Shown one piece after another: positions 1-64,000 of a DNA stretch of 64,000 nucleotides. Position numbers and translations under genes: made by a program. The notes under the pieces are model-generated. The model ran no database searches. It worked only from the letters and a program-made list of their open reading frames with translations, and was not told where the DNA came from. The stretch comes from Prorocentrum cordatum (taxonomy: Eukaryota). Each line of letters starts with the position of its first letter. Positions within the stretch are counted from its first letter, which is position 1. The stretch is from assembly GCA_963575745.1 (NCBI GenBank), contig CAUYUJ010000027.1, positions 1-64,000 on the forward strand. Reading direction: 5' to 3'.

Positions 1-789
1 CGATTTTTTGGAAGATATTTATTTAACCATTTTGAGAAAGCAGATTTTTCGCACCTGTAAACGACTATGAGGGCCTCTCTGTCTTAGTATAAGCTGCGTA
101 GGCGCACTTTTACTATCAAAACACTTGGCGAAACCATCTTCATGTCGACACGAAAAAAAATAATTTTTCTTTTTTTCGAGAAATGCTTCTTGAAGCTCTC
201 TCGTTTGACTCCGAGCACTCTCACGCATAAAATGAGCTCTACGAGGTTCCCGGCGGTGACCAGGTTGACGGTTCACCGCCGGCGCCAGTATTTGAAAGAT
301 ATTTGACCATTTATTTTGAGAAAGCAGATTTTTCGCACCTGTAGACGACTAGGAGGGCTTCTGCGTCTTAATATGAGCTCTGTAGATGCGCTTTTACTAT
401 CAAAACACTTGGCGAAACCAACTTCATGTCGACATGGAAAAAATCACGTTTTCTTATTTTCGAGAAATGCTTCCAGAAGCCCTCTCTTTTGATGCTGAGC
501 ACTCTCACGCGTGCCAGGAGCTCTACGAGATTCCCGGCGGTGTCCAGGTTGACGGTTCACCGCCGGCGCCAGTTCCGGGGAGCTGGAGAGCTAGTTGGCA
601 AGAAAAATCTCGACGGACCTTTTGCTGACTTTTGGTCGGTTGAACATTTTGTTCTCGAAATTTGACCATTCGTTAGAGCTCTAGTATTTTTCCTCATGAT
701 ATTCGATCTTATTCTCGCTCGCCATCTTGATCTCAGCTCGATCGGGTAACTTTGAAGGCCAAAAAGCAGGCAGGCGGGAACGGCCATTT

Positions 790-2170
790 CGAGTCATCTT
801 GATACGTGCTGTCAGTATTTTGTACTTAAGTCGAGCTGTAGGGCAGCTACAGTGCTGGTAAGCACAGCTATCGCACTCAGAATCATTAGGCGCGTTCGCC
901 TGTTCAATCCAGAGGTCTGAACTCGGTCTGCTACCCGAGCTAGGTCCGCAAACCTATTCGTATTATTCGAGTCAACTTGATATGCGCTGTCGGTATTTTG
1001 TACTTAACCCGAGCTGTAGGGCAGCCACAGTGTCTGTAAGCACACCTATCGCACTCAGAATCATCAGGCGCGTCCGCCTATTCAATCCAGAGGTCCGAAC
1101 TCGGTCTGCTACCCGAGCTAGGGTCGCAAACCTATTCGTGTTATTCCAGTCAACTTGATAGCGTTGTCGGTATTTTCTGCTAACTCGAGGTCTAGGGCAG
1201 CTACAGTGCTGGTAAGCACAGCTATCGCACTCAGAATCATCAGGCGCGTTCGCCTGTTCAATCCAGAGGTCTGAACTCGGTCTGCTACTCGAGCTAGGTC
1301 CGCAAACCTATTCGTATTATTCGAGTCAACTTGATACGCGTTGTCGGTATTTCCTACTTAACTCGAGGTGTAGGGCAGCTACAGTGCTGGTAAGCACGCC
1401 TATCGCACCCAGAATCATCAGGCGCGTTCGCCTGTCGAATCCAGAGGTCTGAACTCGGTCTGCTAGCCGAGCTAGGTCCGCAAACCTATTCGTATTATTC
1501 GAGTCAACTTGATACGTGTTGTCGGTATTTTCTGCTTAACTCGAGGTCTAGGGCAGCTACAGTGCTGGTAAGCACAGCTATCGCACTTTGAATCATCAGG
1601 CGCGTTCGCCTGTTCAATCCAGAGGTCTGAACTCGGTCTGCTATCCGAGCTAAGTCCGCAAACCTATTCGTATTATTCGAGTCATCTTGACAGACGCTCT
1701 TGGTTTTCTGTACTTAACTCGAGCTGTAGGGCAGGTAGAGGGCTCATTGTCACAGACATCGATGGGGAATCATCAGTCGCGTTCGTCTACTGAACCGAGA
1801 GCTCTGAACTCGGCCTGCTGCCCGAGCTAGATTTGCGAAACTATTCGTATTGTTGAATGATCTTGAGAAGTGCTCTCTGTCTTCTGCACTTAACTCGTGT
1901 TTGGGCCGGCTACAGTGCTGCGGGTCACATATATCGATTTGCACACATCAGGCGTGTTTGTCGATCGATTCCAGAGCTCGGAACTCGGTCTGCTGCTCGA
2001 ACTAGATCGGGAAAACTATTCTATTATTCGAGTCGATACTGTCGGTTTTCTGCACTTAACTCGGGCTGTAGGGGGGCTGCACGGCTGGGAATCACATGAG
2101 TGGATTGGCAGACATCAGACGCGGCCGCCTGTCGCATTCAGAGGTCTGAACTCGGTTTGATACCCGAACT
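790..2170 (+). repeat. Internal ~178-bp tandem repeat of an alpha element (present in every alpha copy)
   Basis: The anchor agaggtc(t/c)gaactcgg recurs at 911, 1089, 1265, 1443 and 1621 (period 176-178). Confidence 0.92.
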
Positions 2171-2280
2171 CGGTTGCGAAACTGTTTGTTTTTTGTTAAC
2201 GTTATCTTGATAGGTCTGGAATCGCTTGGGCTGAAAAACTAGTCGTTCTTTGGAGTTTTTTCCCACACTTTATATTTTCA

Positions 2281-2339
2281 GGAAGCTCTACGAGTCCCCC
2301 GGCGGTAAGAAAGGTTGACGGTTTACCGCCGGCGCCCAG
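2281..2339 (+). other. Example alpha right end: subTIR + hairpin + terminus
   Basis: ggaagctctacgagt (reverse complement of the left-end actcgtagagcttcc), stem ccggcggtaa/ttaccgccgg, then cgcccag followed by T. Confidence 0.9.
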
Positions 2340-2721
2340 TTCCGGCGCGGGGTGGAGCTAGTTGACCGACCCGGCGAGAAAGGACAAAGTGATAACTTTT
2401 GGGTGGTTTTGCAAATATTTGAAAGATATTTGACAATTCATTTTGAGAAAGCAGATTTTTCGCACCTGTAGTGGGTTAAGACGCGTCTTCCAGTAAAATT
2501 TTCAGGTCCGTAGGAGCAGTATTTCTATCAAAACACTTGGAGGAACCGACGTTCGATAAAAACAGAAAAACGTGATTTTTCGGTTTTTGGGTTTCTCACT
2601 CCAGAAGCTTACTCCCTGTGTTCTGAGAGGCGTGGTGTGAGAAAAGAGCTCTACGAGGGTCCCGGCGGTAACCTGGTTGACGGTTTACCGCCGGTTCCCA
2701 GTAGCTGGAAGCTAAGAGTAA

Positions 2722-3119
2722 TACCTCGTAGAGCTCTTCGGCATCGATGAGCTAGAGGAATTCCGGCGCGGGGTGGAGCTAGTTGGCCCACCCGGCCAGA
2801 AAGGACAAAGTGATAACTTTTGGGTGGTTTTGCAATTTTTTGAAAGATATTTGACAATTCATTTTGAGAAAGCAGATTTTTCGCACCTGTAAACGACTAT
2901 GACGGCCTCTCTGTCTTAGTATGAGCTCCGTAGGCGCAATCTTACTATCAAAACACTTGGAGGAACCATCTTCACGTCGACGCGAAAAAATCAATTTTCC
3001 CCGTTTTCGAGAAATTCTTCCAGGAGCTCTCTCTTTCGAATCTGAAGAATCTTAGGCGTGAAAGGAGCTCTACGAGGTTCCCGGCGGTGACTAGGTTGAC
3101 GGTTCACCGCCGGCGCCAG
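2722..3119 (+). mobile_element. Complete beta element (398 bp)
   Basis: Starts tacctcgtagagctc and ends gagctctacgaggttcccggcggtga..tcaccgccggcgccag. It sits in an alpha leader (gagtaa|ttccgg, resuming at 4212). Confidence 0.85.
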
Positions 3120-5547
3120 TACCTCGTAGAGCTCTTCGACGAGATGAGCTAAGAGGAATTCGGGCGCAGGGTGGAGCTAGTTGGCCGACCCGACCAAAAG
3201 AGACAATGTGGTAACCTGGGGTCGGTTTTTGGAACATTGTGCAAGATTTGACAATTCGTTTTCATAAGTTGGATTTTTCCTACCTACAATAAGCTATGGC
3301 GCATCTGCTGGTAAAATTTTCAGGGCTCTAGAAGCAATATTACTATCAAAAGACTTGCGGGAACCGACTTTGCCCGCAGTACAGTTTGGCAGGTGACGGT
3401 GGTTGGCTTTACTTAACTCGAGCTGTCAGCAATCTACAGACCTCTCACGCACACCAGTCGATGCAGAATGATCTGACGCGTCACACTGGAAGCTCGAGAG
3501 TTCCTAGAAATGGCTGAGTCAGGAGTTATGATCGAAATACCGTCTCTATGTATGCGTGTTGCGAACGGTGTTTCGATGATAATTCGAGCTGAGTGCATGC
3601 TATGCATGCCAGGTGCATTCCAATCGAAGCAGCGACATGCGAGACATCGAATGAGCCTCGAGAGTGCCCAAATTGATTAGAATTTTCAAAATTAATGAAA
3701 AATATCGATTTGTACAATTTTATATTTTTTGTGTCGGATGATTTTTTTCTAATTTATATCGATCTATGGGTGAGCTAGAGAGTTCTGGTGCATTTTTGTC
3801 GACGCAGAATGGTCTCGCGCTCTCACTGAGAGCGCGAGACTTCATATGAATAGCTTCGCTGGGAGTGAGAACTTTGGTCCAGCCGGCCGAGGCGGACAAT
3901 GTGACAACTTTTGGGTGGTTTTGCAATTTTTTGAAAGATATTTGACAATTCATTTTGAAAAAGCAGATTTTTACTCCGAGCATTGAGATATAAACTTCGT
4001 TCCCTGATCAGCTCGGCCATCTAGAGTCATTTTCAGTACCAGTTCACTTGAAGGAACCGACTTCATGTTGACTCCGAAAAAATCTCAACTTGAAGTTTTT
4101 GTAGAAAAGCTCCCAGAAGCTCCCGCTTTGATGCTGAGCTTTCTCACGGATTCAAGGAGCTCTACGAGGTTCCCGGCGGTGACCAGGTTGACGGTTCACC
4201 GCCGGCGCCAGTTCCGGCGCGCTGGAGAGCTAGTTGGCAAGAAAAATCTCGACGGACCTTTTGCTGACTTTTGCTCGGTTGAAAATTTGTTCTCGAAATT
4301 TGACCATTCGTTAGAGCTCTAGTATTTTTTCCCATGATATTCGATCTTATTCCCGCTCGCCATCTTGATCTCAGCTCGATCGGGTAACTTTGAAGGCCAA
4401 AAAGCGCAGGCGGGAACGGCCGGTTCGAGTCATCTTGATACGCGCTATCGGTATTTCGTACTTAACTCGAGCTGTAGGCAGCTACAGAGCTGGTGAGCAC
4501 AGCTATCGCACTCAGAATTATCGCGCGCGTTCGCCTGTTGAAACCAGAGGTCTGAACTCGGTCTGCCAGCCGAGCTAGGTTCGCAAACCTATTTGTATTA
4601 TTCGAGTCATCTTGATAGACACTCTCGGTTTTCTGTACTTAACTCGAGCTTTAGGGCAGCTACAGTGCTTGTAAGCACAGCTATCGCTCTCAGAATCATC
4701 ACGCGCGTTCGTCTGTTGAATCCAGAGGTCTGAACTCGGTCTGCTAGCCGAGCTAGGTCCGCAAACCTATCAGTATTATTGGAGTGATCTTGATAGACGC
4801 TCTCGGTTTTCTGTACTTAACTCGAGCTGTAGGGCAGCTACAGGGCTCATTGTGACAGACATCGCTGGGGAATTATCAGTCGCGTTCGTCTATCGTACCG
4901 AGAGCTCTGAACTCGGCCTGCTGCCCGAGCTAGGTTCGCGAAGCTGTTCGTATTGTCCGAATGATCTTGAGACATGCTCTCAATTTTCTGCACTCAACTC
5001 GTGCTGGGGAAGGGCTACAGTGCTGCAGGTCGCATGTATCGATTTGCACACATCAGGCACGTCTTTCGGTCGATTCCAGAGCTCGGAACTCGGTCTGCTG
5101 CTCGAACTAGGTTCGCAAAACTATTATATTATTCGAATCGATACTGTCGGTTTTCTGCACTTAACTCGGGCTGTAGGGGGGCTTCAGTGCTGGGAATCAC
5201 ATGAGTGGATTCGCAGACATCAGACGCGCCCGCCTGTCGCATTCAGAGGTCTCAACTCGGTTTGATACTCGAACTGGGTTGCGAAACTGTTCGTTTTTTG
5301 TTAGCGTCATCTTGAGAGGTCTGAAATCGCTTGGGCTTAAAAAATAGTCGTTCTTTCGAGTTTTTTCCACAGTATATATTGTCAGGAAGCTCTACGAGTC
5401 CCCCGGCGGTAAGAAAGGTTGACGGTTTACCGCCGGCGCCCAGTAATAACTCGTAGAGCTTCCCTTAGCTAGTTATAGCTGGAAGAGTACCTCGTAGAGC
5501 TCTTCGGCATCGATGAGCTAGAGGAATTCGGCGCGGGGTGGAGCTAG

Positions 5548-6792
5548 TAACTCGTAGAGCTTCCCTTAGCTAGTTATAGCTGGAAGCTAAGAGTAATTCC
5601 GGCGCGCCCCACAGCTAGTTGGCTCGAAAAATCTCGACGGAACTTGGAACTTTTGACTTTTGCTCGGTTGAAAATTTTGTTCTCGAAATTTGACAATTCG
5701 TTAGAGCTCTAGTATTTTTTCCCGTGATATTCGATCTTATTCCCGCTCGCCATCTTGATCTCAGCTCGATCGGGTAACTTTGAAGGCCAAAAAGCACGGT
5801 GGCGGGATCGGCCGTTTCGAGTCATCTTGATATGCGCTGACGGTTTTCTGAACATAACTCGAGCTCTAGGGCAGCTACAGAGCTGGTAAGCACAGCTAAC
5901 TCATGCAGAATGATCAGGCGCGTTCGCCTGTTCAACCCAGAGGTCTGAACTCGGTCTGTCAGCCGAGCTAGGTTCGCAAACCTGTTTGTATTATTCGAGT
6001 CAACTTGACACGCGTTGTAGATATTTTCTACTTAACTCGAGCTATAGGGCAGCTACAGTGCCGGTAAGCACCCCTATCGCACTCAGAATGATCAGACGCG
6101 TTCGCCTGTTGAATCCATAGGTCTAAACTCGGTCTGCTAGCCGAGCTAGGTACGCAAACCTATTCGTATTATTCGAGTCAACTTGATACACGTTGTCGGT
6201 ATTTTCCACTTAACTCGAGCTGTAGGGCAGCTACCGCGCTGGTAAGCACCCCTATCGCACTCAGAATGATCAGACGCGTTCGCCTGTTGAATCCATAGGT
6301 CTAAACTCGGTCTGCTAGCCGAGCTAGGTCCGCAAACCTATTCGTATTATTCGAGTGAACTTGCTACGCGTTGTCGGTATTTTCCACTTAACTCGAGCTG
6401 TAGGGCAGCTACCGTGCTGGTAAGCACACCTACCGCACTCAGAATCATCAGGCGCGTTCGCCTGTTGAATCCAGAGGTCTGAACTCGGTCTGCTAGCCGA
6501 TCGAGAATCACGAAACTGTTCGTATTCTTCCAGTTAGCTTGAGAGCTACTGTCGGCGTTCTGCATTTAATTCGGGCTGTAGGGAGGCTGCAGGGCGGGTA
6601 ATCACAGGAATCGATTCGGAGACATCAGACGCGTCCGTCTGTCGCATTCAGAGGTCTGGACTCGGTCTGATACTCGAGTTGGGCGCAAAAACTATTCGTT
6701 CTCTGCAATTTTTTCCGACAGTATATGTTGTCAGGAAGCTCTACGAGTCCCCCGGCGGTAACAAAGGTTGACGGTTTACCGCCGGCGCCCAG
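5548..6792 (+). mobile_element. Complete alpha element C
   Basis: Both termini and the internal 178-bp repeats are present; no TSD. Confidence 0.85.
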
Positions 6793-6828
6793 TTGGCCCA
6801 CCCGGCCGAGGCGGACAATGTGGCAACT

Positions 6829-8033
6829 TAACTCGTAGAGCTTCCCTTAGCTAGTTATAGCTGGAAGCTAAGAGTAATTCCGGCGCGCTGGAGAGCTAGT
6901 TGGCTTTGACAATTCGTTAGAGCTCTAGTATTTTTTCCCGTGATATTCGATCTTATTCCCGCTCGCCATCTTGATCTCAGCTCGATCGGGTAACTTTGAA
7001 GGCCAAAAAGCACACTGGCGGGAACGGCCGTTTCGAGTCATCTTGATACGCGCTGTCGGTATTTTGTACTTAACTCGAGCTTCAGGACAGCTACAGAGCT
7101 GGTAAGCACAGCTATCGCACTCAGAATCATCAGGCGCGTTCGCCTGTTGAATCCAAAGGTCTGAACTCGCTCTGCCAGCCGAGCTAGGTCAAACCTATTC
7201 GTATTCTTCGAGTCAACTTGATACGCGTTGTCGGTATTTTCTACTTAACTCGAGCTGTAGGGCACCTACAGTGCTGGTAAGCACACCTATCGCACTCAGA
7301 ATCATCAGGCGCGTTCGCCTGTTGACTCGATAGGTCTGAACTCGGTCTGCTAGTCGAGCTAGCTCCGCAAACCTATTCGTATTATTCGAGTCAACCTGAT
7401 ACGTGTTGTCGGTATTTTCTACTTAACTCGAGCTGTAGGGCAGCTACAGTGCTGGTTAGCACAGCTATCGCACTCAGAATCATCAGGCGCGTTCGCCTGG
7501 ATTGAACTCGGTCTGCTAGCCGAGCTACGTGCGCAAACCTATTCGTATTATTCGAGTCAACTTGATATGCGTGCGTATTATTCGAGTCAACTTGATATGC
7601 GTGGTGGGTATTTTGTACTTAATTCGAGATGCAGGGCAGCTACAGTGCTGGTAAGCACACCTATCGCACTCAGAATCATCAGGGGTGTTCGTCCGCCTGT
7701 TGGATCCAGAGCTCCGAACTCGGTCTGCTGCCCAAATTAGATCGGCACAACTTCTATATTGTTCGAGTCATTCTCAAAAGTGCTGTCGGTTTTCTGCACC
7801 TACCTCGGGCCTGTAGGGGGGCGGCAGGGCTGGTGACAGAAGTCGATTCGGAGACATCAGACGTCCGCCTGTCGCATTCAGAGGTCAACAAATATTGACT
7901 ATAAGTCGGAATGTTGGATGCGCGGTTTTCTCAACCAGTGTTGGATGCGCGGTTTTCTCAACTAACATCAAGGTAGGAAGCTCTACGAGTCCCCGGCGGT
8001 AACCAAGGTTGACGGTTTACCGCCGGCGCCCAG
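6829..8033 (+). mobile_element. Complete alpha element D
   Basis: Both termini are present; no TSD. Confidence 0.85.
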
Positions 8034-11000
8034 TTTGGGTGGTTTTGCGATTTTTTGAAAGATATTTGACCATTTATTTTGAGAAAGCAGATTTTTACGC
8101 CGAGCATCGGCATATAAACTCCTCTCCGGTAGCAGCTCAGCTCTCCTGTTGCATTTTTACACGAGTTGACTTCCAGAACCTGAGCGAATATGAACACTGA
8201 AAAAAATCGAATTTGAAGATTTTCGAAACATCTCAATTTTTTGACTCTGTGTCGATTCTCTGCACTCTTACCAGTAAAAGGAGCTCTACGAGGTTCCCGG
8301 CGGTGACCAGGTTGACGGTTCACCGCCGGCGCCAGTAATTCCGGCGCGCTGGAGAGCTAGTTGGCAAGAAAAATCTCGACGGACCTTTTGCTGACTTTTG
8401 CTCGGTTGAAAATTTCGTTCTCGAAATTTGACCATTCGTTAGAGCTCTAGTATTTTTTCCCATGATATTCGATCTTATTCCCGCTCGCCATCTTGATCTC
8501 AGCTCGATCGGGTAACTTTGAAGGCCAAAAAGCGCACGGGCGGGAACGGCCGGTTCGAGTCATCTTGATACGCGCTATCGGTATTTTGTACTTAACTCGA
8601 GCTGTAGGGCAGCTACAGAGCTGGTGAGCACAGCTATCGCACTCAGAATTATCACGCGCGTTCGCCTGTTGAAACCAGAGGTCTGAACTCGGTCTGCCAG
8701 CCGAGCTAGGTTCGCAAACCTATTTGTATTATTCGAGTCATCTTGATAGACACTCTCGGTTTTCTGTACTTAACTCGAGCTTTAGGGCAGCTACAGTGCT
8801 TGTAAGCACAGCTATCGCTCTCAGAATCATCACGCGCGTTCGTCTGTTGAATCCAGAGGTCTGAACTCGGTCTGCTAGCCGAGCTAGGTCCGCAAACCTA
8901 TCAGTATTATTGGAGTGATCTTGATAGACGCTCTCGGTTTTCTGTACTTAACTCGAGCTGTAGGGCAGCTACAGGGCTCATTGTGACAGACATCGCTGGG
9001 GAATTATCAGTCGCGTTCGTCTATCGTACCGAGAGCTCTGAACTCGGCCTGCTGCCCGAGCTAGGTTCGCGAAGCTGTTCGTATTGTCCGAATGATCTTG
9101 AGACATGCTCTCAATTTTCTGCACTCAACTCGTGCTGGGGAAGGGCTACAGTGCTGCAGGTCGCATGTATCGATTTGCACACATCAGGCACGTCTTTCGG
9201 TCGATTCCAGAGCTCGGAACTCGGTCTGCTGCTCGAACTAGGTTCGCAAAACTATTATATTATTCGAATCGATACTGTCGGTTTTCTGCACTTAACTCGG
9301 GCTGTAGGGGGGCTTCAGTGCTGGGAATCACATGAGTGGATTCGCAGACATCAGACGCGCCCGCCTGTCGCATTCAGAGGTCTCAACTCGGTTTGATACT
9401 CGAACTGGGTTGCGAAACTGTTCGTTTTTTGTTAGCGTCATCTTGAGAGGTCTGAAATCGCTTGGGCTTAAAAAATAGTCGTTCTTTCGAGTTTTTTTCC
9501 ACAGTATATATTGTCAGGAAGCTCTACGAGTCCCCCGGCGGTAAGAAAGGTTGACGGTTTACCGCCGGCGCCCAGTTCCGGGGAGCTGGAGAGCTAGTTG
9601 GCAAGAAAAATCTCGACGGACCTTTTGGTGACTTTTGGTCGGTTGAAAATTTTGTTCTAAAAATTTGACCATTCGTTAGAGCTCTAGTATTTTTTCTCAT
9701 GATATTCGATCTTATTCCCGCTCGCCATCTTGATCTCAGCTCGATCGGGTAACTTTGAAGGCCAAAAAGCAGGCAGGCGGGAACGGCCGTTTCGAGTCAT
9801 CTTGATACGCGCTGTCGGTTTTCTCAAGATGCTGCGCAATCCAGAATCACGAAACTGTTCGTATTCTTCCAGTCATCTTGAGAGCTACTGTCGGCGTTCT
9901 GCACTTTACTCGGGCTGTGGGAGGCTGCAGGGCGGGTAATCACATGAATCGATTCGGAGACATCAGACGCGTCCGTCTGTCGCATTCAGAGGTCTGAACT
10001 CGGTCTAAGACTCGAGTTGGACTGAAAAACTATTCGTTCTCTGCATTTTTTTTCGACATTATATGTTGTCAGGAAGCTCTACGAGTCCCCCGGCGGTAAC
10101 AAAGGTTGACGGTTTACCGCCGGCGCCCAGTCTTGATACGCGCTGTCGGTTTTCTCAAGATAACTCGAGCTTCAGGACAACTACAGAGCTGGTCAGCACA
10201 GCTAATGCATTCAGAATGATCAGGCGCGTTCGCCTGTTGAATCCAGAGGTCTGAACTCGGTCTGCTAGCCGAGCTAGGGTCGCAAACCTATTCGTATTAT
10301 TCGAGTTATTGTAGCAGACGCTCTCGGTTTTTCGTACTTAACTCGATCTGTAGGGCAGCCACAGAGCTGATAATCACAGAAATCGATTGAGAATTATCAG
10401 GCGCGTTCGTCTGTTGAATCGAGAGCTCTGAACTCGGCCTGCTCCCCGAGCTAGGTTCGCGAACCTATTGGTACTCTTCGAGTCATCTTGAGAAGTGCTC
10501 TCGGTTTTCTGTACTTAAATCGTGCTGGGGGAGGGCTACAGTGCTGCTGGTCACAGAAATCGATTTCGAGACATCAGGCGCGTCCGTTCGTCGAACCGAG
10601 AGCTCGGAACTCGGTCTGCTGCTCGAACGAGATCCGCGACACTGTTGTATTATTCGAGTCATTCTGAGAGGTACTCTCGGTTTTCTAATTTAACTCAGGC
10701 TCTATGGGGGGCTGCAGAGCTGGTAATCACAGGAATCGATCCGGAGACATCATACGCGTCCGCCTCTCGCATTCAGAGGTCTGAACTCGGTTTCATACTC
10801 GAGCTCGATTGGAAAACTGTTCGTTTGTTTTGTTAGAGTCATCTTGAGAGGTCTATAATCGCTTGGGCTGAAAAACTAGTCGTTCTCTGCAATTCTTTCC
10901 CACATTATATATTGTCAGGAAGCTCTACGAGTCCCCCGGCGGTAAGAAAGGTTGACGGTTTACCGCCGGCGCCCAGTTGGCAAGACAAATCTCGACGGAC

Positions 11001-12024
11001 CTTTTGGTGACTTTTGGTCGGTTGAAAATTTCGTTCTCAAAATTTGACCATTCGTTAGAGCTCTAGTTTTTTTTCTCATGATATATGATCTTATTCCCGC
11101 TCGCCATCTTGATCTCAGCTCGATCGGGTGACTTTGAAGGCCAAAAAGCAGGCAGGCGGGAACGGCCGTTTCGAGTCATCTTGATACGCGCTGTCGGTTT
11201 TCTCAAGATAACTCGAGCTTCAGGACATCTACAGAGCTGGTCAGCACAGCTAATGCATTCAGAATGATCAGACGCGTTCGCCTGTTGAATCCAGAGGTCT
11301 GAACTCGGTCTGCTAGCCGAGCTAGGGTCGCAAACCTATTCGTATTATTCGAGTCATTGTAGCAGACGCTCTCGGTTTTTCGTACTTAACTCGATCTGTA
11401 GGGCAGCCACAGAGCTGATAATCACAGGAATCGATTCAGAATTTTCAGGCGCGCTCATCTGTTGAATCAAGAGCTCTGAACTCGGCCTGCTCCCCGAGCT
11501 AGGTTCGCGAACCTATTTGTATTGTTCGAGTCATCTTGAGAAGTGCTCTCGGTTTTCTGTACTTGAATCGTGCTGGAGGGGGCTACAGTGCTGCTGGTCA
11601 CAGGAATCGATTTCGAGACATCAGGCGCGTCCGTTCGTCGAACCGAGAGCTCGGAACTCGGTCTGCTGCTCGAACGAGATCCGCGAAACTGTTGTATTAT
11701 TCGAGTCATCCTGAGAGGTACTCTCGATTTTCTGCACTTAACTCGGGCTGTATGGGGGGCTGCAGAGCTGGTAATCACAGGAATCGATCCGCAGACATCA
11801 GACGCGTCCGCCTGTCGCATTCAGAGGTCTGAACTCGGTTTCATACTCGAGCTCGATTGGAAAACTGTTCGTTTGTTTTGTTAGAGTCATCTTCAGAGGT
11901 CTATAATCGCTTGGGCTGGGAAACTAGTCGTTCTCTGAAATTCTCTTCCACATTGTATATTGTCAGGAAGCTCTACGAGTCCCCCGGCGGTAAGAAAGGT
12001 TGACGGTTTACCGCCGGCGCCCAG

Positions 12025-12422
12025 TACCTCGTAGAGCTCTTCGGCATCGATGAGCTAGAGGAATTCCGGCGCGGGGTGGAGCTAGTTGGCCCAGCCGGCC
12101 GAGGCGGACAATGTGGTAACTTTTGGGTGGTTTTGCGAAAATTTGAAAGATATTTGACCATTTATTTTGAGAAAGCAGATTTTTACGCCGAGCATTGGCA
12201 TCTAAACTCCTCTCTGACAGCAGCTCAGCTCTCTCTATGCATTTTTGCATGAGTTGACTTCCGGGAACTCAGCGAATATGAATATCGAAAAAATCGAATT
12301 TCAAGATTTTCGAAAAATCTATTTTTTTTGATTCTGTCTCGGTTCTCTGCGCTCTTACCAGTGAGAGGAGCTCTACGAGGTTCCCGGTGGTGGCCAGGTT
12401 GACGGTTCACCGCCGGCGCCAG
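12025..12422 (+). mobile_element. Complete beta element (398 bp)
   Basis: Both termini are present; it directly abuts the alpha right end at 12024. Confidence 0.85.
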
Positions 12423-12471
12423 TGGACGCTTTCAAGTGACAAATTTGGGTGGTTTTGCAAACATTCAAACT

Positions 12472-14096
12472 TAACTCGTAGAGCTTCCCTTAGCTAGTTA
12501 TAGCTGGAAGCTAAGAGTAATTCCGGCGCGCGGGAGAGCTAGTTGGCTCGAAAAAAAAAGCTGAACTTTTCACAACTTTTGGTCAGTTGAAAATTATATT
12601 CTCGGAATTTGACCATTCGTTAGAGCTCTAGTATTTTTTCCCGTGATATTCGACCTTATTCCCGCTCGCGATCTTAATCTGAGCTCGATCGGGTAACTTT
12701 GAAGGCCAAAAAACACACTGGCGGGATCGGCCGTTTCGAGTCATCTTGATACACGCTGTCGATATTTTGTACTTAACTCGAGCTGTAGACCAGCTACAGA
12801 GCTGGTGAGCACAGCTATCGCACTCAGGATGATCAGACGCGTTCGCCTGTTGAATCCAGAGGTCTGAACTCGGTCTTCTAGCCGAGCTAGGTCCGCAAAC
12901 CTATTCGTATTATTCGAGTCAACTTGACACGCGTTGTCGCTATTTTCTCTTGAACTCGAGCTGTAGGGCAGCTGTAGTGCTGGTAAGCACACCTATCGCA
13001 CTCTGAATCATGAGGCGCGTTCGTCTGTTGAATCCATAGGTCTGAACTCGGTCTGCTAGCCGAGCTAGGTCCACAAACCTATTCGTATTATTCGAGTCAA
13101 CTTGATACGCGTTGCCGGTATTTTCTACTTAACTCGAGCTGTCGGGCAGCTATAGTGCTGGTAAGCACACCTATCGCACACATAATCATCAGGCGCGTTC
13201 GCCTGTTGAATCGATATGGCTGAACTCAGTGTGCTAGCTGAGCTAGGTCCGCAAACCTATTCGTAATATTCGAGTCAGCTTGATACGCGTTGTCGGTATT
13301 TTGTACTTAATTCGAGCTGCAGGGCAGCTACAGATCTGATAAGCACACCTATCGCACTCATAATCATCAGGCGCGTTCGCCTATCGGATCCAGAGGTCTG
13401 AACTCGGTCTGCTAGCCGAGCTAGGTTAGCAAACCTATTCGTATTATTGGAGTCATCTTGACAACCGCTCTCGGTAATTTCTGTACTTAACTCGAGCTGT
13501 AGGCAGCTACAGAGCCTACAGTCACAGAAATCGATTGAGATTTATTGGGCATGTTTGTCTCTTGTATCGAGAGCTCTGAACTCGGCCTGCTGCCCGAGCT
13601 AGGTTCGCGAACCTATTCGTATTGTCCGAATGATCGTGAAACGTGCTCTGATTTTTCTGCACTCAACTCGTGCTGGGGGAGGGCTACAGTGCTGCGGGTC
13701 ATAGAAATCGATTTGCACACATCAGGCGCGTTCGTTGGTCGATTCGAGAGCTCAGAACTTGGCCTGCTGCTCGAAACAGGTCTGCGAAACTATTATATTC
13801 GAGTCATCCTGAGAGATGCTGTCGGTTTTCTGCACTTAACTCGGGCTGTAGGGGGGCTGCAGGGCTGTAATCACATGAGTTGATTCGCAGACATCAGACG
13901 CGTGCGCCTGTCGCATTCAGAGGTCTGAACTCGGTCTGATCAGACGCGTCCGCTTGTTGCATTCAGAGGTAAAAAATATTCACTATGAGTCAGAATGTTG
14001 GTAGGTGCTCTCGGTTTTCTCAACTTAAGTCGAGCTTGGAAGCTCTACGAGTTCCCCGGCGGTAACCAAGGTTGACGGTTTACCGCCGGCGCCCAG
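12472..14096 (+). mobile_element. Complete alpha element
   Basis: Both termini are present; same subfamily as 19827-21407. Confidence 0.85.
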
Positions 14097-15578
14097 TTTG
14101 GGTGGTTTTGCAAACATTTAAAAGATATTTGACCATTTATTTTGAACAAGCAGATTTTTACGCCGAGCATTGGCATATGAACTCCTTTCTGACAGCAGCT
14201 CAGCTCTCTCGATGGATTTTTGCATGAGTTGACTTCTGGGAACTGAGCGAATATGAACATCCAAAAACATGAAATTTGAAGATTTTCGAAAATCTCGATT
14301 TTTTTTGATTCTGTGTCGATTCTCTGCACTCTTACTAGTGAGAGGAGCTCTACGAGGTTCCCGGCGATGACCAGGTTGACTGTTCACCGCCGGCGCCAGT
14401 TGGCAAGAAACATATCGACGGACCTTTTGGTGACTTTCGGTCGGTTGAAAATTTTGTTCTCAGAATTTGAACATTCGTTAGAGCTCTAGTATTTTTCCCA
14501 TGATATTCGATCTTTTCCCGCTCGCCATCTTGATCTCAGCTCGATCGGATAACTTTCAAGGCCAAAAAGCGTCCCGGCGGGAACGGCCGTTTTGAGTCAT
14601 TTTGATACGCGCTGTCGATATTTTGTACTTAACTCGAGCTATAGAGCAGCTACAGGGCTGGTAAGCACAGCTATCGCACTCAGGATGATCATGCGCGTTC
14701 GCCTGTTAAATCCAGAGGTCTGAACTCGGTCTGCTAGCCGAGCTAGGTCCGCAAACCTATTCGTATTATTCGAGTCATCTTGATAGACGCTCTCGGTTTT
14801 CTGTACTTAACTCGAGCTTTAGGGCAGCTACAAAGCTGGTAAGCACACCTGCCGCATTTAGAACCTGTTGAATCCAGAGGTCTGAACTCGGTCTGCTACT
14901 AGCCGAGCTAGGTCTGCAAACCTATTCGTATTATTCGAGTCATCTTGATAGACGCGTTTGGTTTTCTGTACTTAACTCGAGCGGTAGGGCAGCTACAAGG
15001 CTTATTGTGACAGACATGGATGGGGAATCATCAGTCGCGTTCGTCTATTGAACCGAGAGCTCTGAACTCGGCCTGCTGCCCGAGCTATGTTCGCGAACCT
15101 ATTCGTATTGTCCGAATGATCTTGAGAAGTGCGCTCAATTTTCCACACTAAACTCGTGCTGGGGGAGGGCTAGAGTGCTGCGATTCACATATATCGATTA
15201 ACACAGATCAGGCGCGTCTTTCGGTCGATTCTATAGCTCGGAACTCGGTCTGCTGCTCGAACTAGGTTCGCAAAACTATTATATTAGTCGAGTCGATACT
15301 GTCGGTTTTCTGCACTGAACTCGGGCTGTAGGGGGGCTGCAGGGCTGGGAATCACATTAGTATATTCGCAGACATCAGACGCGCCCGCCTGTCGCATTCA
15401 GAGGTCTGAACTCGGTTTGATACTCGAACTGGGTTGCGAAACTGTTTGTTTTTTGTTAGCGTTATCTTGAGAGGTCTGAAATCGCTTGGGCTTAAACAAT
15501 AGTCGTTCTTTGGAGTTTTTTCCCACAGTACATATTGTCAGGAAGCTCTACGAGTTCCCCGGCGGTAAGAAAGGTTGA

Positions 15579-16809
15579 TCATGAAGTTGATCATGAAGTT
15601 GCTGACCATGAAGTGTTGATCATGAAGTTGCGCACGTGGGTTCGCACGTTCCTGTTCTTGCTCAGACGGCAGCTGATGTGAAGATGTCGGAGTTGGAGAT
15701 GGATAACGAGGATAACATGCGGTGCTTACTACTTCAGACGATGCATAAGATGGATGACAATACTGAGAGGATCCAGGACGCCATAGTAGTTCAGGGTAGT
15801 AAAATCGATAATGTTCAGACCCAGGTACAGAAGCAGGGTAGTAAAATCGATAATGCTCAGACCCAGGTACAGAGATTTGAGGCCAGATACAATCAACTTG
15901 AGGCCTTCGTCCAGAGACTTCAGGGACTGGCGCGATCAGGTTCTGCGGCGAGTGCTGCGTCTACGAGGCCTGTGTTTACGAAACCTGCTAATACTATACA
16001 TTATACCTGAGTATATGCTGCCTGCCGCCGCCTCTCTGTGTTGCTGGCTTGTATTGTGTCACGTGCTTGTTCAGTGAGACGAGTTTGAACTTTTGTGACT
16101 TGTAATTGCGTTGCTTTCTTCATGCTTGTGTGTTCATGCATGCACGCGTGTCGAATAAGAGCTTCGCTTGATGGCCACTTGTTGCATGCATTAATGATTG
16201 AGATCGCCTCGCGTGGTCTTTTTGTTTGTTATTGGGACTGCCTCGTGTGGTTATTCAGTGCATCTTTATTCAGTGCAGCCATGGCTGTAATGCTTGTATC
16301 TCATTTGTTCTTCTTTTCCTCACTTTATCTCTCATTGAGCTCTAACAATTCAGTGTGTGCATGTTCAGTCCCTGGCCAGGTCTCCTGGCTCTCTTGTCGC
16401 AGTCTTAGTCTTGCCTCTTCAGTGTTCTCACTGTTGTAGGGTTTAATTTTAGTTCCGCCTCATCAGTTTCATTTGACACGTTTGATCGCCTTGAGTGGTC
16501 TCCAATTGATTTGTTTTGCTGGGTGCTTCCTTCACTTTCTTGATCGTTCCGACGTGCCTGTTGATTGAGACGTACTGTGGCCTCAAAGAGGTTCGATAGT
16601 ATTTGATCTCCTTAATTCATCACTTCACATTTGACGTTGAGCATAAGACTCTTGTCATACCGCGGGTTGTACAAGCGTATTTCGGAGAGCTTAGGCTGTC
16701 GTCTTCCTGATCGTCAGGATCGGTGAGGCTTCGCCTGCTCCCTATACGTCCGCGTCTTTACTTCCGACTAGGCTGGAAAGCCTGCACAGTCGACCGCAAA
16801 GTCCGCAAA
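15579..16809 (+). mobile_element. 1.2-kb retroposed insertion (non-autonomous or SINE-like) in an alpha hairpin loop
   Basis: 12-bp TSD aagaaaggttga (15567-15578 and 16810-16821). The 3' end reads gaccgcaaagtccgcaaa. No RT coding sequence. Confidence 0.8.
15684..16010 (+). CDS. Short coiled-coil-like ORF (possibly ORF1-like) inside the insertion
   Basis: Q/E/D-rich heptad-like sequence with a 14-codon duplication (QGSKIDNVQTQVQK / QGSKIDNAQTQVQR). No catalytic motif. Confidence 0.35.
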   Translation: MSELEMDNEDNMRCLLLQTMHKMDDNTERIQDAIVVQGSKIDNVQTQVQKQGSKIDNAQTQVQRFEARYNQLEAFVQRLQGLARSGSAASAASTRPVFTKPANTIHYT

Positions 16810-17813
16810 AAGAAAGGTTGACGGTTTACCGCCGGCGCCCAGTTGGCAAGAAAAACCTCGACGGAACTTTTGGTGACTTTTGGTCGGTTGAAAATTTTGT
16901 TCTCGAAATTTGAACATTCGTTAGAGCTCTAGTATTTTGTTCCGTGATATTCGATCTTATTCCCGCTCGCCATCTTGATCTCAGCTCGATCGGGTAACTT
17001 TGAAGGCCAAAAAGCACTCTGGCGGGAACGGCCGTTTCGAGTCATCTTGATACGCGTTGTCGGTATTTTGTACTTAACTCGAGCTGTAGGACAGCTACAG
17101 AGCTTGTAAGCACAGCTATGGCACTCAGAATCATCAGGCGCGTTCGGCTGTTCAATCCATAGGTCTGAACTCGGTCTGCTAGCCGAGCTAGGTCCGCAAA
17201 CCTATTCCTATTATTCGAGTCAACTTGATACGCGTTGTCGGTATTTTCTACTTAACTCGAGCTGTAGGGCAGCTACAGTGCTGGTAAGCACACCTATCGC
17301 ACGCAGATTCATCAGGCGCGCTCGCCTGTTGAATCCATAGGTCTGAACTCGGTCTGCTAGCCGAGCTAGGTCCGCAAACCTATTCGTATTATCCGAGTCA
17401 ACTTGATACGCGTTCTCGGTATTTTCTACTTAACTCGAGCTGTAGGCCAGCTACAGTGCTGGTAAGCACACCTATCACACTCAGAATAATCAGGCGCGTT
17501 CGCATGTTGAATCCAGAGCTCTGAACTCGGTCTGCTGCGCGATCCAGAATCACGAAACTGTTCGTATTCTTCCAGTCATCTTGAGAGCTACTGTCGGCGT
17601 TCTGCACGTAACTCGGGCTGTAGGGGGGCTGCAGGGCGGTTAATCACAGGAATCGATTCGGAGACATCAGACGCGCCCGTCTGTCGCATTCAGAGGTCCG
17701 AACTCGGTCTGATATTCGAGTTGGGCTGACAACCTATTTGTTCTCTGCATTTTTTTTCGACATTATATGTTGTCAGGAAGCTCTACGAGTCCCCCGGCGG
17801 TAACAAAGGTTGA

Positions 17814-19740
17814 GGGAAATTGTCTTTACCAGATGACGTCACCCCAAAAGCCAGCCTCCGAAAGTTGGGTTGTTTGGAAGCCAGCTCGACTCAGAATTGC
17901 TAGACGGATGTTCTTTGAAGCAAAGTGCCAGAGTGCAGTGCAGAGAGTTCTTTATTCCTTGTGGCAGCTTGGAGCTGACATAGCATCATATTTTGGAGCT
18001 AATGTCGACAGCGGATATCAGATTCCTGAGTCGGAGCTGAGCCCAGGAATGGTCGCGGGCTCTCTAGTTACCAATGGGATGGGGGAGGTCTCTTCAGTTA
18101 CCAATGGGATGGGGGCTGTCTCTTCAGTTACTAGTGGGATGGGTGCAGTCTCTTCAGATATGAATGGGATGGGTGTGGTCTCTTCTGATATGAATGGGAT
18201 GGTCTCTCCAGTTACCAGTGGGATGGATGTGGTCTCTTCAGTTACTGGTGGGATGGTGGGAGTCTCTTCAGTTACCAGTGGGATGGGTGCTGTCTCTGAT
18301 ATGCATGGGATGGTCTCTCCAGTTACCAGTGGGATGGGTGTGGTCTCTTCAGTTACTAATGGGATGGTGGGAGTCTCTTCAGTTACCAGTGGGATGGGTG
18401 CTGTCTCTGCAGTTACTAATGGGATGGGCGCAGTCTCCTCAGATACGAATGGGATGGGCGCTGTCTCTTCAGATATGCATGGGATGGTCTCTTCTGCTAT
18501 GCCCTCTGATAGGGCCTCTTCTTCTCGAGATGTTGAAGTTCCCTGTGAGCGGGGGGGGCCTAGGGATTCCCCCAGGCCCCCCCCGAAACGTCGGAGGGTG
18601 GCTGTTCCTGGACCTGGACAACAGACGGTGTATCCTCGTGCGCATCGTGACGCACGCCGGCTTCTGATGTGCTGTACCCCGAGGTGGGAGGAGAAAAGGA
18701 CACTGGAGTCAAAATATTGGCGTTCACAGTGGAAGTGGAAGGAGGCCTCGAAACTGACACGATTAGGCAGTACTAAGGGGCAGGCGACGGGTGAACATCC
18801 TTGGTGTTTCATGTTCCAGACGATATTTCCCTCGTTTGTGAATCTGGAGGATCGGTGGTGGAGGGCGTGCTCTTTCTCTTACTCTGACTTCGTTCAGTAT
18901 TGCAGGCAGTTCCTGGAAGCTTGTACTTTGGGGTCTCTGTTTGACTTGTTTGTTGTCCGTGGAGGAACTGGAGGGAGAGGAGACTACATAAAGGAGAGGG
19001 GGGAGGAGATGTTGGCTCGTCCGTTGTCGGCGAAGGAGTCCGAGAAGCTGGCCCAGAGATTGGCCTCGAACAATGAACAGGAGCCGACTTGGGATCTGAG
19101 TGATGATGGGATCGGTCTCGAGCTGACGGGCGATTCGCTTCTTATCTGTAACTGGATCAATGGTCTCTGGAAGGTTGAGGGAGGAGAAGGAGGAGATGGG
19201 GCTTCTTATCGTAGGCGGGTGGCAAATATTATTTCTCTTTTGGAAGAGTTGGAGGAGGAAGGAATACGACCCCCCTCATGGGGCAACGACTTCATTCGAC
19301 ACATATATCGAGAGAGTAACACAGTAGCTGATGAACTTACCCACTTAGCACGGGAAGGCCAGATATTCAGAGAGCTGTTCCACCACCATATCTTTCGTTC
19401 TGATGTCCGAGACAACTTTCGAGTTATTGGCCTCCGCGGATCCTTCGACGGCGGAGTGTGTGCCCAAGGTGTGGGCGTTGGCTGGTTTCTGCAGATTGGA
19501 TATATTCCTCGATTCCATGACCCTTACCCTGACCCTGAGCATAGAGATAAGAGAGCTCGTGTAGTCTCCCTCTTCCCCCAAGCCTCCTCTCCTTGTCCAA
19601 TCATATGGGAAATAGTAGGGCGTTGTGCACAGGCACTCCCCTCCCATAGCAGTATCACTGACGCTGAGCTTTCGGGTCTCGAGGGCCTCTTGCGGGCCGC
19701 AGTCCAGGTGGCCCAAGACCTCCAGCTGCAGAGAGACTAG
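17814..19740 (+). CDS. C-terminal part of a LINE ORF2-type protein: repeat linker + RNase H (permuted motif order)
   Basis: Uninterrupted frame with LELTGDSLL, HIYRESNTVADELT, GSFDGG and ITDAEL. The ATG at 17767 in the ORF track lies in host element sequence. Confidence 0.85.
18061..18500 (+). repeat. Coding 30-bp (and 21-bp variant) tandem repeat, SSVTxGMGAV
   Basis: Units such as tcttcagttaccagtgggatgggtgctgtc, all in frame. Confidence 0.9.
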
Positions 19741-21682
19741 GTAGGCACTTAACGGGCGCTGGGGCGCTCGGTGCCTGGTCAGCCTCCCCAAAAAACAAAG
19801 GTTGACGGTTTACCGCCGGCGCCCAGTTCCGGCGCGCTGGAGAGCTAGTTGGCTCGAAAAAAAAGAACTGAACTTTTCACAACTTTTGGTCAGTTGAAAA
19901 TTATGTTCTCGAAATCTGACCATTCGTTAGAGCTCTAGTATTTTTTCCCGTGATATTCGATCTTATTCCCGCTCGCCATCTTTATCTCAGCTCGATCGGG
20001 TATCTTTTACTGCGAAAAAGCACACTGGCGGGAACGGCCGTTTCGAGTCATCTTGATTCGCGTTGTCGGTATTTTGTACTTAACTCGAGCTGTAGGACAG
20101 CTACAGAGCTGGTCAGCACAGCTAATGCACTCAGAATCATCAGGCGCGTTCGCCTGTTAAATCGATAGGTCTGAACTCGGTCTGCTAGCCGAGCTAGGTC
20201 TGCAAACCTATTCGTATTATTTGAGTCAACTTGATACGCGCTGTCGATATTCTCTACTTAATTCGAGCTGTAGGGCAGCTACAGTGCTGGTGAGCACACC
20301 TATCGCACTCAGAATCATTAGGCGCGTTCGCCTGTTGAATCCATAGGTCTGAACTCGGTCTGCTAGCCGAGCTAGGTCCGCAAACCTATTCGTATTATTC
20401 GAGTGAACTTGATACGCGTTGTCGGTATTTCCTACTTAACTCGAGCTCTAGGGCAGCTACAGTGCGGGTAAGCACACCTATCGCACTCAGAATTATCAGG
20501 CGCGTTCGCTGTTGAATCCATAGGTCTGAACTCGGTCTGCTAGCCGGGCTAGGTTCGCAAACCTATTCGTATTATTCGAGGTAACTTGATACGCGTGGTG
20601 GATATTTTGTACTTAATTCGAGCTGCAGGGCAGCTATAGTGCTGGTAAGCACACCTATCGCACTAAGAATCATCAGGCGCGTTCGCCTCTTGACTCCAGA
20701 GGTCTGAACACGGTCTGCTAGCCGAGCTAGGTTCGCAAACTTATTCGTATTATTCGAGTCATCTTGATAAACGTTCTCGATATTTTCTGTACTTAACTCG
20801 AGCTGTAGGCAGCTACAGAGCCTAGAGTCACAGAAATCGATTGAGAATTATCGGGCGTGTTTGTCTCTTGTATCGAGAGCTCTGAACTCGGCCTGCTGCG
20901 CGAGCTAGGTTCGCGAAGCTATGCGTATTGTCCGAATCATCGTGAACAGTGCTCTCAATCTTCTGCACTCAACTCGTGCTGGGGGAGGGCTACAGTGCTG
21001 CGGGTCATAGAAATCGATTTGCACACATCAGGCGCGTTCGTTGGTCGATTCGAGAGCTCAGAACTTGGTCTGCTGCTCGAAACAGGTCTTCGAAACTATT
21101 ATATTATTCGAGTCATCCTGAGAGATGCTGTCGGTTTTCTGCACTTAACTCGGGCTGTAGGGGAGCTGCAGGGCTGGTAATCACATGAGTAGATTCGCAG
21201 ACATCAGACGCGTTCGCCTGTCGCATTGAGAGGTCTGAACACGGTCTGATCAGACGCGTCCGCTTGTCGCATTCAGAGGTCAAACAATATTCACTATGAG
21301 TCAGAATGTTGGTAGGTGCTCTCGGTTTTCTCAACTTAAGTCGAGCTTGGAAGCTCTACGAGTTCCCCGGCGGTAACCAAGGTTGACGGTTTACCGCCGG
21401 CGCCCAGTTGGCCGACCCGGCCAGAACGGACAAAGTGTTAACTTTTGGTCGGTTTTGCTAAGATTTGAAAGATATTTGACCATTCATTTTGAGAAAGCAG
21501 ATTTTTACTCCGAGCATTGACATATAAACTTCGTTCCCTGAGCAGCTCAGCTCTCTAGAGCCATTTTTGATACCAGTTCACTTGGAGCAACCGACTTCAT
21601 GTTGACTCCGAAAAATCTCAACTAGAAGTTTTTGTAGAAAAGCTGCCAGAAGCTCTCGCTTTGATCCTGAGCTTTGTGACGG

Positions 21683-24600
21683 ATGCAAGGAGCTCTACGA
21701 GGTTTCCTGGCACATGCTGTACGTACCGTGACATGTTCTGCTGAGCGTGAGCGTAATGCTCAGCTTGTTACACGTCTCCGTCGCGCAGCACTTGACAGCC
21801 AAGCAGTTGGCCCCACACTCACGCCTTCCGTCATATATCGAGCTCGCGCCCGCCTTCGTAGCGGGAAAGCTTGTGGACCCGATGGTGTTAGCATTGAGTT
21901 ACTCAAAGCTCTGCCATGGCGCTCGATGCGCAGGATCACTGCTGTGTTTCAGGAAATATATTCGGGTCGTCGGCGCACTCCCAGCTCATGGTGTGATGTG
22001 TATTTGAATCTCATGCCGAAGATGTCCAACATGGAGTCCCTGGATGACACCAGGAACTTGATAGTTTCCAACACTCTAGGCAAGTGGTACCTCACGGCAG
22101 TCACTATTCTTATCGAGGACAGGCTGGCTCTCTGGAAAAGTAAGTTGGGAATCTACGGCTTCGCAGGGGGACGGCACACATGGGAGATCGCGGCCGCACT
22201 TAAAGGTATTGCACAGCACGCTTCTATATGGGGCAAAGATCAGAGCGCACATATTGCATCGGCAGATATTGCACGAGCATTCGACAATGTCACGCTCAGT
22301 ATGCTTGCACGCGCTATGGATAAACTAGAGATCCCAGCACGCTTACAATATGCACTTATCGAGCCGCTCGCTGTTACAAATTGCACCATCGTCTTCGAGG
22401 GGATCCAACTGGATGGGGTTTCTTGGGATAAGAGCTTGAGGACGGGTGGGACTGAGAGCCCGCTTGCTTTCAACATCGTGGTTATCGCCATGTGGGCCTC
22501 TGTAGTTGCCTCTTTGGACGCTCAGAACATAGGGTACGAGATCCCCGACCCCCACAACCCCGCTACCTACCACACGTACAACCATGCGCTCTGGGCTGAT
22601 AATCTGTACCTTGTGGGGAGGAATGCTAAGGAAATCCAGAAGATCGTTGATGTTTTCACCATTGCTTTAGCAGACTGGGGAATGAGTTGGAAGTCATCAT
22701 CCTTGCAGATACTCGTATGCGGGACCCAGGACCCTACGCCGATTTTGGCCCAAGTCGGAGACCAACGAGTTGCCTTCACACCGGTGGAGTCGCTTTCTAT
22801 TCTGGGCTGCGTTGTCTGTAAAAGCTTTCTCGAGGGACACGAGGACCTAGCACATCGACTTAAATGCGCCAGAGGATCCTTTTTCGCTCAGATATCATAT
22901 TTTGGATGCAGATCGGTACCGCTGAAACACAAATATCGTCGTTATCAAGCTCAGGTCCAATCGCGTCTGCTATATGCGGGAGAGATGTTCACGCTTGATG
23001 CTGAGGCGGTGCGAACCATACATGCTTTTGAGGGCATGTGTCTGCTGCGTATGTGGTGCCGTCGCAAGCCGTCTTCGCTAACATGGGGTGTCTGGCGCCC
23101 TGAGATGCTCCACAAGGTGCGACAGCATTTCGCTGAGGCCAATTTCCCATCAGCTGTACAGATGATTGCTTGGAAGAGCTGGACGATGATGAGAAGTATC
23201 AAGGAGTATATCTTGTCAGATTGTCACCGTCGACATGTTCAATGGCGTCAGAGCGCAAGTCCTGAGGAAGCCCCGAGTGCGAGGGAACACCTCAGGCAAC
23301 GTCGCCAAATTTTGCAGGAGGCGTCAGGACGCAAGTCCTGGGGAAGCCCCGAATGCGAGGGAACACCCCAGGCACACGTCGCCACGTTTGCTGCTGATCC
23401 TGGGCCTTCCCAGAAGAGAGTACGATTTGCTGATACACCCTCGCAATCTTTCGCGGGAGTCATCTCACAAGTTGTTGCTGAGAGTATTGCATTGAGTGAT
23501 AGGCTGGAGGATGTTTCACAGGAGCTCGCCAGGCACATTGCGACCCAGGACGCCAGCTTCAACAGGCAGACCTTGAAGAGACGACGACTGCAGGGGCTAC
23601 GACAAGGGTTTGGCGGTGATTCTTTGGCTTCTGAGAATATTGATTCAGGGAGTGGGTCGGCGGCTCTACTGCCCACACTCTCCCTCCCAGCTCATGATAT
23701 TGATCACTGCAGTCCTGATAACAGAGCTTTCGTGGACAGCAGAAGGGGATTGCTCATGTACAATGTTGAGTGGACAACGCGCAGGGACATTATGGCAGAA
23801 TGTTGCCGACTACACGGCAACCGTACTCAGGCATCCACGATCAAGAGGTTGAGGGCTGGTCCAGAGAGAGTGGGCCAGCGTAGCTGGCAGTATCCATACA
23901 TTCTTACATATGGCAGCTCCTGGTGGTCGAGTGTCGAGACGAGCTATCGTTCTTTCCTGGAGATGTGGCAGAATCTTTTGTGCATGTACGATAAACCAAA
24001 GGTATTCCTGTATTTTGTTCAGAACTGGAAGGGCACAGCGGCGTACTATACACCTCCCGAGATGGTGGGGGATACTGAGCGTATACCGAGTGAGAAAGAT
24101 ACACAAAAACTTGCTAAGAGGTTGGCGATTATCTACGAGAGGCAGACGGTGTGGGACATTGTAAGTCCAGGATTCGGGGTAGAAATCAAAGGGGATAGTT
24201 TACTTGTGAATAACTGGCTGACGGGACGATGGCGATGCGACAATAAACAATACCAGAGACGTGTGGACCGATGCATTAACGTTCTAGATCGTGCTGCGGG
24301 GGATCTGGGTATTCGAAGTTCTGGATTGGGGAAAGATTTATATAGGCATGAATTCAGGGAAGACAACACACGGGCTGATGAACTTACACATTTGGCCCGC
24401 GAGGGCCACTGCTTCTACAACCAGTATGAGTACATGTTTAGCTTTGAGGACTTTCTACAACCTATCGCCTGTCGTGGTGGATACGATGGGGGAGTTTGCA
24501 GCAAAGGGACGGGGTGCGGCTTTTGGCTTCAAGTGGGTTTCATCAATCATAGATATGATTGTAATAAGAGTGTCTCGTGTTCTCCTCTCCCCTCCTCCTC

Positions 24601-24763
24601 CCCCTACTCCGTGTCCTCTAATATGCCTCTCGTTTGGAGGGATGTGTGCGAAGCCGCGTGGTGCCTGGAGGGTGCTACGATAACCGACGCCGAACTTAGT
24701 GCTGCTGAGGCGCTTACTAGCGCTGTTGTGCATTTGGCGCAGCAGATTCTGGCCGCCAGTTGA
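21683..24763 (+). CDS. Non-LTR reverse transcriptase with C-terminal RNase H (1026 aa, N-terminally truncated)
   Basis: RT motifs GKACGPDG, YGFAGGR, ADIARAFDNV, LRTGGTESP, LWADNL and LSILG. RNase H motifs KGDSLLV, FREDNTRADEL, GYDGG and TDAEL. The first ~10 codons are host-derived. Confidence 0.93.
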   Translation: MQGALRGFLAHAVRTVTCSAERERNAQLVTRLRRAALDSQAVGPTLTPSVIYRARARLRSGKACGPDGVSIELLKALPWRSMRRITAVFQEIYSGRRRTPSSWCDVYLNLMPKMSNMESLDDTRNLIVSNTLGKWYLTAVTILIEDRLALWKSKLGIYGFAGGRHTWEIAAALKGIAQHASIWGKDQSAHIASADIARAFDNVTLSMLARAMDKLEIPARLQYALIEPLAVTNCTIVFEGIQLDGVSWDKSLRTGGTESPLAFNIVVIAMWASVVASLDAQNIGYEIPDPHNPATYHTYNHALWADNLYLVGRNAKEIQKIVDVFTIALADWGMSWKSSSLQILVCGTQDPTPILAQVGDQRVAFTPVESLSILGCVVCKSFLEGHEDLAHRLKCARGSFFAQISYFGCRSVPLKHKYRRYQAQVQSRLLYAGEMFTLDAEAVRTIHAFEGMCLLRMWCRRKPSSLTWGVWRPEMLHKVRQHFAEANFPSAVQMIAWKSWTMMRSIKEYILSDCHRRHVQWRQSASPEEAPSAREHLRQRRQILQEASGRKSWGSPECEGTPQAHVATFAADPGPSQKRVRFADTPSQSFAGVISQVVAESIALSDRLEDVSQELARHIATQDASFNRQTLKRRRLQGLRQGFGGDSLASENIDSGSGSAALLPTLSLPAHDIDHCSPDNRAFVDSRRGLLMYNVEWTTRRDIMAECCRLHGNRTQASTIKRLRAGPERVGQRSWQYPYILTYGSSWWSSVETSYRSFLEMWQNLLCMYDKPKVFLYFVQNWKGTAAYYTPPEMVGDTERIPSEKDTQKLAKRLAIIYERQTVWDIVSPGFGVEIKGDSLLVNNWLTGRWRCDNKQYQRRVDRCINVLDRAAGDLGIRSSGLGKDLYRHEFREDNTRADELTHLAREGHCFYNQYEYMFSFEDFLQPIACRGGYDGGVCSKGTGCGFWLQVGFINHRYDCNKSVSCSPLPSSSPYSVSSNMPLVWRDVCEAAWCLEGATITDAELSAAEALTSAVVHLAQQILAAS

Positions 24764-24796
24764 CCCAGCTGGAACATCGGTCCGAAAACCCAAAAA
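21712..24796 (+). mobile_element. 5'-truncated non-LTR retrotransposon (RT + RNase H) in a beta right end
   Basis: The host reads gagctctacgaggtttcctggc|...|accaggttgacggttcaccgccggcgccag. The 3' end is ccgaaaacccaaaaa. No TSD, small target deletion; the 5' junction is uncertain by a few bp. Confidence 0.9.
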
Positions 24797-24881
24797 ACCA
24801 GGTTGACGGTTCACCGCCGGCGCCAGTTGGCCCAGCCGGCCGTGGCGGACAATGCGACAACTTTTGGTTGTTTTGCAAAAA

Positions 24882-25999
24882 TAACTCGTAGAGCTTCCCT
24901 TAGCAAGTTATTGCTGGAAGCTTAAGAGTAATTCCGGGGAGCTGGAGAGCTAGTTGGCAAGAAAAATCTCGACGGACCTTTTGCTGACTTTTGGTCAGTT
25001 GAAAATTTCGTTCTCGAAATTTGACCATTCGTTAGAGCTCTTGTATTTTTTCCCATGATATTCGATCTTATTCCCGCTCGCCATCTTGATCTCAGCTCGA
25101 TCGGGTAACTTTGAAGGCCAAAAAGCAGGCAGGCGGGAACGGCCGTTTCGAGTCATCTTGATACGCGCTGCCGGTTTTCTCAAGATAACTCGAGCTTCAG
25201 GACAACTACAGAGCTGGTCAGCACAGCTAATGCATTCAGAATGATCAGGCGCGTTCGCCTGTTGAATCCAGAGGTCTGAACTCGGTCTGCTAGCCGAGCT
25301 AGGGTCGCAAACCTATTTGTATTATTCGAGTCATTGTAGCAGACGCTCTCGGTTTTTCGTACTTAACTCGATCAGTAGGGCAGCCACAGAGCTGATAATC
25401 ACAGGAATCGATTGCGAATTATCAGGCGTGTTCGTCTGTTGAATGAAGAGCTCTGAACTCGGCCTGCTTCCCGAGATAGGTTCGCGAACCTATTGGTATT
25501 GTTCGAGTTATCTTGAGAAGTGCTCTCGGTTTTCTGTACTTAAATCGTGCTGGGAGGGTTAGAGTGCTGCTGGTCACAGAAATCGATTTCGAGACATCAG
25601 GCGCGTCCGTTCGTCGAACCGAGAGCTCGGAACTCGGTCTGCTGCTCGAACGAGATCCGCGAAACTGTTGTATTATTCGAGTCATCTTGAGAGGAACTCT
25701 CGGTTTTCTGCACTTAACTCAGGCTGTATGGGGGGCTGCAGAGCTGTTTATCACAGAAATCGATCCGCAAACATCAGACGCGTCCGCCTGTCGCATTCAG
25801 AGGTCTGAACTCGGTTTCATACTCGAGCTCGATTGGAGAACTGTTCGTTTGTTTTGTTAGAGTCACCTTGAGAGGTCTATAGTCGCTTGGGCTGAAAAAC
25901 TAGTCGTTCTCTGAAATTCTTTACCACATTATATAGTGTCAGGAAGCTCTACGAGTCCCCCGGCGGTAAGAAAGGTTGACGGTTTACCGCCGGCGCCCA
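24882..25999 (+). mobile_element. Complete alpha element nested in a beta element
   Basis: Both termini are present (terminal g missing). The host rejoins as ttttgcaaaaa|tttgagagatatttga. Confidence 0.82.
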
Positions 26000-27405
26000 T
26001 TTGAGAGATATTTGATCATTTCTTTTGATAAAGCAGATTCATACGCCGAGCATTGGCATATGAAGATCTCTCTGACAGCAGCTCAGCTCTCTCGATGAAT
26101 TTTTGCATGAGTTGACTCCCGGGAACTGAGCGAATATGAATTTCGAAAAAATCGAATTTCAAGATTTTCGAACCTTTTGGTGACTTTTGGTCGGTTGGAA
26201 ATTTTCTTTTCGGAATTTGAACATCCGTTAGAGCTCTAGTATTTTCCCTGTGATATTCGATCTTTTCCCCGCTCGCCATCTCAATCTCAGCTCGATGGGG
26301 TACCTTTTACCGTCAAAAAGCACACGGGCGGGATCGGTCGTTTCGAGTCATCTTGACACGCGATGATAATGCTTCAGAACTGGTAAGCACAGCTAATCGA
26401 TTCAGAATGATGAGGCGCGTTCGCCTGTTGATGCTAGAGGTCTGAACTCAGTCTGTCAGCCGAGCTAGGTCCGCAAACCTATTCGTATTATTCGAGTCAT
26501 CTTGACAGACGCTCTCGCTTGTCTGTGCTTAACTCGAACTACAGGACAGCTACAGAGCTGATACGTACAGAATCTGATTCAGAATCATGAGTTGCCGTTG
26601 TCTGTTGAATTCAGAGCTCTGAACTCGGTCTGCTGCCCGATCTAGAATCGCGAAACTATTCGTATTATTCGAGTTATCTTGAGAGATGCTGTCGGTTCTC
26701 TGCACTTAACTCGGGCTGTAGGAGCGCTGCATGGCTGCTAATCACTGGAATCGATTCGGACACATCAGGCGCGTCCGCCTTTCGAATCCAGAGCGAACTC
26801 TACCTGCTGCCCGAACTAGTTTCTCGAAACTACTCATATTGTTCGAGTCGTCCTGAGAGGTGTTGTCGGTTTCCTGCACTTAACTCGGGCTGTAGGCGGG
26901 GCTGCAGGGCTTGTAATCACGGGAATCGATTGAGAGACATCAGACCGTACGCCTGTCGCATGCAGAGGTCTGAACTCGGACAGGTCTGAACTCGGTCTGA
27001 TACTCGAGATTTGACCATTTATTTTGAGAAAGCAGATTTTTACGCCGAGCATTGGCATATAAACTTTTAACAGTAGTTCAGCTCTCTCGATGCATTTGTG
27101 CATGAGTTGACCTCCAGGAACTGAGCGAATATGAACATCGAAAAAAATTGTATTTGAAGATTTTCGAAAAATCTCATTTTTTTTGATTCTGTGTCGATTC
27201 TTCAACAGGGGGAGCTCTACGAGGTTCCCGGCGGTGACCAGGTTGACGGTTCACCGCGGGCGCCAGTTCCATCCGAGAGGTCTGACATTGCTTTGGCTGA
27301 GAAACTATTCTTTCTGTGTAATTTTTTTCGACATTATATGTTGTCAGGCAGCTCTACGAGTCCCCCGGCGTTAACAAAGGTTGACGGTTTACCGCCGGCG
27401 CCCAG

Positions 27406-28461
27406 TAACTCGTAGAGCTTCCCTTAGCAAGTTTTTGTTGGAAGCTTAAGAGTAGTTCCGGGGCGCTGGAGAGCTAGTTGACACGAAAAATCTCGACGGA
27501 CCTTTTGCTGACTTTTGGTCGGAGAAAAATTTTGTTCTCAAAATTTGAACATTCGTTAGAGCTCTAGTATTTTTTCCCATGATATTCGATCTTTTTCCCG
27601 CTCGCCATCTCGACCTCAGCTCGATCGGGTAGCTTTTACTGCCAAAAAGCAGACAGGCGGGATCGGCCGTTTCGAGTTATCTTGATAGGCGGCGACGTTT
27701 TTCGAAAAATAACTCGAGTTTCAGGACAGCTACAGAGCTGGTAAGCACAGCTAATCGATTCAGAATGATCAGGCGCGTTCGCGTGTTGAACCCAGAGGTC
27801 TGAACTCGGTCTGCTAGCCGAACTAGGTCTGCAAACCTATTCGTATTATTCGAGTCATCTTGACAGAGGTTCTCAGTTTTCTGTACTTAAGTCGAGCTGT
27901 AGGACAGCTACAGAGCTGATGCGTACAGAATCTGATTCAGAATCATCAGTGACCGTTGTCTGTTGAATTCAGAGCTCTGAATTCGGTCTTCTGCCCGATC
28001 TAGAACCGCGAAACTATTTGTATTGTTCGAGTCATCTTGAGAGATGCTGTCGTTTCTCTGCACTTAACTCGGGCTGTAGGGGGCTGCGTGGCTGGTAATC
28101 ACTGGAATCGATTTGGAGACATCAGACGCGTCCGCCTTTCGAACCCAGACCTCCGAACTCTGCCTGCTGCCCAAACTAGGTCCGCGAAACTATTCGTATT
28201 GTTCGAGTCATCCTGAGAGGTGCTGTCGGTTCCCTGCACTTAACTCGGGCTGTAGGGGGGCTGCAGGGCCGGGCCGGTAATCGCAGGAATCGATTCAGAG
28301 ACATCAGAGGCGTCCGCCTGTCGCATGCAGGAGAGGTGTGAAATTGCTTGGGCTGAAAAACTACTTTTTCTCTGCAATTTTTTGCATCATTATATGTTGT
28401 CAGGAAGCTCCACGAGCCCCCCGGCGGTAACAAAGGTTGACGGTTTACCGCCGGCGCCCAG
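27406..28461 (+). mobile_element. Complete alpha element
   Basis: Both termini are present; it abuts the previous right end. Confidence 0.82.
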
Positions 28462-28500
28462 TGGGCGCAACCATGTTGAAAATTGAAGATTTGAAGGAAA

Positions 28501-28866
28501 TACCTCGTAGAGCTCTTCGCCATTGATGAGCTAGAGGAATTCCGGCGCGGGGTGGAGCTAGTTGGCCGACCCGGCCAGAAAGGACAATGTGACAACTTTT
28601 GGGTGGTTTTCCGATTTTTTGAAAGATATTTGAGAATGAACGACTATGAGGTCCTCTCTGTCTTAGTATGAGCTCTGTAGGCGCACTTTTACTATGAAAA
28701 CACTTGGAGGAACCATCTCGATGTCGACACGAAAAAAACAACAATTTTTCTTTTTTTCGAGAAATGTTTCTAGAAGCTCTTTCTTTCGACTCTGAGCACC
28801 CTTACGCGTGAAATAAGCTCTACGAGGTTCTCGGCGGTGACCAGGTTGACCGTTCACCGGCGCCAG
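28501..28866 (+). mobile_element. Complete beta element (internally shortened)
   Basis: Both termini are present. Confidence 0.8.
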
Positions 28867-31066
28867 TCTACTGCAAAAGTTCTCTGCTTCGATTCTGGCT
28901 GTTCTAAGGGTAAGGAACTCTACGGGGTTTCTGGGGGTGACTGGGTTGACGGCTCGCCGCTGGCGCCAGTTCCGGGGCGCTGGAGAGCTAGTTGGCAAGA
29001 AAAATCTTGACGGACCTTTTGGTGACTTTTGGTCAGAAAATTTTGTTCTCGAAATTTGACCATTTGTTAGAGCTCTAGTATTTTTCCCCGTGATATTCGA
29101 CCCCGTTCCCGCTCGCCATCTCGATCTCAGCTCGATCGGGTACCTTTCACTGCCAATAAGCACACGGGAGGGATCGGCCGTTTCGAGTCATCTTGATACG
29201 CGGTGACGGTTTCCTTAATATAACTCGAGCTTCAGGACAGCTACAGAGCTAACAAGCACAGATAACTGATTCAGAATCATCAGGCGCGTTTGTCTGTTGA
29301 ACAGAGAGGTCTGAACTCGGTCTGCTAGCCGAGCTAGGTCCGCAAACCTATTGTATTATTCGAGTCATCTTGACAGACGCTCTCGGTTTTCCGCTCGAGT
29401 TACAGGACAGCTACAGAGCTGATGCGTACAAGATCATTGAGAATCATTAGTGGCCGTTGTCTGTTAAATCTAGAGCTGAACTCGGTCTGCTGCCCGATCT
29501 GGAATCGCGAAACTATTCGTATTGTTCGAGTCATTTTTAAGAGATGCTGCCGGTTCTCTGCACTTCAACTCGGGCTGTAGGGGCGGCTGCATGGCTGGTG
29601 ATCACTGGAATCGATTCGGAGACATCAGACGCGTCCGTCTTTCGAATCGAGAGCTCCGAACTCTGTCTGCTGCCCGAACTAGGTCCGCAAAACTATTCGT
29701 ATTGTTCGAGTCATTCTGAGAAATGCTGTCAGTTTCCTGCACTTACCTCGGGCTGTAGGGGGCTGCCGGGCAGTAATCACAGGAATCGATTCAGAGACAT
29801 CAGACGCGTCCGCCTGTCGCATGCAGAGGTCTGAACTCGGTCTGATACTCGAGCTAGGTTTGCCAAAGTATTCGTATTTGATTGGGCTACAAAAATTATT
29901 CGTTCTCAACAATTTTCCTTCCACATTATATTGTCAGGAAGCTCTACGAATCCCCGAGTGGTAAGAAAGGTTGACGGTTTACCGCAGGCGCCCATTGGAC
30001 CGCCCGGCCAGAAAGGACAAATTGGTGACTTTTGGTCGCTTTTAGAAAGCAGATTTTTGCGCGTCGCATTGGCATATAAACTCCTCTCTGACAGCAGCTC
30101 AGCTCTCCCGATGCATGTTTCCATGAGTTCACTTCCGGGAACTGAGCGAATATGAACATCGAAAAAATTGAAATGAAGATTTTCAAAAAATCTCTATATT
30201 TTCACTCTGTTCCGATTTTCTGCACTCTTACTAGTGAGAGGAGCTCTACGAGGTCGACGAGGTTGACGGTTCACCGCCGGCGCCAGTTTCCCGTCCCCGA
30301 GAGTGTCTTCGCTCTCCGGGTGTTGGACGCTACCAAGTCGGTCGCATACGAATAGTTTTCCGGACCTAGCTCGAGTAGCGGACTCTGTTCAGAGCTCTGG
30401 TCGCTTCAGCCGAACGCCCCCGATGATTCTGGACCGCTTTCTGTGCGCACCAGCTCTGTAGCTGTGCTAGAGCTCGAGTTAAGTACAGAATACCGACAGC
30501 GGCTCTAAAGAGAACATAAGAAATACGAATAGTGTCGTGGATCTAGCTCGAGTAGCAGACCGAGTTCAGGCCTCTTGATGCAACAGACGAACGCGCCTGG
30601 TGATACTGAATCGGTTTATGTTCGAACCAGCTCTGTACCTCCTCTGAATCTTGAGTTCAGTACAGAATACCGACAGCACTGGTCAAAATGACTCGAAGAA
30701 TACAAACAGTTTTACGGACCTAGCTCGAGTAGCAGACCGAGATCAGACCTCTGGATGCAACAGACGAACGCGCCTGATGATTCTGAATCGGTTTCTGTAA
30801 GTACAGCTCTGTAGCTCTCCGAAATCTCGAGTTAAGTACAGAAAACCGTGAACGCGTGTCAAGATGACTCGGAACATAGTCGGTTGCTGCAAGTGTTTTG
30901 ATAGTAATACTGCACCTAAGGACCTGAGAATTTGACTGGCAGACGCGGCATAACCCACTACAGGTGCGAAAAATCTGGTTTCCCAAAATGAACTGTCAAA
31001 TATCTTCAAATATCAGCAAAACTGACCCCAGGTCACCACATTGTCTCTTAACGTCGGGTCTGCCAA

Positions 31067-31470
31067 CTGGGAACCGGCGGTAAACCGTCAACCAGGTAAC
31101 CGCCGGGCACCTCGTAGAGCTCTCTTGTTGCACAGCGCTCCTCGGAACATGAAGGAAGCTTCTAAAGCGAGAGCCGAAAAATTCGAAAAATCATGATTTT
31201 TCGGTTTCCATCCAAAAGCGGTTCCTGCAGGTCTTTCGATAGTAATATTGCAGCTACGGACCTGAAAATTTAATTGGCAGACGCTGCATAACCCACTACA
31301 CGTGCGAAAAATCTGGTTTCTCAAAATGAATTGTCAGATATCTTTCAAATCTTGGCAAAACCGACCCAAAGTCACCACTTTGTCTCTTAAGGCCGGGTCG
31401 GCCAACTAGCTCCATCCCGCGCCGGAATGAATTCCTCTAGCTCATCGATGCCGAGGAGCTCTACGAGGTA
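31067..31470 (-). mobile_element. Beta-type element nested in another minus-strand beta-type element (~30287-31531)
   Basis: Reverse-complement termini; the host rejoins as gagctag|ttggc on the minus strand. Confidence 0.8.
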
Positions 31471-31639
31471 CTAGCTCCACCCCGCGCCGGAATTCCTCTA
31501 GCTCATCGATAACGAAGAGCTCTACGAGGTTCTGGGATCCTGCGGTAAACCGTCAACCAGGTAACCGCCGGGAGCCTCGTAGAGCTCTGTTCTCGCGCGG
31601 CGCTGCTCGGATCACACGAAAAAAAACTTTCTCAAGCGT

Positions 31640-34600
31640 GAAGACTAGTTTCGAGGATCTAGATGCCCGAACTCGGTCTGCTTCCAAAGCTGGGCCCGAG
31701 AACATATTTTAAGAGATGAAGGCGACTTCCTCTAGATAGCTCGAGCTGCAGATGAGCTGCAGAGCTGTTTGGCACAACAATCGAAGGACATCATCAGAAG
31801 CGCTAGTCTCGAGTATCTAGATGCTCGAACTTGGTCTGCTGGGTCAGAACAACTGTTCGTACTCTGCTAATTTTGTAAGCGATGGTGATGACTTTCTTGA
31901 GATAACTCGAGCTGCAGATAAGCAACACAGCTGTTTGGCACAACAATCGATAGGAACTCATCATAAGCGCTAGTCTCAAGTATCTAGATGCTTGGATTCG
32001 GTCTGCTTCCAGAGTTGGAAACACGCAACTATGTGTACTTTACCTTTTCCCGAGATGACGATGCCTTCCTTGATGTAGCTCGAGCTCCAAATTAGATTAG
32101 AGAAGTTTGGCACAGCAATCAGACGAATATTATCAGGGACGCTAATTGCAAGTATCTACATGTTTGAAATCGGTCTTCTACCAGCGCTGGAACGAAACAA
32201 CTATTCGTACTCCTGCTCCTCGTTGCTCCATCTCTTCCGCCTCTTCCTCCTTCATCTGCTCCTTCGCGTCTTTCTCCTTCTGCTCCTTCTCTTCCCCCTT
32301 CTGCTCATCTTTGCTCATCTTCATCATCGTCTTCGTGCCTCTTCTTCCCCATCCACCCTTCCCCCTCCTGCTCGTCATCCTCCTTGTCCGCCTCCCCCTC
32401 CTTCTCTTCCGCCTGCGCCTTCTCCTCCTTCTTCTTCTCTTCCTCAGCCACCTCTATCTCCTTCTCGTCCTCGCTACTTCTTCTCCTCCGTGCCCCTCTC
32501 CGTGAAAACGCGCCGTCACGCGCGCGGAATGCGAGATTGCCGCGCCCGCTTCGCATTCATGTATACCGAGGAGGCTCCACGAGTTCCCGGTAACCAAGGT
32601 TGACGGGTTACCGCCGGCTTGCAGTTTTCAAGAGCTAACGATGTCTTTCGTGATTTAACTCGAGCTGCAAATGAGCTACAGAGAAATGTTCGGCACAGCA
32701 ATGAAACAAAGTGTTCAGGCGCGCTAGTCTCAAGTATCTAGATGTCTGAGCTCGCTTGGCTACCAGAGCTGGGTCCGAAAAACTATTCGTACTCTGTTGA
32801 TTTTTGCAGGAGATGATGATGATTTTCTGGATGTTTCTCGAGCTGCAGATGCTCTACACAGTTGTTTTGCACAGCAATCGGATGAGCATCAGCAGAAGTG
32901 CTATTCCTGTGTTTCGAAACGTCCGAGATCGGTCTGCTAGCAGAGCCGGAACCAAATAACTATTCGCACCCTGCATTCGTTAAGAAGATGATACTCTTCT
33001 CGACCCCATTCGAGCTGTAGGCTGACTAAGAAGCTGAGAAGCACTTCTCGTCAATTCCCTTCCTCCCCCACTGCCCTCGCGCGAGCGGAATGCAAGATTG
33101 CCGCGCCCGCATCTACTTCATGTATTATTTCGCATGTAAGCTCTTCGAGTTCTCAGCGGTAACCAAGGTTGGCGGCTTGCCACTGGCTCCCAGTTTAGCA
33201 TAATTTTGGTCGGTTTAAAGCCGATTTATAGAAATATGTCTAGTACTGTTGCCCCCCCATATTCGATCTCATTCCCGCTCGCCATCTTAATCTCAGGTCG
33301 ATCGGGTAGATGTTACTGTCACAAAGAACTCTGGTGGGATCGGCTGTTTAGTGTGATCTTAGCAGATGCTGACGGTTTCCTGAACTTAACTCGAGCTTTA
33401 GACGAGCTACAGAGCTGACAGGCACACATGATCAATCAAGAACCATCAGGCGCGCTAGTCTCTAGTATCTAGATGTCCGAACTCGGTCTGTTACTAGAGC
33501 TACGACCAACGAACTATTCGCACCCTGCTAATTTTTCCCAGACATGATGGTCTTCTTGACTGAACTCGAGCTGAAGATGAGCTGCAGAGCTGGTCGGCAC
33601 AGCAATCGAAATCTAATCCTCATAAGCCCTCGTCTGAAGTATCGAGATGCCCCAACTCGCTCTGCTACCCCAGCTGGGTCCGAAAAGTATTCGTTATCTG
33701 CTATATATTTATATATTAATTAAGAAAAAGCGGATGATGAGTTTCTTGATGTCACTCGGCTGGAGATGGACCGCAGAGCTGTTTGGCTCAGCAATCGAAA
33801 GGAACTCATCAGAAGCGCTAGTCTCAGGTATCTAGATGTCAGAACTCGCTCTGCTACCAGGGCTGGGTCCGAAAAACTATTCGTACTCTGCTATTTTGTC
33901 AAACAAATGGTGGCTTTCTTGATGTGGCTCGAGCTGCGGGTGAGCTACACAGCTGTTCTGCACATCAATCGGAGGGACATAATCAGAGGCGCTATTTGTG
34001 AGTATCTAGACGTCTGAGATCGGTCTGCTACCAGAGCTGGAACCAAATAACTAGTTGCCCGAAATGGTCATATTTTCTCTATTTCATTCGAGCTGTAGGC
34101 TGGCTAAGAAGCTGAGAAGCACTTCTCGAATCTCCTGCTCCCCACTCCCCCTTCTCCTTCGCCTCCTCCTTCGTCTTATTATTCTCCCTCCTCTCCCCTC
34201 TTTATTCTTCCCCTGCTCCTTCTTCCCTTCCTTCCTTTCCTCCTTCCTCCTTCATGTGCTCCTTCTCCTGTTTCTTCTCTCCTCTTTCTCCTCCTCGTCA
34301 TTCTCCCCCCTTCAGCATCATCGTCCCCCTTCTTTCCCTCCACCCTTCCCCCTTCTGCTTGGAATCCTTCCCTGCTTCTTCTCCTCCTCCTTCGTCTTTT
34401 CCTCAGCCTCCTCCATCTCCTGCTCCCCCTCGCTCCTTCTTCCCCTCTGCGGCCTCCTCCGTGAAACCGCGCCCCCGCGCGAGCGGAATGCGAGGTTGCC
34501 GCGCCTGCATCTCACTCGTGTATATCGCAGGGAAGCTCTGCGAGTTCCCGGCGGTAGCCAAGGTTGACCGCTTACCGCTGGCTCCCAGTTTTTGATTTAT

Positions 34601-36100
34601 CCGAAATGGATTTCTCGAAATTTGAGAGGTCGTTAGAACTCCTAATATTTTTTTCCCCATATTCAATCTTATTCCCGCTCGCCATCTTGATCTCAGGTAG
34701 ATGGTACACATTACTATCCAAAAGCATTCAGCTGGAATCGGCTGTTTAGTGTCATATCGGCAGGTGCTGTCGGTGTTCTCAACTTAACTCGAGTGGTAGT
34801 GGAGATGCAGAGCTGGCACCGAACTCGGTCTGCTACTAGAACCAGGACGGTCAAACTATTCGTGCTCTGCTGGTATCTTTGAGATGATGATCAATTTCCT
34901 GATGTAGCTCGAGCTGCAGATGAGCTACAGAGCTGTTTGGCACACCAATCGAAAGGGAATAGTATGAAGCGCTAGTCCCGAGTATTGATGCCCGAACTCG
35001 CTCTGCCCCCAGAGCTGTGCCCGAAAAACTATTCGTACGCTGCTAATTTCTTAAGAGATGATGATGATTTTGTGGATTCAACTCGAGCTGCAGATGAGCT
35101 ACAGAGCTGTCTGGCACAGCAATTGAAAGGAAATCATCAAAAACGTTAGTCTGAAGTATCTAGATGCCCGCGCTCGGTCTGCTACCAGAGCTGGTCCCGA
35201 ACAACTATTTGTACTCTGATAATCTCTTAGAGATGGTGATGAGTTTCTTGATGTACCTCGAGCTGCAGATGAGCGGCAGAGCTGTTTGTCACAGCAATCG
35301 AAAGGCAATCATTAGAAGCGATAGTCGTCTCGAGCATGTAGATGCCCGAATTCGGTCTGCTGCCAGAGTCGGGTCCGACAAACTATTTGTACTATGCGAT
35401 TTTTTTTCAGAGATTATGATGGCTTTCTTGAGATAGCTCGAGCTGTAGATGAGCTACAGAGCTGTTTGGCACAGCATTCGAAAGTAGATTTTCAGGCGCG
35501 CTAGTTCCAAATATCTAGATGTCTGTACTCGCTCTGCTACCAGAGCTGGCATCGAGCTGCAGATGAGCTGCAGAGCTGTTCGGTACAGCAATCAGACGAA
35601 TATTATCAGGGGCGCTAGTTGCAAGTATCTACATGTTTGAAATCGGTCTTCTGCCAGCGCTGGAACCAAACAACTATTCGTACTCCTGCTCCTCGTCCTC
35701 TTCCTTCTCTCCTTCTCCTCCTCTTCTTCCTTCTTCATCTGCTCCTTCGTCTCTTTCTCCTCCTGCTTCTTCTCTCCCTCCCTCTCCTCATCTTCCTCCT
35801 TGATCATCATCATTATCGTCCCTCTTCTCCCCCTCCACCCTTCCCCGTCCTGCTCGTTTTCCTCCGCCTGCTCCTTCTCCTCCGCCTGCTCCTTCTCCTC
35901 CTCCTTCGTCTCTTCCTCAGCCTCCTCAATCTCCTTCTCCTTCTCGGTCCGTCTTCTCCTCCGTGTCCTCCGCCATGAAACCGCGCCCTCGCGCGCGCGG
36001 AATGCGAGATTGCCGCGCCCGCAATCCATTCATGTATATCGAGGAAGCTCTACGAGTTCCCGGCGGTAACCAAGGTTGACGGTTTACCGCCGGCTCCCAG
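31640..36100 (+). mobile_element. Older related family (delta): diverged internal repeats, CT-rich tract, degenerate hairpin right ends
   Basis: Right ends finish at about 32624, 33193, 34588 and 36100, each preceded by cgcgc..gcggaatgcRagRttgccgcgcc. Confidence 0.7.
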
Positions 36101-39010
36101 TGAAGGGAGAGCAGCACAGTTGCAGGATTGGCGGCAATCTGACCGCATGGTGCGGCTGGAGACGAGCCCCGCGACGGCAAAAGCGACTGAGCGCCATCGA
36201 GGCTTTATATTCCTACCGATGCTACTAAATCAACTCCTGTGATAGAGAGCTCAGTAGCTGCTCTTAATCTCGAGGGCAAGTCGAAAAACTTCTGGCATAG
36301 TTGCAGAACGTGACTAGTTGTTCGGCCATCGCTCGAGACGCAGAATTCCAGTTTCTCGATTGTGGATAGAACTGCTTCCAGTGCTGCTGAGCCCATTATT
36401 TCATATGAGACTTTTTTTGCTGTTCAGAATCGTAAGATCGAGCCAAACAAACAAACGTGTGCGTATTTTTTTGGTCGTGGTTCGAGTAGCAAACCGATTT
36501 CAGGCTTCTCAGTCTCTAGACTAATGTTTCCGATGCTGTTCGAGTTATTGACGCCATGAAACTTCTGTAGCTGCTAACAAATCTTGAGGTCAAGTCAGAA
36601 CATCGACAATTTGCCAGAAACTTGGGCGCCGTTTGTAAACCGCCAACCAAAGTTGCCACTGGGAACTCGTAGAGCTTATTTCCGAGCAGGGCGTCGTTCA
36701 AAATATCGTATATTTCACGAGCGTATGAACGCAAGCTGAACCTGCTCTTATACGTCAAAGCTTAACCGAATGTGGAAATTTGCAGTGCGAATAGATCGTC
36801 TGCTAGTTGAGCTAAGCGGAATTTGGTGGCGGTGTGGATTTAGTTGGCCGACCCGGCCAGGACGAACAATGTGACGACTTGGGGTCGGTTGTTCGAACGT
36901 TCTGAGAGATTTGATCGTTCGTTTTGTAATTCGAGATTTGTCTATGGAGCATTCGATCACGCTCCGTTCGCTGGTAAAAGTATCTGGGTTGTAGCTGCAG
37001 TATTTCTGTCGATCCATTTCCAACCTTAAGAAAATACTATCTTGCAGAAAATCAAGCTTGTCTAATTCAACTTCAGCTGTAGGCCAACTACCTAGGTTTA
37101 ATGTGCACGGGGAGCTCCAGCAGCATTGCAGGCTCCAGTCTCCTGGAGTCGATTTGCTATGGCTGGAAAAACTACTGACGCGCTCCGACTTCGTGCTTAC
37201 AACAAAAGAAAATAGATTGTTCGAGTTTTGAAGCTGATGGTCCCAGAAACTTTCTCATCTAGAGAGTTCTTACGCGTGCAAGCTCTACGAGTTCCTGGCG
37301 GTAACCTGGTTGATGGCTTTTCGCTGGCGCCCATTGTCGGCCATATCTCGAGTATCAGACCTATTTGAGGCGTCTCGAGCCTTCAGACTGATGCCAACAT
37401 GCTGCTGAAGCTATTGGTACACATGAAACCTCAGTAGCTTGTGTAAATCCCGAGCTTCGGTCCAATAGCCGAACGCAGGAGCAAAACATTGTCTCAGAGC
37501 GAGTGCCCGCCCTACTAGAATGTGCTCTTCAAAATTTTGGGGTTCGACCTGAAATCAAGATGGCGAGCAGGAGTGAGATCGAAGTTTTCTGGGACATTTG
37601 TTTCATCAGAACTACATTTTTTTCTCTTCCAACCAGCCGCAGGTTAACGCATTGTCCGTCGAGATTTTGTTGGCCAACTAGTCCAGAAGTGTTCCCGTGC
37701 TACTCTTCGCTCCCGCAGCTTCGTTACCAGGGAAGCTCTACAAGTGAAGCTGCAGAGTTCGATTCATTTTTCGGTCGTAGTTCGGGTAGCAGAACGATAG
37801 CAGGCTTCTCGAGCATGTGGGCGGCAACTCCCGATGCTGCTAAACGTATCCGTCAACATAGGGTCTGTCGCTCCTCTACATGTCGATCTGAAATCGAAAA
37901 ACACGTACATTGCAGAGTGCGAATTGTTTCTTGGTCACAGCTCGAGTAGCAGGCAGATCTCGGGCTTCTCGATCCTCTGCACTAATGCTCCTGATGCTGC
38001 TGAATCTATTTTTGAATGTCGAGATCACATAGGGAAACTTATATTTGCTCCAGAGAGTTGCAGAGTGGTGTTTCGGCCGTGGCTCGAGGAGGAAACTGGA
38101 TTCAAACCGAATTCGGGCTCTTGGACTATGTATGTAAGCGTGGGCTGATGCGGCAGAAGTTTCATGCACGCATCAAATCTCTGTAGCTGTTCCGAATCTC
38201 GAGATCAAGTCGAGAAACCGAGCATGCGCCCAGAACAGTTGCAGAGTCTGAACAGTTGTTCAAACATACCTTGAGAAGCACACCGATCTCAGGCTGTCAG
38301 ACCATGTCAACGCTAGCGTCTGATGCTGCTGAACCGGTTCGTCTACAATTGCGAAATGCTTTCAATGTCGAGATCAAGGCAACAAACTGAACACTAGCCC
38401 CAAAGAGTTGCTGAATGCGAACCTGTTTTCGGCCATAGCTCGAGTAGCAGGCCGATCTCAGGCGCCCCGATGCTCTAGACTAATACTTCCGATGCTGCTG
38501 AAGCTACACTTGAGACCACTCTAGCTGCTCCAAATCTGGAGATCAAGTCGAACAAACCGATCATTCGCCCAACACAAAGTGCACTATGCAAATAGTTGTT
38601 CAATCATAGCTCGAGGAACAAGCCGATCTGAGGCTGTTCGACTATGCTCACAAGAGCTTTTGATGCTACTGAATATATTCGTCTACATGCAACCTCTGCA
38701 GCCCCTGAATGTCGATATCAAGTCGAAAGACCGAACACTTGCACCAAAGAGTTGCAGAGTGCTAGTATTTTTTGGGTCGTAACTCTGGAAGCAGACGGAT
38801 ATCAGGCCATAGCTCGAGTAGCAGGCAGATTCTAGTCCCGATCCTCAAGACTAGAGCTTCCGGTGCTGCTGGAGCTCTCCATGCGCATGAACCTTTGTAA
38901 TTGGCCTGGATCTCAAATTAACTGAGAAAACATACATGTTCTGCAACGCACTTTTTTGTTATGCTTGGTCCTGGATTCAAACTGGGCGCCGGCGGTAAAC
39001 GGTTAACCAG
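36101..39010 (-). mobile_element. Highly decayed members of the same element group, mostly minus strand
   Basis: Minus-strand right ends at ~36622-36676 and 38982-39010, a minus alpha leader at ~37510-37746, and a plus-strand degenerate right end at ~37280-37333. Confidence 0.6.
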
Positions 39011-39090
39011 AGTATTGCGGTTTGCGGTCAGGCACGGCAGGAGCCAGATGGCCCCAGGCTAAGGGTCTCACGCGCGGGGTAGCCTGCCGA

Positions 39091-39946
39091 TTACAGGACT
39101 ACCACCGCTCCCTGTAGGAGCTGCTGGCAGGCGACAAGCTCGGCGGCAACGATCGTGCAGGAGGCAGGCAGGAGGAAGGACGAGTAGGCAACATTCTGGC
39201 GCCAGCCGCTGGAAAAGAGATAGGGCAAGCCAGGAATCTGCACAATAGCATCGACGCACCAGCCACAACCGACGCCAACACTGGATCCGCCACCGTCGAA
39301 GAATCCGTGGACGGCAGGGATCAAACTTGCAGAGTCTCGGACAAAAGTCAGGAGGGGAAAAAACTCACAGACACAATTAATCGTCGATTCCCAACTATGT
39401 GAAAATATGGGCAGGGGGGGGAAGACAGAAACCCAGAACATATGGGAAACTATGGGAAATTCTTTTATTTGTGTGTACTTATTTGTGTCCCCCAGAGCCC
39501 CTTCAAAAAGAAAAAAATTCGACGATCGCCTCACAGGTGCCCTTGCGGGCCCGCCAACAGTCACTTCCCTGGCGCTAGGTCCGCTCGAGTCTACGTCGGC
39601 CTAGGCGGCGCGGAGACCGCGCGCCACAGTATTCAACGAGATCATGCAATACATATACATATATATATACACATATATGCTGCATGTGTCCAATTCATCG
39701 TAGCAGAAGTGCTGTACGTTGTATTCTTGATGCCCTCAGCCATCTGATGACGCGTTGTGAGTCTCCAACTAACTCAATACCAATACAGCCCTCAGAGAAC
39801 TTCCAACAGGTTCCGTCTTCATTGATAGCAGCTAGTCGCTGAACCGTTTTTTTTTCAGACTGGATCTCCCCCGTCTTCCTCCTCGCCTCACCTGTCATCC
39901 CCGCCAATGAAACCTCATCTCCTTTCCATGGTTTAGGCTCTTTCAA
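39091..39946 (-). pseudogene. RNase H fragments (permuted order)
   Basis: GIELVGDSQRVIRWL, then HGFFDGGGSSVGVGCGW, then TIVAAELVACQQLL. Frameshifted and interrupted. Confidence 0.75.
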
Positions 39947-40599
39947 AACACACCACTGTCAGACCTCATCTAGCCCACGTTTTGATCGGGCAGTTGGGAT
40001 AAAATAAAGCCAGCCCACCCGATCCCAGGAAATACCATCAACCCAGAACGTACCCCCGACCAACTCAAAGATACTTGCCTAGGACGTCAAGCCCAAAGGG
40101 GTAGTACCAGTCCTCCAACGGGTTCCCGCTTTGGCCTCCTGGGAACCAAGAGATGGGAGCAGAGCGTCTCGAAGCTTTGCCCACTCGAAACCAGCGTGCA
40201 ACATCATCTGTCGCGGCTGCACATGGCCAGATACCAGGCAGTCGCCGTATTTGAGCGCACCAGCAGGGAAGCGAACTTGTCGTGGTTCGAACTTCGCAGC
40301 CTGGCGCACCACATTCTGTGGCATCGGGAGTCTCGCACGTTTGGCCGCCTCCCGCGTAATGTAGCCCTTCCTCTCCCCCCACTTCAACGGGTCCTCCATA
40401 CCTTGTTCGGCTCCTCCTGCTTCTCCCCCACCTCCTTAAACTCCCCCAACGTGCCCTCCCGTCACCTCAATCGGGACCTCCCCTGTCGTGGCCTCGAAGA
40501 AACACGTGGTGACCACGTCTTTGGCCCAGCAGAATAGCTCGTGTATAATTAGCTGGACCATACTGAGCTTCCCAGCATGTAACAGAGCACGACGGGCGC

Positions 40600-41400
40600 G
40601 GTGATACAGGCAAGCATTGAAGATTGCCCCCCACTCGCCTGCCTTCTTTCCTCTCCGACACGTGCTCGCCAGCATCTTTCCCTCCTCCCTGTGGCTGTAT
40701 ACTATGGTGGCCTTGTCAGCCGTGGTGCCCCCCAAGGGCACGCAGGAACTTGGCGCGGACCCTCGCCTCGTACCGTCGAAATGTCTTGTTCCAATGGGTG
40801 CGTTTGCTCTGATCGTACTTACGATTTGACCAAAAAAACGTTGACGACTTTCTGCATGCGACGCCCCACATCAAAGTGCCCCTCGAATGTACGGCATATC
40901 TCACATCCCAAGAGGACCACGGAGTCAACATGATGGAGGGGGACGCTGGCCTGATTCAGGACTTCCCAATTGAACGGCTTGGGCGCCTCAGTGTTCACCA
41001 GGACGTTGCCAACATAGGCAGTTTTACGGGGCTCTCTTAGGGGCCCCAACCCAGGAGGCAGCATACAGATATGCATGCCAGTCGGATTGGTCGCGCACAT
41101 ATTCAAGTATTCCAAGCTTTGGGGCTTCCACCTGCAACCAAAGCTGTGTACGCATCGGGCCATATCTGTAATCATATTTGGTAATTGGCTATGTCTTTCC
41201 GCCATGAGCACCACGTTATCCGCCCATGCAAAGTATGACACAACAGTGTTTCCAGCTTCGTCCGATAACTTAACACCAATGTGCTCGCGTGGCCATCGAA
41301 GACACGGTTCACTAAACACCAGTATCGATACCGCCGCCAACAGTGGTGGGCCTTCCAGAGACCCTGTTTTCATCGAGCTCGTCCCCTGCAGGGTGTCTGT
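40600..41400 (-). pseudogene. Reverse transcriptase fragment (C-terminal motifs)
   Basis: MKTGSLEGP, YFAWADNVVL, GCRWKPQS and VVLLGC match the 1026-aa ORF motifs. The N-terminal RT motifs appear deleted. Confidence 0.8.
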
Positions 41401-41889
41401 CTCAATCTCCTGAAAGCGAAAAATAGCCGACACCCCCACTGAGTTCTGGAACTCTCTCCGAATATTCTTCCACCTCCTCCAACTTTCTTCGAACGTGTGA
41501 TCGTCGACCTCTCCTCTCTTCCATCGTTTGTGTAATCGATAGTGGTGGTCCGTAACCCCCCCCCTCCTCCTCCGTCATCTTCAGGCTGGCTTTAGCAGAC
41601 GCGTACTCGTTCAAGTTCGGGTCAGCCGTCGCACCCTCCTTCGAACGAGACTCCAGGTCCTCGAGAGGAATCGCCCTCCACCTAGTACGGTATACACAAC
41701 GGCCCTCCCCCACCTCCATGTCCACCTTCCTCTTCCTCCACCTCCTCGCGTTCACCTGTGCCCACTTGTCTACTTCAACCAGTCTCATCCCCCAAACTCT
41801 CCTCTGCTGGACTTCCTTACCTGGGATAGGTCGCCACTTCGCCAGGCTGCTAGACACGCGCGGCTGCTTATCCTTGAGAGGGGGTTCCC

Positions 41890-42785
41890 CTGGAATACTA
41901 AACACCAACAGTTTATGATCCCTCCAACGCTGTGAATCCTGAACATCAGCACCATGAAACCAAGACGTCTGCACATCGGCGGCCACAGGATCTCGGCAGG
42001 CAGGGATGGCGACATAATCCAGCACAAACTCCACATTCCCCTGGGGACTGCGCCAACTCGTTGTACGGAGGCCCATCGTGTTTACAAGCACCAGTTTCAG
42101 TTTAGCCATACACACACATAGGGCACGGCTGCAGCACTCACGCTCCATATGCAACTTTTCAAAGCTCCCAGGGGATCTCGATGCGGCCTGCTCATGAACC
42201 CCAGGACCACTAACACGAATAGAATCCGCCGGCTCCCTAGACATGACCTCAACATTCGCATCCACGCACACACCAACATCTTTACTGTGGTGGGTACTTA
42301 CCCTGGAGGCGTAAGATTTGTGTGGCCAACCCCAAAAGCGGTTCCCGATACAGCTCAAACGCAAGTGCACAAGCTCCCGCCGTCTTCCCAAAGAACGCAG
42401 CACGTGGGAGGTAGAGACTGGCATTCAAGAACGAGCCGCGCTGTGGACCACGAAGTGCACACACAACAAATCGACGCCCAGAAACATGATCAAGGAGACA
42501 TGTTCGTAGACCTTTTGCAAGGAAGACCCCTGCTCTACCTTCAGCAGTAGCGCGCCTGCCCTCCCGTCGCAACACGTGCTCCTCGGAGAGCCTATACTCA
42601 TACCTCACATCATGAATCAGGTCCGCTGGCATGCACTGGCACTCCTGGAGGCCTGTAACCAGACAACCCAACTCAAGAAGACTAGGAAGCGTTTCGAACG
42701 TTGATCGCTCACCCATCTGTCTGACATTCCAGCATCCAGCTCGGATGCACACTTGGTTTAGCGCTGGTTTAGCACTGTCTGCCAA
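41890..42785 (-). pseudogene. Apurinic-like (APE/EEP) endonuclease fragments
   Basis: GCWNVRQ...GLQE...GVFL in one frame and LVNT..SWRSP..VLDYVAI..DHK in another. These are typical APE motifs, here frameshifted. Confidence 0.7.
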
Positions 42786-43889
42786 TTCGCCACATGTATT
42801 GTCGGAACAAGCTTCTCACGCTCGGCAGTGATCAGTTTCCGACCGTTTGTCGGGTCCCAGGTTCCAATGATAGACGTCATATCCCCACGGTTACGATTCG
42901 GGAAAGTCCACGCCCAACTCATATGAGGTGGACCATATTTGACCCTGACCAGAGCATCAGTTTTGAGCGGATCGTTACGCTTGAAATAAGTCGCAACGAG
43001 TTTGGAGCTTGCTTTCACCTGTGCCTCTTTACAAGGTGCTGTCGGGGCCTTCACCGAGATATAACTAGGTTGGCCATGTGCATCCTTGGCAGGGCCCAAG
43101 GTCGTGTCGTCAAACATCTCAGGCACAGATCTCTTCGCACATTTTTTTGATAGCACGAGCAATCTGCCGCGCACGAGTCGTCGAGGTACCCTGCACAATA
43201 TTCATCATGATACGAAGCAAGCCAAATGGCTTCCGAAAGTTCTCACTTAATGTACTGATCTCATCAACATGTGCACGCATGTCAGGAATAACTTCTCCAA
43301 CAACACAGTGATAACATTCGTGCCGCGCTCTCCGGACATGATGTTTTTCGCGCGGGCAGCCGCTTCCCTGGGATCACCAGAGGTCCAACCCTGCAAGGTA
43401 AGGTATGATGGCACAAACTCCTGGAGCCTTCCGCTCCTCGCATCCTCTCCAACAGCACGGCAAAAACTGAAACGCGTGGAGTTCGAGGCCTCACTTCGAA
43501 CATCATTTTCCACTGGAGGTCCCTTGGGAGTGCCACTCCTCCGTTCCTCAACTGCAACGAACAATTTACGATTTATCTCCTTTTGCTCCTCCTGACCGTC
43601 ACTGAGAACTTTAATTCAACTGAGCACCGGCAGGGGCCAGCTTAGAGTCAACATGAAGCGTGTGTGCTTTGAGAGAATCCTTCAACGTGCTCTGGAAGAT
43701 CTTCTTCAAACTGATGAACTCAGAACGCAGAACACCAAGCGCGATCACCGACTCATCCGTACCAGGCGACCCAGGCGATCTCACACATAGCTGTTCTCTG
43801 CCGCACCCCGAGGCTGGTTGAAAAGGCAGGCTGGGCGTTCCGCCTGGGGCTTCCTCACCATTTGTGACCCCGAAGCTTAGGAGCCGACA

Positions 43890-44310
43890 GCAGTTTCACG
43901 GAATGAGGGCGGTTGGTTTCCAAATGTTGCTCTCGCTTTAGCACCGCGCGCACTCGTTTCAGACATGTGCAACAGTTTCGCGGATCGAGGGCGGGTGGTT
44001 TTCAAGATGTGATTTTCGCCTCAGCGCCGCGCGCATTCGTTTGAACAATCTGCAAGAGTTTGACGGATCGAGGGCGGGCCGTTTTCAAAATGCGGCTCTC
44101 GCATGAGCGCCGCGCACATTCGTTTCTAAACAAATTGAGGGCGGGCCGTTTTCAACATGTAGCTCTCGCCATATTTCCGCGCACATTTGTGTTATTATTT
44201 GCAATAGTTTCACGGGTTGAGGGCGGTTCCTTTTCAACATGTGTCTCTCTCACCAGCGCGGCGCGCATTCGTGTTAAACATTTGCCATTGTTTCACAGTT
44301 CCCATGGTCA
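43890..44310 (+). repeat. Degenerate ~82-bp minisatellite
   Basis: Recurring agtttcrcgg..gagggcgg..ttttcaa.atgtg..tctcgc..agcgccgcgc.cattcgt units. Confidence 0.75.
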
Positions 44311-45689
44311 GCGTACCATAATTTGTGTGTTCCGAAGGGCTCATGATTGTGGGGGCGCAAGTGTTACCTGGATTCTCGGTGTTGAATTCCCAGGAATCGT
44401 GTTCTGGCGCGGTTCAGGCCCGTCAAGACACAACACTCTGGTTGACTCGTGGCGTTGGAACCCCCAAACTTGGTGTTCTGGCACGCTTCAGTCTTTCAAA
44501 CGGTTGTTTCCCAGCGAGGCAGTTCCCTCAGTGGAAAAGAAGTCTTGTAGGAGCCTGCGAAGAGGGGGCTTGGGGGGAGGGTTTATTCCTCCATCGATGG
44601 TGAGTCTTAGGTTTGCACTGGTCCTCCTCCTCCTCCTTCTCCTCCTCCTCCTCCTCGCCCTCGCCCTCCCCCTCCTCCTCCGCCTCCTCCTCCTTCTCCT
44701 CCTCCTAGCACTTCTGCGCTCAATTGAGTGTTGCAGGCGCGTTTTCTCAGCCCCCGGGATGGGGCTTCCGCTCTGGGGGCCCGTGCCACGAATCAGATCG
44801 TTGTTTGGGGGCCTCGGGCCTTTGTTTGCTTGAAGGCGTTCGAAGTCTTTCAGCGTTTCAGCGCGTTCGGCAGCCGAAGTGGAAGCCAACCGGGTTTGGG
44901 TCCAGTGAGGCGGAGTCGGACCCCTGCTTCGGACGACGGACGGGCCCCGAATTGGTGTCTTGTAGAATTACCCCGTTCAGTCGCAGCACTATTGATACCG
45001 ACATCTCTTGCCCGCGGTTCCCACCTCATCTACGCGCTTGACGAAGTCAGCTTTGACATCGCAGGCACCGTGACAGGTTGGCCTTTGGCGCCACATGCAA
45101 GGGGTCGGGGGTTCTCTTAATTGGGGATCCTCTTGAGAGACTGGTTCACAGGCGAAAGACATCAGGGCTAGTGCACGGGAGTTTTGGGGCCCGCCCGAGT
45201 ACGGGTGGAGAATATAGAGGGTCGGGTGTCTCGGACCTGCAGGTCGGACCAGCGGCAGAGGATGTCAGCGGCATTAGACGGTCCTGGGCGCGAGTCGGGA
45301 TCCATGGAGCCAGCTGGCCAGTTTTTGCTCGCGCATGCTTTGGAGTTGACCGATTTGCAATCAGTGCTGCCGCCGTCGCCGCCAGTGGCAACACTGCATG
45401 TGTCGTCGCTGTCGTGCTCGTGGCGATCGCTGTTCTTGTTGTTGTGGTCATAGTGGTCGTCGTTGCTGCTGCTGCTACTGGCGCCAATGTTCAAGCTTGA
45501 AAGATCGAAGCGGCGTCAGCAGGGAACGCTGACGTCATCTCGACGTGGACCCGCTGTGGGCGCCGTGGTCACCTGCTGCTCGCTCCTGGCGTGGCTCGCA
45601 GCGTCTTCCTCGCGGCTGCCGAGCGGATGGCGGCGGTGCAGCTGAGCCATGCGGAGCGCCCGTCACATGAGCAGGCGGGTAGCCGGCCA

Positions 45690-46120
45690 CGAGGACGAGG
45701 AGGAGGTGGAGGAGGAGGAGGAGGAGGAGGAGGAGGAGGAGGAGGAGGATGATGATGAGGGAGGAGGAGGAGAAGGAGGCGGAGAAGGAGACGGAGGAGG
45801 GGAGGAGGAGGAGGAGTAGGAGGAGGAGGAGGTGGAGGAGGAGGAGGAGGAGGAGGTGGAGGTGGAGGAGGAGGAGGACGAGGAGGAGGAGGAGGAGGAG
45901 GAGGGGGAGGCGGAGGAGGACGAGGGGGAAGAGGTAGGAGGGAGGAGGAGGAGGAGGAGGAGGAGGAGGATGAGGATGAGGAGGAGGAGGAGGAGGGAGG
46001 AGGAAGAGGGAGGAAGAGGAGGAAGACGAGGAGGAGGAGGAGGAGGAGGTGAAGGAGGAGGAGGAGGAGGATGAGGATGAGGAGGAGGAGGAGGTGGAGG
46101 AGGAGGAGGAGGAGGAGCCG
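45690..46120 (+). repeat. (GAG)n microsatellite
   Basis: Directly visible. Confidence 0.95.
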
Positions 46121-47335
46121 CGCGCGGCGCGGGGGCCGCGCCGCGCCCCGCCTGCCAAGCCTCGCGCGACGGCCAGGCAGGAAGAGGACTGGCCCCGAGG
46201 GGGCCCTCGCCGTCCTCGGGGCCTCGCGGCGACCCGCCCGTGAAGTCCTGTCGAGGGAGAGCTGGCGTCCAGGGTCGTCGACAGCTCGAAGGGACGAGAG
46301 AGCGCTGGTATCCCCCCAAAAGTCCATTGGGGGAATTGTCGGTCTTCACGTCTCGAAGCCCTTTCGGTGGTGCTCTTGGAGCTCTCTTGACCCGTCTCTT
46401 GAGAGGGCCCTGCAGTCTTCGGGCCTCCGTTTCAGTCGGGAGGCCCCTCCTCCTCAGGGAGGCTGGCGCCACCTCCGTGCCCAGCCGGGGCCAGCCTGGG
46501 CCCCAGGGCGGGATACAGACCCTGCCAACATCGACCGGGAGGGCCGCACACGTGCGCCACGCCCGTACCCAGGATTGCCTTGGCCAGGTCCGGAGACGGT
46601 GGAGCGAAACCGCCTGCAAACCCAGTCGTGCCAGGGTTGGAAAAAATCAGGACGAGATTTTTGTTGGCCGTTTTCGGCCTCCTGGGGCCCTCACTTGGCC
46701 CCAGGACCGTCACACAACGAATCAGCCCGAAAAGCCGGCCCCAGGGAAAGGATCGGGACCTCTGCGGTCCGCGAATTGAACAAACCAGGACGTCGCATGT
46801 CTGGGAACGTCTTCCTTGTGCCAAGGCAAGACGCTGGGCCAGCTCCTCCGCCGCCGCCTCCGCTGGCGCGTCGGCCGTCGCCGTTGGCCTCCAGCCCCCG
46901 TCTCGTCGTCGTGCCTGGGCCTGCAGGGTTGGGGCGCGGCGGGGGCGGCAGGCGAGCCGGCGGTGCACAGGCTCGTCAGCAGAGCGGCGCGGGCGGAGGA
47001 GGGAGGGCGGAGGAGATGGGAGGATGGATGGATGGATGGGTGAGGGGCGGGGGGCAAGGGAAGAGGGTGGGACGGCGGGGGGGATGGATGTGTGGAGGTG
47101 AAGGTTGGGGTGGGGGAGTGGAATGGGGAGGGAAGGGGGGGGATGGGGAGGGAGAGGAGGAATCGGGGTTTGAGGAGGAGGAGGGGGAGAAGGAGGAGGA
47201 GGAGGAGGAGGACTAGTGTAAACCCACAGCTCACCAACGATGTTGTGATAAACCCTCCCTACAGGCCTCCCCTCTTCATAGGCCCCATACAAGGATTCAT
47301 CTTCACTGCGGGAAGTGTTCCTTTGGAGGACAACG

Positions 47336-47890
47336 AATTACCCCAGTGCGACCCTACCTAGAAGTTGGAGTCCCTAGGAAAGCAGCATTAGTTGCTATGC
47401 TATGCTATGCCATGCTATGCCTTTCTATGCTATGCTATGCTATGCTATGCTATGCTATGCTATGCTATGCTATGCTATGCGATGCTGCGCTATGCAATGT
47501 TATGATATGCTATGCTAAGCTAAGCTAAGGAGGAAGCTTCCAACAACAATAATAATTATGCTATGCAATACTGTGCTATGTTATGCTATGCTGTGCTATG
47601 CTATGCCATGCTATGCTATGCTACGCTAAGCTAAGCTATATTAGGCTAAGCTAAGCTAGGCTAAGCTAAGCTAAGCTAAGCTAAGGTAAGCCAAGCTAAG
47701 CTAAGCTAAGCTAAGCCAAGCTAAGCTAAGCCAAGCTAAGCTAAGACGAGATAAGCTAAGCCAAGCTAAGGGGGCGCGACTGGGGGAACCGCGGGGCGGT
47801 GACTGGTGGAACCGCCCGGGGCGCGTTCCACTGCCCGGCCCCTTTAAGCTAAGAGAGTAAGAACCCTCTAGGCAGAGCCTAGGTAGGGAA
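47336..47890 (-). mobile_element. Non-autonomous element with subTIRs and (ATGCT)n/(CTAAG)n microsatellites
   Basis: Inverted copy of 48681-49341, with ccctacctag near one end and ctaggtaggg at the other. Confidence 0.65.
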
Positions 47891-48059
47891 TAACCGTTAC
47901 TGTTGCGTCTTGACGATCCTGAATCGTGCCAGAACGTCGCTCCTGGGACTTCACCTACGCGAGTCAACGTAACTGTTGCGCCCTGACAGTTATGAATCTT
48001 TCCTCAATGTCAATTCTGGTGAGTCACCCATGGATACTTTGAACATCCTGCAGTTTTAT

Positions 48060-48460
48060 AGACGAATGTGCGCGGCGCTAAAGCGAGAGCCACTTTTTGA
48101 AAAAGAGCCGCCCTCAATCCGTGGAGCTCGCAAATTTTAAAACGAATGCGCGCGGCGCCAAGGCGAGCGCCACATTTGGAACACCACCCGCCCTCAATCC
48201 GTGAAGCTCTTGCAAGGTTTTTAAAGGAAAGTGCGCGGCGCTACAGCGAGAGCCACATTTTGAAAACCACCTGCCCTCAGTCCGTGAAGCTCTTACAACT
48301 GGTACAGATGAACTTGCTTGGCGTTAAGGCGGGAACCACATTTTGAATTCCACCCGCCTTCAATCCGCGAAGTTCTATCACATGTTTAAGGCACGGGTGC
48401 GGTGCGCTCAGGCGAGGGCCACGTTTTGAAAACAATCCGCTTTCGATTTATGCAAGTGTT
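48060..48460 (-). repeat. ~80-bp minisatellite, inverted relative to 43890-44310
   Basis: acgaatgYgcgcggcgc..gcgag.gccac.tttt.gaaa..ccgccctcaatccgtg units. Confidence 0.75.
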
Positions 48461-48680
48461 GCCAGCTCTTAATTTTTAGATTCGCAAATGGTATAGAAGT
48501 CTTAGGCGAAACACCCAGCCCGTACTTCAGACTGGCCTCGGCGTGCGACAGAGAGGAGTTATTGTAATGGCCTCTGGCCACTGTTGCCGATTCGGGGGGC
48601 TGGATGTTTGTGCGATAAGGAATGTGCAGGCGGCAGCGGGATCTTTCTTTCTCGCCCTTCTTTCTTTCCCCGCCCCTTTT

Positions 48681-49341
48681 TTCCCTACCTAGGCTCTGCC
48701 TAGAGGGTTCTTGCTTTGTTTGCTTAAAAGGGGCCAGGCAGTGTAAAACGCCCTGGGTGGTTCCCCCAGTCCCCGCCCCGCGGTTCCCCCAGTTGCACCC
48801 CCCGGGTTCCCCTAGCTTAGCTTAGCTTAGCTTACCTTAGCTTAGCTCAGCTAAGCTTAGCTTAGCTTAACATAGCTGAGCGTAGCCTAGGCTAGCTTAT
48901 CTTAGCTTAGCTTAACTTATCTCATCTTAGCTTAGCTTAACTTATCTTAGCTGAACTTAGTTGAGCTTAGCTTAGCTTAGCTTAGCTTAGCTTAGCTTAG
49001 CTTAGCTTATATCATCTTAGCTTAGCTTACCTCATCGTAGCTTAGCTTAGCTCAGCTTAGCGTACCTTAGCTTAGCTTAGCGCAGCGCAGCATAGCGCAG
49101 CGCAACATTAGCACATCATAGCATAGCATAGCATAGCATAGCCAAGCATAGCATACCATAGCATAGCATAGCTCAGCATAGCATAGCATAGCATAGCATA
49201 CCATAGCATAGCATAGCATAGCACAGCATCGCATAGCATATCATATATGCAGGTGTAGATGTACATGTAGCTGTCGGTGTATATGTAGATGTTGCTTTCC
49301 TAAATGCTCCAACTCCTAGATAGGGTCGCACTGGGATAATT
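48681..49341 (+). mobile_element. Second copy of the subTIR/microsatellite element
   Basis: Reads ttccctacctaggctctgcctagagggttc ... (cttag)n (catag)n ... ctagatagggtcgcactgggataatt. Confidence 0.65.
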
Positions 49342-50279
49342 ATATAGCCATATATATGTATATATATGTATATAGGTGTGTACACTTGTATCTATATGGA
49401 ATTATATATATTATATTTCTTCCGAGAGGGGGGAGCTGAGCTGAGGCTCTGTGGGCATTGTCTTATGGTTGTCGTCCCATTCCGCCACCGTGCCTGGGTT
49501 GTGGGTGATAACGAAGCCTTTGAGAGGTTCGTGGGTATGTCGTGGAAGGGCAGCCGATATTCTACCTGCTGAATCTTTCTGCAGTAATGTAGCGAGCCTT
49601 GCTGCGACTCGACGCGCAGGCCCGAGCATGCATGTCACAGCTGAGAAATGCAGGCATGTGTGATGAGAAGTGCATGTGTACACTTGAGATGTACAAGTAC
49701 AGCGCATCATGCATGCTGTGGGCGTTTATGCTCAAACCATGAGACAAACGAACCCCTCCTATGCTCTTCCTCTCATGCAGCGATAGCGAGGGCACGGCGA
49801 CGACGGTCACATCCTGAGCATTCTCTCGGACCCCAGGGACCCCTTCGGTTTCCAGTGGACGTTCGAGGAGTATCGACGGTTGTTCTTGTTCGTCCTCATC
49901 GTCCTCCCTTTCGTCCTCGTCGTCGTCGTCCTCCTTCCTCCTCCTCCTCGTCCTCCTCTTCCTCCGTCCTCGTCCTTCTCCTCCTCGTCCTCCCTCCTCC
50001 TTGTCCTCCTCTTCCTCCTGCTCCTCCTCCTCCTCCTCCTCCTCCCTCCTCACTCCTCGCCTCTTGCCCCTGCTCTCCGAGGACGGGCAGGGGGCCCGGA
50101 GGCTCGGGCCTGTCCCCCGCCCGCGCGGGAGGCTGCTCCCGCTCCGGACCGCCTGGCGGCCGTGGACTCCATGAGGCGGACCGCCGCCACCCCTTTCTCC
50201 CGGGCTGGAAGGAGAAGGGGGGAGCAGCGGCGAGGACGAACGGGAGGATGAGGAGGAGGATGAGGAGGAGGAAGAGGAA

Positions 50280-51348
50280 CATTCTAATGATGATGCGGCT
50301 GCTCATGATAGTGAGGACGATGATGATGCTAATGTTGACGATGCTAATGATTATGATGATGATGACACTGTTGCTGTGATGAGGAGGATCGTGATGATGT
50401 TAATGATGATGCCGATGCTGATGCTGATGCTGATGATGCTGCTGCTGATGATGCTGCTGATGATGATGATGCTGATGCTGATGATGATGTTGATGCTGCT
50501 GATGATGATACCGATTAACATGATGATGCTGATGATGTTGATGACGCTCATGATGATGATTATGATGATTCTGCTGATGAAGATGATGGTGATGGTGATG
50601 ATGATGCTGATGCTGATGCTGCTGATAATGTTGATGGTGCTGGTGATGGTGGTCATGCTGATCTTTATGCTGATGATTATGATGGTGATGCTGATGATGA
50701 TGCTGATGCTGCTGATACTGATGATGCTGTTGATGATGACGACGACGATGATGATGATGATGATGATGATCCTGATGATGATGATGATGCTAACGACGAC
50801 GACGATGATGATGATGCTGATGACGGTGATGATGATGATGACGATGCTGACGATGGTGATTGTTATGATGATGATGCTGATGCTGATGATGATGATGCTG
50901 CGGATGCTGATGCTGATGATGACGGTAATGATGGTGCTGATGAGGATGATGCTGATGATGCTGAGGATGCTGATGATGGCGATTACGATGCTGGTGCTGC
51001 TGGTCATGATGCTGATGCTGATGATGATGATGATGATGCTGTTGGTGATGGTGATGATGCTGATGACGATGATGATGCTGCTGCTGATGATGATGCTGAT
51101 GATGATGATTCTGATGATGATCATGCTGATGATGATGATGATGATGATGATGATTGTGATGGTGCTGATGATGGTGCTGATGATGATGGGGATGATGATG
51201 AGAATGAGGATGCTGATGATGATTATGCTGATGATGCTGGATGATGCTGAGGATGATGATGATGATGATGGTGGTGATGATGATGATATTGACGCTGGTG
51301 CTGATGATGATGATGGTGGGGATGCTGATGCTGATGATGCTGATGCTC

Positions 51349-51383
<35 letters not shown>

Positions 51384-51693
51384 AATGATGATGAATTTGA
51401 TGCTGCTGCTGGTGATGATGCTGCTCATGACAATGGTCAGGATGCTAATGATGATGCTGATGATAAGGATATTTTTTCTGATGATGATGCTGATCATGCT
51501 GATGGTGGTCATGATGATGCTGATGTTGATGCTGATGATGATGATGATGGTGATGATGATGAATTTGATGCTGCTGCTGGTGATGATGCTGCTTATGACA
51601 ATGGTCATGATGCTGATGACGATGCTGATGATGAGGATGTTTTCTCTGATGCTGATGCTGATCATGTTGATGGTGGTGATGATGCTGATCATT

Positions 51694-51744
<51 letters not shown>

Positions 51745-51884
51745 GTGATGCTGCTGATGATGATGATTATGCTGATGATTATGATGATGGTGATGATGAT
51801 TTTGCTGCTGATGGTGTTGATGGCAGTGATGATGATGACGCTGATGATGCTGCCGCTGATGACGATTATGGTGACGACGACGTA

Positions 51885-51936
<52 letters not shown>

Positions 51937-52194
51937 GTGATGGTGATGGTGATGATCGTGACGACGATAATGATGATGCTGATGACGGTGATGGTGATGA
52001 TGTTGATGATGATGATGATGCCGATGATGAATGTTATGATGATAATGCTGATGCTGATGCTGATGCTGATGCCGATGCTGATGCTGATGCTGATGCTGAT
52101 GATGGCGATGATGATGGTGCTGATGATGATGCTGATGATGCTGATTGATGATGATTATGATGCTGATGCTGCTGATGCTGATGCTGATGCTGAT

Positions 52195-52242
<48 letters not shown>

Positions 52243-52927
52243 AATGATGATGATGATGATTGGGATGGTTATGATGATGCTGATGGCGACGATGATGATG
52301 ATGATGATGCTGATGATGATGATGATGATGAGGTTATGGGCATGGTGCTGATGATGCTGTTGTTGATGATGATGATGGTGATGGCTATGAGGATGCTGAA
52401 GGCGATGATGATGGTGTTGATGAGGATGATGCTGATGCTGCTGATGATGATGCTGATGCTGATGCTGATGATGATGATGATGATGATGATGATGCTGATG
52501 ACGATTCTGCTGCTGATGGTGACGATGATGACGATGATGACGGTGATGATGCTGATGATGATGATGATGATAATGATGATGACGATGTCGATGATGCTGA
52601 TGATGCGGACGATGCTGATGGTGATGATGATGCTGCCGCTGATGATGTTTATGATGATTCTGATGATGATCATGAGGCTGATGTTGATGATGATGGTGAT
52701 GATGATGGTGGTGATGATGACGATGATGAGGATGATGATGATGATGATGATGATGATTATGATGATGGTGATACTGCTGATGATGATGCTGCTGCTTCTG
52801 ATGATGATGAGGAGGAGGAGGAGGAGAAGATGGAGGAGGAGTACGAGGAAACATAGGAGGAGGAGGTGGAGTAGGAGGAGGATGAGGAGGAGGGAAACAC
52901 GAGGAGGAGGAACACCGAGGAAGAGGG

Positions 52928-52981
<54 letters not shown>

Positions 52982-53224
52982 CGACGATGATGCTGATGAC
53001 GCTGATGATGCTGATGATGGTGATGATGATGATGATGCTGATGATGCCGATGCTGATGATGATGATGATGCTGATGATGACGATGATGATGATGATGATG
53101 ATTCTGATGATGATAATGGGATGATGATGATGCTGATGATGCTGATCATGATGCTGATGATGATGATGACGATGATGATGCTACCGCTGATTATGAGGTT
53201 GATGATGATTATGATGATGAATCC

Positions 53225-53255
<31 letters not shown>

Positions 53256-53312
53256 CTGATGATGATGATGATGATGATGATGCTGATGATGATGATGATT
53301 CCTATGATGAAC

Positions 53313-53344
<32 letters not shown>

Positions 53345-53606
53345 GATGAGCTCTTGCTGTTGTTGATGGTGATGATGATGCTGATGATCATGATGATGAT
53401 GGTGACGATGATGACGCTGATGATGCTGATGTTGATGCTAAGGATGATGCCGATGCAAGTTATGCTCATGATGATGCTGCTGATGATGCTTGTGGTGATG
53501 ATGCACCTGATGACGGTGCTCTTGCTGTGGCTGATGATGATGATGATGATGATGATGATGGTGTTGGGTATGATGATGAGTATGATGATTGTGATGGTGA
53601 TGATGC

Positions 53607-53656
<50 letters not shown>

Positions 53657-53962
53657 GTGATGGTGATGGTGATGGTGCTTATGATGATGATGCTGATGAT
53701 AATGTTGACGCTGATGATGATGCTGCTGATGCTGATGGTGATGATGATGATGGTATTGATCATGACGATGTTGATGACGATGATGATGATGCTGCTGATG
53801 TGGATGATGATGGTGATGGCGCTGATGATGTTGATGATGATGCTGATGATGACTGCGATGATGATGAGGCTTTTGTTCTTGTTGGTGTTGTTACTGTTGA
53901 GGGTGATGATGATGGTTATGCTGATGATGATGACGATGTTGGTGGTGGTGATGATGATGCTT

Positions 53963-54027
<65 letters not shown>

Positions 54028-54318
54028 CATGATGATGACCATGCGGGTGATCCTGATGCTGCTGCTGCTGATGATGATGATGATGAGGATGATGATGATG
54101 ATGATGATGATGCTGTTGATTCTGTTTATGATGCGCATGCGAATGGTGATGGGGTGTTGGGCGGGGAGGCGGATGGTGGGAAGGATAGTGACGACGACGA
54201 GGTGGATGGACAGGAGGAGGATGAGGAGGAGGAGGACGAGGATGGGTGGAAGAAGAGGAGGATCACGTGGATGGGATGGATGATGGATGATGGATGATGG
54301 TGATGGTGATGGTGATGG

Positions 54319-54381
<63 letters not shown>

Positions 54382-54403
54382 CGATGATGACGACGATGAT
54401 GAC

Positions 54404-54450
<47 letters not shown>

Positions 54451-54470
54451 GGATGATGATGATGATGATG
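50280..54470 (+). repeat. ~4.2-kb degenerate (GAT)n/(GCT)n trinucleotide tract
   Basis: Directly visible; interrupted by GAG-rich patches near 52810-52930 and 54160-54280. Confidence 0.95.
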
Positions 54471-54474
54471 ATCG

Positions 54475-54672
54475 GGAGGAGGAGGAGGAGGAGGAGGAGG
54501 AAGAGGAGGAGGACCAGGTGGAGGAGGAGGAGACGGAGGAGGAGGAGGAGGAGGAGTAGGAGGAGGAGGAGGAGGAGGAGGAGGAGGAGGAGGAGGAGGA
54601 GGAGGAGGAGGACGCGGACGCGGACGAGGAGGAGGAGGAGGAGGAGGAGGAGGAGGAGGAGGAGGAGGAGTA
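54475..54672 (+). repeat. (GAG)n microsatellite
   Basis: Directly visible. Confidence 0.95.
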
Positions 54673-57529
54673 GGCGAGGATTGGAACAGGGAAGCGCTTC
54701 TCCCCCCCGTGGTTATCGTTTCTGCTATTGTCCGCTGTTCCTGGTCCTCGCCCTTACTTTTTTCTGCTAGTGTCCTCTGTGTGTTCCTCCGCTTTTTCGT
54801 CCTCGTCCTCGTCATGGTCCTCGTCCTCGTCGTATTGATACTTGTCCTGGTCCTCCTCATCGTCGTCGTCGTAGTCGTCCTCCCCTTCGTCCGTGTCGTC
54901 GTCATCCTCGTCTTCATCGTCGTCGTCGTCGTCGTAGTCGTCCTCCTCTTCGTCCTTGTCGTCGTCGTGGTCGTCGTCGTGGTGGTGGTCGTCGTCGTCG
55001 TCGTCATTCTGGCTCCAGCGGCCCGAGGCCTGGCCAGACCTAGGGGTTACTGAACTCAACCTGCCTCAACTATCGAGTCAATGTCGGCGCGCTTCGACCA
55101 CGCTTCCGACGTAACTACGCACATCCATACTGGCAGTTGACGTTCCTTCTCTATCTGACTGGTCCTGGCGCGGCAGTTGTGGCATGGCCTGACCACCCGA
55201 GCGCAGATGGTGGCAAAAGGCGGTCAAACTCATAATCCACACCCTCGGAAGCCATCCTTTCGGCGAATTGGTAATGGAGGGTCTGGTTCCTCCGTCCAGG
55301 TGGAATGTGGATGACCGTGACTACCTCGAGTACATTGTGCCCTTCTCTCCTTTTCCGCTTCCTCGTCGTTATCGTCGTCGTCGTCCTCCTCATCTTCCTG
55401 TTGCTCATCTTTCTTCTCCTCAGTACCCTCTTCCGCTATTCCTCATTATCCACCGTTTTTTTCTGCCCTTCTCCTCGTCCTCCCCCTCCCCCTTCCTCCA
55501 TTCTTCCTGCTGCTGCTCGTCCACCCCCTTCTTTGAATTTATCATCGTCGCGCGACCAGACGTGTCGGTAGGGCTATCTGGGCGTTTCGGCAGAGACTTT
55601 CGTACTGCTGTTAGTCCTGAGTCTTGAGGTTTCCAGCAGGGCAGGATCGAGGGCGGCCCGTTTTTAAGCGAAGCCATCGCCTTCGTGCCTCTCGCGCGTG
55701 TCCCAAAAGCTTCGAACATCTGCACGCTCCTGCTCTGTCGTTGTCGTCCTCCTCCCGCCGCTCCTCCCCCTTCTGCACTCGACCGCCCTCATCGCTCCCC
55801 CTCCTCGGAGCAGGCCTTCGCCTCGCCGGCCCCCGCCCGTTGTCTCGCGGGCCCTCGCCCGGCCCCTCGCTGGCCCTCGCGTGTTCCACCGCGGAGACGA
55901 CGCCGCTGACGACCGCGGCTGCGGCGGCGGCGGCGACGCCGACGACGCCGACGGCGGCGGCGACGACGGCAGCCCACCCCGCGCAGGGACGAGCTGCGAG
56001 CGGTCAGCTGCGCCCTCTTCGGAGCAGGCGCGCCGCGCGCGCTGGGGGTGCTCCGCCTCCTGCCTCGCCGTGCGCACCTCCAGCACGCGGGCCTTGCCTC
56101 GCGCCGCGCGGGCGGTTGCGGCGACCCACGGCTTGTGAGCACCGCCGTCGGAGCGAGCAGCGGCCGATAGATCGAGCGGGCTGCGCCGCCGGAGCGCGGC
56201 GTCCGCTCGAGGCGGAAAGATATCCACGCGGTGTCGGAGGCCGACGCCTGGGCCGCCTCGCCACGCGGCGTCGGTCGTGCCTCGAGCCTCGGCGCGCTCG
56301 CGCCCCGAGCGCCGCCTCGCAGCGGCAGGCGGGCCGGCCTCGCCTCGGGCCGAAGCGCGCCGCGTGGGAGCAGGCCTCCGGAGAGAGCCGCTCCATGGAA
56401 GTCGATCAGGGGCGGCGGCGGCCGCCGCGGCCTGGCGCATCCCGTCGGAGGTCGCCTCGGACGTCGTTCCCGTTCGGCGGGCGCCCTGGAGGTCCTTGCG
56501 GGGGGGGGGGCCTCGGAGACTCGGCGGCGAGCGAGGGGGGGAAGCGAGAAGGAGAAGTCCTCCTCGGAAGTCGGCGGGGCTGCTCCGAAGCCCTCGCGCC
56601 TCCCGAGAAGTCTTTTGTTGTCTTCGGGGAAGGCTCATAAAGCTTCTCAGAAGGCCCCGGGTCCTTCGAGCCTTCTGAGAAGGCCCGCCCTTTTCCACTT
56701 CCCCTCGGGCTCGCCGCCGAGACGTCTCTCGGGGTGCTTCCCGCGGAGGCCCTTCGGCTGTCTCCGGGGGTCTCTCTCGCGGGTTTTCTCGGCGGCCTGC
56801 GCGGGTTGGGCCAGGGTTGGGCGGTGGGGATGGGGGGGTGCGGGGGGGGGGTCAGGGCGGAGGAGGGGGGGGGCCTCTGCGGAAAGGGGGGGGGGGGCAA
56901 GCTAGGTGCGCTCGCGTCATATCTGACGTCCTACCCCTCCCTCCTATCCCTTGCCATGGCGTGCGTAGATCTCCTCTATATTATTCGCACAGTCGGATGT
57001 CCAGCAGGGCAATGATCGCGAGAGGGTGCGCGATGCATCGGAGAGCGCGGCATGGCATGGCGTAGAAGAGCAGGGTAGAGCGTAGAATGTCATAGCATGG
57101 CGTGGCATTGCGTGGTGAAGCATTGCATCACAAAGCATTGCAACGCACCGCATGGCATCGCACAGTGGCGCAGAACAGAACACCGCACAACATGTCATGG
57201 CAGGGCGCTGGGTTCTTTGGAGGGTAACTGGATCGTTTTCGAAGGGCCTGGGCTGGTCTGGAGTCGCAGCTCCATGTTTGGCTCCCTGGGCTCCCCGAAA
57301 AGCTTCCCACGGCAGGGCTGATGGAGAGCACCCGCTGGCTCTGCTTGCAACATCGCCTTCTGAAAGCAGAAACGGAGCTCCCGCTGGATACTTCCTCCAA
57401 ACGACGCCGCGGGGCCTTCTGCGGACCAAAAATGCAACGAATCGACGCCAGATGTGTAATCACTTGCGTTTTTTTTTTTTTTCTGGGGGCCATTTTCTAG
57501 ATTTGGGGCCTATTTTGACGGACCGAAAA

Positions 57530-57780
57530 TGCCGGCGCTGCAGCGGGAGTACGTTTTGGAACAACCAGAGGCGCAGAAATGGGGCCAGCGCTGCAGCGGG
57601 AGCAGCACTTTGAAGGACCGAACAGAATCGAATTGTCACAAAACACAGGTGAAAACCAGGAAATGAAGCCAGCGCTGCAGCGGGACCGCCATTCGGAGCG
57701 AGCGGAAGCGCGGAAATGAGGCCAGCGCTGCAGCGGGAGCACGATTCGGAACGAGCCCGAAAATGAGGGAGGCGCTGCGA
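57530..57780 (+). repeat. Short degenerate repeat with core aaatgRRgccagcgctgcagcggga
   Basis: The core recurs near 57535, 57585, 57669 and 57722. Confidence 0.65.
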
Positions 57781-59400
57781 GGGAGAGAGACGAGGAGGCG
57801 CTGGGGGAGGACGAGGTGGAGGAGGAGGGCGAGGACGCCGCCTCTTGCCGCGGAAGCCCTCCCTCTCCTCTCCCGCCGCGCAGGTGCGCCCTGAGCCCGC
57901 CCGCGGCCCGCTCCTGGACTCCTGCTGTTCGACCGCCCTGCGCTCCACGGATCGCCGCGGCAGAACACTGCACCGTGCCGCGTCCCCCCCTCCCAGGGAT
58001 CCGACGCTACAGACATCGGAGCCGAAGATCTTCGGCCTCCGGGGGCCCTCGCCGGGCCTCGGGAGCGTCAGCAGAAGGACTCGGGGCGAAAAGCCGGCCC
58101 CGATCGGGGCAGTGGTCCGGACCTCCGGGGCCCACGCAGCGAAAAAGTCGGAGCGGAGGGATGTCCTTGGGTTGGAGCGCTGTCGGCCCTGATCGGTAGG
58201 CCGACCCTGCCACATCACGTGCACCCTGGTGTCCTCAGTCCTGCGGCCCGTGCCTTCTGGGTTCCTGTGGCAGCGTGGCCCTCAGAGGAGGGTCTCGTGT
58301 CCTCCCACGTGTCCTCTCCAGTCGAGTCCGAACGTGGGGGTCAGAGTCTTCCGTCGCGCGAGCACGGCACCGTAGCCGCCCTTGTCTGCGTCCCACCGCC
58401 CCGGAGCTCTGACGTCGTGACACTCGCATGACTCAGCTCTTGGGGGACTCTTGGGCGATCTTGGAGGCCTCTGGGGCCGCCCTGGAGCGCCGTGAAGCCG
58501 TAAAGGCGAGAACGCCCGAGTCCTTCAACACCTTTGAAGCACCGCTGACTTTGGCTCTCCGGAGGGCCTCGTGGAGGCAGTGTGGGGGGGGACCCTTCCC
58601 CGGGGGCCGGTGCCTCCTCCCGAGCCTTTTTTTTTTGGACGGCCCCGCGGCCTGGCGGGGGCCGCCCCAGTCCGAACAGCCGTGGCCAGAAGCCTCCCGC
58701 CCCTCAGACCCCCGACGTCACGATTTTTCACGATGTCCACGTCGACCGACGATGCACGCCCACGTCGACGATGCATCGCCGATGCATCACCGATGCATCG
58801 GCGACGCGGGGCGATCCCCCGACCCCATCTACCCAGACCCCCGACGTGACGTCATGATTTTTTTCATAACGTCGACCCCCAGAGTTCTCGACCCGCTCCC
58901 CAGGGCCAGTTTCCCATCCCGAGTCGGTTTCTGGAGGGTCCCGAGGCCCGGCGAGGTCCCCCGCAGGCTAGAAATTAGGAACAACCTCCCGTCGTGATTT
59001 CTTCAGAACCCGAGGGGGTCTGGGCCCCGAGCTCTTCGCGCGGCGCGACGGGGCCGGGCCCCGGCGGCCCCCGCGGGGCCCAGCGCGCGCTGTGAAAACA
59101 TCATGACGTCGGGGGTCTGGCCCCCCCGCTCCGCCGCCAGAGTGCCTCCTTCGCTCCACAGCAGTCCTGTTGCAGCCCGGCCGCAACTTGGCCCAGGGCG
59201 CCGTAGCAGCTGTACAGAATCTGGCTTGGGGCAGTGCCGTTTTTACCTAACAGCGAAGACTGATAGGTTTCTAGTGGGGTCAAAAGAGAGCATCATGACT
59301 CCTCAGGGGGGTCGGGGCGGGACCCGGGGCGGGACCCGGCGCGGCTGCCGTCGAAGCCCAAATCGCTTGGGACATCCTCGCAAAATCGCTCTTGGCGCTG

Positions 59401-59800
59401 CTAGAACTCCATTCCCGGCGTACATTTTGGATGCCCGGAGCCAACTGTAGGCCACTTCGTGCTCTTCGACTTCCCAGAACTCCATTCCCGGGCCACATTT
59501 TGGATGCCCGGAGCCAACTGTAGGCCACTTCGTGTGTCTTCGAGTTCCCAGAACTCCATTCCCGGGCCACATTTTGGATGCCCGGAGCCAACTGTAGGCC
59601 ACTTCGTGGTCTTCGAGTTCCCAGAACTCCATTCCCGGGCCACATTTTGAATGCCCGGAGCCAACTGTAGGCCACTTCGTGCTCTTCGAGTTCCCAGAAC
59701 TCCATTCCTGGGCATGATTTTGAATGCCCGGAGCCAACTGTAGGCCACTTCGTGTTCTTCTAGTTCCCAGAACTCCATTCCTGGGCCACATTTTGAATGC
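59401..59800 (+). repeat. ~73-bp minisatellite, about 5.5 copies
   Basis: Unit agaactccattcccgggccacattttggatgcccggagccaactgtaggccacttcgtg..cttcgagttccc, with starts at 59403, 59476 and onward. Confidence 0.92.
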
Positions 59801-60132
59801 TGAGGCAGGCTGATGCTGCGGCCGAGGCAGGCTGAGGCTGAGGCAGGCTGAGGCTGAGGCCGAGGCTGAAGGCAGACTGAGGCTGAGGCTGAAGCAGACT
59901 GAGGCTGAGGCTGAGGCAGGCTGAGGCTGAGGCTGAGCAGGCTGATGCTGAGGCAGGCTGAGGCTGAGGCTGAGGCTGATGCAGGCTGAGGCTGAGGCAG
60001 GCTGAGGCTGAGGCCGAGGCTGAAGGCAGACTGAGGCTGAGGCTGAAGCAGGCTGAGGCTGAGGCTGAGGCAGGCTGAGGCTGAGGCAGGCTGAGGCTGA
60101 GGCTGAGGCAGGCTGAGGCTGAGGCTGAGGCT
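59800..60132 (+). repeat. (CTGAGG)n hexanucleotide tract
   Basis: Directly visible. Confidence 0.92.
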
Positions 60133-61007
60133 GTGACTGCGACTGCCGTTACCACTGCGACTGTCATCGCGAATGCGACTACGACTGCGAGAACAGCAGA
60201 ATTCTACAACTGGATTCTCATTTTAATCTGAAGGGGAATGCTTCCAGATATGCTCCTACGCATCGCTGTTAGGTTGCTTTGCCGGGATAATTAATACATG
60301 CTCCACGTGCGGATCATGTATAAAAAACGCAGGGATATATTATTAATAGCAACGATGAGTTCATGCATAGTTTTATTCATAAATTAATCATTTATATATC
60401 CTATGTATTGAAAAAACAACTGCCCTGTAGGCTTTGCCGCCTTCTGGCCGTGTGTTCCGTGTGTTCCGTTGTTGTACCCGTGCGACCATCGGGACGACGC
60501 CGCTGCACAAACGGAAGCCACTCTGCCTGGGCGGGCGGCCCCCCCCCGTCGTGCATCCGTTGGTCGGGCTGGCTCGCTGGCGCGTCGGAACAAGCACGTG
60601 CGTCCGGCTTGGGATTCGGTGCCAGGCACAGCTGGCGCGGCGGCGAAACGCACAAAACGACCCAGGCTCAGGAAGGGTGCCCTTGCGCTCTTCTCCACGT
60701 CTGGCTGCCTGCTCTTTCCTCGGGTGCCTCCATGGGGCCTTGTTAGGGCCTTGGGTCCGTCGGCTTGTGCTCTTGAGTCTCGATGCGCGTTCTCGTGGCT
60801 GTGTTTCGATTGTATTGCGCTGTCCACGCAGGCGGCGGCCGAGGTCGCGGGTGCGCGGGCACGCCCAGGCTGACGGCGCACAGGGCGGGCGCTGCCGGGG
60901 GGGACGGCGCGCAGCGACCCCGAGAGGGGCTGTCCGTGGGAGGGACAGGAGTAAACATGCGCCTGCCCGAGGTGCGCGCGTGGCGGTATGGGGGCGAAAG
61001 GAGTGCA

Positions 61008-61100
<93 letters not shown>
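61008..61100 (+). repeat. (GTC)n microsatellite; further tracts at ~54790-55005, 62030-62120 and 62360-62460
   Basis: Directly visible. Confidence 0.95.
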
Positions 61101-62026
61101 CTCTCCGCCACCTGCCCCCAGTATGTTCCGCGATCCTTCCGCCCTCGCTGTGCGCGGCTCGATCTTCGCTGCAGAGGCTGGCCTCGCAGGCGCTCGACCC
61201 CGCAGCGCGGTGCCAGCAGCAGACCAGGGAAGTGTGCGATGCTCCTGTTGGGGAGGCCTCCCCAGAGGATTTCCCAGCCAGTTCTACGTCTTGTCTGCGG
61301 CTTGGCATGCCTCCTCGACGGCGCTCGGAGCCAACGCAATGCTCAAATCTGCAGCTTTGGATTGCACCAGCCAGCGGAGCCACGGCTCCTGACAGTGCTT
61401 TGTCTGTCCTCTCCCCGCGCTGCAGCGACCGTGCCGCAGTGTCCCCGCCCGCTGGGGCTGCTGTTGGCGTGCCAGAGCGTCGGGTTTGCTTCTTCCCGCT
61501 TGAGCTTGCGCAGTACGCTCAGTGCCGCCGTTCTCGGCAAGCCCGCGTGGCCAGCCTGGCGTGAGTGTGAGCGATGCGCCGTGAAGCGTGGCGCTCGCCG
61601 ACCGCTTGATTGTGCGGCTCAGCACCCTGAAGCACCGCTTGCATCCGTGACCTCCGCCTCTCCATACCTCGATTCTCCTCCGTCGGGCCGCCGTCCCTCA
61701 CCTCCGCAGGGCGTTCCCAGGCACTTCTATCGAGGGTGCGCAGGGGGAAGGCCTAGTCCAAGGTGAGGTCAGGGCAGCGAACCCAGCTCGAGGCCGAGAT
61801 TTCCATCCCCCAGGGACCCTCCAGAACGATTTTCCTCTGACCCGACCCGACCTCTGGGCCTGCCGCAGTTTCGCGTCACCCCGGTTTTCTCGGGTGTTCG
61901 GAGGCGCTTCTGCGTCCCGACCTCCTCCTCCCAGCTTCCCCCCCCGCCCCCGTGCACATCCCTGTTTTCCTCCCCCTCCCGCCTTCTCCACCCTTCTACA
62001 ACCTCCTCTTTCTGCCTCCCCTCATT

Positions 62027-62059
<33 letters not shown>

Positions 62060-62064
62060 GGTCG

Positions 62065-62096
<32 letters not shown>

Positions 62097-62359
62097 GTCG
62101 TCCTCCTCCTCCTCCTACTCCTCGTACTCTTCCCCCTCCTGATTCATCCTCCACCCGTTCTCCTCCGCCCTCCCTCCTACCCCTGCCGCCCACACCCCTC
62201 CACGCCCACCTGCCTGTCCCACTCCGCCCCCGCCTTCTTCCGTCGCACTCCCCACCTCGTCCTCATTTTCGCCCTCGAGTCTGTCGCCACTGTCGTTCGT
62301 CGTCGTCGCCTTCGTCGTTCATCGTCGCAGCCGCCGCGCCGCCGCCGCCGCCGCCGCGG

Positions 62360-62447
<88 letters not shown>

Positions 62448-64000
62448 GGTCGTCGTCGTCGCGTAGAGCTGACCGCTGCGGCGGCGCCGCCTGCCGCGCC
62501 GCGCCTGGCGGAGGCGGCCTCAGACTGCACCCCGGCGAGGCGGCGGAGCCGCTGGGCGGCGCGGCAGGCGGCGCCAAAACCGCCCCGTCGGAGAGCCCAG
62601 GGGCGATCGGAACGGGTGCGGGAAAAAGGGGTACAGAGACCGACAGATTGTCGGCCACGCGCAGAGGGGGGCAGGGTCCGGGGGCAGGGGTGGAGGGTTT
62701 CTCCGAATGGCTTAGGCGACCCGTCCTTCTCCTCCTCCTGCCCCTCCTCCCTCCTCCTCCATCTCCTCCTGCTCCTCCTCCTCCTATTCCTCCTCCTCCT
62801 CCTCCTCCTCCTCCTCATCGGCCATCTCCTCCTCCTCCTGCTCCTCCTCGTCCTCCTCATCCTCCTCCTCCTCTTGTCGCCTACGGCCCCGGGGGAAACC
62901 GTGCAGTGGGGGGCAGCAGGGGGAGGGGGGAGGGCTTCTTAGAAGCACCCCTGCTTCTAGACGGCGCGGGCCTTGCCTATGTATGTGAGGCCTGTAAGGC
63001 TGGCGCCACTACCCGCAGAGTGCCTGCTCGCAAGCGCCCGCAAAAACACGTGGTCGCCTCGATGTAATGGATGTTCCAGAGGTGACCGTTGAGTCATTCC
63101 GGCCAGGCACCCTGGCCGTGCGCTGCTGGCATATATCCCGGCCCCACACCCCTACAGAGAATATGACGGCCGGCTTTAGGAGGCATACCTCGCGGCTGCC
63201 CGCGCAGAGAACTAGGTCCGGAGTTCCTGTCGGACGCGGTTCGCGGCAGCCGAGCCACGAGCAAAATATCCCCCTCGGCGGATCCAGACCATTCGCGAGT
63301 AGTTACTTTGCGAGCAGTGGAACGCGCTTGTCTGAATAATGAGTGCACAGACCGACAGAATGGGTGCGGAAATGATGGGTACGGAGAGAGTAGGTACTAT
63401 CGAGTCGGCCCGCCAGTTTCCCCCTGTTTGGTCCTCCTGGGATGCCCTCGTCGCCTCCGCTTGATTCGCTTCGAAGTCCTGGTCAGAGCGCACCCCAGGA
63501 GAGGTCCAGGGAGTAGCAGTATGGGTACTTTTTGATTTCCCCATGAGAACCAGCAGGATTCCCGGTTCATTTTGAGCAGGACTCGCTGTCGGTGTTGCCG
63601 CGGATTCTGTCCACTTGAGACAGAAAGCCGCCTGCCCAACAGCGGCCGTTGCTGGTTGGGAAAAGGGTGTTGTGCCCAGTCTTTCCGTATGCATCTTGGG
63701 CGTCTAAACAGAGGTTGGAACCAGCACCAATATCGCAAGGTTGATCATGGTTCAGTCGGTTCGGTTGCGTCGCAGTCGGTCGCGTTCGGTCGGGTCGATT
63801 CGGTCGATTGTCGTGTCGTTGCCGCGTCACTGCGCCCTTTAGCCTGCTTGCGGCATGTCGATTCCAGTCGGTTTCGGTTTCGCTGCCGCCGTGCACGGCC
63901 TGGTATCGGCGGTGTGCCTCCACTGAAGGAAGATGATCCCGATCTCGGCCATGGTGGTACTACTCGGGCTTCTAAGGTGGCCGAGAAAAGTAGGATCATC

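What the first reader, a model, noticed from the sequence alone, without database searches (positions are those of the whole stretch)
5444..9600. The apparent satellite is a nested stack of self-targeting elements
Seen: 5444-5548 holds three stacked left ends, which close in reverse order. Removing C (5548-6792) and D (6829-8033) restores B. Removing B (5488-8335) restores A. Removing A (5447-9575) restores taa|ttccgggg. No TSD occurs beyond an ambiguous single T. The same logic holds at 2721/4212, 24881/26000 and 31066/31471. Insertion points recur in the first ~150 bp of the host (gagctag|ttgg, gagtaa|ttcc, caact|tttggg), always before a T and in the host's orientation. Inference: the array grows by self-targeted insertion beside the left subTIR, possibly guided by transposase bound there, rather than by tandem amplification.
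Basis: seen in the sequence. Interest (0 to 1): 0.85.

Follow-up and report, generated by a model that had tools for sequence, protein, structure and literature searches.

The report
Self-nesting rolling-circle transposons forming a pseudo-satellite
What looks like a satellite is a pile of small hairpin-ended, Helitron-like transposons that have repeatedly jumped into the first ~120 bases of each other in the same orientation, a known habit of this transposon group seen here at unusual depth and precision.

Summary
At 5444-9575, removing C and D gives a 398-bp element B, colinear with an intact copy. Removing B restores A, apart from a 5-nt gap. Removing A rejoins TAA|TTCC.

Window 1-30286 is a same-orientation array of two related non-coding families:
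- F1: about 1.1-1.6 kb, with internal 178-bp repeats.
- F2: 398 bp.

Both have the Helitron2/Helentron (HINE) end structure: a 5' inverted repeat folding into a 5' hairpin, the matching 3' subterminal repeat, a 10-bp 3' hairpin, no target duplication, and a T after 34 of 35 right ends.

Eight nests close in the window. Of 35 right ends, 22 abut the first ~120 nt of another copy. Seventeen of these lie at or within 3 nt of the edges of a conserved 22-nt block just 3' of the 5' hairpin.

- About 14 units stay open, so a stack of left ends is predicted upstream of the window.
- Deletions, one 5'-truncated insert with a 31-bp duplication, and LINE-like insertions also shaped the array.
- No Rep/helicase partner, whole genome or long reads were available.

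Self-insertion near the 5' end is already reported for Fusarium Helitron2 elements.

The parts
5444..5446 (+). TAA: the only visible left-side remnant (F1 positions 47-49) of the outermost host H1. It lies between the right end of F1 'X' (5443) and the left end of A.
5447..5487 (+). Left piece of A (F1 positions 1-46, with a 5-nt deletion). It contains the 5' inverted repeat and most of the 5' hairpin.
5488..5547 (+). Left piece of B (F2 positions 1-61, with a 1-nt deletion), inserted in A at GAG|TAATTCC (F1 46|47).
5548..6792 (+). C: a complete F1 of 1245 bp, inserted in B at CTAG|TTGG (F2 61|62). Features: 5' hairpin 5550-5594; 178-bp repeats 5816-6669; 3' subterminal repeat 6734-6748; 3' hairpin arms 6752-6761 and 6776-6785; tail CGCCCAG 6786-6792.
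6793..6828 (+). Middle piece of B (F2 positions 62-97).
6829..8033 (+). D: a complete F1 of 1205 bp, inserted in B at AACT|TTTGGG (F2 97|98).
8034..8335 (+). Right piece of B (F2 positions 98-398), ending CGCCAG.
8336..9575 (+). Right piece of A (F1 position 47 to the end). It is 1230/1232 identical to the body of X at 4212-5443.
9576..10976 (+). Body of host H1 (F1 from position 50), starting TTCCGGGG. It carries at 9831-10130 a 5'-truncated F1 3' fragment flanked by an exact 31-bp direct repeat (9800-9830 and 10131-10161).
2702..5443 (+). F1 'X'. Its left piece is 2702-2721 (F1 30-49). F2 elements at 2722-3119 and 3120-4211 are inserted at GAGTAA|TTCC. The body is 4212-5443. X sits in H1 at 46|47.
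12025..12422 (+). Uninterrupted F2 (398 bp), used as the reference. It lies head-to-tail behind the F1 right end at 12024.
12472..14096 (+). Complete F1 in an F2-like host at AACT|TTTGGG. It is the only insertion with a flanking direct repeat (22 bp, at 12444-12465 and 14097-14118).
24882..26000 (+). Complete F1 in an F2 host at about position 118 (GCAAAAA|TTGAGAG). Its right end reads CCCAT.
31067..31470 (-). Complete F2-like element on the minus strand, nested at CTAG|TTGG in another minus-strand F2. The host's left piece is 31471-31530 and its body runs from 31066 downwards.
1..30286 (+). The whole plus-strand array, with 29 of the 32 plus-strand right ends and 11 left ends. GC is about 0.46-0.53, against 0.58-0.67 beyond 54 kb.

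Best explanation
What it is. F1 and F2 are non-autonomous rolling-circle transposons of the Helitron2/Helentron type (HINE-like). F1 carries an internal 178-bp tandem repeat.

How they insert. They integrate precisely, strand-specifically and without target duplication, immediately 5' of a T. Resident copies are themselves preferred targets.

Where the sites lie. Most lie in the first ~120 nt:
- The two main sites are AA|TTCCGG, 2 nt past the base of the 5' hairpin, and CTAG|TTGG, 22 nt further on.
- These two sites bracket a 22-nt block that is 18/22 conserved between F1 (positions 50-71) and F2 (positions 40-61).
- A third site, AG|TAATTC (F1 46|47), resembles the joined end-to-end junction AG|TAACTC.

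How the array grows. Each newcomer brings a fresh 5' region, so the process repeats. Short left pieces stack up, and bodies with intact 3' ends line up behind them. The result looks like a satellite of 5'-truncated units.

Shown here: the end structure, the colinear nests, the recurrence of sites, the orientation and the flanking T.

Inferred: that a Rep/helicase transposase moves the elements, and that it is drawn to the resident 5' hairpin and block, or to sequences that mimic its own cleavage sites. Also inferred: the open units have left pieces upstream of the window.
For: End structure:
- The 5' repeat ACTCGTAGAGCTTCC (F1) or CCTCGTAGAGCTC (F2) lies 2 nt from the 5' end. It is complementary to the 3' subterminal repeat GGAAGCTCTACGAGT or GAGCTCTACGAGG.
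- The two families differ by compensating changes. In the 5' hairpin, A3-T47 in F1 corresponds to C3-G37 in F2. All 51 of 51 cells pair, and 1 of 500 shuffles reaches the observed covariation score.
- A 10-bp 3' hairpin ends 6-7 nt from the terminus.
- F1 has central tandem repeats.

Insertion behaviour:
- 12 of 13 insertion intervals have no flanking direct repeat.
- 34 of 35 right ends are followed by T. Of the 32 on the plus strand, 19 are followed by TT.
- Eight nests are colinear after excision.

What follows the 35 right ends:
- TTCCGG of F1 or F2: 7.
- TAA(TTCC): 2.
- TTGG(C) of F1 or F2: 8.
- F2 position 98: 2.
- F2 at about position 117: 2.
- F1 position 30: 1.
- Another left end directly: 4.
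- Satellite, with a 31-bp duplication: 1.
- Other or unrecognised: 8.

Independence. A and X have bodies 99.8% identical but carry unlike F2 inserts 3 nt apart.

Published definitions that match (passages read):
- Helitron2: PMC3627910.
- HINE: PMC4067079.
- Multiple 5' termini shorter than 200 bp, attributed to self-insertion in Fusarium Helitron2: PMC5148889.
Against: - No Rep/helicase gene was found. Pfam on 33 window ORFs gave only RVT_1 above the curated cut-off, and no whole genome is held.
- There are 35 right ends but only 13 left ends, so about 14 units cannot be closed in the window.
- The outermost joint rests on 3 nt. The left flank of the 12472 nest aligns over only 4 nt.
- One 5'-truncated copy has a 31-bp duplication, which shows that a second insertion mode exists.
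- Some junction types could be inherited copies of composites rather than independent hits.
- Divergence from the consensus shows no trend along the array (rho 0.28, p 0.34).
- Hairpin folding energies alone are unremarkable. z is -0.4 to -1.7 for five of the six folds and -3.1 for one.
- Contig L001 shows insertions in an inverted satellite monomer.
Confidence: 0.7

Rival explanations
1. Most units that start at F1 position 50 or 72, or F2 position 40, 62 or 98, are not hosts. They would be 5'-truncated copies made by 'one-ended' rolling-circle transposition that started at internal look-alikes of the left end. They would then have landed just behind other elements' right ends.
For: - There are 35 right ends against 13 left ends.
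- One clear 5'-truncated fragment is present (9831-10130).
- 5'-truncated Helitron2 copies are reported in Chlamydomonas (PMC3627910, passages read).
- AG|TAATTC resembles the true left junction AG|TAACTC.
Against: - The same break points occur in eight nests where the complementary left piece is present directly upstream. The two cases at 46|47 and 49|50 each match their own right piece.
- The reported one-ended copies, and the one case found here, carry target duplications. The hot-spot junctions do not.
- Start points cluster at about five sites instead of being scattered.
Confidence: 0.12
2. Only a few insertion events occurred. Composite units, such as an F2 right end followed by the F1 body, were then multiplied. 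The multiplication could be by segmental duplication, unequal crossing-over, gene conversion, or transposition of composites, so the recurrence of sites is inherited.
For: - 3910-5444 matches 8034-9576 across an F2|F1 junction (94.5% over 1552 bp).
- Several F1 bodies are 95-96% alike.
- Deletion joints show that recombination has acted in the array.
- Composite Helitrons with several termini are known to move as units (PMC5148889 and PMC3288121, passages read).
Against: - Identity jumps at the element boundary. The F1 bodies are 1230/1232 identical, but the adjoining F2 parts are only 222/301 identical. The junctions are also offset by 3 nt.
- The left flanks of the two F1 insertions at F2 97|98 differ.
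- The order of the units is irregular.
Confidence: 0.08
3. F1 and F2 are non-autonomous retroelements (SINE-like) copied by the reverse-transcriptase elements in the array. The excess of intact 3' ends would then reflect incomplete reverse transcription.
For: - Reverse-transcriptase ORFs lie in the array (21680-24763, RVT_1 E 1.3e-9).
- Four RT-element 3' ends are followed by the last 27-33 nt of F1 or F2.
- One 5'-truncated F1 fragment has a target duplication.
Against: - The shared tail is explained by RT elements inserting into the hairpin loop. The 12-nt duplication copies the host's own loop variant: AAGAAAGGTTGA at 15567-15578 and 16810-16821, and AACAAAGGTTGA at 17802-17813 and 19794-19805.
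- Full-length F1 and F2 insertions have precise ends, no duplication and no A-rich tail.
- The paired-end structure with compensating changes fits a single-strand DNA transposon.
Confidence: 0.04
4. The local order is an assembly artefact. For example, two alleles or two paralogous copies (X and A) were joined in tandem, or the repeats were mis-threaded.
For: - X and A have 99.8% identical bodies 4.1 kb apart.
- The element's words occur at depths of thousands to over 100,000 in the runs laid, which makes it a hard target for assembly.
- No read or contig spanning the stack could be obtained.
Against: - The nests are internally consistent to the base at every joint.
- The same logic holds at several separate places and on both strands.
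- Apart from X and A, copies differ by 4% or more.
Confidence: 0.05

Closest known systems
HINEs: non-autonomous Helentrons such as Drosophila DINE-1, mite HINE-Mo and oyster Cg_HINE (PMC4067079 and PMC7492417, passages read)
   Same: - A subterminal inverted repeat lies 2-4 nt from the 5' end and 38-60 nt from the 3' end (here 2 and 44 nt).
- A palindrome lies 8-35 nt from the 3' end (here 6-7 nt from the hairpin foot to the end).
- There is a central satellite-like tandem repeat.
- There is no target duplication, and the target is T or TT.
- Copy number is very high.
   Different: [quoted passage not shown] The passages I read do not describe recursive nesting at fixed positions of other copies.
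- No Helentron (Rep-helicase-endonuclease) partner could be looked for here.
Helitron2 elements as defined in Chlamydomonas and others (PMC3627910, passages read)
   Same: - The 5' asymmetric inverted repeat lies 0-2 nt from the end and folds with downstream bases into a 5' hairpin.
- The 3' repeat lies just upstream of the 3' hairpin.
- The first base is T.
- Related elements show compensating changes.
- 5'-truncated copies with variable target duplications exist.
   Different: - The 3' repeat lies 44 nt from the end here, against 20-30 nt.
- The truncated copy here has a 31-bp duplication, against 7-19 bp reported.
- The arrays described here are not reported there.
FoHeli Helitron2 elements of Fusarium with multiple 5' termini, and three tandem copies in Metarhizium acridum (PMC5148889, passages read)
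   Same: - Short 5' pieces (31-85 nt, under 200 bp) are repeated in front of one body.
[quoted passage not shown]
   Different: - Only one to a few levels are described there, and site-level recurrence is not analysed in the passages I read.
- Here eight closed nests and about 14 open units share about five nucleotide-precise sites across two families in 30 kb.
Tandem arrays of canonical Helitrons in bat, silkworm and plant centromeres, as cited in PMC4067079, PMC7492417 and PMC5148889 (cited statements only; the primary papers were not read)
   Same: Head-to-tail clusters of rolling-circle transposons that can look like satellites.
   Different: - Those arrays are ascribed to bypass of the termination signal or to rolling-circle amplification, and the inner copies are truncated at the 3' end.
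- Here every unit keeps its 3' end, and the apparent truncation is at the 5' end.
Bacterial HUH single-strand transposons (IS200/IS605 and IS91 families), recalled from my own knowledge and not from a call
   Same: - They have subterminal hairpins.
- Insertion is strand-specific and makes no duplication.
- The target resembles the element's own cleavage site.
   Different: They are prokaryotic, with different proteins. The analogy is only a lead for why end-like sequences could attract insertions here.

Membership tests
Helitron2 / Helentron non-autonomous element (HINE) | A short 5' inverted repeat within 0-4 nt of the 5' end, complementary to a subterminal 3' repeat | tested here: met
   F1: positions 3-17 against 6734-6748 in copy C. 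F2: 13 nt. Conserved in 13 left ends and 35 right ends.
Helitron2 / Helentron non-autonomous element (HINE) | A 5' hairpin formed by the 5' repeat with bases downstream of it | tested here: met
   Predicted at F1 positions 3-47 and F2 positions 3-37. 51 of 51 cells pair, two pairs carry compensating double changes, and 1 of 500 shuffles reaches the observed score. The folding z-scores alone are weak.
Helitron2 / Helentron non-autonomous element (HINE) | A 3' hairpin or palindrome between the 3' repeat and the terminus | tested here: met
   CCGGCGGTAA ... TTACCGCCGG, followed by CGCC(C)AG.
Helitron2 / Helentron non-autonomous element (HINE) | Insertion without target-site duplication | tested here: met
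   12 of 13 insertion intervals have no adjacent direct repeat. Eight rejoined hosts are colinear.
Helitron2 / Helentron non-autonomous element (HINE) | Target T(T/C) or TT, and a 5' terminal T | tested here: met
   34 of 35 right ends are followed by T, and 19 of 32 plus-strand ends by TT. 12 of 13 left ends start with T. The boundary is ambiguous by one T.
Helitron2 / Helentron non-autonomous element (HINE) | An autonomous partner with the same termini that encodes Rep and a Pif1-like helicase (plus an endonuclease in Helentrons) | not testable with these tools
   No genome is held. Pfam on 33 window ORFs found no Rep or helicase. The metagenome scan returned one 1.5-kb non-coding contig.
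Helitron2 / Helentron non-autonomous element (HINE) | Transposition through a single-stranded or circular intermediate with joined ends | not testable with these tools
   Head-to-tail junctions CCAG|TAACTCG exist in the chromosome (at 3119, 12024, 27405 and 31532), but they do not demonstrate circles.
Non-LTR retrotransposon / SINE partner | Target duplications, plus a 3' tail that is A-rich or shared with the LINE | tested here: not met
   Full-length insertions have no duplication. The tail shared with the RT elements is host sequence duplicated on insertion.
Classical satellite made by tandem amplification of one unit | Head-to-tail copies of one unit with the same phase and high mutual identity | tested here: not met
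   Units are F1 or F2 in irregular order, with five or more different start points. Only the 178-bp repeats inside F1 are a true tandem repeat.

The most novel reading that the evidence does not exclude
The Helitron2-type transposase homes on resident copies of its own family. It would use the 5' hairpin plus the adjacent conserved 22-nt block, or sequences mimicking its own cleavage junctions, as an integration platform. Arrays would then grow recursively at their 5' side and become satellite-like, possibly heterochromatic or centromere-like, domains. A LINE-like retroelement in turn specialises on the loop of the same elements' 3' hairpin. Together this would be a three-tier set of nested genomic parasites in a very repeat-rich planktonic eukaryote.
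Probability: 0.35. Interest if true: 0.7.

Novelty: new variant of a known kind. Interest (0 to 1): 0.55.

Why it matters
How transposons turn into satellite arrays is an open question. For rolling-circle elements the usual answer is read-through or rolling-circle amplification. This locus shows another route at base resolution: repeated same-strand insertion into a few fixed sites next to the 5' hairpin of resident copies. If the site preference is a property of the transposase, it points to which DNA features of Helitron2/Helentron ends the enzyme recognises. It also offers defined oligonucleotide substrates for testing that. For annotation, it warns that arrays of apparently 5'-truncated units with intact 3' ends may be deep nests and not truncated copies.

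Tried and rejected
- Whole genome: none is held, so the genome-wide census of insertion sites and the search for a Rep/helicase partner could not be run.
- Long-read check: the look-up of sequencing runs listed 24 runs, all kept as contigs. The four I laid gave only unitigs. The pieces listed were about 70-180 nt and none spanned the stretch. The structure is therefore neither confirmed nor refuted. Joints in that output have sides of only 19-30 nt and come from a very high-copy family, so I used them only as hints of further sites near F1 positions 97-138.
- Metagenome scan with a 20-nt left-end motif: one contig.
- Rfam at gathering thresholds: no match in the window.
- Pfam on 31 ORFs from 32-64 kb: nothing above the curated cut-offs.
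- Earlier findings of this scan: none, by place, by sequence or by words.
- Literature search with three end motifs as text: only unrelated papers.
- Searches for prior descriptions:
  - Self-insertion near Helitron2 5' ends was found in Fusarium.
  - No paper was found on a LINE that targets Helitron hairpins. That search was narrow.
- Divergence gradient along the array, which the model predicts if left is younger: no signal (rho 0.28, p 0.34, 14 F1 3' ends). Subfamily differences dominate.
- The idea that the RT ORF is the elements' own enzyme was rejected because of the covarying 12-nt duplications.
- The N-terminal 35 residues of the stop-to-stop ORF 17713-19740 are only translated F1 3' sequence, not a reverse-transcriptase motif.

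Full report
**What is there**

Positions 1-30286 are one plus-strand array at 0.46-0.53 GC. The sequence beyond 54 kb is 0.58-0.67 GC.

The array is built from two related non-coding families:
- F1 is 1.06-1.63 kb. It starts TAACTCGTAGAGCTTCCC and ends GGAAGCTCTACGAGT-CCCCCGGCGGTAA-loop-TTACCGCCGG-CGCCCAG. It holds 3-7 copies of a 178-bp tandem repeat.
- F2 is 398 bp. It starts TACCTCGTAGAGCTC and ends GGAGCTCTACGAGG-TTCCCGGCGGTGA-loop-TCACCGCCGG-CGCCAG.

I count 35 right ends, 32 on the plus strand and 3 on the minus strand. There are 13 complete left ends, 11 on the plus strand and 2 on the minus strand.

**Check of the observation**

The three left ends at 5447 (A), 5488 (B) and 5548 (C) are real. 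The right ends close in the order C (6792), D (6829-8033), B (8335), A (9575).

- With C and D removed inside a script, B is 398 bp. That equals the intact F2 at 12025-12422, and the two are 361/397 identical with no gap at either joint.
- For A, B, C, D, 2722-4211, 12472-14096, 24882-26000 and 31067-31470 (minus strand), the 35+35 nt flanks joined in silico align to an intact copy with the joint inside an ungapped block.
- For A and for 12472 the left flank contributes only 5 and 4 aligned bases.
- A's left piece lacks 5 nt just upstream of B.
- Only 12472-14096 has a flanking direct repeat, of 22 bp.
- 34 of 35 right ends are followed by T, with P about 4e-18 at a T frequency of 0.28.

**What the elements are**

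The 5' repeat lies 2 nt from the end. It pairs either with the 3' subterminal repeat or with bases downstream of itself.

- The downstream pairing gives a 5' hairpin at F1 positions 3-47 and F2 positions 3-37.
- F1 and F2 differ by compensating changes: A3-T47 against C3-G37, and CGAGT against CGAGG in the 3' repeat.
- F1 subfamilies show a T-A to A-T swap in the inner stem.
- On 13 left ends, 51 of 51 cells pair, and 1 of 500 shuffles reaches the covariation score.
- A 10-bp 3' hairpin ends 6-7 nt before the terminus.

This is the published end structure of Helitron2 (PMC3627910, passages read) and of non-autonomous Helentrons, or HINEs. HINEs also carry central tandem repeats, make no target duplication and prefer T or TT (PMC4067079 and PMC7492417, passages read; the target summary is in PMC13085455).

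The defining protein partner could not be sought. No genome is held. The window has no Rep or helicase ORF among the 33 scanned.

**Where insertions go**

| What follows the right end | Number of 35 |
|---|---|
| TTCCGG (F1 49\|50 or F2 39\|40) | 7 |
| TAA(TTCC) (F1 46\|47) | 2 |
| TTGG(C) after CTAG (F1 71\|72 or F2 61\|62) | 8 |
| F2 97\|98 | 2 |
| F2 at about position 117 | 2 |
| F1 29\|30 | 1 |
| Another left end directly | 4 |
| Satellite monomer, with a 31-bp duplication | 1 |
| Other or unrecognised sequence | 8 |

- 22 of 35 junctions lie in the first ~120 nt of another copy, always on the same strand.
- The two main sites are 22 nt apart in both families. They bracket a block, TTCCGGCGCG..GAGCTAG, that is 18/22 conserved and starts 2 nt past the foot of the 5' hairpin.
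- The site AG|TAATTC (46|47) resembles the end-to-end junction AG|TAACTC seen at 27405.
- CTAG|T resembles the right-end cut CCAG|T.
- TT dinucleotides in the first 120 nt on the same strand make up only 7% (F1) to 15% (F2) of all TT sites of an element.
- 8 of 9 closed insertions falling there has P about 2e-6 if the events are independent.

**Independence of events**

A and the neighbouring F1 'X' have bodies 1230/1232 identical. X consists of 2702-2721 plus 4212-5443.

- The F2 parts next to them are only 222/301 identical.
- They are inserted 3 nt apart, at 46|47 in A and 49|50 in X.
- X and A themselves sit 3 nt apart in the same host H1, separated by the TAA at 5444-5446.

This looks like repeated hits on one spot by young copies, not one inherited composite. 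Gene conversion or an assembly join cannot be excluded.

**What the nested model leaves open**

About 14 units with intact right ends have no left piece in the window. Examples start at 573, 2340, 10977, 14400, 16843, 19827, 21408, 24827, 27267, 28970 and 29996. Under the model, their left pieces lie in reverse order upstream of position 1. This is a sharp but untested prediction.

Other processes are visible:
- A 300-bp 5'-truncated F1 fragment (9831-10130) lies between exact 31-bp repeats. It recalls the truncated Helitron2 copies with duplications reported in Chlamydomonas (PMC3627910).
- Deletion joints lie at 26172/26173, at about 26979-27006, and between 3365 and 3874.
- Divergence shows no gradient along the array.
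- The one metagenome contig found (L001) has an F1 right end and an F1 left end 19 nt apart in an inverted satellite monomer.

**A second layer, seen in passing**

Reverse-transcriptase elements lie inside the array.

- P0001 (21680-24763) matches RVT_1 at E 1.3e-9, and the features search pointed to RT/RNase H families. There is also a 5'-truncated relative and a distant minus-strand copy.
- All four of their 3' ends join the second half of an F1/F2 3' hairpin at the same loop position.
- In two cases a 12-nt duplication copies the host's own loop variant, AAGAAAGGTTGA or AACAAAGGTTGA, after an A-rich tail.

The shared 27-33 nt therefore come from insertion into the loop and not from common descent. 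This removes the retroelement reading of F1 and F2.

**Comparison with what is known**

- Satellite-bearing HINEs and Helitron2 ends are well described.
- Tandem Helitron arrays are usually ascribed to read-through or rolling-circle amplification, with truncation at the 3' end (statements cited in PMC4067079 and PMC7492417).
- Self-insertion into the 5' end has been proposed for Fusarium Helitron2 elements. It gives repeated 5' pieces under 200 bp there (PMC5148889). Nesting has also been proposed as the source of multi-terminus Helitrons in maize (PMC3288121).
- New here are the depth of the recursion, the base-precise sites shared by two families next to the 5' hairpin, and the resulting satellite-like array.

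**Copy number and independent support**

Words of the stretch occur at summed depths of thousands to more than 100,000 in the four runs laid. Two of these are labelled as organisms, one as a marine metagenome and one as a metagenome. Only short unitigs were available, so the assembled order has no independent support.

**Verdict**

- Observation: confirmed.
- Interpretation: partly supported.
- Classification: Helitron2/Helentron-type non-autonomous elements on structural criteria, with the protein criterion untested.
- Novelty: a new variant of a known behaviour.
- Interest: moderate.

Noticed in passing
window 15579-16809, 17814-19793, about 21708-24797 (plus strand) and about 39009-41415 (minus strand): LINE-like reverse-transcriptase elements. 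One has an ORF of 1027 aa with RVT_1 and a C-terminal part shared with a 5'-truncated copy. Another is a distant relative. All four 3' ends are joined to the same position in the loop of an F1/F2 3' hairpin. Two have 12-nt target duplications that copy the host's loop variant, and one has a small target deletion. This looks like a retroelement specialised on these hairpins. No description was found in one literature search.
   Followed up: partly
window 9800-10161: A 300-bp 5'-truncated F1 3' fragment (9831-10130) is inserted in the first satellite monomer of another F1. It is flanked by an exact 31-bp direct repeat. This is a second insertion mode, unlike the duplication-free nests.
   Followed up: yes
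window 4212-5443 and 8336-9575: Two F1 bodies are 1230/1232 identical although they carry different F2 inserts. This points to very recent copying, gene conversion or an assembly join.
   Followed up: partly
window 26172/26173, about 26979-27006, and 3365-3874: Joints where an F2 runs directly into the middle of an F1, or the reverse, with no element end between them. These are internal deletions or recombination within the array.
   Followed up: no
window 26000 and 29995: Two F1 right ends read CCCAT in place of CCCAG. The host continues correctly if the element ends at CCCA, so the cut may vary by one base.
   Followed up: no
window 18055-18487: A 30-bp tandem repeat of about 15 copies lies inside the truncated RT-element ORF. 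It encodes a repeated SSVTNGMG-like peptide.
   Followed up: no
window 45691-46117, 47393-49222, 50287-54674 and 59403-60133: Long simple repeats lie beyond the array. They include (GAG)n, TGCTA/TAGCT pentanucleotide runs, a 4.2-kb (ATG)n-like tract with GC skew up to 0.63, a 73-bp repeat and GCTGAG repeats. GC rises from about 0.49 to about 0.64 near 54.5 kb. No Pfam family was found in the ORFs there.
   Followed up: no
window 32569-36100: More diverged relatives of F1 have a 174-bp internal repeat (34819-35663) and right ends at 32624, 34588 and 36100. Each is followed by T-rich sequence. The junction at 34588 abuts an F1-like sequence at about position 125-130.
   Followed up: no
L001 898-916: In the only metagenome contig with the F1 left-end motif, an F1 right end and an F1 left end are separated by 19 nt. 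Those 19 nt are the reverse complement of a satellite monomer. These are therefore insertions in the opposite orientation and outside the 5' region.
   Followed up: partly

What the first reader, a model, noticed from the sequence alone, without database searches (positions are those of the whole stretch)
15567..39030. Retroelements that target the terminal hairpin of another mobile element
Seen: all four retro-type insertions in the window have their 3' junction at essentially the same position, at the end of the first stem arm/start of the loop of the alpha/beta right-end hairpin (16809/16810, 19793/19794, 24796/24797, and ~39015 on the minus strand). All four have the same orientation relative to the host. 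Two have 12-bp TSDs (aagaaaggttga; aacaaaggttga). The inserts are clearly different sequences, so these are independent events. The hairpin is a small fraction of the array. Known: some APE-type LINEs (R1 and Tx1 clades) are sequence-specific, and Tx1 targets another transposon. Inference: this is a site-specific LINE group that parasitises, and may disable or ride along with, a rolling-circle-like element.
Basis: partly seen in the sequence, partly recalled or inferred. Interest (0 to 1): 0.9.

Follow-up and report, generated by a model that had tools for sequence, protein, structure and literature searches.

The report
LINEs that target a Helitron hairpin
Four different LINE-type retroelement copies sit in the same orientation at the same spot in the end hairpin of an abundant rolling-circle (Helitron2-like) transposon, which points to a target-specific LINE lineage that lives inside another mobile element.

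Summary
The window's first ~39 kb is a dense nest of short non-coding elements. All of them end in a conserved hairpin (35 motif hits, 0 expected). Four unrelated or very diverged insertions split that hairpin at the same point, directly after arm 1 (CCGGCGGTR|A), all in the same orientation. Two have exact 12-bp target-site duplications that bracket the loop. Three end in short A-runs.

Three inserts encode parts of one diverged LINE lineage: APE endonuclease, reverse transcriptase and a C-terminal RNase H-like domain. The clade profile hits human L1 ORF2p at E 1.6e-31. The fourth (insert 1) has no RT and looks trans-mobilised.

The host meets the structural hallmarks of Helitron2/Helentron-type non-autonomous elements:
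- subterminal inverted repeats
- a 3' hairpin 8 nt from the end
- central tandem repeats
- TSD-free insertion into T-runs, shown by two paralogous empty sites

The best reading is a target-specific APE-type LINE, working like Tx1 or R1, with a new kind of target. The genome-wide flank test could not be run because no genome is held. Whether recognition reads sequence or hairpin structure remains open. A possibly circularly permuted RNase H domain was noticed in passing.

The parts
1..39012 (.). Nested array of short non-coding host elements. It is mostly + oriented up to ~30.3 kb, and older, mixed-orientation, degenerate copies follow from 30-39 kb. Every unit ends in ...GAGCTCTACGAG-N-CCCGGCGGTRA-loop-GGTTGACGGTTYACCGCCGG-CGCC(C)AGT.
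   Evidence: 35 motif hits against 0 expected. Contexts of every hit. 178-bp internal tandem repeats. Self-BLAST leaves only the inserts as unique sequence.
6830..8034 (+). Example of a complete host element (alpha type). It has a 5' subTIR ACTCGTAGAGCTTCC, central 178-bp repeats, a 3' subTIR GGAAGCTCTACGAGT, the hairpin, and the end CGCCCAGT. It is inserted in a T-run without a TSD.
   Evidence: The flanks 6794-6831 and 8035 onward together match the uninterrupted paralogue at 3875-3960. subTIR copies. 5' hairpin fold.
5404..5444 (+). Example of an intact target. The hairpin is CCGGCGGTAA / TTACCGCCGG with loop GAAAGGTTGACGGT, followed by CGCCCAGT.
   Evidence: DNA fold -11.3 kcal/mol with a 10-bp stem. 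Compensatory changes in the stem among 32 distinct arm pairs.
15567..15578 (+). 5' copy of the TSD of insert 1 (aagaaaggttga).
15579..16809 (+). Insert 1 is 1,231 bp with an A-rich 3' end. It has no RT and no similarity to the other inserts. It carries a 108-aa coiled-coil-like ORF at 15684-16010. It is probably a non-autonomous element or retrocopy mobilised in trans.
   Evidence: The ORF is 72% identical to a protein of a Pyramimonas sp. set.
16810..16843 (+). 3' copy of the TSD of insert 1 (16810-16821), plus the rest of the split hairpin and the host end.
17802..17813 (+). 5' copy of the TSD of insert 2 (aacaaaggttga).
17814..19793 (+). Insert 2 is a 5'-truncated LINE holding the end of the RT thumb, a 30-bp (10-aa) repeat expansion at 18055-18487, and the C-terminal RNase H-like domain (18637-19737). 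It ends in an A5-6 tail.
19794..19827 (+). 3' copy of the TSD of insert 2 (19794-19805), plus the rest of the split hairpin and the host end.
21712..24796 (+). Insert 3 is a 5'-truncated LINE with an open frame 21680-24763 (P0001). The RT lies at about 22154-22711 and the C-terminal RNase H-like domain at 23717-24760. It has an A6 tail, and a 3-4 nt target deletion instead of a TSD.
24797..24827 (+). Second half of the split hairpin (beta type, TTCACC) and the host end behind insert 3.
39013..43835 (-). Insert 4 is an old, degenerate, near full-length LINE. The APE region is at 41813-42743 with a frameshift, the RT at 40737-41415, and part of the C-terminal domain at 39737-40276. The 5' end abuts a degenerate arm 1 (ccaggcggaac). 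The boundaries are approximate.
38981..39012 (-). Second half of the split hairpin (GGTTAACCGTTTACCGCCGG) and the host end CGCCCAGT behind insert 4.

Best explanation
A diverged lineage of APE-type non-LTR retrotransposons inserts by target-primed reverse transcription into one defined site. That site is the loop of the 3'-terminal hairpin of a very abundant Helitron2/Helentron-like non-autonomous element. The lineage encodes APE, RT and a C-terminal RNase H-like domain, with no CCHC motif.

Shown:
- The first (bottom-strand) nick lies directly after arm 1. On the bottom strand this reads 5'-...CTTTCT|TACCGCCGG-3'. It leaves a T-rich 3' end that can pair with the short A-tail of the RNA.
- In two of four events the second (top-strand) nick lies at GGTTGA|CGG, so the 12-bp duplication brackets the loop.
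- Orientation is fixed.
- An insert without RT uses the same site with the same TSD, as expected for trans-mobilisation.

Inferred:
- The element's own endonuclease, possibly helped by read-through RNA pairing with the target, chooses the site, as in R1 and Tx1.
- The multicopy hairpin serves as a safe haven.
- Splitting the hairpin probably cripples the host element's terminator.
For: Position and orientation:
- 4 of 4 inserts join the host at the same place and in the same orientation.
- 2 of 4 have exact 12-bp TSDs with identical boundaries.
- The chance estimate is ~1e-10.

Independence:
- The four host copies differ: loop variants AAGAAA and AACAAA, the beta type, and an inverted degenerate copy.
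- The four inserts differ.

LINE identity:
- RVT_1 at E 1.3e-9 in insert 3.
- tblastn finds LINE protein similarity at only three places in the 64 kb, and all three are hairpin inserts.
- The clade profile A4 hits human L1 ORF2p at E 1.6e-31 across APE+RT. It hits exonuclease III and APE1 down to E 6.4e-7, and R2 RTs at ~1e-23.
- The APE region of insert 4 aligns to A4 (probability 93%, E 3.4e-7; and probability 46%, E 2e-4).

Host identity:
- subTIRs.
- The hairpin with compensatory changes, seen in the window and in four contigs of another assembly.
- Two paralogous empty sites without a TSD in T-runs.
- These match the published Helitron2/HINE features (passages read in PMC3627910, and PMC4067079).

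Precedent: Tx1-clade LINEs target piggyBac, Mariner and Harbinger transposons, and SINEs share their target (passages read in PMC4494074).
Against: - The genome-wide test was not possible, because no genome is held. All four events come from one 39-kb array. Three of them lie within 10 kb, so a regional effect cannot be excluded.
- In the laid runs, no record has 31 letters on both sides of the junction, so no further junction can be counted.
- Relatives of the LINE found in metagenome contigs (L001, L003) are not followed by this hairpin motif.
- Four related hairpin-bearing contigs in assembly G001 carry no LINE.
- Inserts 3 and 4 lack TSDs.
- The nick site is T-rich and L1-like. Similar heptamers occur elsewhere in the array (TA[AG][GC]AAA: 19 on the top strand and 17 on the bottom). 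Part of the preference may therefore be generic.
- No DNA-binding domain that could read the target was identified.
Confidence: 0.78

Rival explanations
1. The fragile hairpin, not the LINE, sets the site. The palindrome extrudes or stalls replication. Host structure-specific nucleases nick it at the stem-loop borders. Any LINE cDNA is then primed or captured there, by endonuclease-independent or opportunistic retrotransposition. Orientation follows from the T-rich bottom-strand loop end pairing with A-tails.
For: - Both nicks lie at or within 0-4 nt of the stem-loop borders, so the TSD is roughly the loop.
- The hairpin is a conserved structure.
- One copy in the window (30239-30290) and one in L021 (610-661) lack exactly arm 1, so breaks do occur there.
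- Inserts 3 and 4 have small deletions instead of TSDs.
- An insert without LINE similarity uses the site as well.
Against: - Two events have clean 12-bp TSDs with identical boundaries and A-tails. As recalled, this is the signature of endonuclease-dependent TPRT, whereas endonuclease-independent insertions usually lack TSDs.
- All three protein-coding inserts belong to one lineage, and no other kind of sequence was seen at the site.
- 31 of 35 motif sites are not LINE-occupied.
Confidence: 0.12
2. The half hairpin plus CGCCCAGT is the LINE's own 3' tail. Under this reading the so-called host units are SINE-like elements sharing that tail, so nothing is targeted.
For: - Every LINE copy is followed by the same ~30 nt.
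- After a host 3' end, the next unit starts at variable points, which at first sight looks like 5' truncation.
Against: - TSDs lie on both sides of inserts 1 and 2, and arm 1 is present on the 5' side.
- The tail behind each LINE copies the local host subtype (TTTACC or TTCACC), although the LINEs are only ~33% identical in protein.
- The variable starts are explained by nested TSD-free insertions into T-runs.
Confidence: 0.03
3. Helitron-type gene capture. Under this reading the host elements picked up LINE fragments next to their 3' end during rolling-circle transposition.
For: - As recalled, Helitrons are known to capture foreign sequence.
- All LINE pieces lie inside host units and near their 3' ends.
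Against: - Capture does not make 12-bp direct duplications of the loop, or A-tails at a fixed junction.
- The four fragments are all colinear 3' parts of LINEs ending at the natural stop plus a short UTR.
Confidence: 0.03
4. Coincidence, or a generic T-rich preference acting in a repeat-dense region.
For: The nick site resembles the loose TTTT/A preference of L1 endonuclease (recalled). The array fills 61% of the window.
Against: The probability is ~1e-10 for the same phosphodiester and ~5e-8 within +-3 nt. Dozens of comparable T-rich sites in the array are unoccupied.
Confidence: 0.02

Closest known systems
Tx1-clade target-specific LINEs: Tx1L in the piggyBac-type Tx1D, Tx1-Mar in Mariner-N4_AMi, Tx1-9_AMi in Harbinger elements (passages read in PMC4494074)
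   Same: An APE-type LINE inserts at a fixed position and orientation inside another, multicopy DNA transposon. Non-autonomous elements share the target, as SINEU does there and insert 1 does here.
   Different: - The target here is the terminator hairpin loop of a rolling-circle (Helitron2-like) element.
- The host organism is an aquatic protist, not an animal.
- The protein carries a C-terminal RNase H-like domain and no conserved CCHC motif.
- Clade membership was not tested.
R1 (28S rDNA) and other R1-clade site-specific LINEs (abstract of PMC1919474 seen in the listing)
   Same: The APE endonuclease cleaves both strands of a defined target. The resulting TSD is constant. A multicopy target serves as a safe haven.
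   Different: The target is a transposon end, not a host gene. There is no evidence here on the endonuclease's own specificity.
Plant and green-lineage L1 elements with an archaeal-like RNase H domain (recalled: Smyshlyaev et al. 2013; not read here)
   Same: APE-RT colinear with L1 ORF2p. An RNase H-like module of the RVT_3 / archaeal type lies behind the RT.
   Different: Only the C-terminal half of RNase H is detectable, and it comes first. The motifs resembling the N-terminal half follow it. No CCHC motif is present. These elements are site-specific.
Helitron2 / Helentron-associated non-autonomous elements (HINE, DINE-1) (passages read in PMC3627910, and PMC4067079)
   Same: For the host element: 14-15 bp subterminal inverted repeats, the 5' one lying 1-2 nt from the end and the 3' one directly upstream of a 3' hairpin. 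There is also a 5' hairpin involving the repeat, central tandem repeats, and TSD-free insertion into T-runs.
   Different: No RepHel gene is in the window, so the autonomous partner is unknown. The hairpin is long (10-12 bp stem, 9-14 nt loop), and its loop sequence GGTTGAC is conserved across subfamilies and across two assemblies.

Membership tests
APE-type non-LTR retrotransposon (LINE) | Reverse transcriptase domain of the non-LTR type | tested here: met
   RVT_1 at E 1.3e-9, 38.5 bits against a cut-off of 29.6, in insert 3. The clade profile hits L1 ORF2p and R2 RTs.
APE-type non-LTR retrotransposon (LINE) | Apurinic-endonuclease-like (EEP) domain N-terminal to the RT | tested here: met
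   Profile A4 positions 8-250 hit exonuclease III, APE1 and the L1 endonuclease (E 6.4e-7 to 1e-3), colinear with L1 ORF2p residues 7-707. Insert 4 aligns to A4 positions 14-112 and 137-282. Pfam alone was below its cut-off (P0020 at 23.6 bits against 24.5). Inserts 2 and 3 are 5'-truncated and lack this domain.
APE-type non-LTR retrotransposon (LINE) | TPRT hallmarks: target-site duplication, A-rich 3' end, 5' truncation | tested here: met
   12-bp TSDs in 2 of 4 inserts. A-runs of 4-6 in 3 of 4. 5' truncation in inserts 2 and 3.
Target-specific LINE (works like R1 / Tx1) | Independent copies at the same nucleotide and in the same orientation of a repeated target | tested here: met
   4 of 4 in the window.
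Target-specific LINE (works like R1 / Tx1) | Genome-wide, most copies are flanked by the target | tested here: inconclusive
   No genome is held. Laid contigs end at, or reach only 23 nt beyond, the junction. The metagenome loci were uninformative.
Target-specific LINE (works like R1 / Tx1) | The endonuclease cleaves the target specifically in vitro | not testable with these tools
   This is a bench assay.
Tx1 clade | RT phylogeny places the element inside the clade | not tested
Tx1 / L1 clades | Cys-His (CCHC) motif C-terminal to the RT (the feature is recalled) | tested here: not met
   No Cys column of the 10-sequence alignment A4 is conserved in 8 or more rows. The only two such His columns lie in the APE and RT regions (P0009 positions 270 and 725), not behind the RT. 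Pattern matches were sporadic, in 3 of 12 proteins and at different places.
Canonical RNase H domain (PF00075 / RVT_3) behind the RT | Complete domain in the order D..E..D..H/D | tested here: inconclusive
   The C-terminal half matches RNase H chains (3u3g at E 0.0027, chain residues 55-134). It also matches RVT_3 in 8 of 19 members, best E 0.0011, below the cut-off. The segment with the DGG and AEL motifs lies after it and gave no RNase H hit by sequence. Fold searches were weak.
Helitron2 / Helentron-type non-autonomous element (the host) | Short subterminal inverted repeats: the 5' one 0-4 nt from the end, the 3' one directly upstream of the 3' hairpin | tested here: met
   11 copies of the 5' repeat on the + strand: ACTCGTAGAGCTTCC (alpha type) or ACCTCGTAGAGCTC (beta type). 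Each is the reverse complement of the sequence that precedes every hairpin. The two repeats co-vary between alpha and beta.
Helitron2 / Helentron-type non-autonomous element (the host) | Palindrome / hairpin close to the 3' end | tested here: met
   A 10-12 bp stem ending 8 nt before the end. Compensatory changes: pair 2 CG 17 / GC 10, pair 3 GC 10 / AT 9 / CG 2, pair 9 GC 6 / AT 13, among 32 distinct arm pairs.
Helitron2 / Helentron-type non-autonomous element (the host) | 5' hairpin involving the 5' repeat | tested here: inconclusive
   The folds pair the 5' repeat with downstream bases in 3 of 3 tested ends, but z-scores are only -0.09, -2.26 and -1.62.
Helitron2 / Helentron-type non-autonomous element (the host) | Insertion into TT / T-rich sites without a TSD | tested here: met
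   Two paralogous empty sites, for elements 6830-8034 and 24883-26001.
Helitron2 / Helentron-type non-autonomous element (the host) | An autonomous partner encoding Rep/helicase that shares the ends | not testable with these tools
   No genome is held. No Pfam family was found in the 15 stop-to-stop frames (154-408 aa) of the window that were scanned.

The most novel reading that the evidence does not exclude
The LINE machinery reads DNA shape rather than sequence. It nicks both strands at the stem-loop borders of an extruded Helitron terminator hairpin, so that the TSD equals the loop.

This would make it a structure-directed retroelement that specifically parasitises and inactivates rolling-circle transposons. 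The same lineage may carry a circularly permuted RNase H.

Such LINE-inside-Helitron arrangements would also offer a concrete route by which Helentrons could have acquired their LINE-derived endonuclease.
Probability: 0.15. Interest if true: 0.85.

Novelty: new variant of a known kind. Interest (0 to 1): 0.62.

Why it matters
Target-specific LINEs are few. They are prized both as natural experiments in how transposons avoid harming their host and as starting points for site-directed gene insertion.

A lineage aimed at the terminator hairpin of a rolling-circle transposon would add a new class of target: a structured DNA signal of another mobile element. It would also add a new host group (an aquatic protist, possibly a prasinophyte alga) and a clear case of one transposon preying on another.

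The site is small, defined and palindromic. Whether an APE endonuclease reads sequence or structure therefore becomes directly testable.

Tried and rejected
- **Whole-genome search.** None is held.
- **Rfam and tRNA scans of the window.** 0 hits each, so the array is not an RNA-gene array or a ribozyme-bearing repeat known to Rfam.
- **Pfam on 15 other frames of the window.** 0 families.
- **The search for related loci with the 19-sequence alignment A2.** The 6-sequence alignment A3 gave 3 loci.
  - L001 and L003 hold only the last ~90 residues of a relative. Their flanks lack the GGTTGACGG hairpin.
  - L002 is a weak match in a 70-kb contig and was not followed.
- **Hairpin motif in viral contigs.** 0 hits.
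- **Hairpin motif in prokaryote genome contigs.** 7 loci. Two of them (L006, L009) are eukaryote-like contigs in a bin labelled Nitrospinota, and the other 5 were not examined. That assembly (G001) has 22 motif matches on 4 contigs, but no match to LINE protein P0004.
- **Read laying.**
  - No listed record bridges the 3' junction with 31 letters on both sides.
  - X2 record 24 is a diverged LINE 3' end (50 differences and 10 gaps). It reaches only 23 letters into the hairpin half.
  - X19 record 16 stops exactly at 24796.
  - The 'skips 3092' joints with 8-11 letters between are other, uninterrupted host copies. They are not empty alleles.
  - Depths are not copy numbers.
- **phmmer of P0009 and P0020 against PDB.** 0 hits. 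Only the profile A4 worked.
- **Fold searches on the C-terminal domain model.** Foldseek gave no hit at E <= 0.001. In VIA-align wide the best Z was 5.0, to unrelated alpha/beta proteins, and an RNase H chain scored Z 3.6 over model residues 142-232.
- **Profile of the last ~80 residues (A6) against PDB.** No RNase H hit.
- **Protein atlas.** Only generic RT/RNase H clusters at 0.85 or below.
- **An idea that an intron splits the C-terminal domain in L001 and insert 4.** Dropped, because L001 is simply a 5'-truncated copy.
- **An early idea that the host units are 5'-truncated retroposons or a telomere-like array.** Dropped in favour of nested TSD-free insertions.
- **Earlier findings of this scan.** Nothing was on record.
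- **Literature.** Six full-text searches listed no paper describing a LINE that targets a Helitron hairpin, or a permuted RNase H in a LINE. Only listings were seen, apart from the three papers read in passages and one read in outline (PMC13085455).

Full report
**What is there**

The window is eukaryotic, and no genome is held for it. Its first ~39 kb has ~48-50% G+C, against 58-67% beyond 54 kb. This stretch is a dense nest of short non-coding repeats with internal 178-bp tandem repeats. Every unit ends in the same ~60 nt: GAGCTCTACGAG, an inverted repeat CCGGCGGTRA ... TYACCGCCGG around a loop that contains GGTTGAC, then CGCC(C)AGT.

The 20-nt core occurs 35 times, against 0 in 100 shuffles. 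The context of every hit was listed. As single-stranded DNA it folds into a 10-12 bp stem, at -11.3 to -16.9 kcal/mol and z -1.8 to -4.2 in 4 copies tested.

**The observation**

Self-BLAST leaves few unique stretches of 120 bp or more inside the array:
- a 392-bp stretch inside one unit (3482-3873);
- parts of 36.1-38.2 kb;

In inserts 1-3 the host sequence resumes directly after CCGGCGGTR, allowing for the ambiguity of the A-run. Inserts 1 and 2 are flanked by exact 12-bp duplications: aagaaaggttga at 15567-78 and 16810-21, and aacaaaggttga at 17802-13 and 19794-805. The two differ by the G/C that also distinguishes natural loop variants of the host. The top-strand break is GGTTGA|CGG in both.

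Insert 3 sits in a beta-type unit (TTCACC). It has lost 3-4 nt of the target instead of duplicating it. Its 5' junction is at ~21711, consistent with the letters that uninterrupted copies show between the two sides in the laid contigs.

Insert 4 lies in an inverted, degenerate copy. Its 5' end abuts what looks like a degenerate arm 1 at ~43836.

All four inserts have the same orientation relative to the hairpin. With 35 sites in 32,732 bp of array, the chance that three further events hit the same phosphodiester and strand is ~1.5e-10, or ~5e-8 within +-3 nt.

The events are independent. The inserts share no nucleotide similarity apart from one 44-nt patch. The shared protein parts are ~33% identical.

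**What the inserts are**

Insert 3 carries an open frame of 1,027 codons (P0001) with RVT_1 at E 1.3e-9. Insert 2 is a shorter 5'-truncated copy with the end of the RT and the same C-terminal domain.

Insert 4 is an old, frameshifted, near full-length copy. Its RT and C-terminal pieces match by tblastn. The region upstream aligns to the endonuclease part of the clade profile (probability 93%, E 3.4e-7; and probability 46%, E 2e-4).

tblastn with four family proteins finds nothing else in the 64 kb.

An exhaustive search gave 1,581 relatives at E <= 1e-3 and 29 at E <= 1e-30, including full-length proteins of 1,260-1,455 aa. A profile of ten of them (A4) hits:
- human L1 ORF2p at E 1.6e-31, colinearly over endonuclease and RT (profile 9-711 against chain 7-707);
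- R2 RTs at ~1e-23;
- exonuclease III and APE1 with the N-terminal 250 positions;
- RNase H chains with positions ~1066-1146.

No conserved Cys-His motif follows the RT.

So this is a diverged APE-type LINE lineage. Its clade could not be placed because no reference set was available.

Insert 1 (1,231 bp) has the same site, TSD length and A-rich end, but no similarity to the others. Its 108-aa ORF is 72% identical to a protein of a Pyramimonas sp. data set. I read it as a non-autonomous element or a retrocopy mobilised in trans. This parallels SINEU and Tx1-Mar, which share one target (PMC4494074, passages). That source name is also the only hint about the organism (possibly a prasinophyte green alga), and it is not established.

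**What the host is**

The reverse complement of the 14-15 nt that precede every hairpin recurs 11 times on the + strand as the start of units. The forms are GGAAGCTCTACGAGT (alpha type) and GAGCTCTACGAGGT (beta type). Four of the 11 follow 1-5 nt after the ...CAGT end of the preceding unit. The 5' and 3' copies co-vary between alpha and beta. The 5' copy can pair with downstream bases (weak z-scores).

Two units have paralogous empty sites:
- 6830-8034 interrupts ...caactt|ttggg..., which is continuous at 3875-3960.
- 24883-26001 interrupts ...gcaaaaat|ttgaga...

Both lie in T-runs and neither has a duplication.

These features match what Bao and Jurka describe for Helitron2 (PMC3627910, passages) and what Thomas et al. 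describe for Helentron-derived HINE/DINE-1 elements (PMC4067079, passages):
- short subterminal inverted repeats;
- the 3' repeat directly upstream of a 3' hairpin;
- central tandem repeats;
- T-run targets;
- no TSD.

No Rep/helicase gene is in the window, so the autonomous partner is unknown.

The hairpin family also occurs, 22 times, on four eukaryote-like contigs of an assembly binned as a bacterium. Over 32 distinct arm pairs from both sources the stem shows compensatory changes:
- pair 2: C-G 17 / G-C 10;
- pair 3: G-C 10 / A-T 9 / C-G 2;
- pair 9: G-C 6 / A-T 13.

The loop GGTTGAC stays nearly constant.

In the laid runs the bins holding the host end carry summed word depths about three orders of magnitude above those of the LINE body. 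In X1 this is 253,209 against 124-492. The tool warns that this is not a copy number, so it only shows that the host end is a very abundant repeat.

**How it most likely works**

Shown: the geometry of the two breaks, the fixed orientation, the TSDs, the A-tails and the 5' truncation. Together these are the marks of target-primed reverse transcription at one defined site.

Inferred:
- The LINE's own endonuclease nicks the bottom strand at 5'-...CTTTCT|TACCGCCGG-3'. The T-rich 3' end pairs with the A-tail.
- Read-through transcripts from resident copies may add pairing with the loop.
- The top strand is then cut 12 nt away.
- A multicopy, non-essential target lets the LINE persist, as with R1/R2 in rDNA and Tx1 in DNA transposons.
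- Cutting the hairpin in two probably disables the host element's terminator.

The main rival is that the palindrome itself is the weak point and the LINE merely uses breaks made there. The breaks do bracket the loop. Two copies (window 30239-30290; L021 610-661) have lost exactly arm 1. The clean TSDs, and the fact that only one LINE lineage is seen there, speak against it, but sequence alone cannot decide.

**What could not be done**

The laid contigs stop at the junction or reach only 23 nt beyond it. The only related LINE loci recovered from metagenomes are distant and are not followed by this hairpin. All four events come from one array, and three of them lie within 10 kb.

**Side finding**

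The C-terminal domain is conserved in 19 aligned relatives, all of which end shortly after a T.T.AELSA.E.L helix. Its first part matches the C-terminal half of RNase H (3u3g at E 0.0027, chain 55-134; the top five hits are all RNase H). It also matches Pfam RVT_3 in 8 of 19 members, below the cut-off.

The motifs that resemble the N-terminal half (FDGG..G.G.G, then T.T.AEL) come after it. The AlphaFold model (pLDDT 76.6, above 90 in the core) has the secondary-structure order strand-helices-strand-helix and then three strands and a helix. That is what a circular permutation of RNase H would give.

Neither the fold searches nor a profile of the last 80 residues confirm this, so it remains an inference.

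**Verdict**

It works like the Tx1 and R1 type of target-specific LINE, with a new kind of target and in a new lineage. It is a new variant of a known kind, of real interest to transposon biologists, and the sequence-versus-structure question is testable.

Noticed in passing
window 23717-24760 and 18637-19737; alignment A2: The C-terminal domain of the LINE looks like a circularly permuted RNase H. The C-terminal-half motifs (GDS.L, H..RE.N..AD.LTH) come before the N-terminal-half-like motifs (FDGG..G.G.G, T.T.AEL), and the protein ends there in all 19 aligned relatives. Only the first part is supported by sequence searches.
   Followed up: partly
window 18055-18487: Inside the open frame of insert 2, a 30-bp unit (10 aa, VSSVTNGMGA-like) is repeated ~15 times between the RT and the C-terminal domain. 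Insert 3 has a 76-bp duplication at 23244-23391. That region shows about ten times the depth of the neighbouring LINE body in run X1.
   Followed up: no
window 43891-44126 and 48054-48440; 47393-47770 and 48813-49245: Two arrays of an 83-bp repeat lie in inverted orientation around a G+C-rich 4-kb stretch. (TGCTA)n lies just inside the right-hand 83-bp array and (TAGCT)n beyond it, both to the right of the stretch. This may be a large inverted-repeat element or palindrome next to the array.
   Followed up: no
window 50287-54472: A 4.2-kb tract of degenerate period-3 repeats with very strong G-over-C skew (0.43-0.63). It is open in several frames on both strands.
   Followed up: no
L006, L009 and contigs C84, C99 of assembly G001: Four contigs of an assembly labelled as a Nitrospinota bin are A+T-rich eukaryote-like repeats carrying 22 copies of the same hairpin family. 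They include subfamilies with arms GAGCGG/CCGCTC and end GTTGCCAT. This is probably eukaryotic contamination of the bin.
   Followed up: partly
window 30239-30290; L021 610-661: Two host copies lack exactly arm 1 of the hairpin, with the breakpoint at the loop start. This may be a footprint or a structure-prone deletion at the same place where the LINEs insert.
   Followed up: no
window 24472-24715 (run X19): In one run (organism C), the last ~300 bp of insert 3 carry summed word depths of 13,749-23,113, against 25-207 for the rest of the LINE body. This may reflect a very abundant short element or heavily truncated copies sharing the LINE's 3' end. Depth is not a copy number.
   Followed up: no
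window 14401-24827: Three of the six consecutive host units in this 10-kb stretch are occupied by inserts. None of the ~17 units upstream is occupied. This may point to local clustering of insertions.
   Followed up: no

What the first reader, a model, noticed from the sequence alone, without database searches (positions are those of the whole stretch)
24180..24760. Circularly permuted RNase H domain in three independent LINE copies
Known: RNase HI catalytic residues run D10 (xDG), E48 (AE), D70 (xDS), D134 (NxxAD). Seen here: GDS (24191) and HEFREDNTRAD (~24347-24379) come first, then YDGG (24482) and AEL (24689), followed by the stop codon. The same order occurs at 19129 (GDS), 19318 (NTVAD), 19444 (FDGG) and 19663 (AEL), and in the decayed minus copy (GDS ~39765, FDGG ~39300, AEL ~39140). 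I see no DG/AE half upstream of GDS. All four acidic residues are kept in both intact, diverged copies. The GDSxLV..G.W and HxxRExNxxAD motifs look like the archaeal/plant-LINE (RVT_3-like) RNase H type. Inference: a natural, functional circular permutant. I cannot confirm it is undescribed.
Basis: partly seen in the sequence, partly recalled or inferred. Interest (0 to 1): 0.9.

Follow-up and report, generated by a model that had tools for sequence, protein, structure and literature searches.

The report
Circularly permuted RNase H in LINEs
A family of LINE retrotransposons from aquatic, mostly marine, organisms ends in an RNase H domain whose two halves are encoded in swapped order while all four catalytic acidic residues are kept, which looks like a natural circular permutation of a textbook enzyme fold.

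Summary
In both open plus-strand copies the order is GDS, then HxxRExNxxAD, then [FY]DGG, then AEL, then stop. The decayed minus copy keeps GDS, FDGG and AEL in that order.

The order holds for the whole family. Of 146 sequences with a half-domain hit, 93 hold both halves, and all 93 have the C-terminal half of RNase H first. The protein ends 0-62 aa after the AEL helix in 77 of 77.

A canonical archaeal-type RNase HI profile gives two half-hits in swapped order (probability 98.6% and 72.6%). Swapping the halves in silico gives one 125-column alignment (probability 99.4%, E 4.5e-21), with the canonical carboxylates aligned on FDGG, AEL and NxxAD (GDS by motif position). The family profile hits only RNase HI chains in the PDB at E<=0.001 (best 1.9e-8).

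AlphaFold2 folds the 203-aa region as one confident unit (pLDDT 91.1, pTM 0.87). It shows no strands upstream of GDS.

Three things are not shown: a permutation-aware 3D superposition, the geometry of the active site, and enzyme activity.

One 2026 paper mentions an unnamed permuted pair of RNase H-like domains. I found nothing on LINEs. I rate it a new variant of a known kind.

The parts
21680..24763 (+). Copy 1: 5'-truncated LINE ORF2 remnant, open for 1027 codons (RT, linker, permuted RNase H, stop)
   Evidence: ORF. Pfam RVT_1 scores 38.5 bits against a cut-off of 29.6, at aa 159-344. tblastn with full-length relatives starts at their aa ~420-430, so the endonuclease part is missing.
22154..22711 (+). 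Reverse transcriptase domain of copy 1
   Evidence: Pfam RVT_1, E 1.3e-09, aa 159-344 of P0001.
24092..24139 (+). Conserved helix (..KLAKRLA..) just upstream of strand beta4. It could be a relic of the alphaA helix of a lost first N-half, but this is unproven.
   Evidence: Helix 66-81 in the AF2 model. The motif is conserved in the relatives. No profile similarity to canonical alphaA or to the family's own N-half (probability 0.1).
24167..24409 (+). RNase H C-terminal half, encoded first: beta4 (GDS; D at 24194-24196), alphaB, alphaD, beta5, alphaE (NTRAD; D at 24377-24379)
   Evidence: Family C-half HMM, iE 3.7e-32. Canonical HMM positions 67-130, iE 1e-4. hhalign probability 98.6%. pLDDT 96-98.
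24410..24451 (+). Linker joining the old C-terminus (alphaE) to the old N-terminus (beta1)
   Evidence: Gap between the two HMM hits. Across the family the linker is -4 to 43 aa, median 15. The model has a short strand here, 173-176.
24452..24751 (+). RNase H N-terminal half, encoded second: beta1 (YDGG; D at 24485-24487), beta2, a variable Ser/Pro-rich loop, beta3, alphaA (AEL; E at 24692-24694)
   Evidence: Family N-half HMM, iE 5.4e-29. hhalign to canonical positions 2-62, probability 72.6%, with D on D and AEL on AEY. pLDDT 97-99 outside the loop.
24761..24763 (+). Stop codon 23 codons after AEL. This is the new C-terminus, at the end of alphaA.
   Evidence: In 77 of 77 family sequences with a complete N-half the tail after the HMM hit is 0-62 aa, too short to hold a C-half of about 85 aa.
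24801..24823 (+). Conserved 23-nt motif GGTTGACGGTTYACCGCCGGCGC, 38 nt after the stop. Probably the 3' terminal motif of the element; there is no poly-A tail.
   Evidence: 33 matches in the window against 0 expected. One lies 38-83 nt after each of the three stops. Contig depth spikes at 24766-24847.
17713..19740 (+). Copy 2: a more deeply 5'-truncated LINE ORF2 remnant of another subfamily, open for 675 codons, with an in-frame 30-nt tandem repeat
19102..19362 (+). Copy 2, RNase H C-half (GDS at 19129, NTVAD at 19318)
   Evidence: Family C-half HMM, iE 1.2e-29.
19408..19731 (+). Copy 2, RNase H N-half (FDGG at 19444, AEL at 19663), then the stop at 19738-19740
   Evidence: Family N-half HMM, iE 2.4e-26.
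39680..39784 (-). Copy 3 (decayed), remnant of the C-half with GDS at 39766. NxxAD is lost.
   Evidence: Family C-half HMM, iE 0.0012, positions 7-41 only.
39085..39318 (-). Copy 3, N-half (FDGG at about 39300, AEL at 39144) then a stop, in a different frame from its C-half
   Evidence: Family N-half HMM, iE 9.6e-20.

Best explanation
The last ~200 residues of this LINE family's ORF2 protein are a type-1, archaeal/RVT_3-like RNase H domain in circularly permuted order. The chain starts at beta4 and runs through alphaB, alphaD, beta5 and alphaE. It crosses a ~15-aa linker that ties the old C-terminus to the old N-terminus. It then runs beta1, beta2, beta3 and alphaA, and ends there. The new termini therefore lie in the old alphaA-beta4 loop.

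Shown: both halves are homologous to the matching halves of canonical RNase HI; the order is fixed across the family; the four carboxylates (D of DGG, E of AEL, D of GDS, D of NxxAD) are conserved; AlphaFold2 predicts one compact unit.

Inferred: the halves pack into the normal five-stranded RNase H sheet and bring the DEDD residues together. The domain would then cut the RNA of the RNA:DNA hybrid left by target-primed reverse transcription, as RNase H domains of other LINEs are thought to do.

Inferred more weakly: the permutation arose by tandem duplication of the domain, followed by loss of the first N-half and the last C-half.
For: Family-wide order. A phmmer search over 1.84 billion representatives gave 144 relatives at E<=0.001. 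Of 146 sequences with a half-domain hit, 93 hold both halves, and all 93 have the C-half before the N-half. Tails after the N-half are 0-62 aa in 77 of 77.

Homology. The family profile against the PDB gives six hits at E<=0.001, all RNase HI of the archaeal type or its relatives: 4e19 at 1.9e-8, 3u3g at 1.6e-6, 3aly at 2.3e-5, 2ehg, 4h8k, and 3hst at 2.1e-4. 4e19 is hit in two stretches in swapped order. Pfam RVT_3 matches 30 of 61 members at E<=1. In the 23 members whose tables I viewed, the match always lay within profile positions 57-123. hhalign against 95 canonical sequences gives the C-half at probability 98.6% and the N-half at 72.6% (P 3.2e-5, 56 columns, D on D, AEL on AEY). The in-silico permuted alignment gives a single 125-column hit, probability 99.4%, E 4.5e-21. 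The N-half score of 33.5 exceeds 197 of 200 column shuffles, whose maximum was 14.8. Divergent members give direct HMMER hits of canonical positions 2-41 after the C-half (P0100 iE 0.0055, P0135 iE 0.0089).

Catalytic residues among representatives that are mostly under 50% identical to one another: D of GDS in 106 of 113, D of NxxAD in 117 of 120, D of DGG in 103 of 103, E of AEL in 88 of 91.

Fold. The 288-aa AF2 model has pLDDT 85.5 and pTM 0.74. The 203-aa domain-only model has pLDDT 91.1 and pTM 0.87. Its secondary-structure elements, after rotation, match the RNase H order. Single-domain alpha/beta proteins align across model residues 93..288. RNase HI chains are the only rows with 20-29% identity; the other rows are 2-17%.

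Not an assembly artefact: three copies in the window and bridging contigs in two studies.
Against: The N-half is weak by sequence when taken alone. A profile of the N-half only found no RNase H in the PDB at E<=10. Pfam reports no N-half hit in any member viewed.

The window's own protein scores 11.8 bits for RVT_3, below the gathering score of 21.6.

Sequential structure searches give no strong RNase H match. Foldseek has nothing at E<=0.001. The best RNase HI rows cover only the C-half, at Z 3.5-4.1, and unrelated alpha/beta folds score higher at Z 5.0-5.5. This is expected for a permutant, but it leaves the full fold unverified.

Three of 200 shuffles gave scores near 130 on only 3-8 aligned columns. 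I read these as an hhalign artefact.

The canonical set was picked with a GDS[QE]LV...NxxAD pattern plus a DG filter, so the motif columns are partly built in.

No coordinates were available, so DEDD proximity is unchecked. No activity data exist. D of GDS is replaced in 7 of 113 sequences.
Confidence: 0.77

Rival explanations
1. One and a half tandem domains. A degenerate first N-half, upstream of GDS, still completes the fold with the C-half. The downstream FDGG..AEL segment would then be the leftover start of a second, truncated domain rather than part of one permuted domain.
For: A conserved helix (..KLAKRLA..) sits just before beta4, where alphaA would be. In two divergent members the HMMER alignment to the canonical profile runs upstream of GDS, to canonical positions 24-66 in P0081 and 31-66 in P0089.
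Against: The upstream region has no profile similarity to canonical RNase H or to the family's own N-half (probability 0.1). There are no N-half HMM hits upstream in any frame or in any full-length relative. The AF2 model has only helices and no strands upstream of beta4. The domain-only model, which lacks the upstream part, is more confident still (pTM 0.87). A leftover fragment would not keep its D in 103 of 103 and its E in 88 of 91 sequences.
Confidence: 0.06
2. A permuted but catalytically dead RNase H-like module, kept for structure or nucleic-acid binding, like the connection domain of retroviral RT.
For: No activity data exist. The window protein is below Pfam's threshold. The domain has a long disordered insert between beta2 and beta3. 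Some LINE clades lack RNase H altogether (recalled).
Against: All four catalytic carboxylates are kept in 94-100% of diverged family members, as are the flanking GDS, RExN and TxTxAE motifs. Degenerate RNase H modules typically lose these residues (recalled).
Confidence: 0.1
3. The halves complement in trans. The C-half of one ORF2 protein pairs with the N-half of another (a domain-swapped dimer), so the permuted order serves dimerisation.
For: Nothing direct. The ~15-aa linker is short in some members, with a minimum of -4 between the HMM hits.
Against: AF2 builds a confident intramolecular unit from a single chain.
Confidence: 0.05
4. An artefact: a chance arrangement of short motifs, a misassembly, or a local rearrangement private to this genome.
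For: The individual motifs are short.
Against: Three copies in the window show the order. So do all 93 relatives from other assemblies that hold both halves. Contigs in two studies bridge the junction. The profile E-values are 1e-15 to 1e-21.
Confidence: 0.01

Closest known systems
Archaeal-type RNase HI (Pfam RVT_3 / RNase_H clan): Halobacterium RNase H1 (4e19), Sulfolobus tokodaii RNase HI (3aly, 2ehg), LC11-RNase H1 (3u3g, 4h8k), M. tuberculosis Rv2228c N-domain (3hst)
   Same: These are the six PDB sequence hits of the family profile at E<=0.001. They share the GDSxLV..G.W and H.xRE.NxxAD motifs, are 20-29% identical to the C-half in structural alignment, and have aligned DEDD residues.
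   Different: The canonical order is beta1-2-3, alphaA, beta4, alphaB/D, beta5, alphaE. Here the chain starts at beta4 and ends at alphaA. There is also a long variable insert between beta2 and beta3.
Archaea-like RNase H (aRNH) domains of plant and oomycete L1 LINEs (Smyshlyaev et al. 2013, seen only in reference lists; Ustyantsev et al. 2017, PMC5348765, seen only in the search listing)
   Same: An RNase H of the archaeal type at the C-terminal end of a LINE ORF2. The presumed role is removal of the RNA template after reverse transcription.
   Different: As far as I recall, those domains are in canonical order. I did not read those papers or fetch their sequences, so the relationship is untested.
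Circular permutation between two RNase H-like domains, reported by the CIRPIN screen of AlphaFold cluster representatives (PMC13552848, PNAS 2026; I read the passages and the Fig. 5 legend)
   Same: It states that a natural circular permutation exists within RNase H-like domains. The authors say their literature search found no earlier case for ribonucleases other than T2/BECR.
   Different: The main text names no protein, organism or retroelement, and the figure is not held. I cannot tell whether it is this family. It offers no sequence-level, family-wide or LINE context.
Engineered circular permutants of E. coli RNase HI used in folding studies (recalled, no call)
   Same: They show that the fold tolerates new termini.
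   Different: They are laboratory constructs, whereas this is a natural, conserved family.
Dual RNase H of retroviruses and some Ty3/Gypsy elements: a degenerate native domain plus an acquired one (PMC4408406 and PMC10508981, abstracts in the listing)
   Same: Domain duplication or acquisition next to an RNase H, followed by decay of part of it. This is the kind of intermediate a duplication-deletion route to a permutant would need.
   Different: In those elements two whole domains persist and one is dead. Here one domain's worth of elements persists, in rotated order.

Membership tests
Type-1 RNase H (RNase HI; Pfam RVT_3/RNase_H) | Significant sequence similarity to the family | tested here: met
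   The family profile against the PDB gives RNase HI chains at E 1.9e-8 to 2.1e-4. hhalign against 95 canonical sequences gives E 1.2e-15 in native order and 4.5e-21 when permuted. RVT_3 matches 30 of 61 members at E<=1, best 5.8e-08.
Type-1 RNase H (RNase HI; Pfam RVT_3/RNase_H) | Pfam gathering score reached by the window's own protein | tested here: not met
   RVT_3 scores 11.8 bits against a cut-off of 21.6 for the 288-aa region. No RVT_3 or RNase_H hit was reported for P0001. Among the 23 members whose tables I viewed, only P0122 passes, at 33.1 bits.
Type-1 RNase H (RNase HI; Pfam RVT_3/RNase_H) | Four catalytic carboxylates (D, E, D, D) at the homologous positions | tested here: met
   Three carboxylates align to the canonical residues in hhalign (FDGG on FDG, AEL on AEY, NxxAD on NxxAD); GDS is placed by motif position, since the printed row has no consensus letter at its D. 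Conservation is 103/103, 88/91, 106/113 and 117/120. Both open window copies keep all four.
Type-1 RNase H (RNase HI; Pfam RVT_3/RNase_H) | Canonical linear order: beta1-beta2-beta3-alphaA-beta4-alphaB/D-beta5-alphaE | tested here: not met
   The C-half precedes the N-half in all 93 sequences that hold both, and in all 3 window copies. The half-hits are in swapped order.
Type-1 RNase H (RNase HI; Pfam RVT_3/RNase_H) | RNase H three-dimensional fold (five-stranded mixed sheet, order 3-2-1-4-5, with flanking helices) | tested here: inconclusive
   AF2 gives one compact unit with the right set of elements. Only sequential aligners were available. RNase HI chains match the C-half only, at Z 3.5-4.1, and Foldseek gives 3aly at probability 0.91 and rmsd 3.2 over 84 columns. 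No coordinates or permutation-aware aligner were at hand.
Type-1 RNase H (RNase HI; Pfam RVT_3/RNase_H) | Metal-dependent cleavage of the RNA strand of RNA:DNA hybrids | not testable with these tools
   Needs a biochemical assay.
Non-LTR (LINE) retrotransposon | Reverse transcriptase domain in a long ORF | tested here: met
   RVT_1 scores 38.5 bits against a cut-off of 29.6 in P0001. It is also found in the relatives P0005 and P0013.
Non-LTR (LINE) retrotransposon | Apurinic-type endonuclease at the N-terminus of full-length ORF2 | tested here: inconclusive
   Exo_endo_phos gives only E 0.05 and 13.8 bits, below the cut-off of 24.5, in the 1455-aa relative P0013. The window copies lack this part.
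Non-LTR (LINE) retrotransposon | Copies truncated at variable 5' points that share the same 3' end | tested here: met
   Copy 1 starts at about aa 420-430 of full-length relatives and copy 2 at about aa 855. All three copies are followed by the same 23-nt motif 38-83 nt after the stop.
[quoted passage not shown] | Reciprocal half-to-half similarity, and a single full-length alignment after rotation | tested here: met
   Family positions 38-117 match canonical 63-131, and family 137-205 match canonical 2-62. After rotation, a single hit covers canonical 2-131.

The most novel reading that the evidence does not exclude
A whole, old and widespread family of LINE retrotransposons in aquatic, mostly marine, organisms carries a natural and catalytically active circular permutant of type-1 RNase H. 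It arose by tandem duplication and two-sided truncation, with the helix before beta4 as the last relic of the lost copy. It has not been described as such. Standard domain annotation misses it, so these LINEs are likely scored as lacking RNase H.
Probability: 0.5. Interest if true: 0.75.

Novelty: new variant of a known kind. Interest (0 to 1): 0.66.

Why it matters
RNase H is one of the best-studied enzyme folds and a model for protein folding. It is also a key character in classifying retroelements.

A natural permutant that has kept its four catalytic residues across more than 100 diverged lineages would do three things:
- It would be a natural test of how chain connectivity shapes folding and catalysis in this fold.
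- It would document the duplication-and-truncation route to permutation inside a mobile element.
- It would show that linear profile searches undercall RNase H in LINEs. Pfam sees only the second half of its model here, mostly below threshold. Presence/absence maps of RNase H among LINE clades may therefore need revisiting.

The elements themselves are ordinary selfish DNA, and the copies in this window are truncated or decayed.

Tried and rejected
- No whole genome is held for the window. I therefore could not census all copies or name the host.
- The search for homologous proteins on region 740-1027, with near lengths, found nothing. The exhaustive phmmer search superseded it.
I obtained canonical RNase HI sequences with a degenerate motif scan instead.
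- Complex prediction with the two halves as separate chains gave no verdict (score 0.25, mark 0.34). The alignments were not used and the controls were not run. This counts neither for nor against.
- The N-half-only profile against the PDB gave no RNase H at E<=10.
- Foldseek on both models gave nothing at E<=0.001. VIA-align wide and the second look had their top rows as RlmH, CinA, capping protein and hibernation factor at Z 4.4-5.5. I read these as generic beta-alpha-beta-alpha-beta-beta-beta-alpha sandwiches, not relatives.
- The relic-duplication idea for the upstream helix found no profile support (probability 0.1). The only hint is the HMMER extension in P0081 and P0089.
- A 21-nt dinoflagellate spliced-leader motif, recalled from memory, gave 0 matches at up to 3 mismatches. 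This says nothing about the host.
- Rfam at gathering scores found nothing in the window.
- No RNA run is listed as a holder of the stretch, so there is no evidence on expression.
- The listing of cluster members gave no organism names.
- The search of earlier findings returned nothing for this place.
- Pfam on 14 other long ORFs, 4 beside copy 3 and 10 in the GC-rich right part, gave no family at E<=0.01.
- Four literature searches for a permuted RNase H found only the CIRPIN statement. The eLife hit concerns statistical permutation tests.
Full report
**What is in the sequence.**
The window holds three copies of a LINE-like element.
- Copy 1 is an ORF open for 1027 codons (21680-24763, +) with a Pfam RVT_1 domain (38.5 bits, cut-off 29.6).
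- Copy 2 is an ORF of 675 codons (17713-19740, +).
- Copy 3 lies on the minus strand around 39085-42400 and is decayed.

tblastn with full-length relatives of 1279-1491 aa shows that copy 1 begins at their residue ~420-430 and copy 2 at ~855. Both are therefore 5'-truncated, as is usual for LINEs.

- Copy 1: GDS at 24191, HEFREDNTRAD at 24347-24379, YDGG at 24482, AEL at 24689, stop at 24761-24763.
- Copy 2: GDS at 19129, NTVAD at 19318, FDGG at 19444, AEL at 19663, then a stop.
- Copy 3: GDS at 39766, FDGG at about 39300, AEL at 39144, then a stop. NxxAD is lost and the two halves are in different frames.

Copies 1 and 2 are only 33% identical over 370 aa (E 5e-47), so the arrangement is old and was not copied recently.

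**It is a family trait.**
A phmmer search of the last 288 residues against 1.84 billion representative proteins returned 144 relatives at E<=0.001, 17 of them at E<=1e-30. They come from ENA and JGI assemblies without names. Full-length members (P0005 with 1306 aa, P0013 with 1455 aa) carry RVT_1 upstream and end about 10 aa after the matched region.

I built separate HMMs of the two halves from alignment A1 and ran them over the 144 hits plus the three window copies, 147 sequences in all. Near-duplicate cluster members P0147-P0173 were left out of the counts.
- 146 sequences had at least one half at iE<1e-3.
- 93 had both halves, and in all 93 the C-half comes first.
- The linker between the halves is -4 to 43 aa, median 15.
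- In the 77 sequences with a complete N-half, the tail after it is 0-62 aa. None has room for another C-half of about 85 aa.
- No sequence has two N-halves. One short fragment (P0072) has two C-half hits.

A six-frame scan of the window finds just the three C-then-N pairs and nothing else. Contigs in runs from two different studies bridge the junction between the halves (X1 covers 24374-24819, X2 covers 24374-24711).

**Both halves are RNase H, in swapped order.**
Pfam sees only the second half of its RVT_3 model. 30 of 61 members match at E<=1. In the 23 members whose tables I viewed, the match always lay within profile positions 57-123 and over the GDS..NxxAD region. The window's own protein scores 11.8 bits, below the cut-off of 21.6.

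A profile of A1 against all PDB sequences gives six hits at E<=0.001, all RNase HI of the archaeal type or its relatives:
- Halobacterium RNase H1, 4e19 (1.9e-8)
- LC11-RNase H1, 3u3g and 4h8k
- Sulfolobus tokodaii RNase HI, 3aly and 2ehg
- M. tuberculosis Rv2228c, 3hst (2.1e-4)

For 4e19, HMMER reports two stretches in swapped order. Profile positions 45-119 match chain 134-197, and profile positions 135-163 (..FDGGv..GvGcGW..) match chain 65-95.

For a sharper test I collected canonical genes by scanning prokaryote genomes for a degenerate GDS[QE]LV...NxxAD pattern, which gave 120 loci. I kept 95 whose ORF had a normal tail and a DG motif near the start, and dropped 25.

hhalign of the family (native order) against this canonical alignment gave two hits.
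- Family positions 38-117 match canonical 63-131: probability 98.6%, E 1.2e-15.
- Family positions 137-205 match canonical 2-62, as an alternative alignment: probability 72.6%, P 3.2e-5, 56 columns. The D of FDGG falls on the canonical DG aspartate, and TxTdAEL falls on TNNvAEY.

I then placed the N-half columns before the C-half columns inside the script. This gave one alignment across canonical positions 2-131: 125 columns, probability 99.4%, E 4.5e-21, score 124.1 against 96.7 for the native order.

As a control I shuffled the columns of the N-half alignment. 197 of 200 shuffles scored at most 14.8, against the real 33.5. Three shuffles gave scores near 130 on only 3-8 aligned columns, which I take to be a program artefact. 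The reversed alignment scored 10.0.

Direct HMMER hits of the canonical profile's positions 2-27, 2-41 and 2-58 fall after the C-half in divergent members: P0135 at iE 0.0089, P0100 at 0.0055, P0121 at 0.076.

Three points count against. The canonical set was chosen by C-half motifs and a DG filter. The N-half alone, as a 26-sequence profile, finds no RNase H in the PDB. Pfam never reports an N-half hit.

**No hidden N-half upstream.**
The region before GDS has a conserved helix (..KLAKRLA..) but no profile similarity to canonical RNase H or to the family's own N-half (probability 0.1). In the AF2 model it is helical only, with no strand. The one hint of a relic is that in P0081 and P0089 the HMMER alignment to the canonical profile runs upstream, to positions 24-66 and 31-66.

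**Catalytic residues.**
Counts are over family sequences that cover each column:
- D of GDS: 106 of 113
- D of NxxAD: 117 of 120
- D of DGG: 103 of 103
- E of AEL: 88 of 91

The representatives are mostly below 50% identity to one another, so this points to purifying selection on the active site.

**Fold.**
AlphaFold2 with a 61-sequence alignment gave pLDDT 85.5 and pTM 0.74 for 288 aa. With 72 sequences and the domain alone (203 aa) it gave pLDDT 91.1 and pTM 0.87.

The elements run in this order: strand (GDS at its end), helix, long helix, short strand(s), helix (NxxAD), short strand, three long strands (DGG at the end of the first, a low-confidence 28-aa loop before the third), then a long C-terminal helix (AEL at its start). 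This is the RNase H set beta4, alphaB, alphaD, beta5, alphaE, beta1, beta2, beta3, alphaA. The pTM of 0.87 implies that the two halves are placed as one rigid body. That is an inference, because no coordinates are returned.

Sequential structure searches behave as expected for a permutant, but they are not proof.
- Foldseek finds nothing at E<=0.001. Its only low-rmsd row is S. tokodaii RNase HI: probability 0.91, rmsd 3.2, 84 columns, 24% identity.
- VIA-align matches RNase HI chains to the C-half only, at Z 3.5-4.1 and 20-29% identity.
- Unrelated single-domain alpha/beta proteins align across residues 93..288 at Z 5.0-5.5 with 5-9% identity.
- The protein-language-model search puts the domain nearest to RVT_3 and RNase_H clusters, with scores of 0.86-0.89. 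These are leads only.

**Mechanism proposed.**
The domain is a permuted but otherwise ordinary type-1 RNase H. It would degrade the element's RNA in the RNA:DNA hybrid made during target-primed reverse transcription. Its new termini lie in the old alphaA-beta4 loop, so the RT-to-RNase H connection enters at beta4 and the protein ends with alphaA.

- Shown: homology of both halves, the order, the conservation, and the single predicted unit.
- Inferred: the sheet topology, convergence of the DEDD residues, and enzyme activity.
- Weakly inferred: origin by tandem duplication and two-sided loss.

**What is known.**
Four searches of the paper library found one relevant statement. The CIRPIN screen (PMC13552848; I read the passages and the Fig. 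[quoted passage not shown] The authors found no earlier report for ribonucleases apart from T2/BECR. No protein or organism is named in the text. I could not see the figure, the SI or the database, so it may or may not be this family.

De Mendoza et al. 2018 (PMC5890265, passages read) describe Symbiodinium LINEs with conserved 3' UTRs and no poly-A tail. That resembles what I see downstream of these copies, but I have no evidence that the host is a dinoflagellate.

Archaea-like RNase H in plant and oomycete L1 elements is known only from the listing and reference lists. I did not compare sequences.

**Verdict.**
I file it as a new variant of a known kind: an RNase H domain of a LINE, circularly permuted. 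I put about 0.77 on a genuine single-domain permutant and about 0.5 on it also being active and undescribed.

Noticed in passing
window 263-39008, 33 sites (e.g. 24801-24823, 19800-19822, 38986-39008 on the minus strand): The 23-nt motif GGTTGACGGTTYACCGCCGGCGC occurs 33 times against 0 expected. One copy lies 38-83 nt after the stop of each LINE copy, and there is no poly-A tail. In four public runs the contig depth jumps roughly 70- to 350-fold (by run and bin) at 24766-24847, and many different sequences precede the motif. It may be a 3' terminal recognition motif shared by many LINE subfamilies, or a preferred target site.
   Followed up: partly
window 1-31000 (e.g. 788-2034, 5816-6669, 12735-13623, 20042-20929, 25147-25815): Blocks of a 178-bp tandem repeat recur many times, each preceded by the same ~300-bp unit that starts with the 23-nt motif. 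LINE copies 1 and 2 sit at the same relative position in this composite repeat. This could mean site-specific insertion, or arrays of extremely 5'-truncated elements whose 3' UTR carries the satellite.
   Followed up: partly
window 18055-18487: Copy 2 carries an in-frame 30-nt tandem repeat of about 15 units, encoding (S/D)V(T/M)(S/N)GMG(A/V)VS, between the RT remnant and the RNase H region. The ORF stays open through it.
   Followed up: no
window 50287-54472, also 45691-46117, 47393-47770 and 48813-49222: A 4.2-kb (ATG)n-like trinucleotide array of about 1390 units at 73% match, with strong GC skew (0.43-0.63). There is also a (GAG)n array of about 141 units and several pentanucleotide arrays.
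   Followed up: no
window 54000-64000: GC content rises from about 0.49 to 0.58-0.67. The region has long ORFs in several frames. The 10 I tested there and in the neighbouring right part gave no Pfam family at E<=0.01. A 73-bp tandem repeat lies at 59403-59800.
   Followed up: partly
relatives P0081 (311 aa) and P0089 (246 aa): In these divergent family members the alignment to the canonical RNase HI profile extends upstream of GDS, to canonical positions 24-66 and 31-66, without the catalytic E. A second, catalytic N-half still follows the C-half. This may be a trace of the duplicated intermediate.
   Followed up: partly
window 23244-23391: A 76-nt direct repeat of 1.9 copies lies inside the linker region of the copy 1 ORF, between the RT and RNase H parts.
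   Followed up: no
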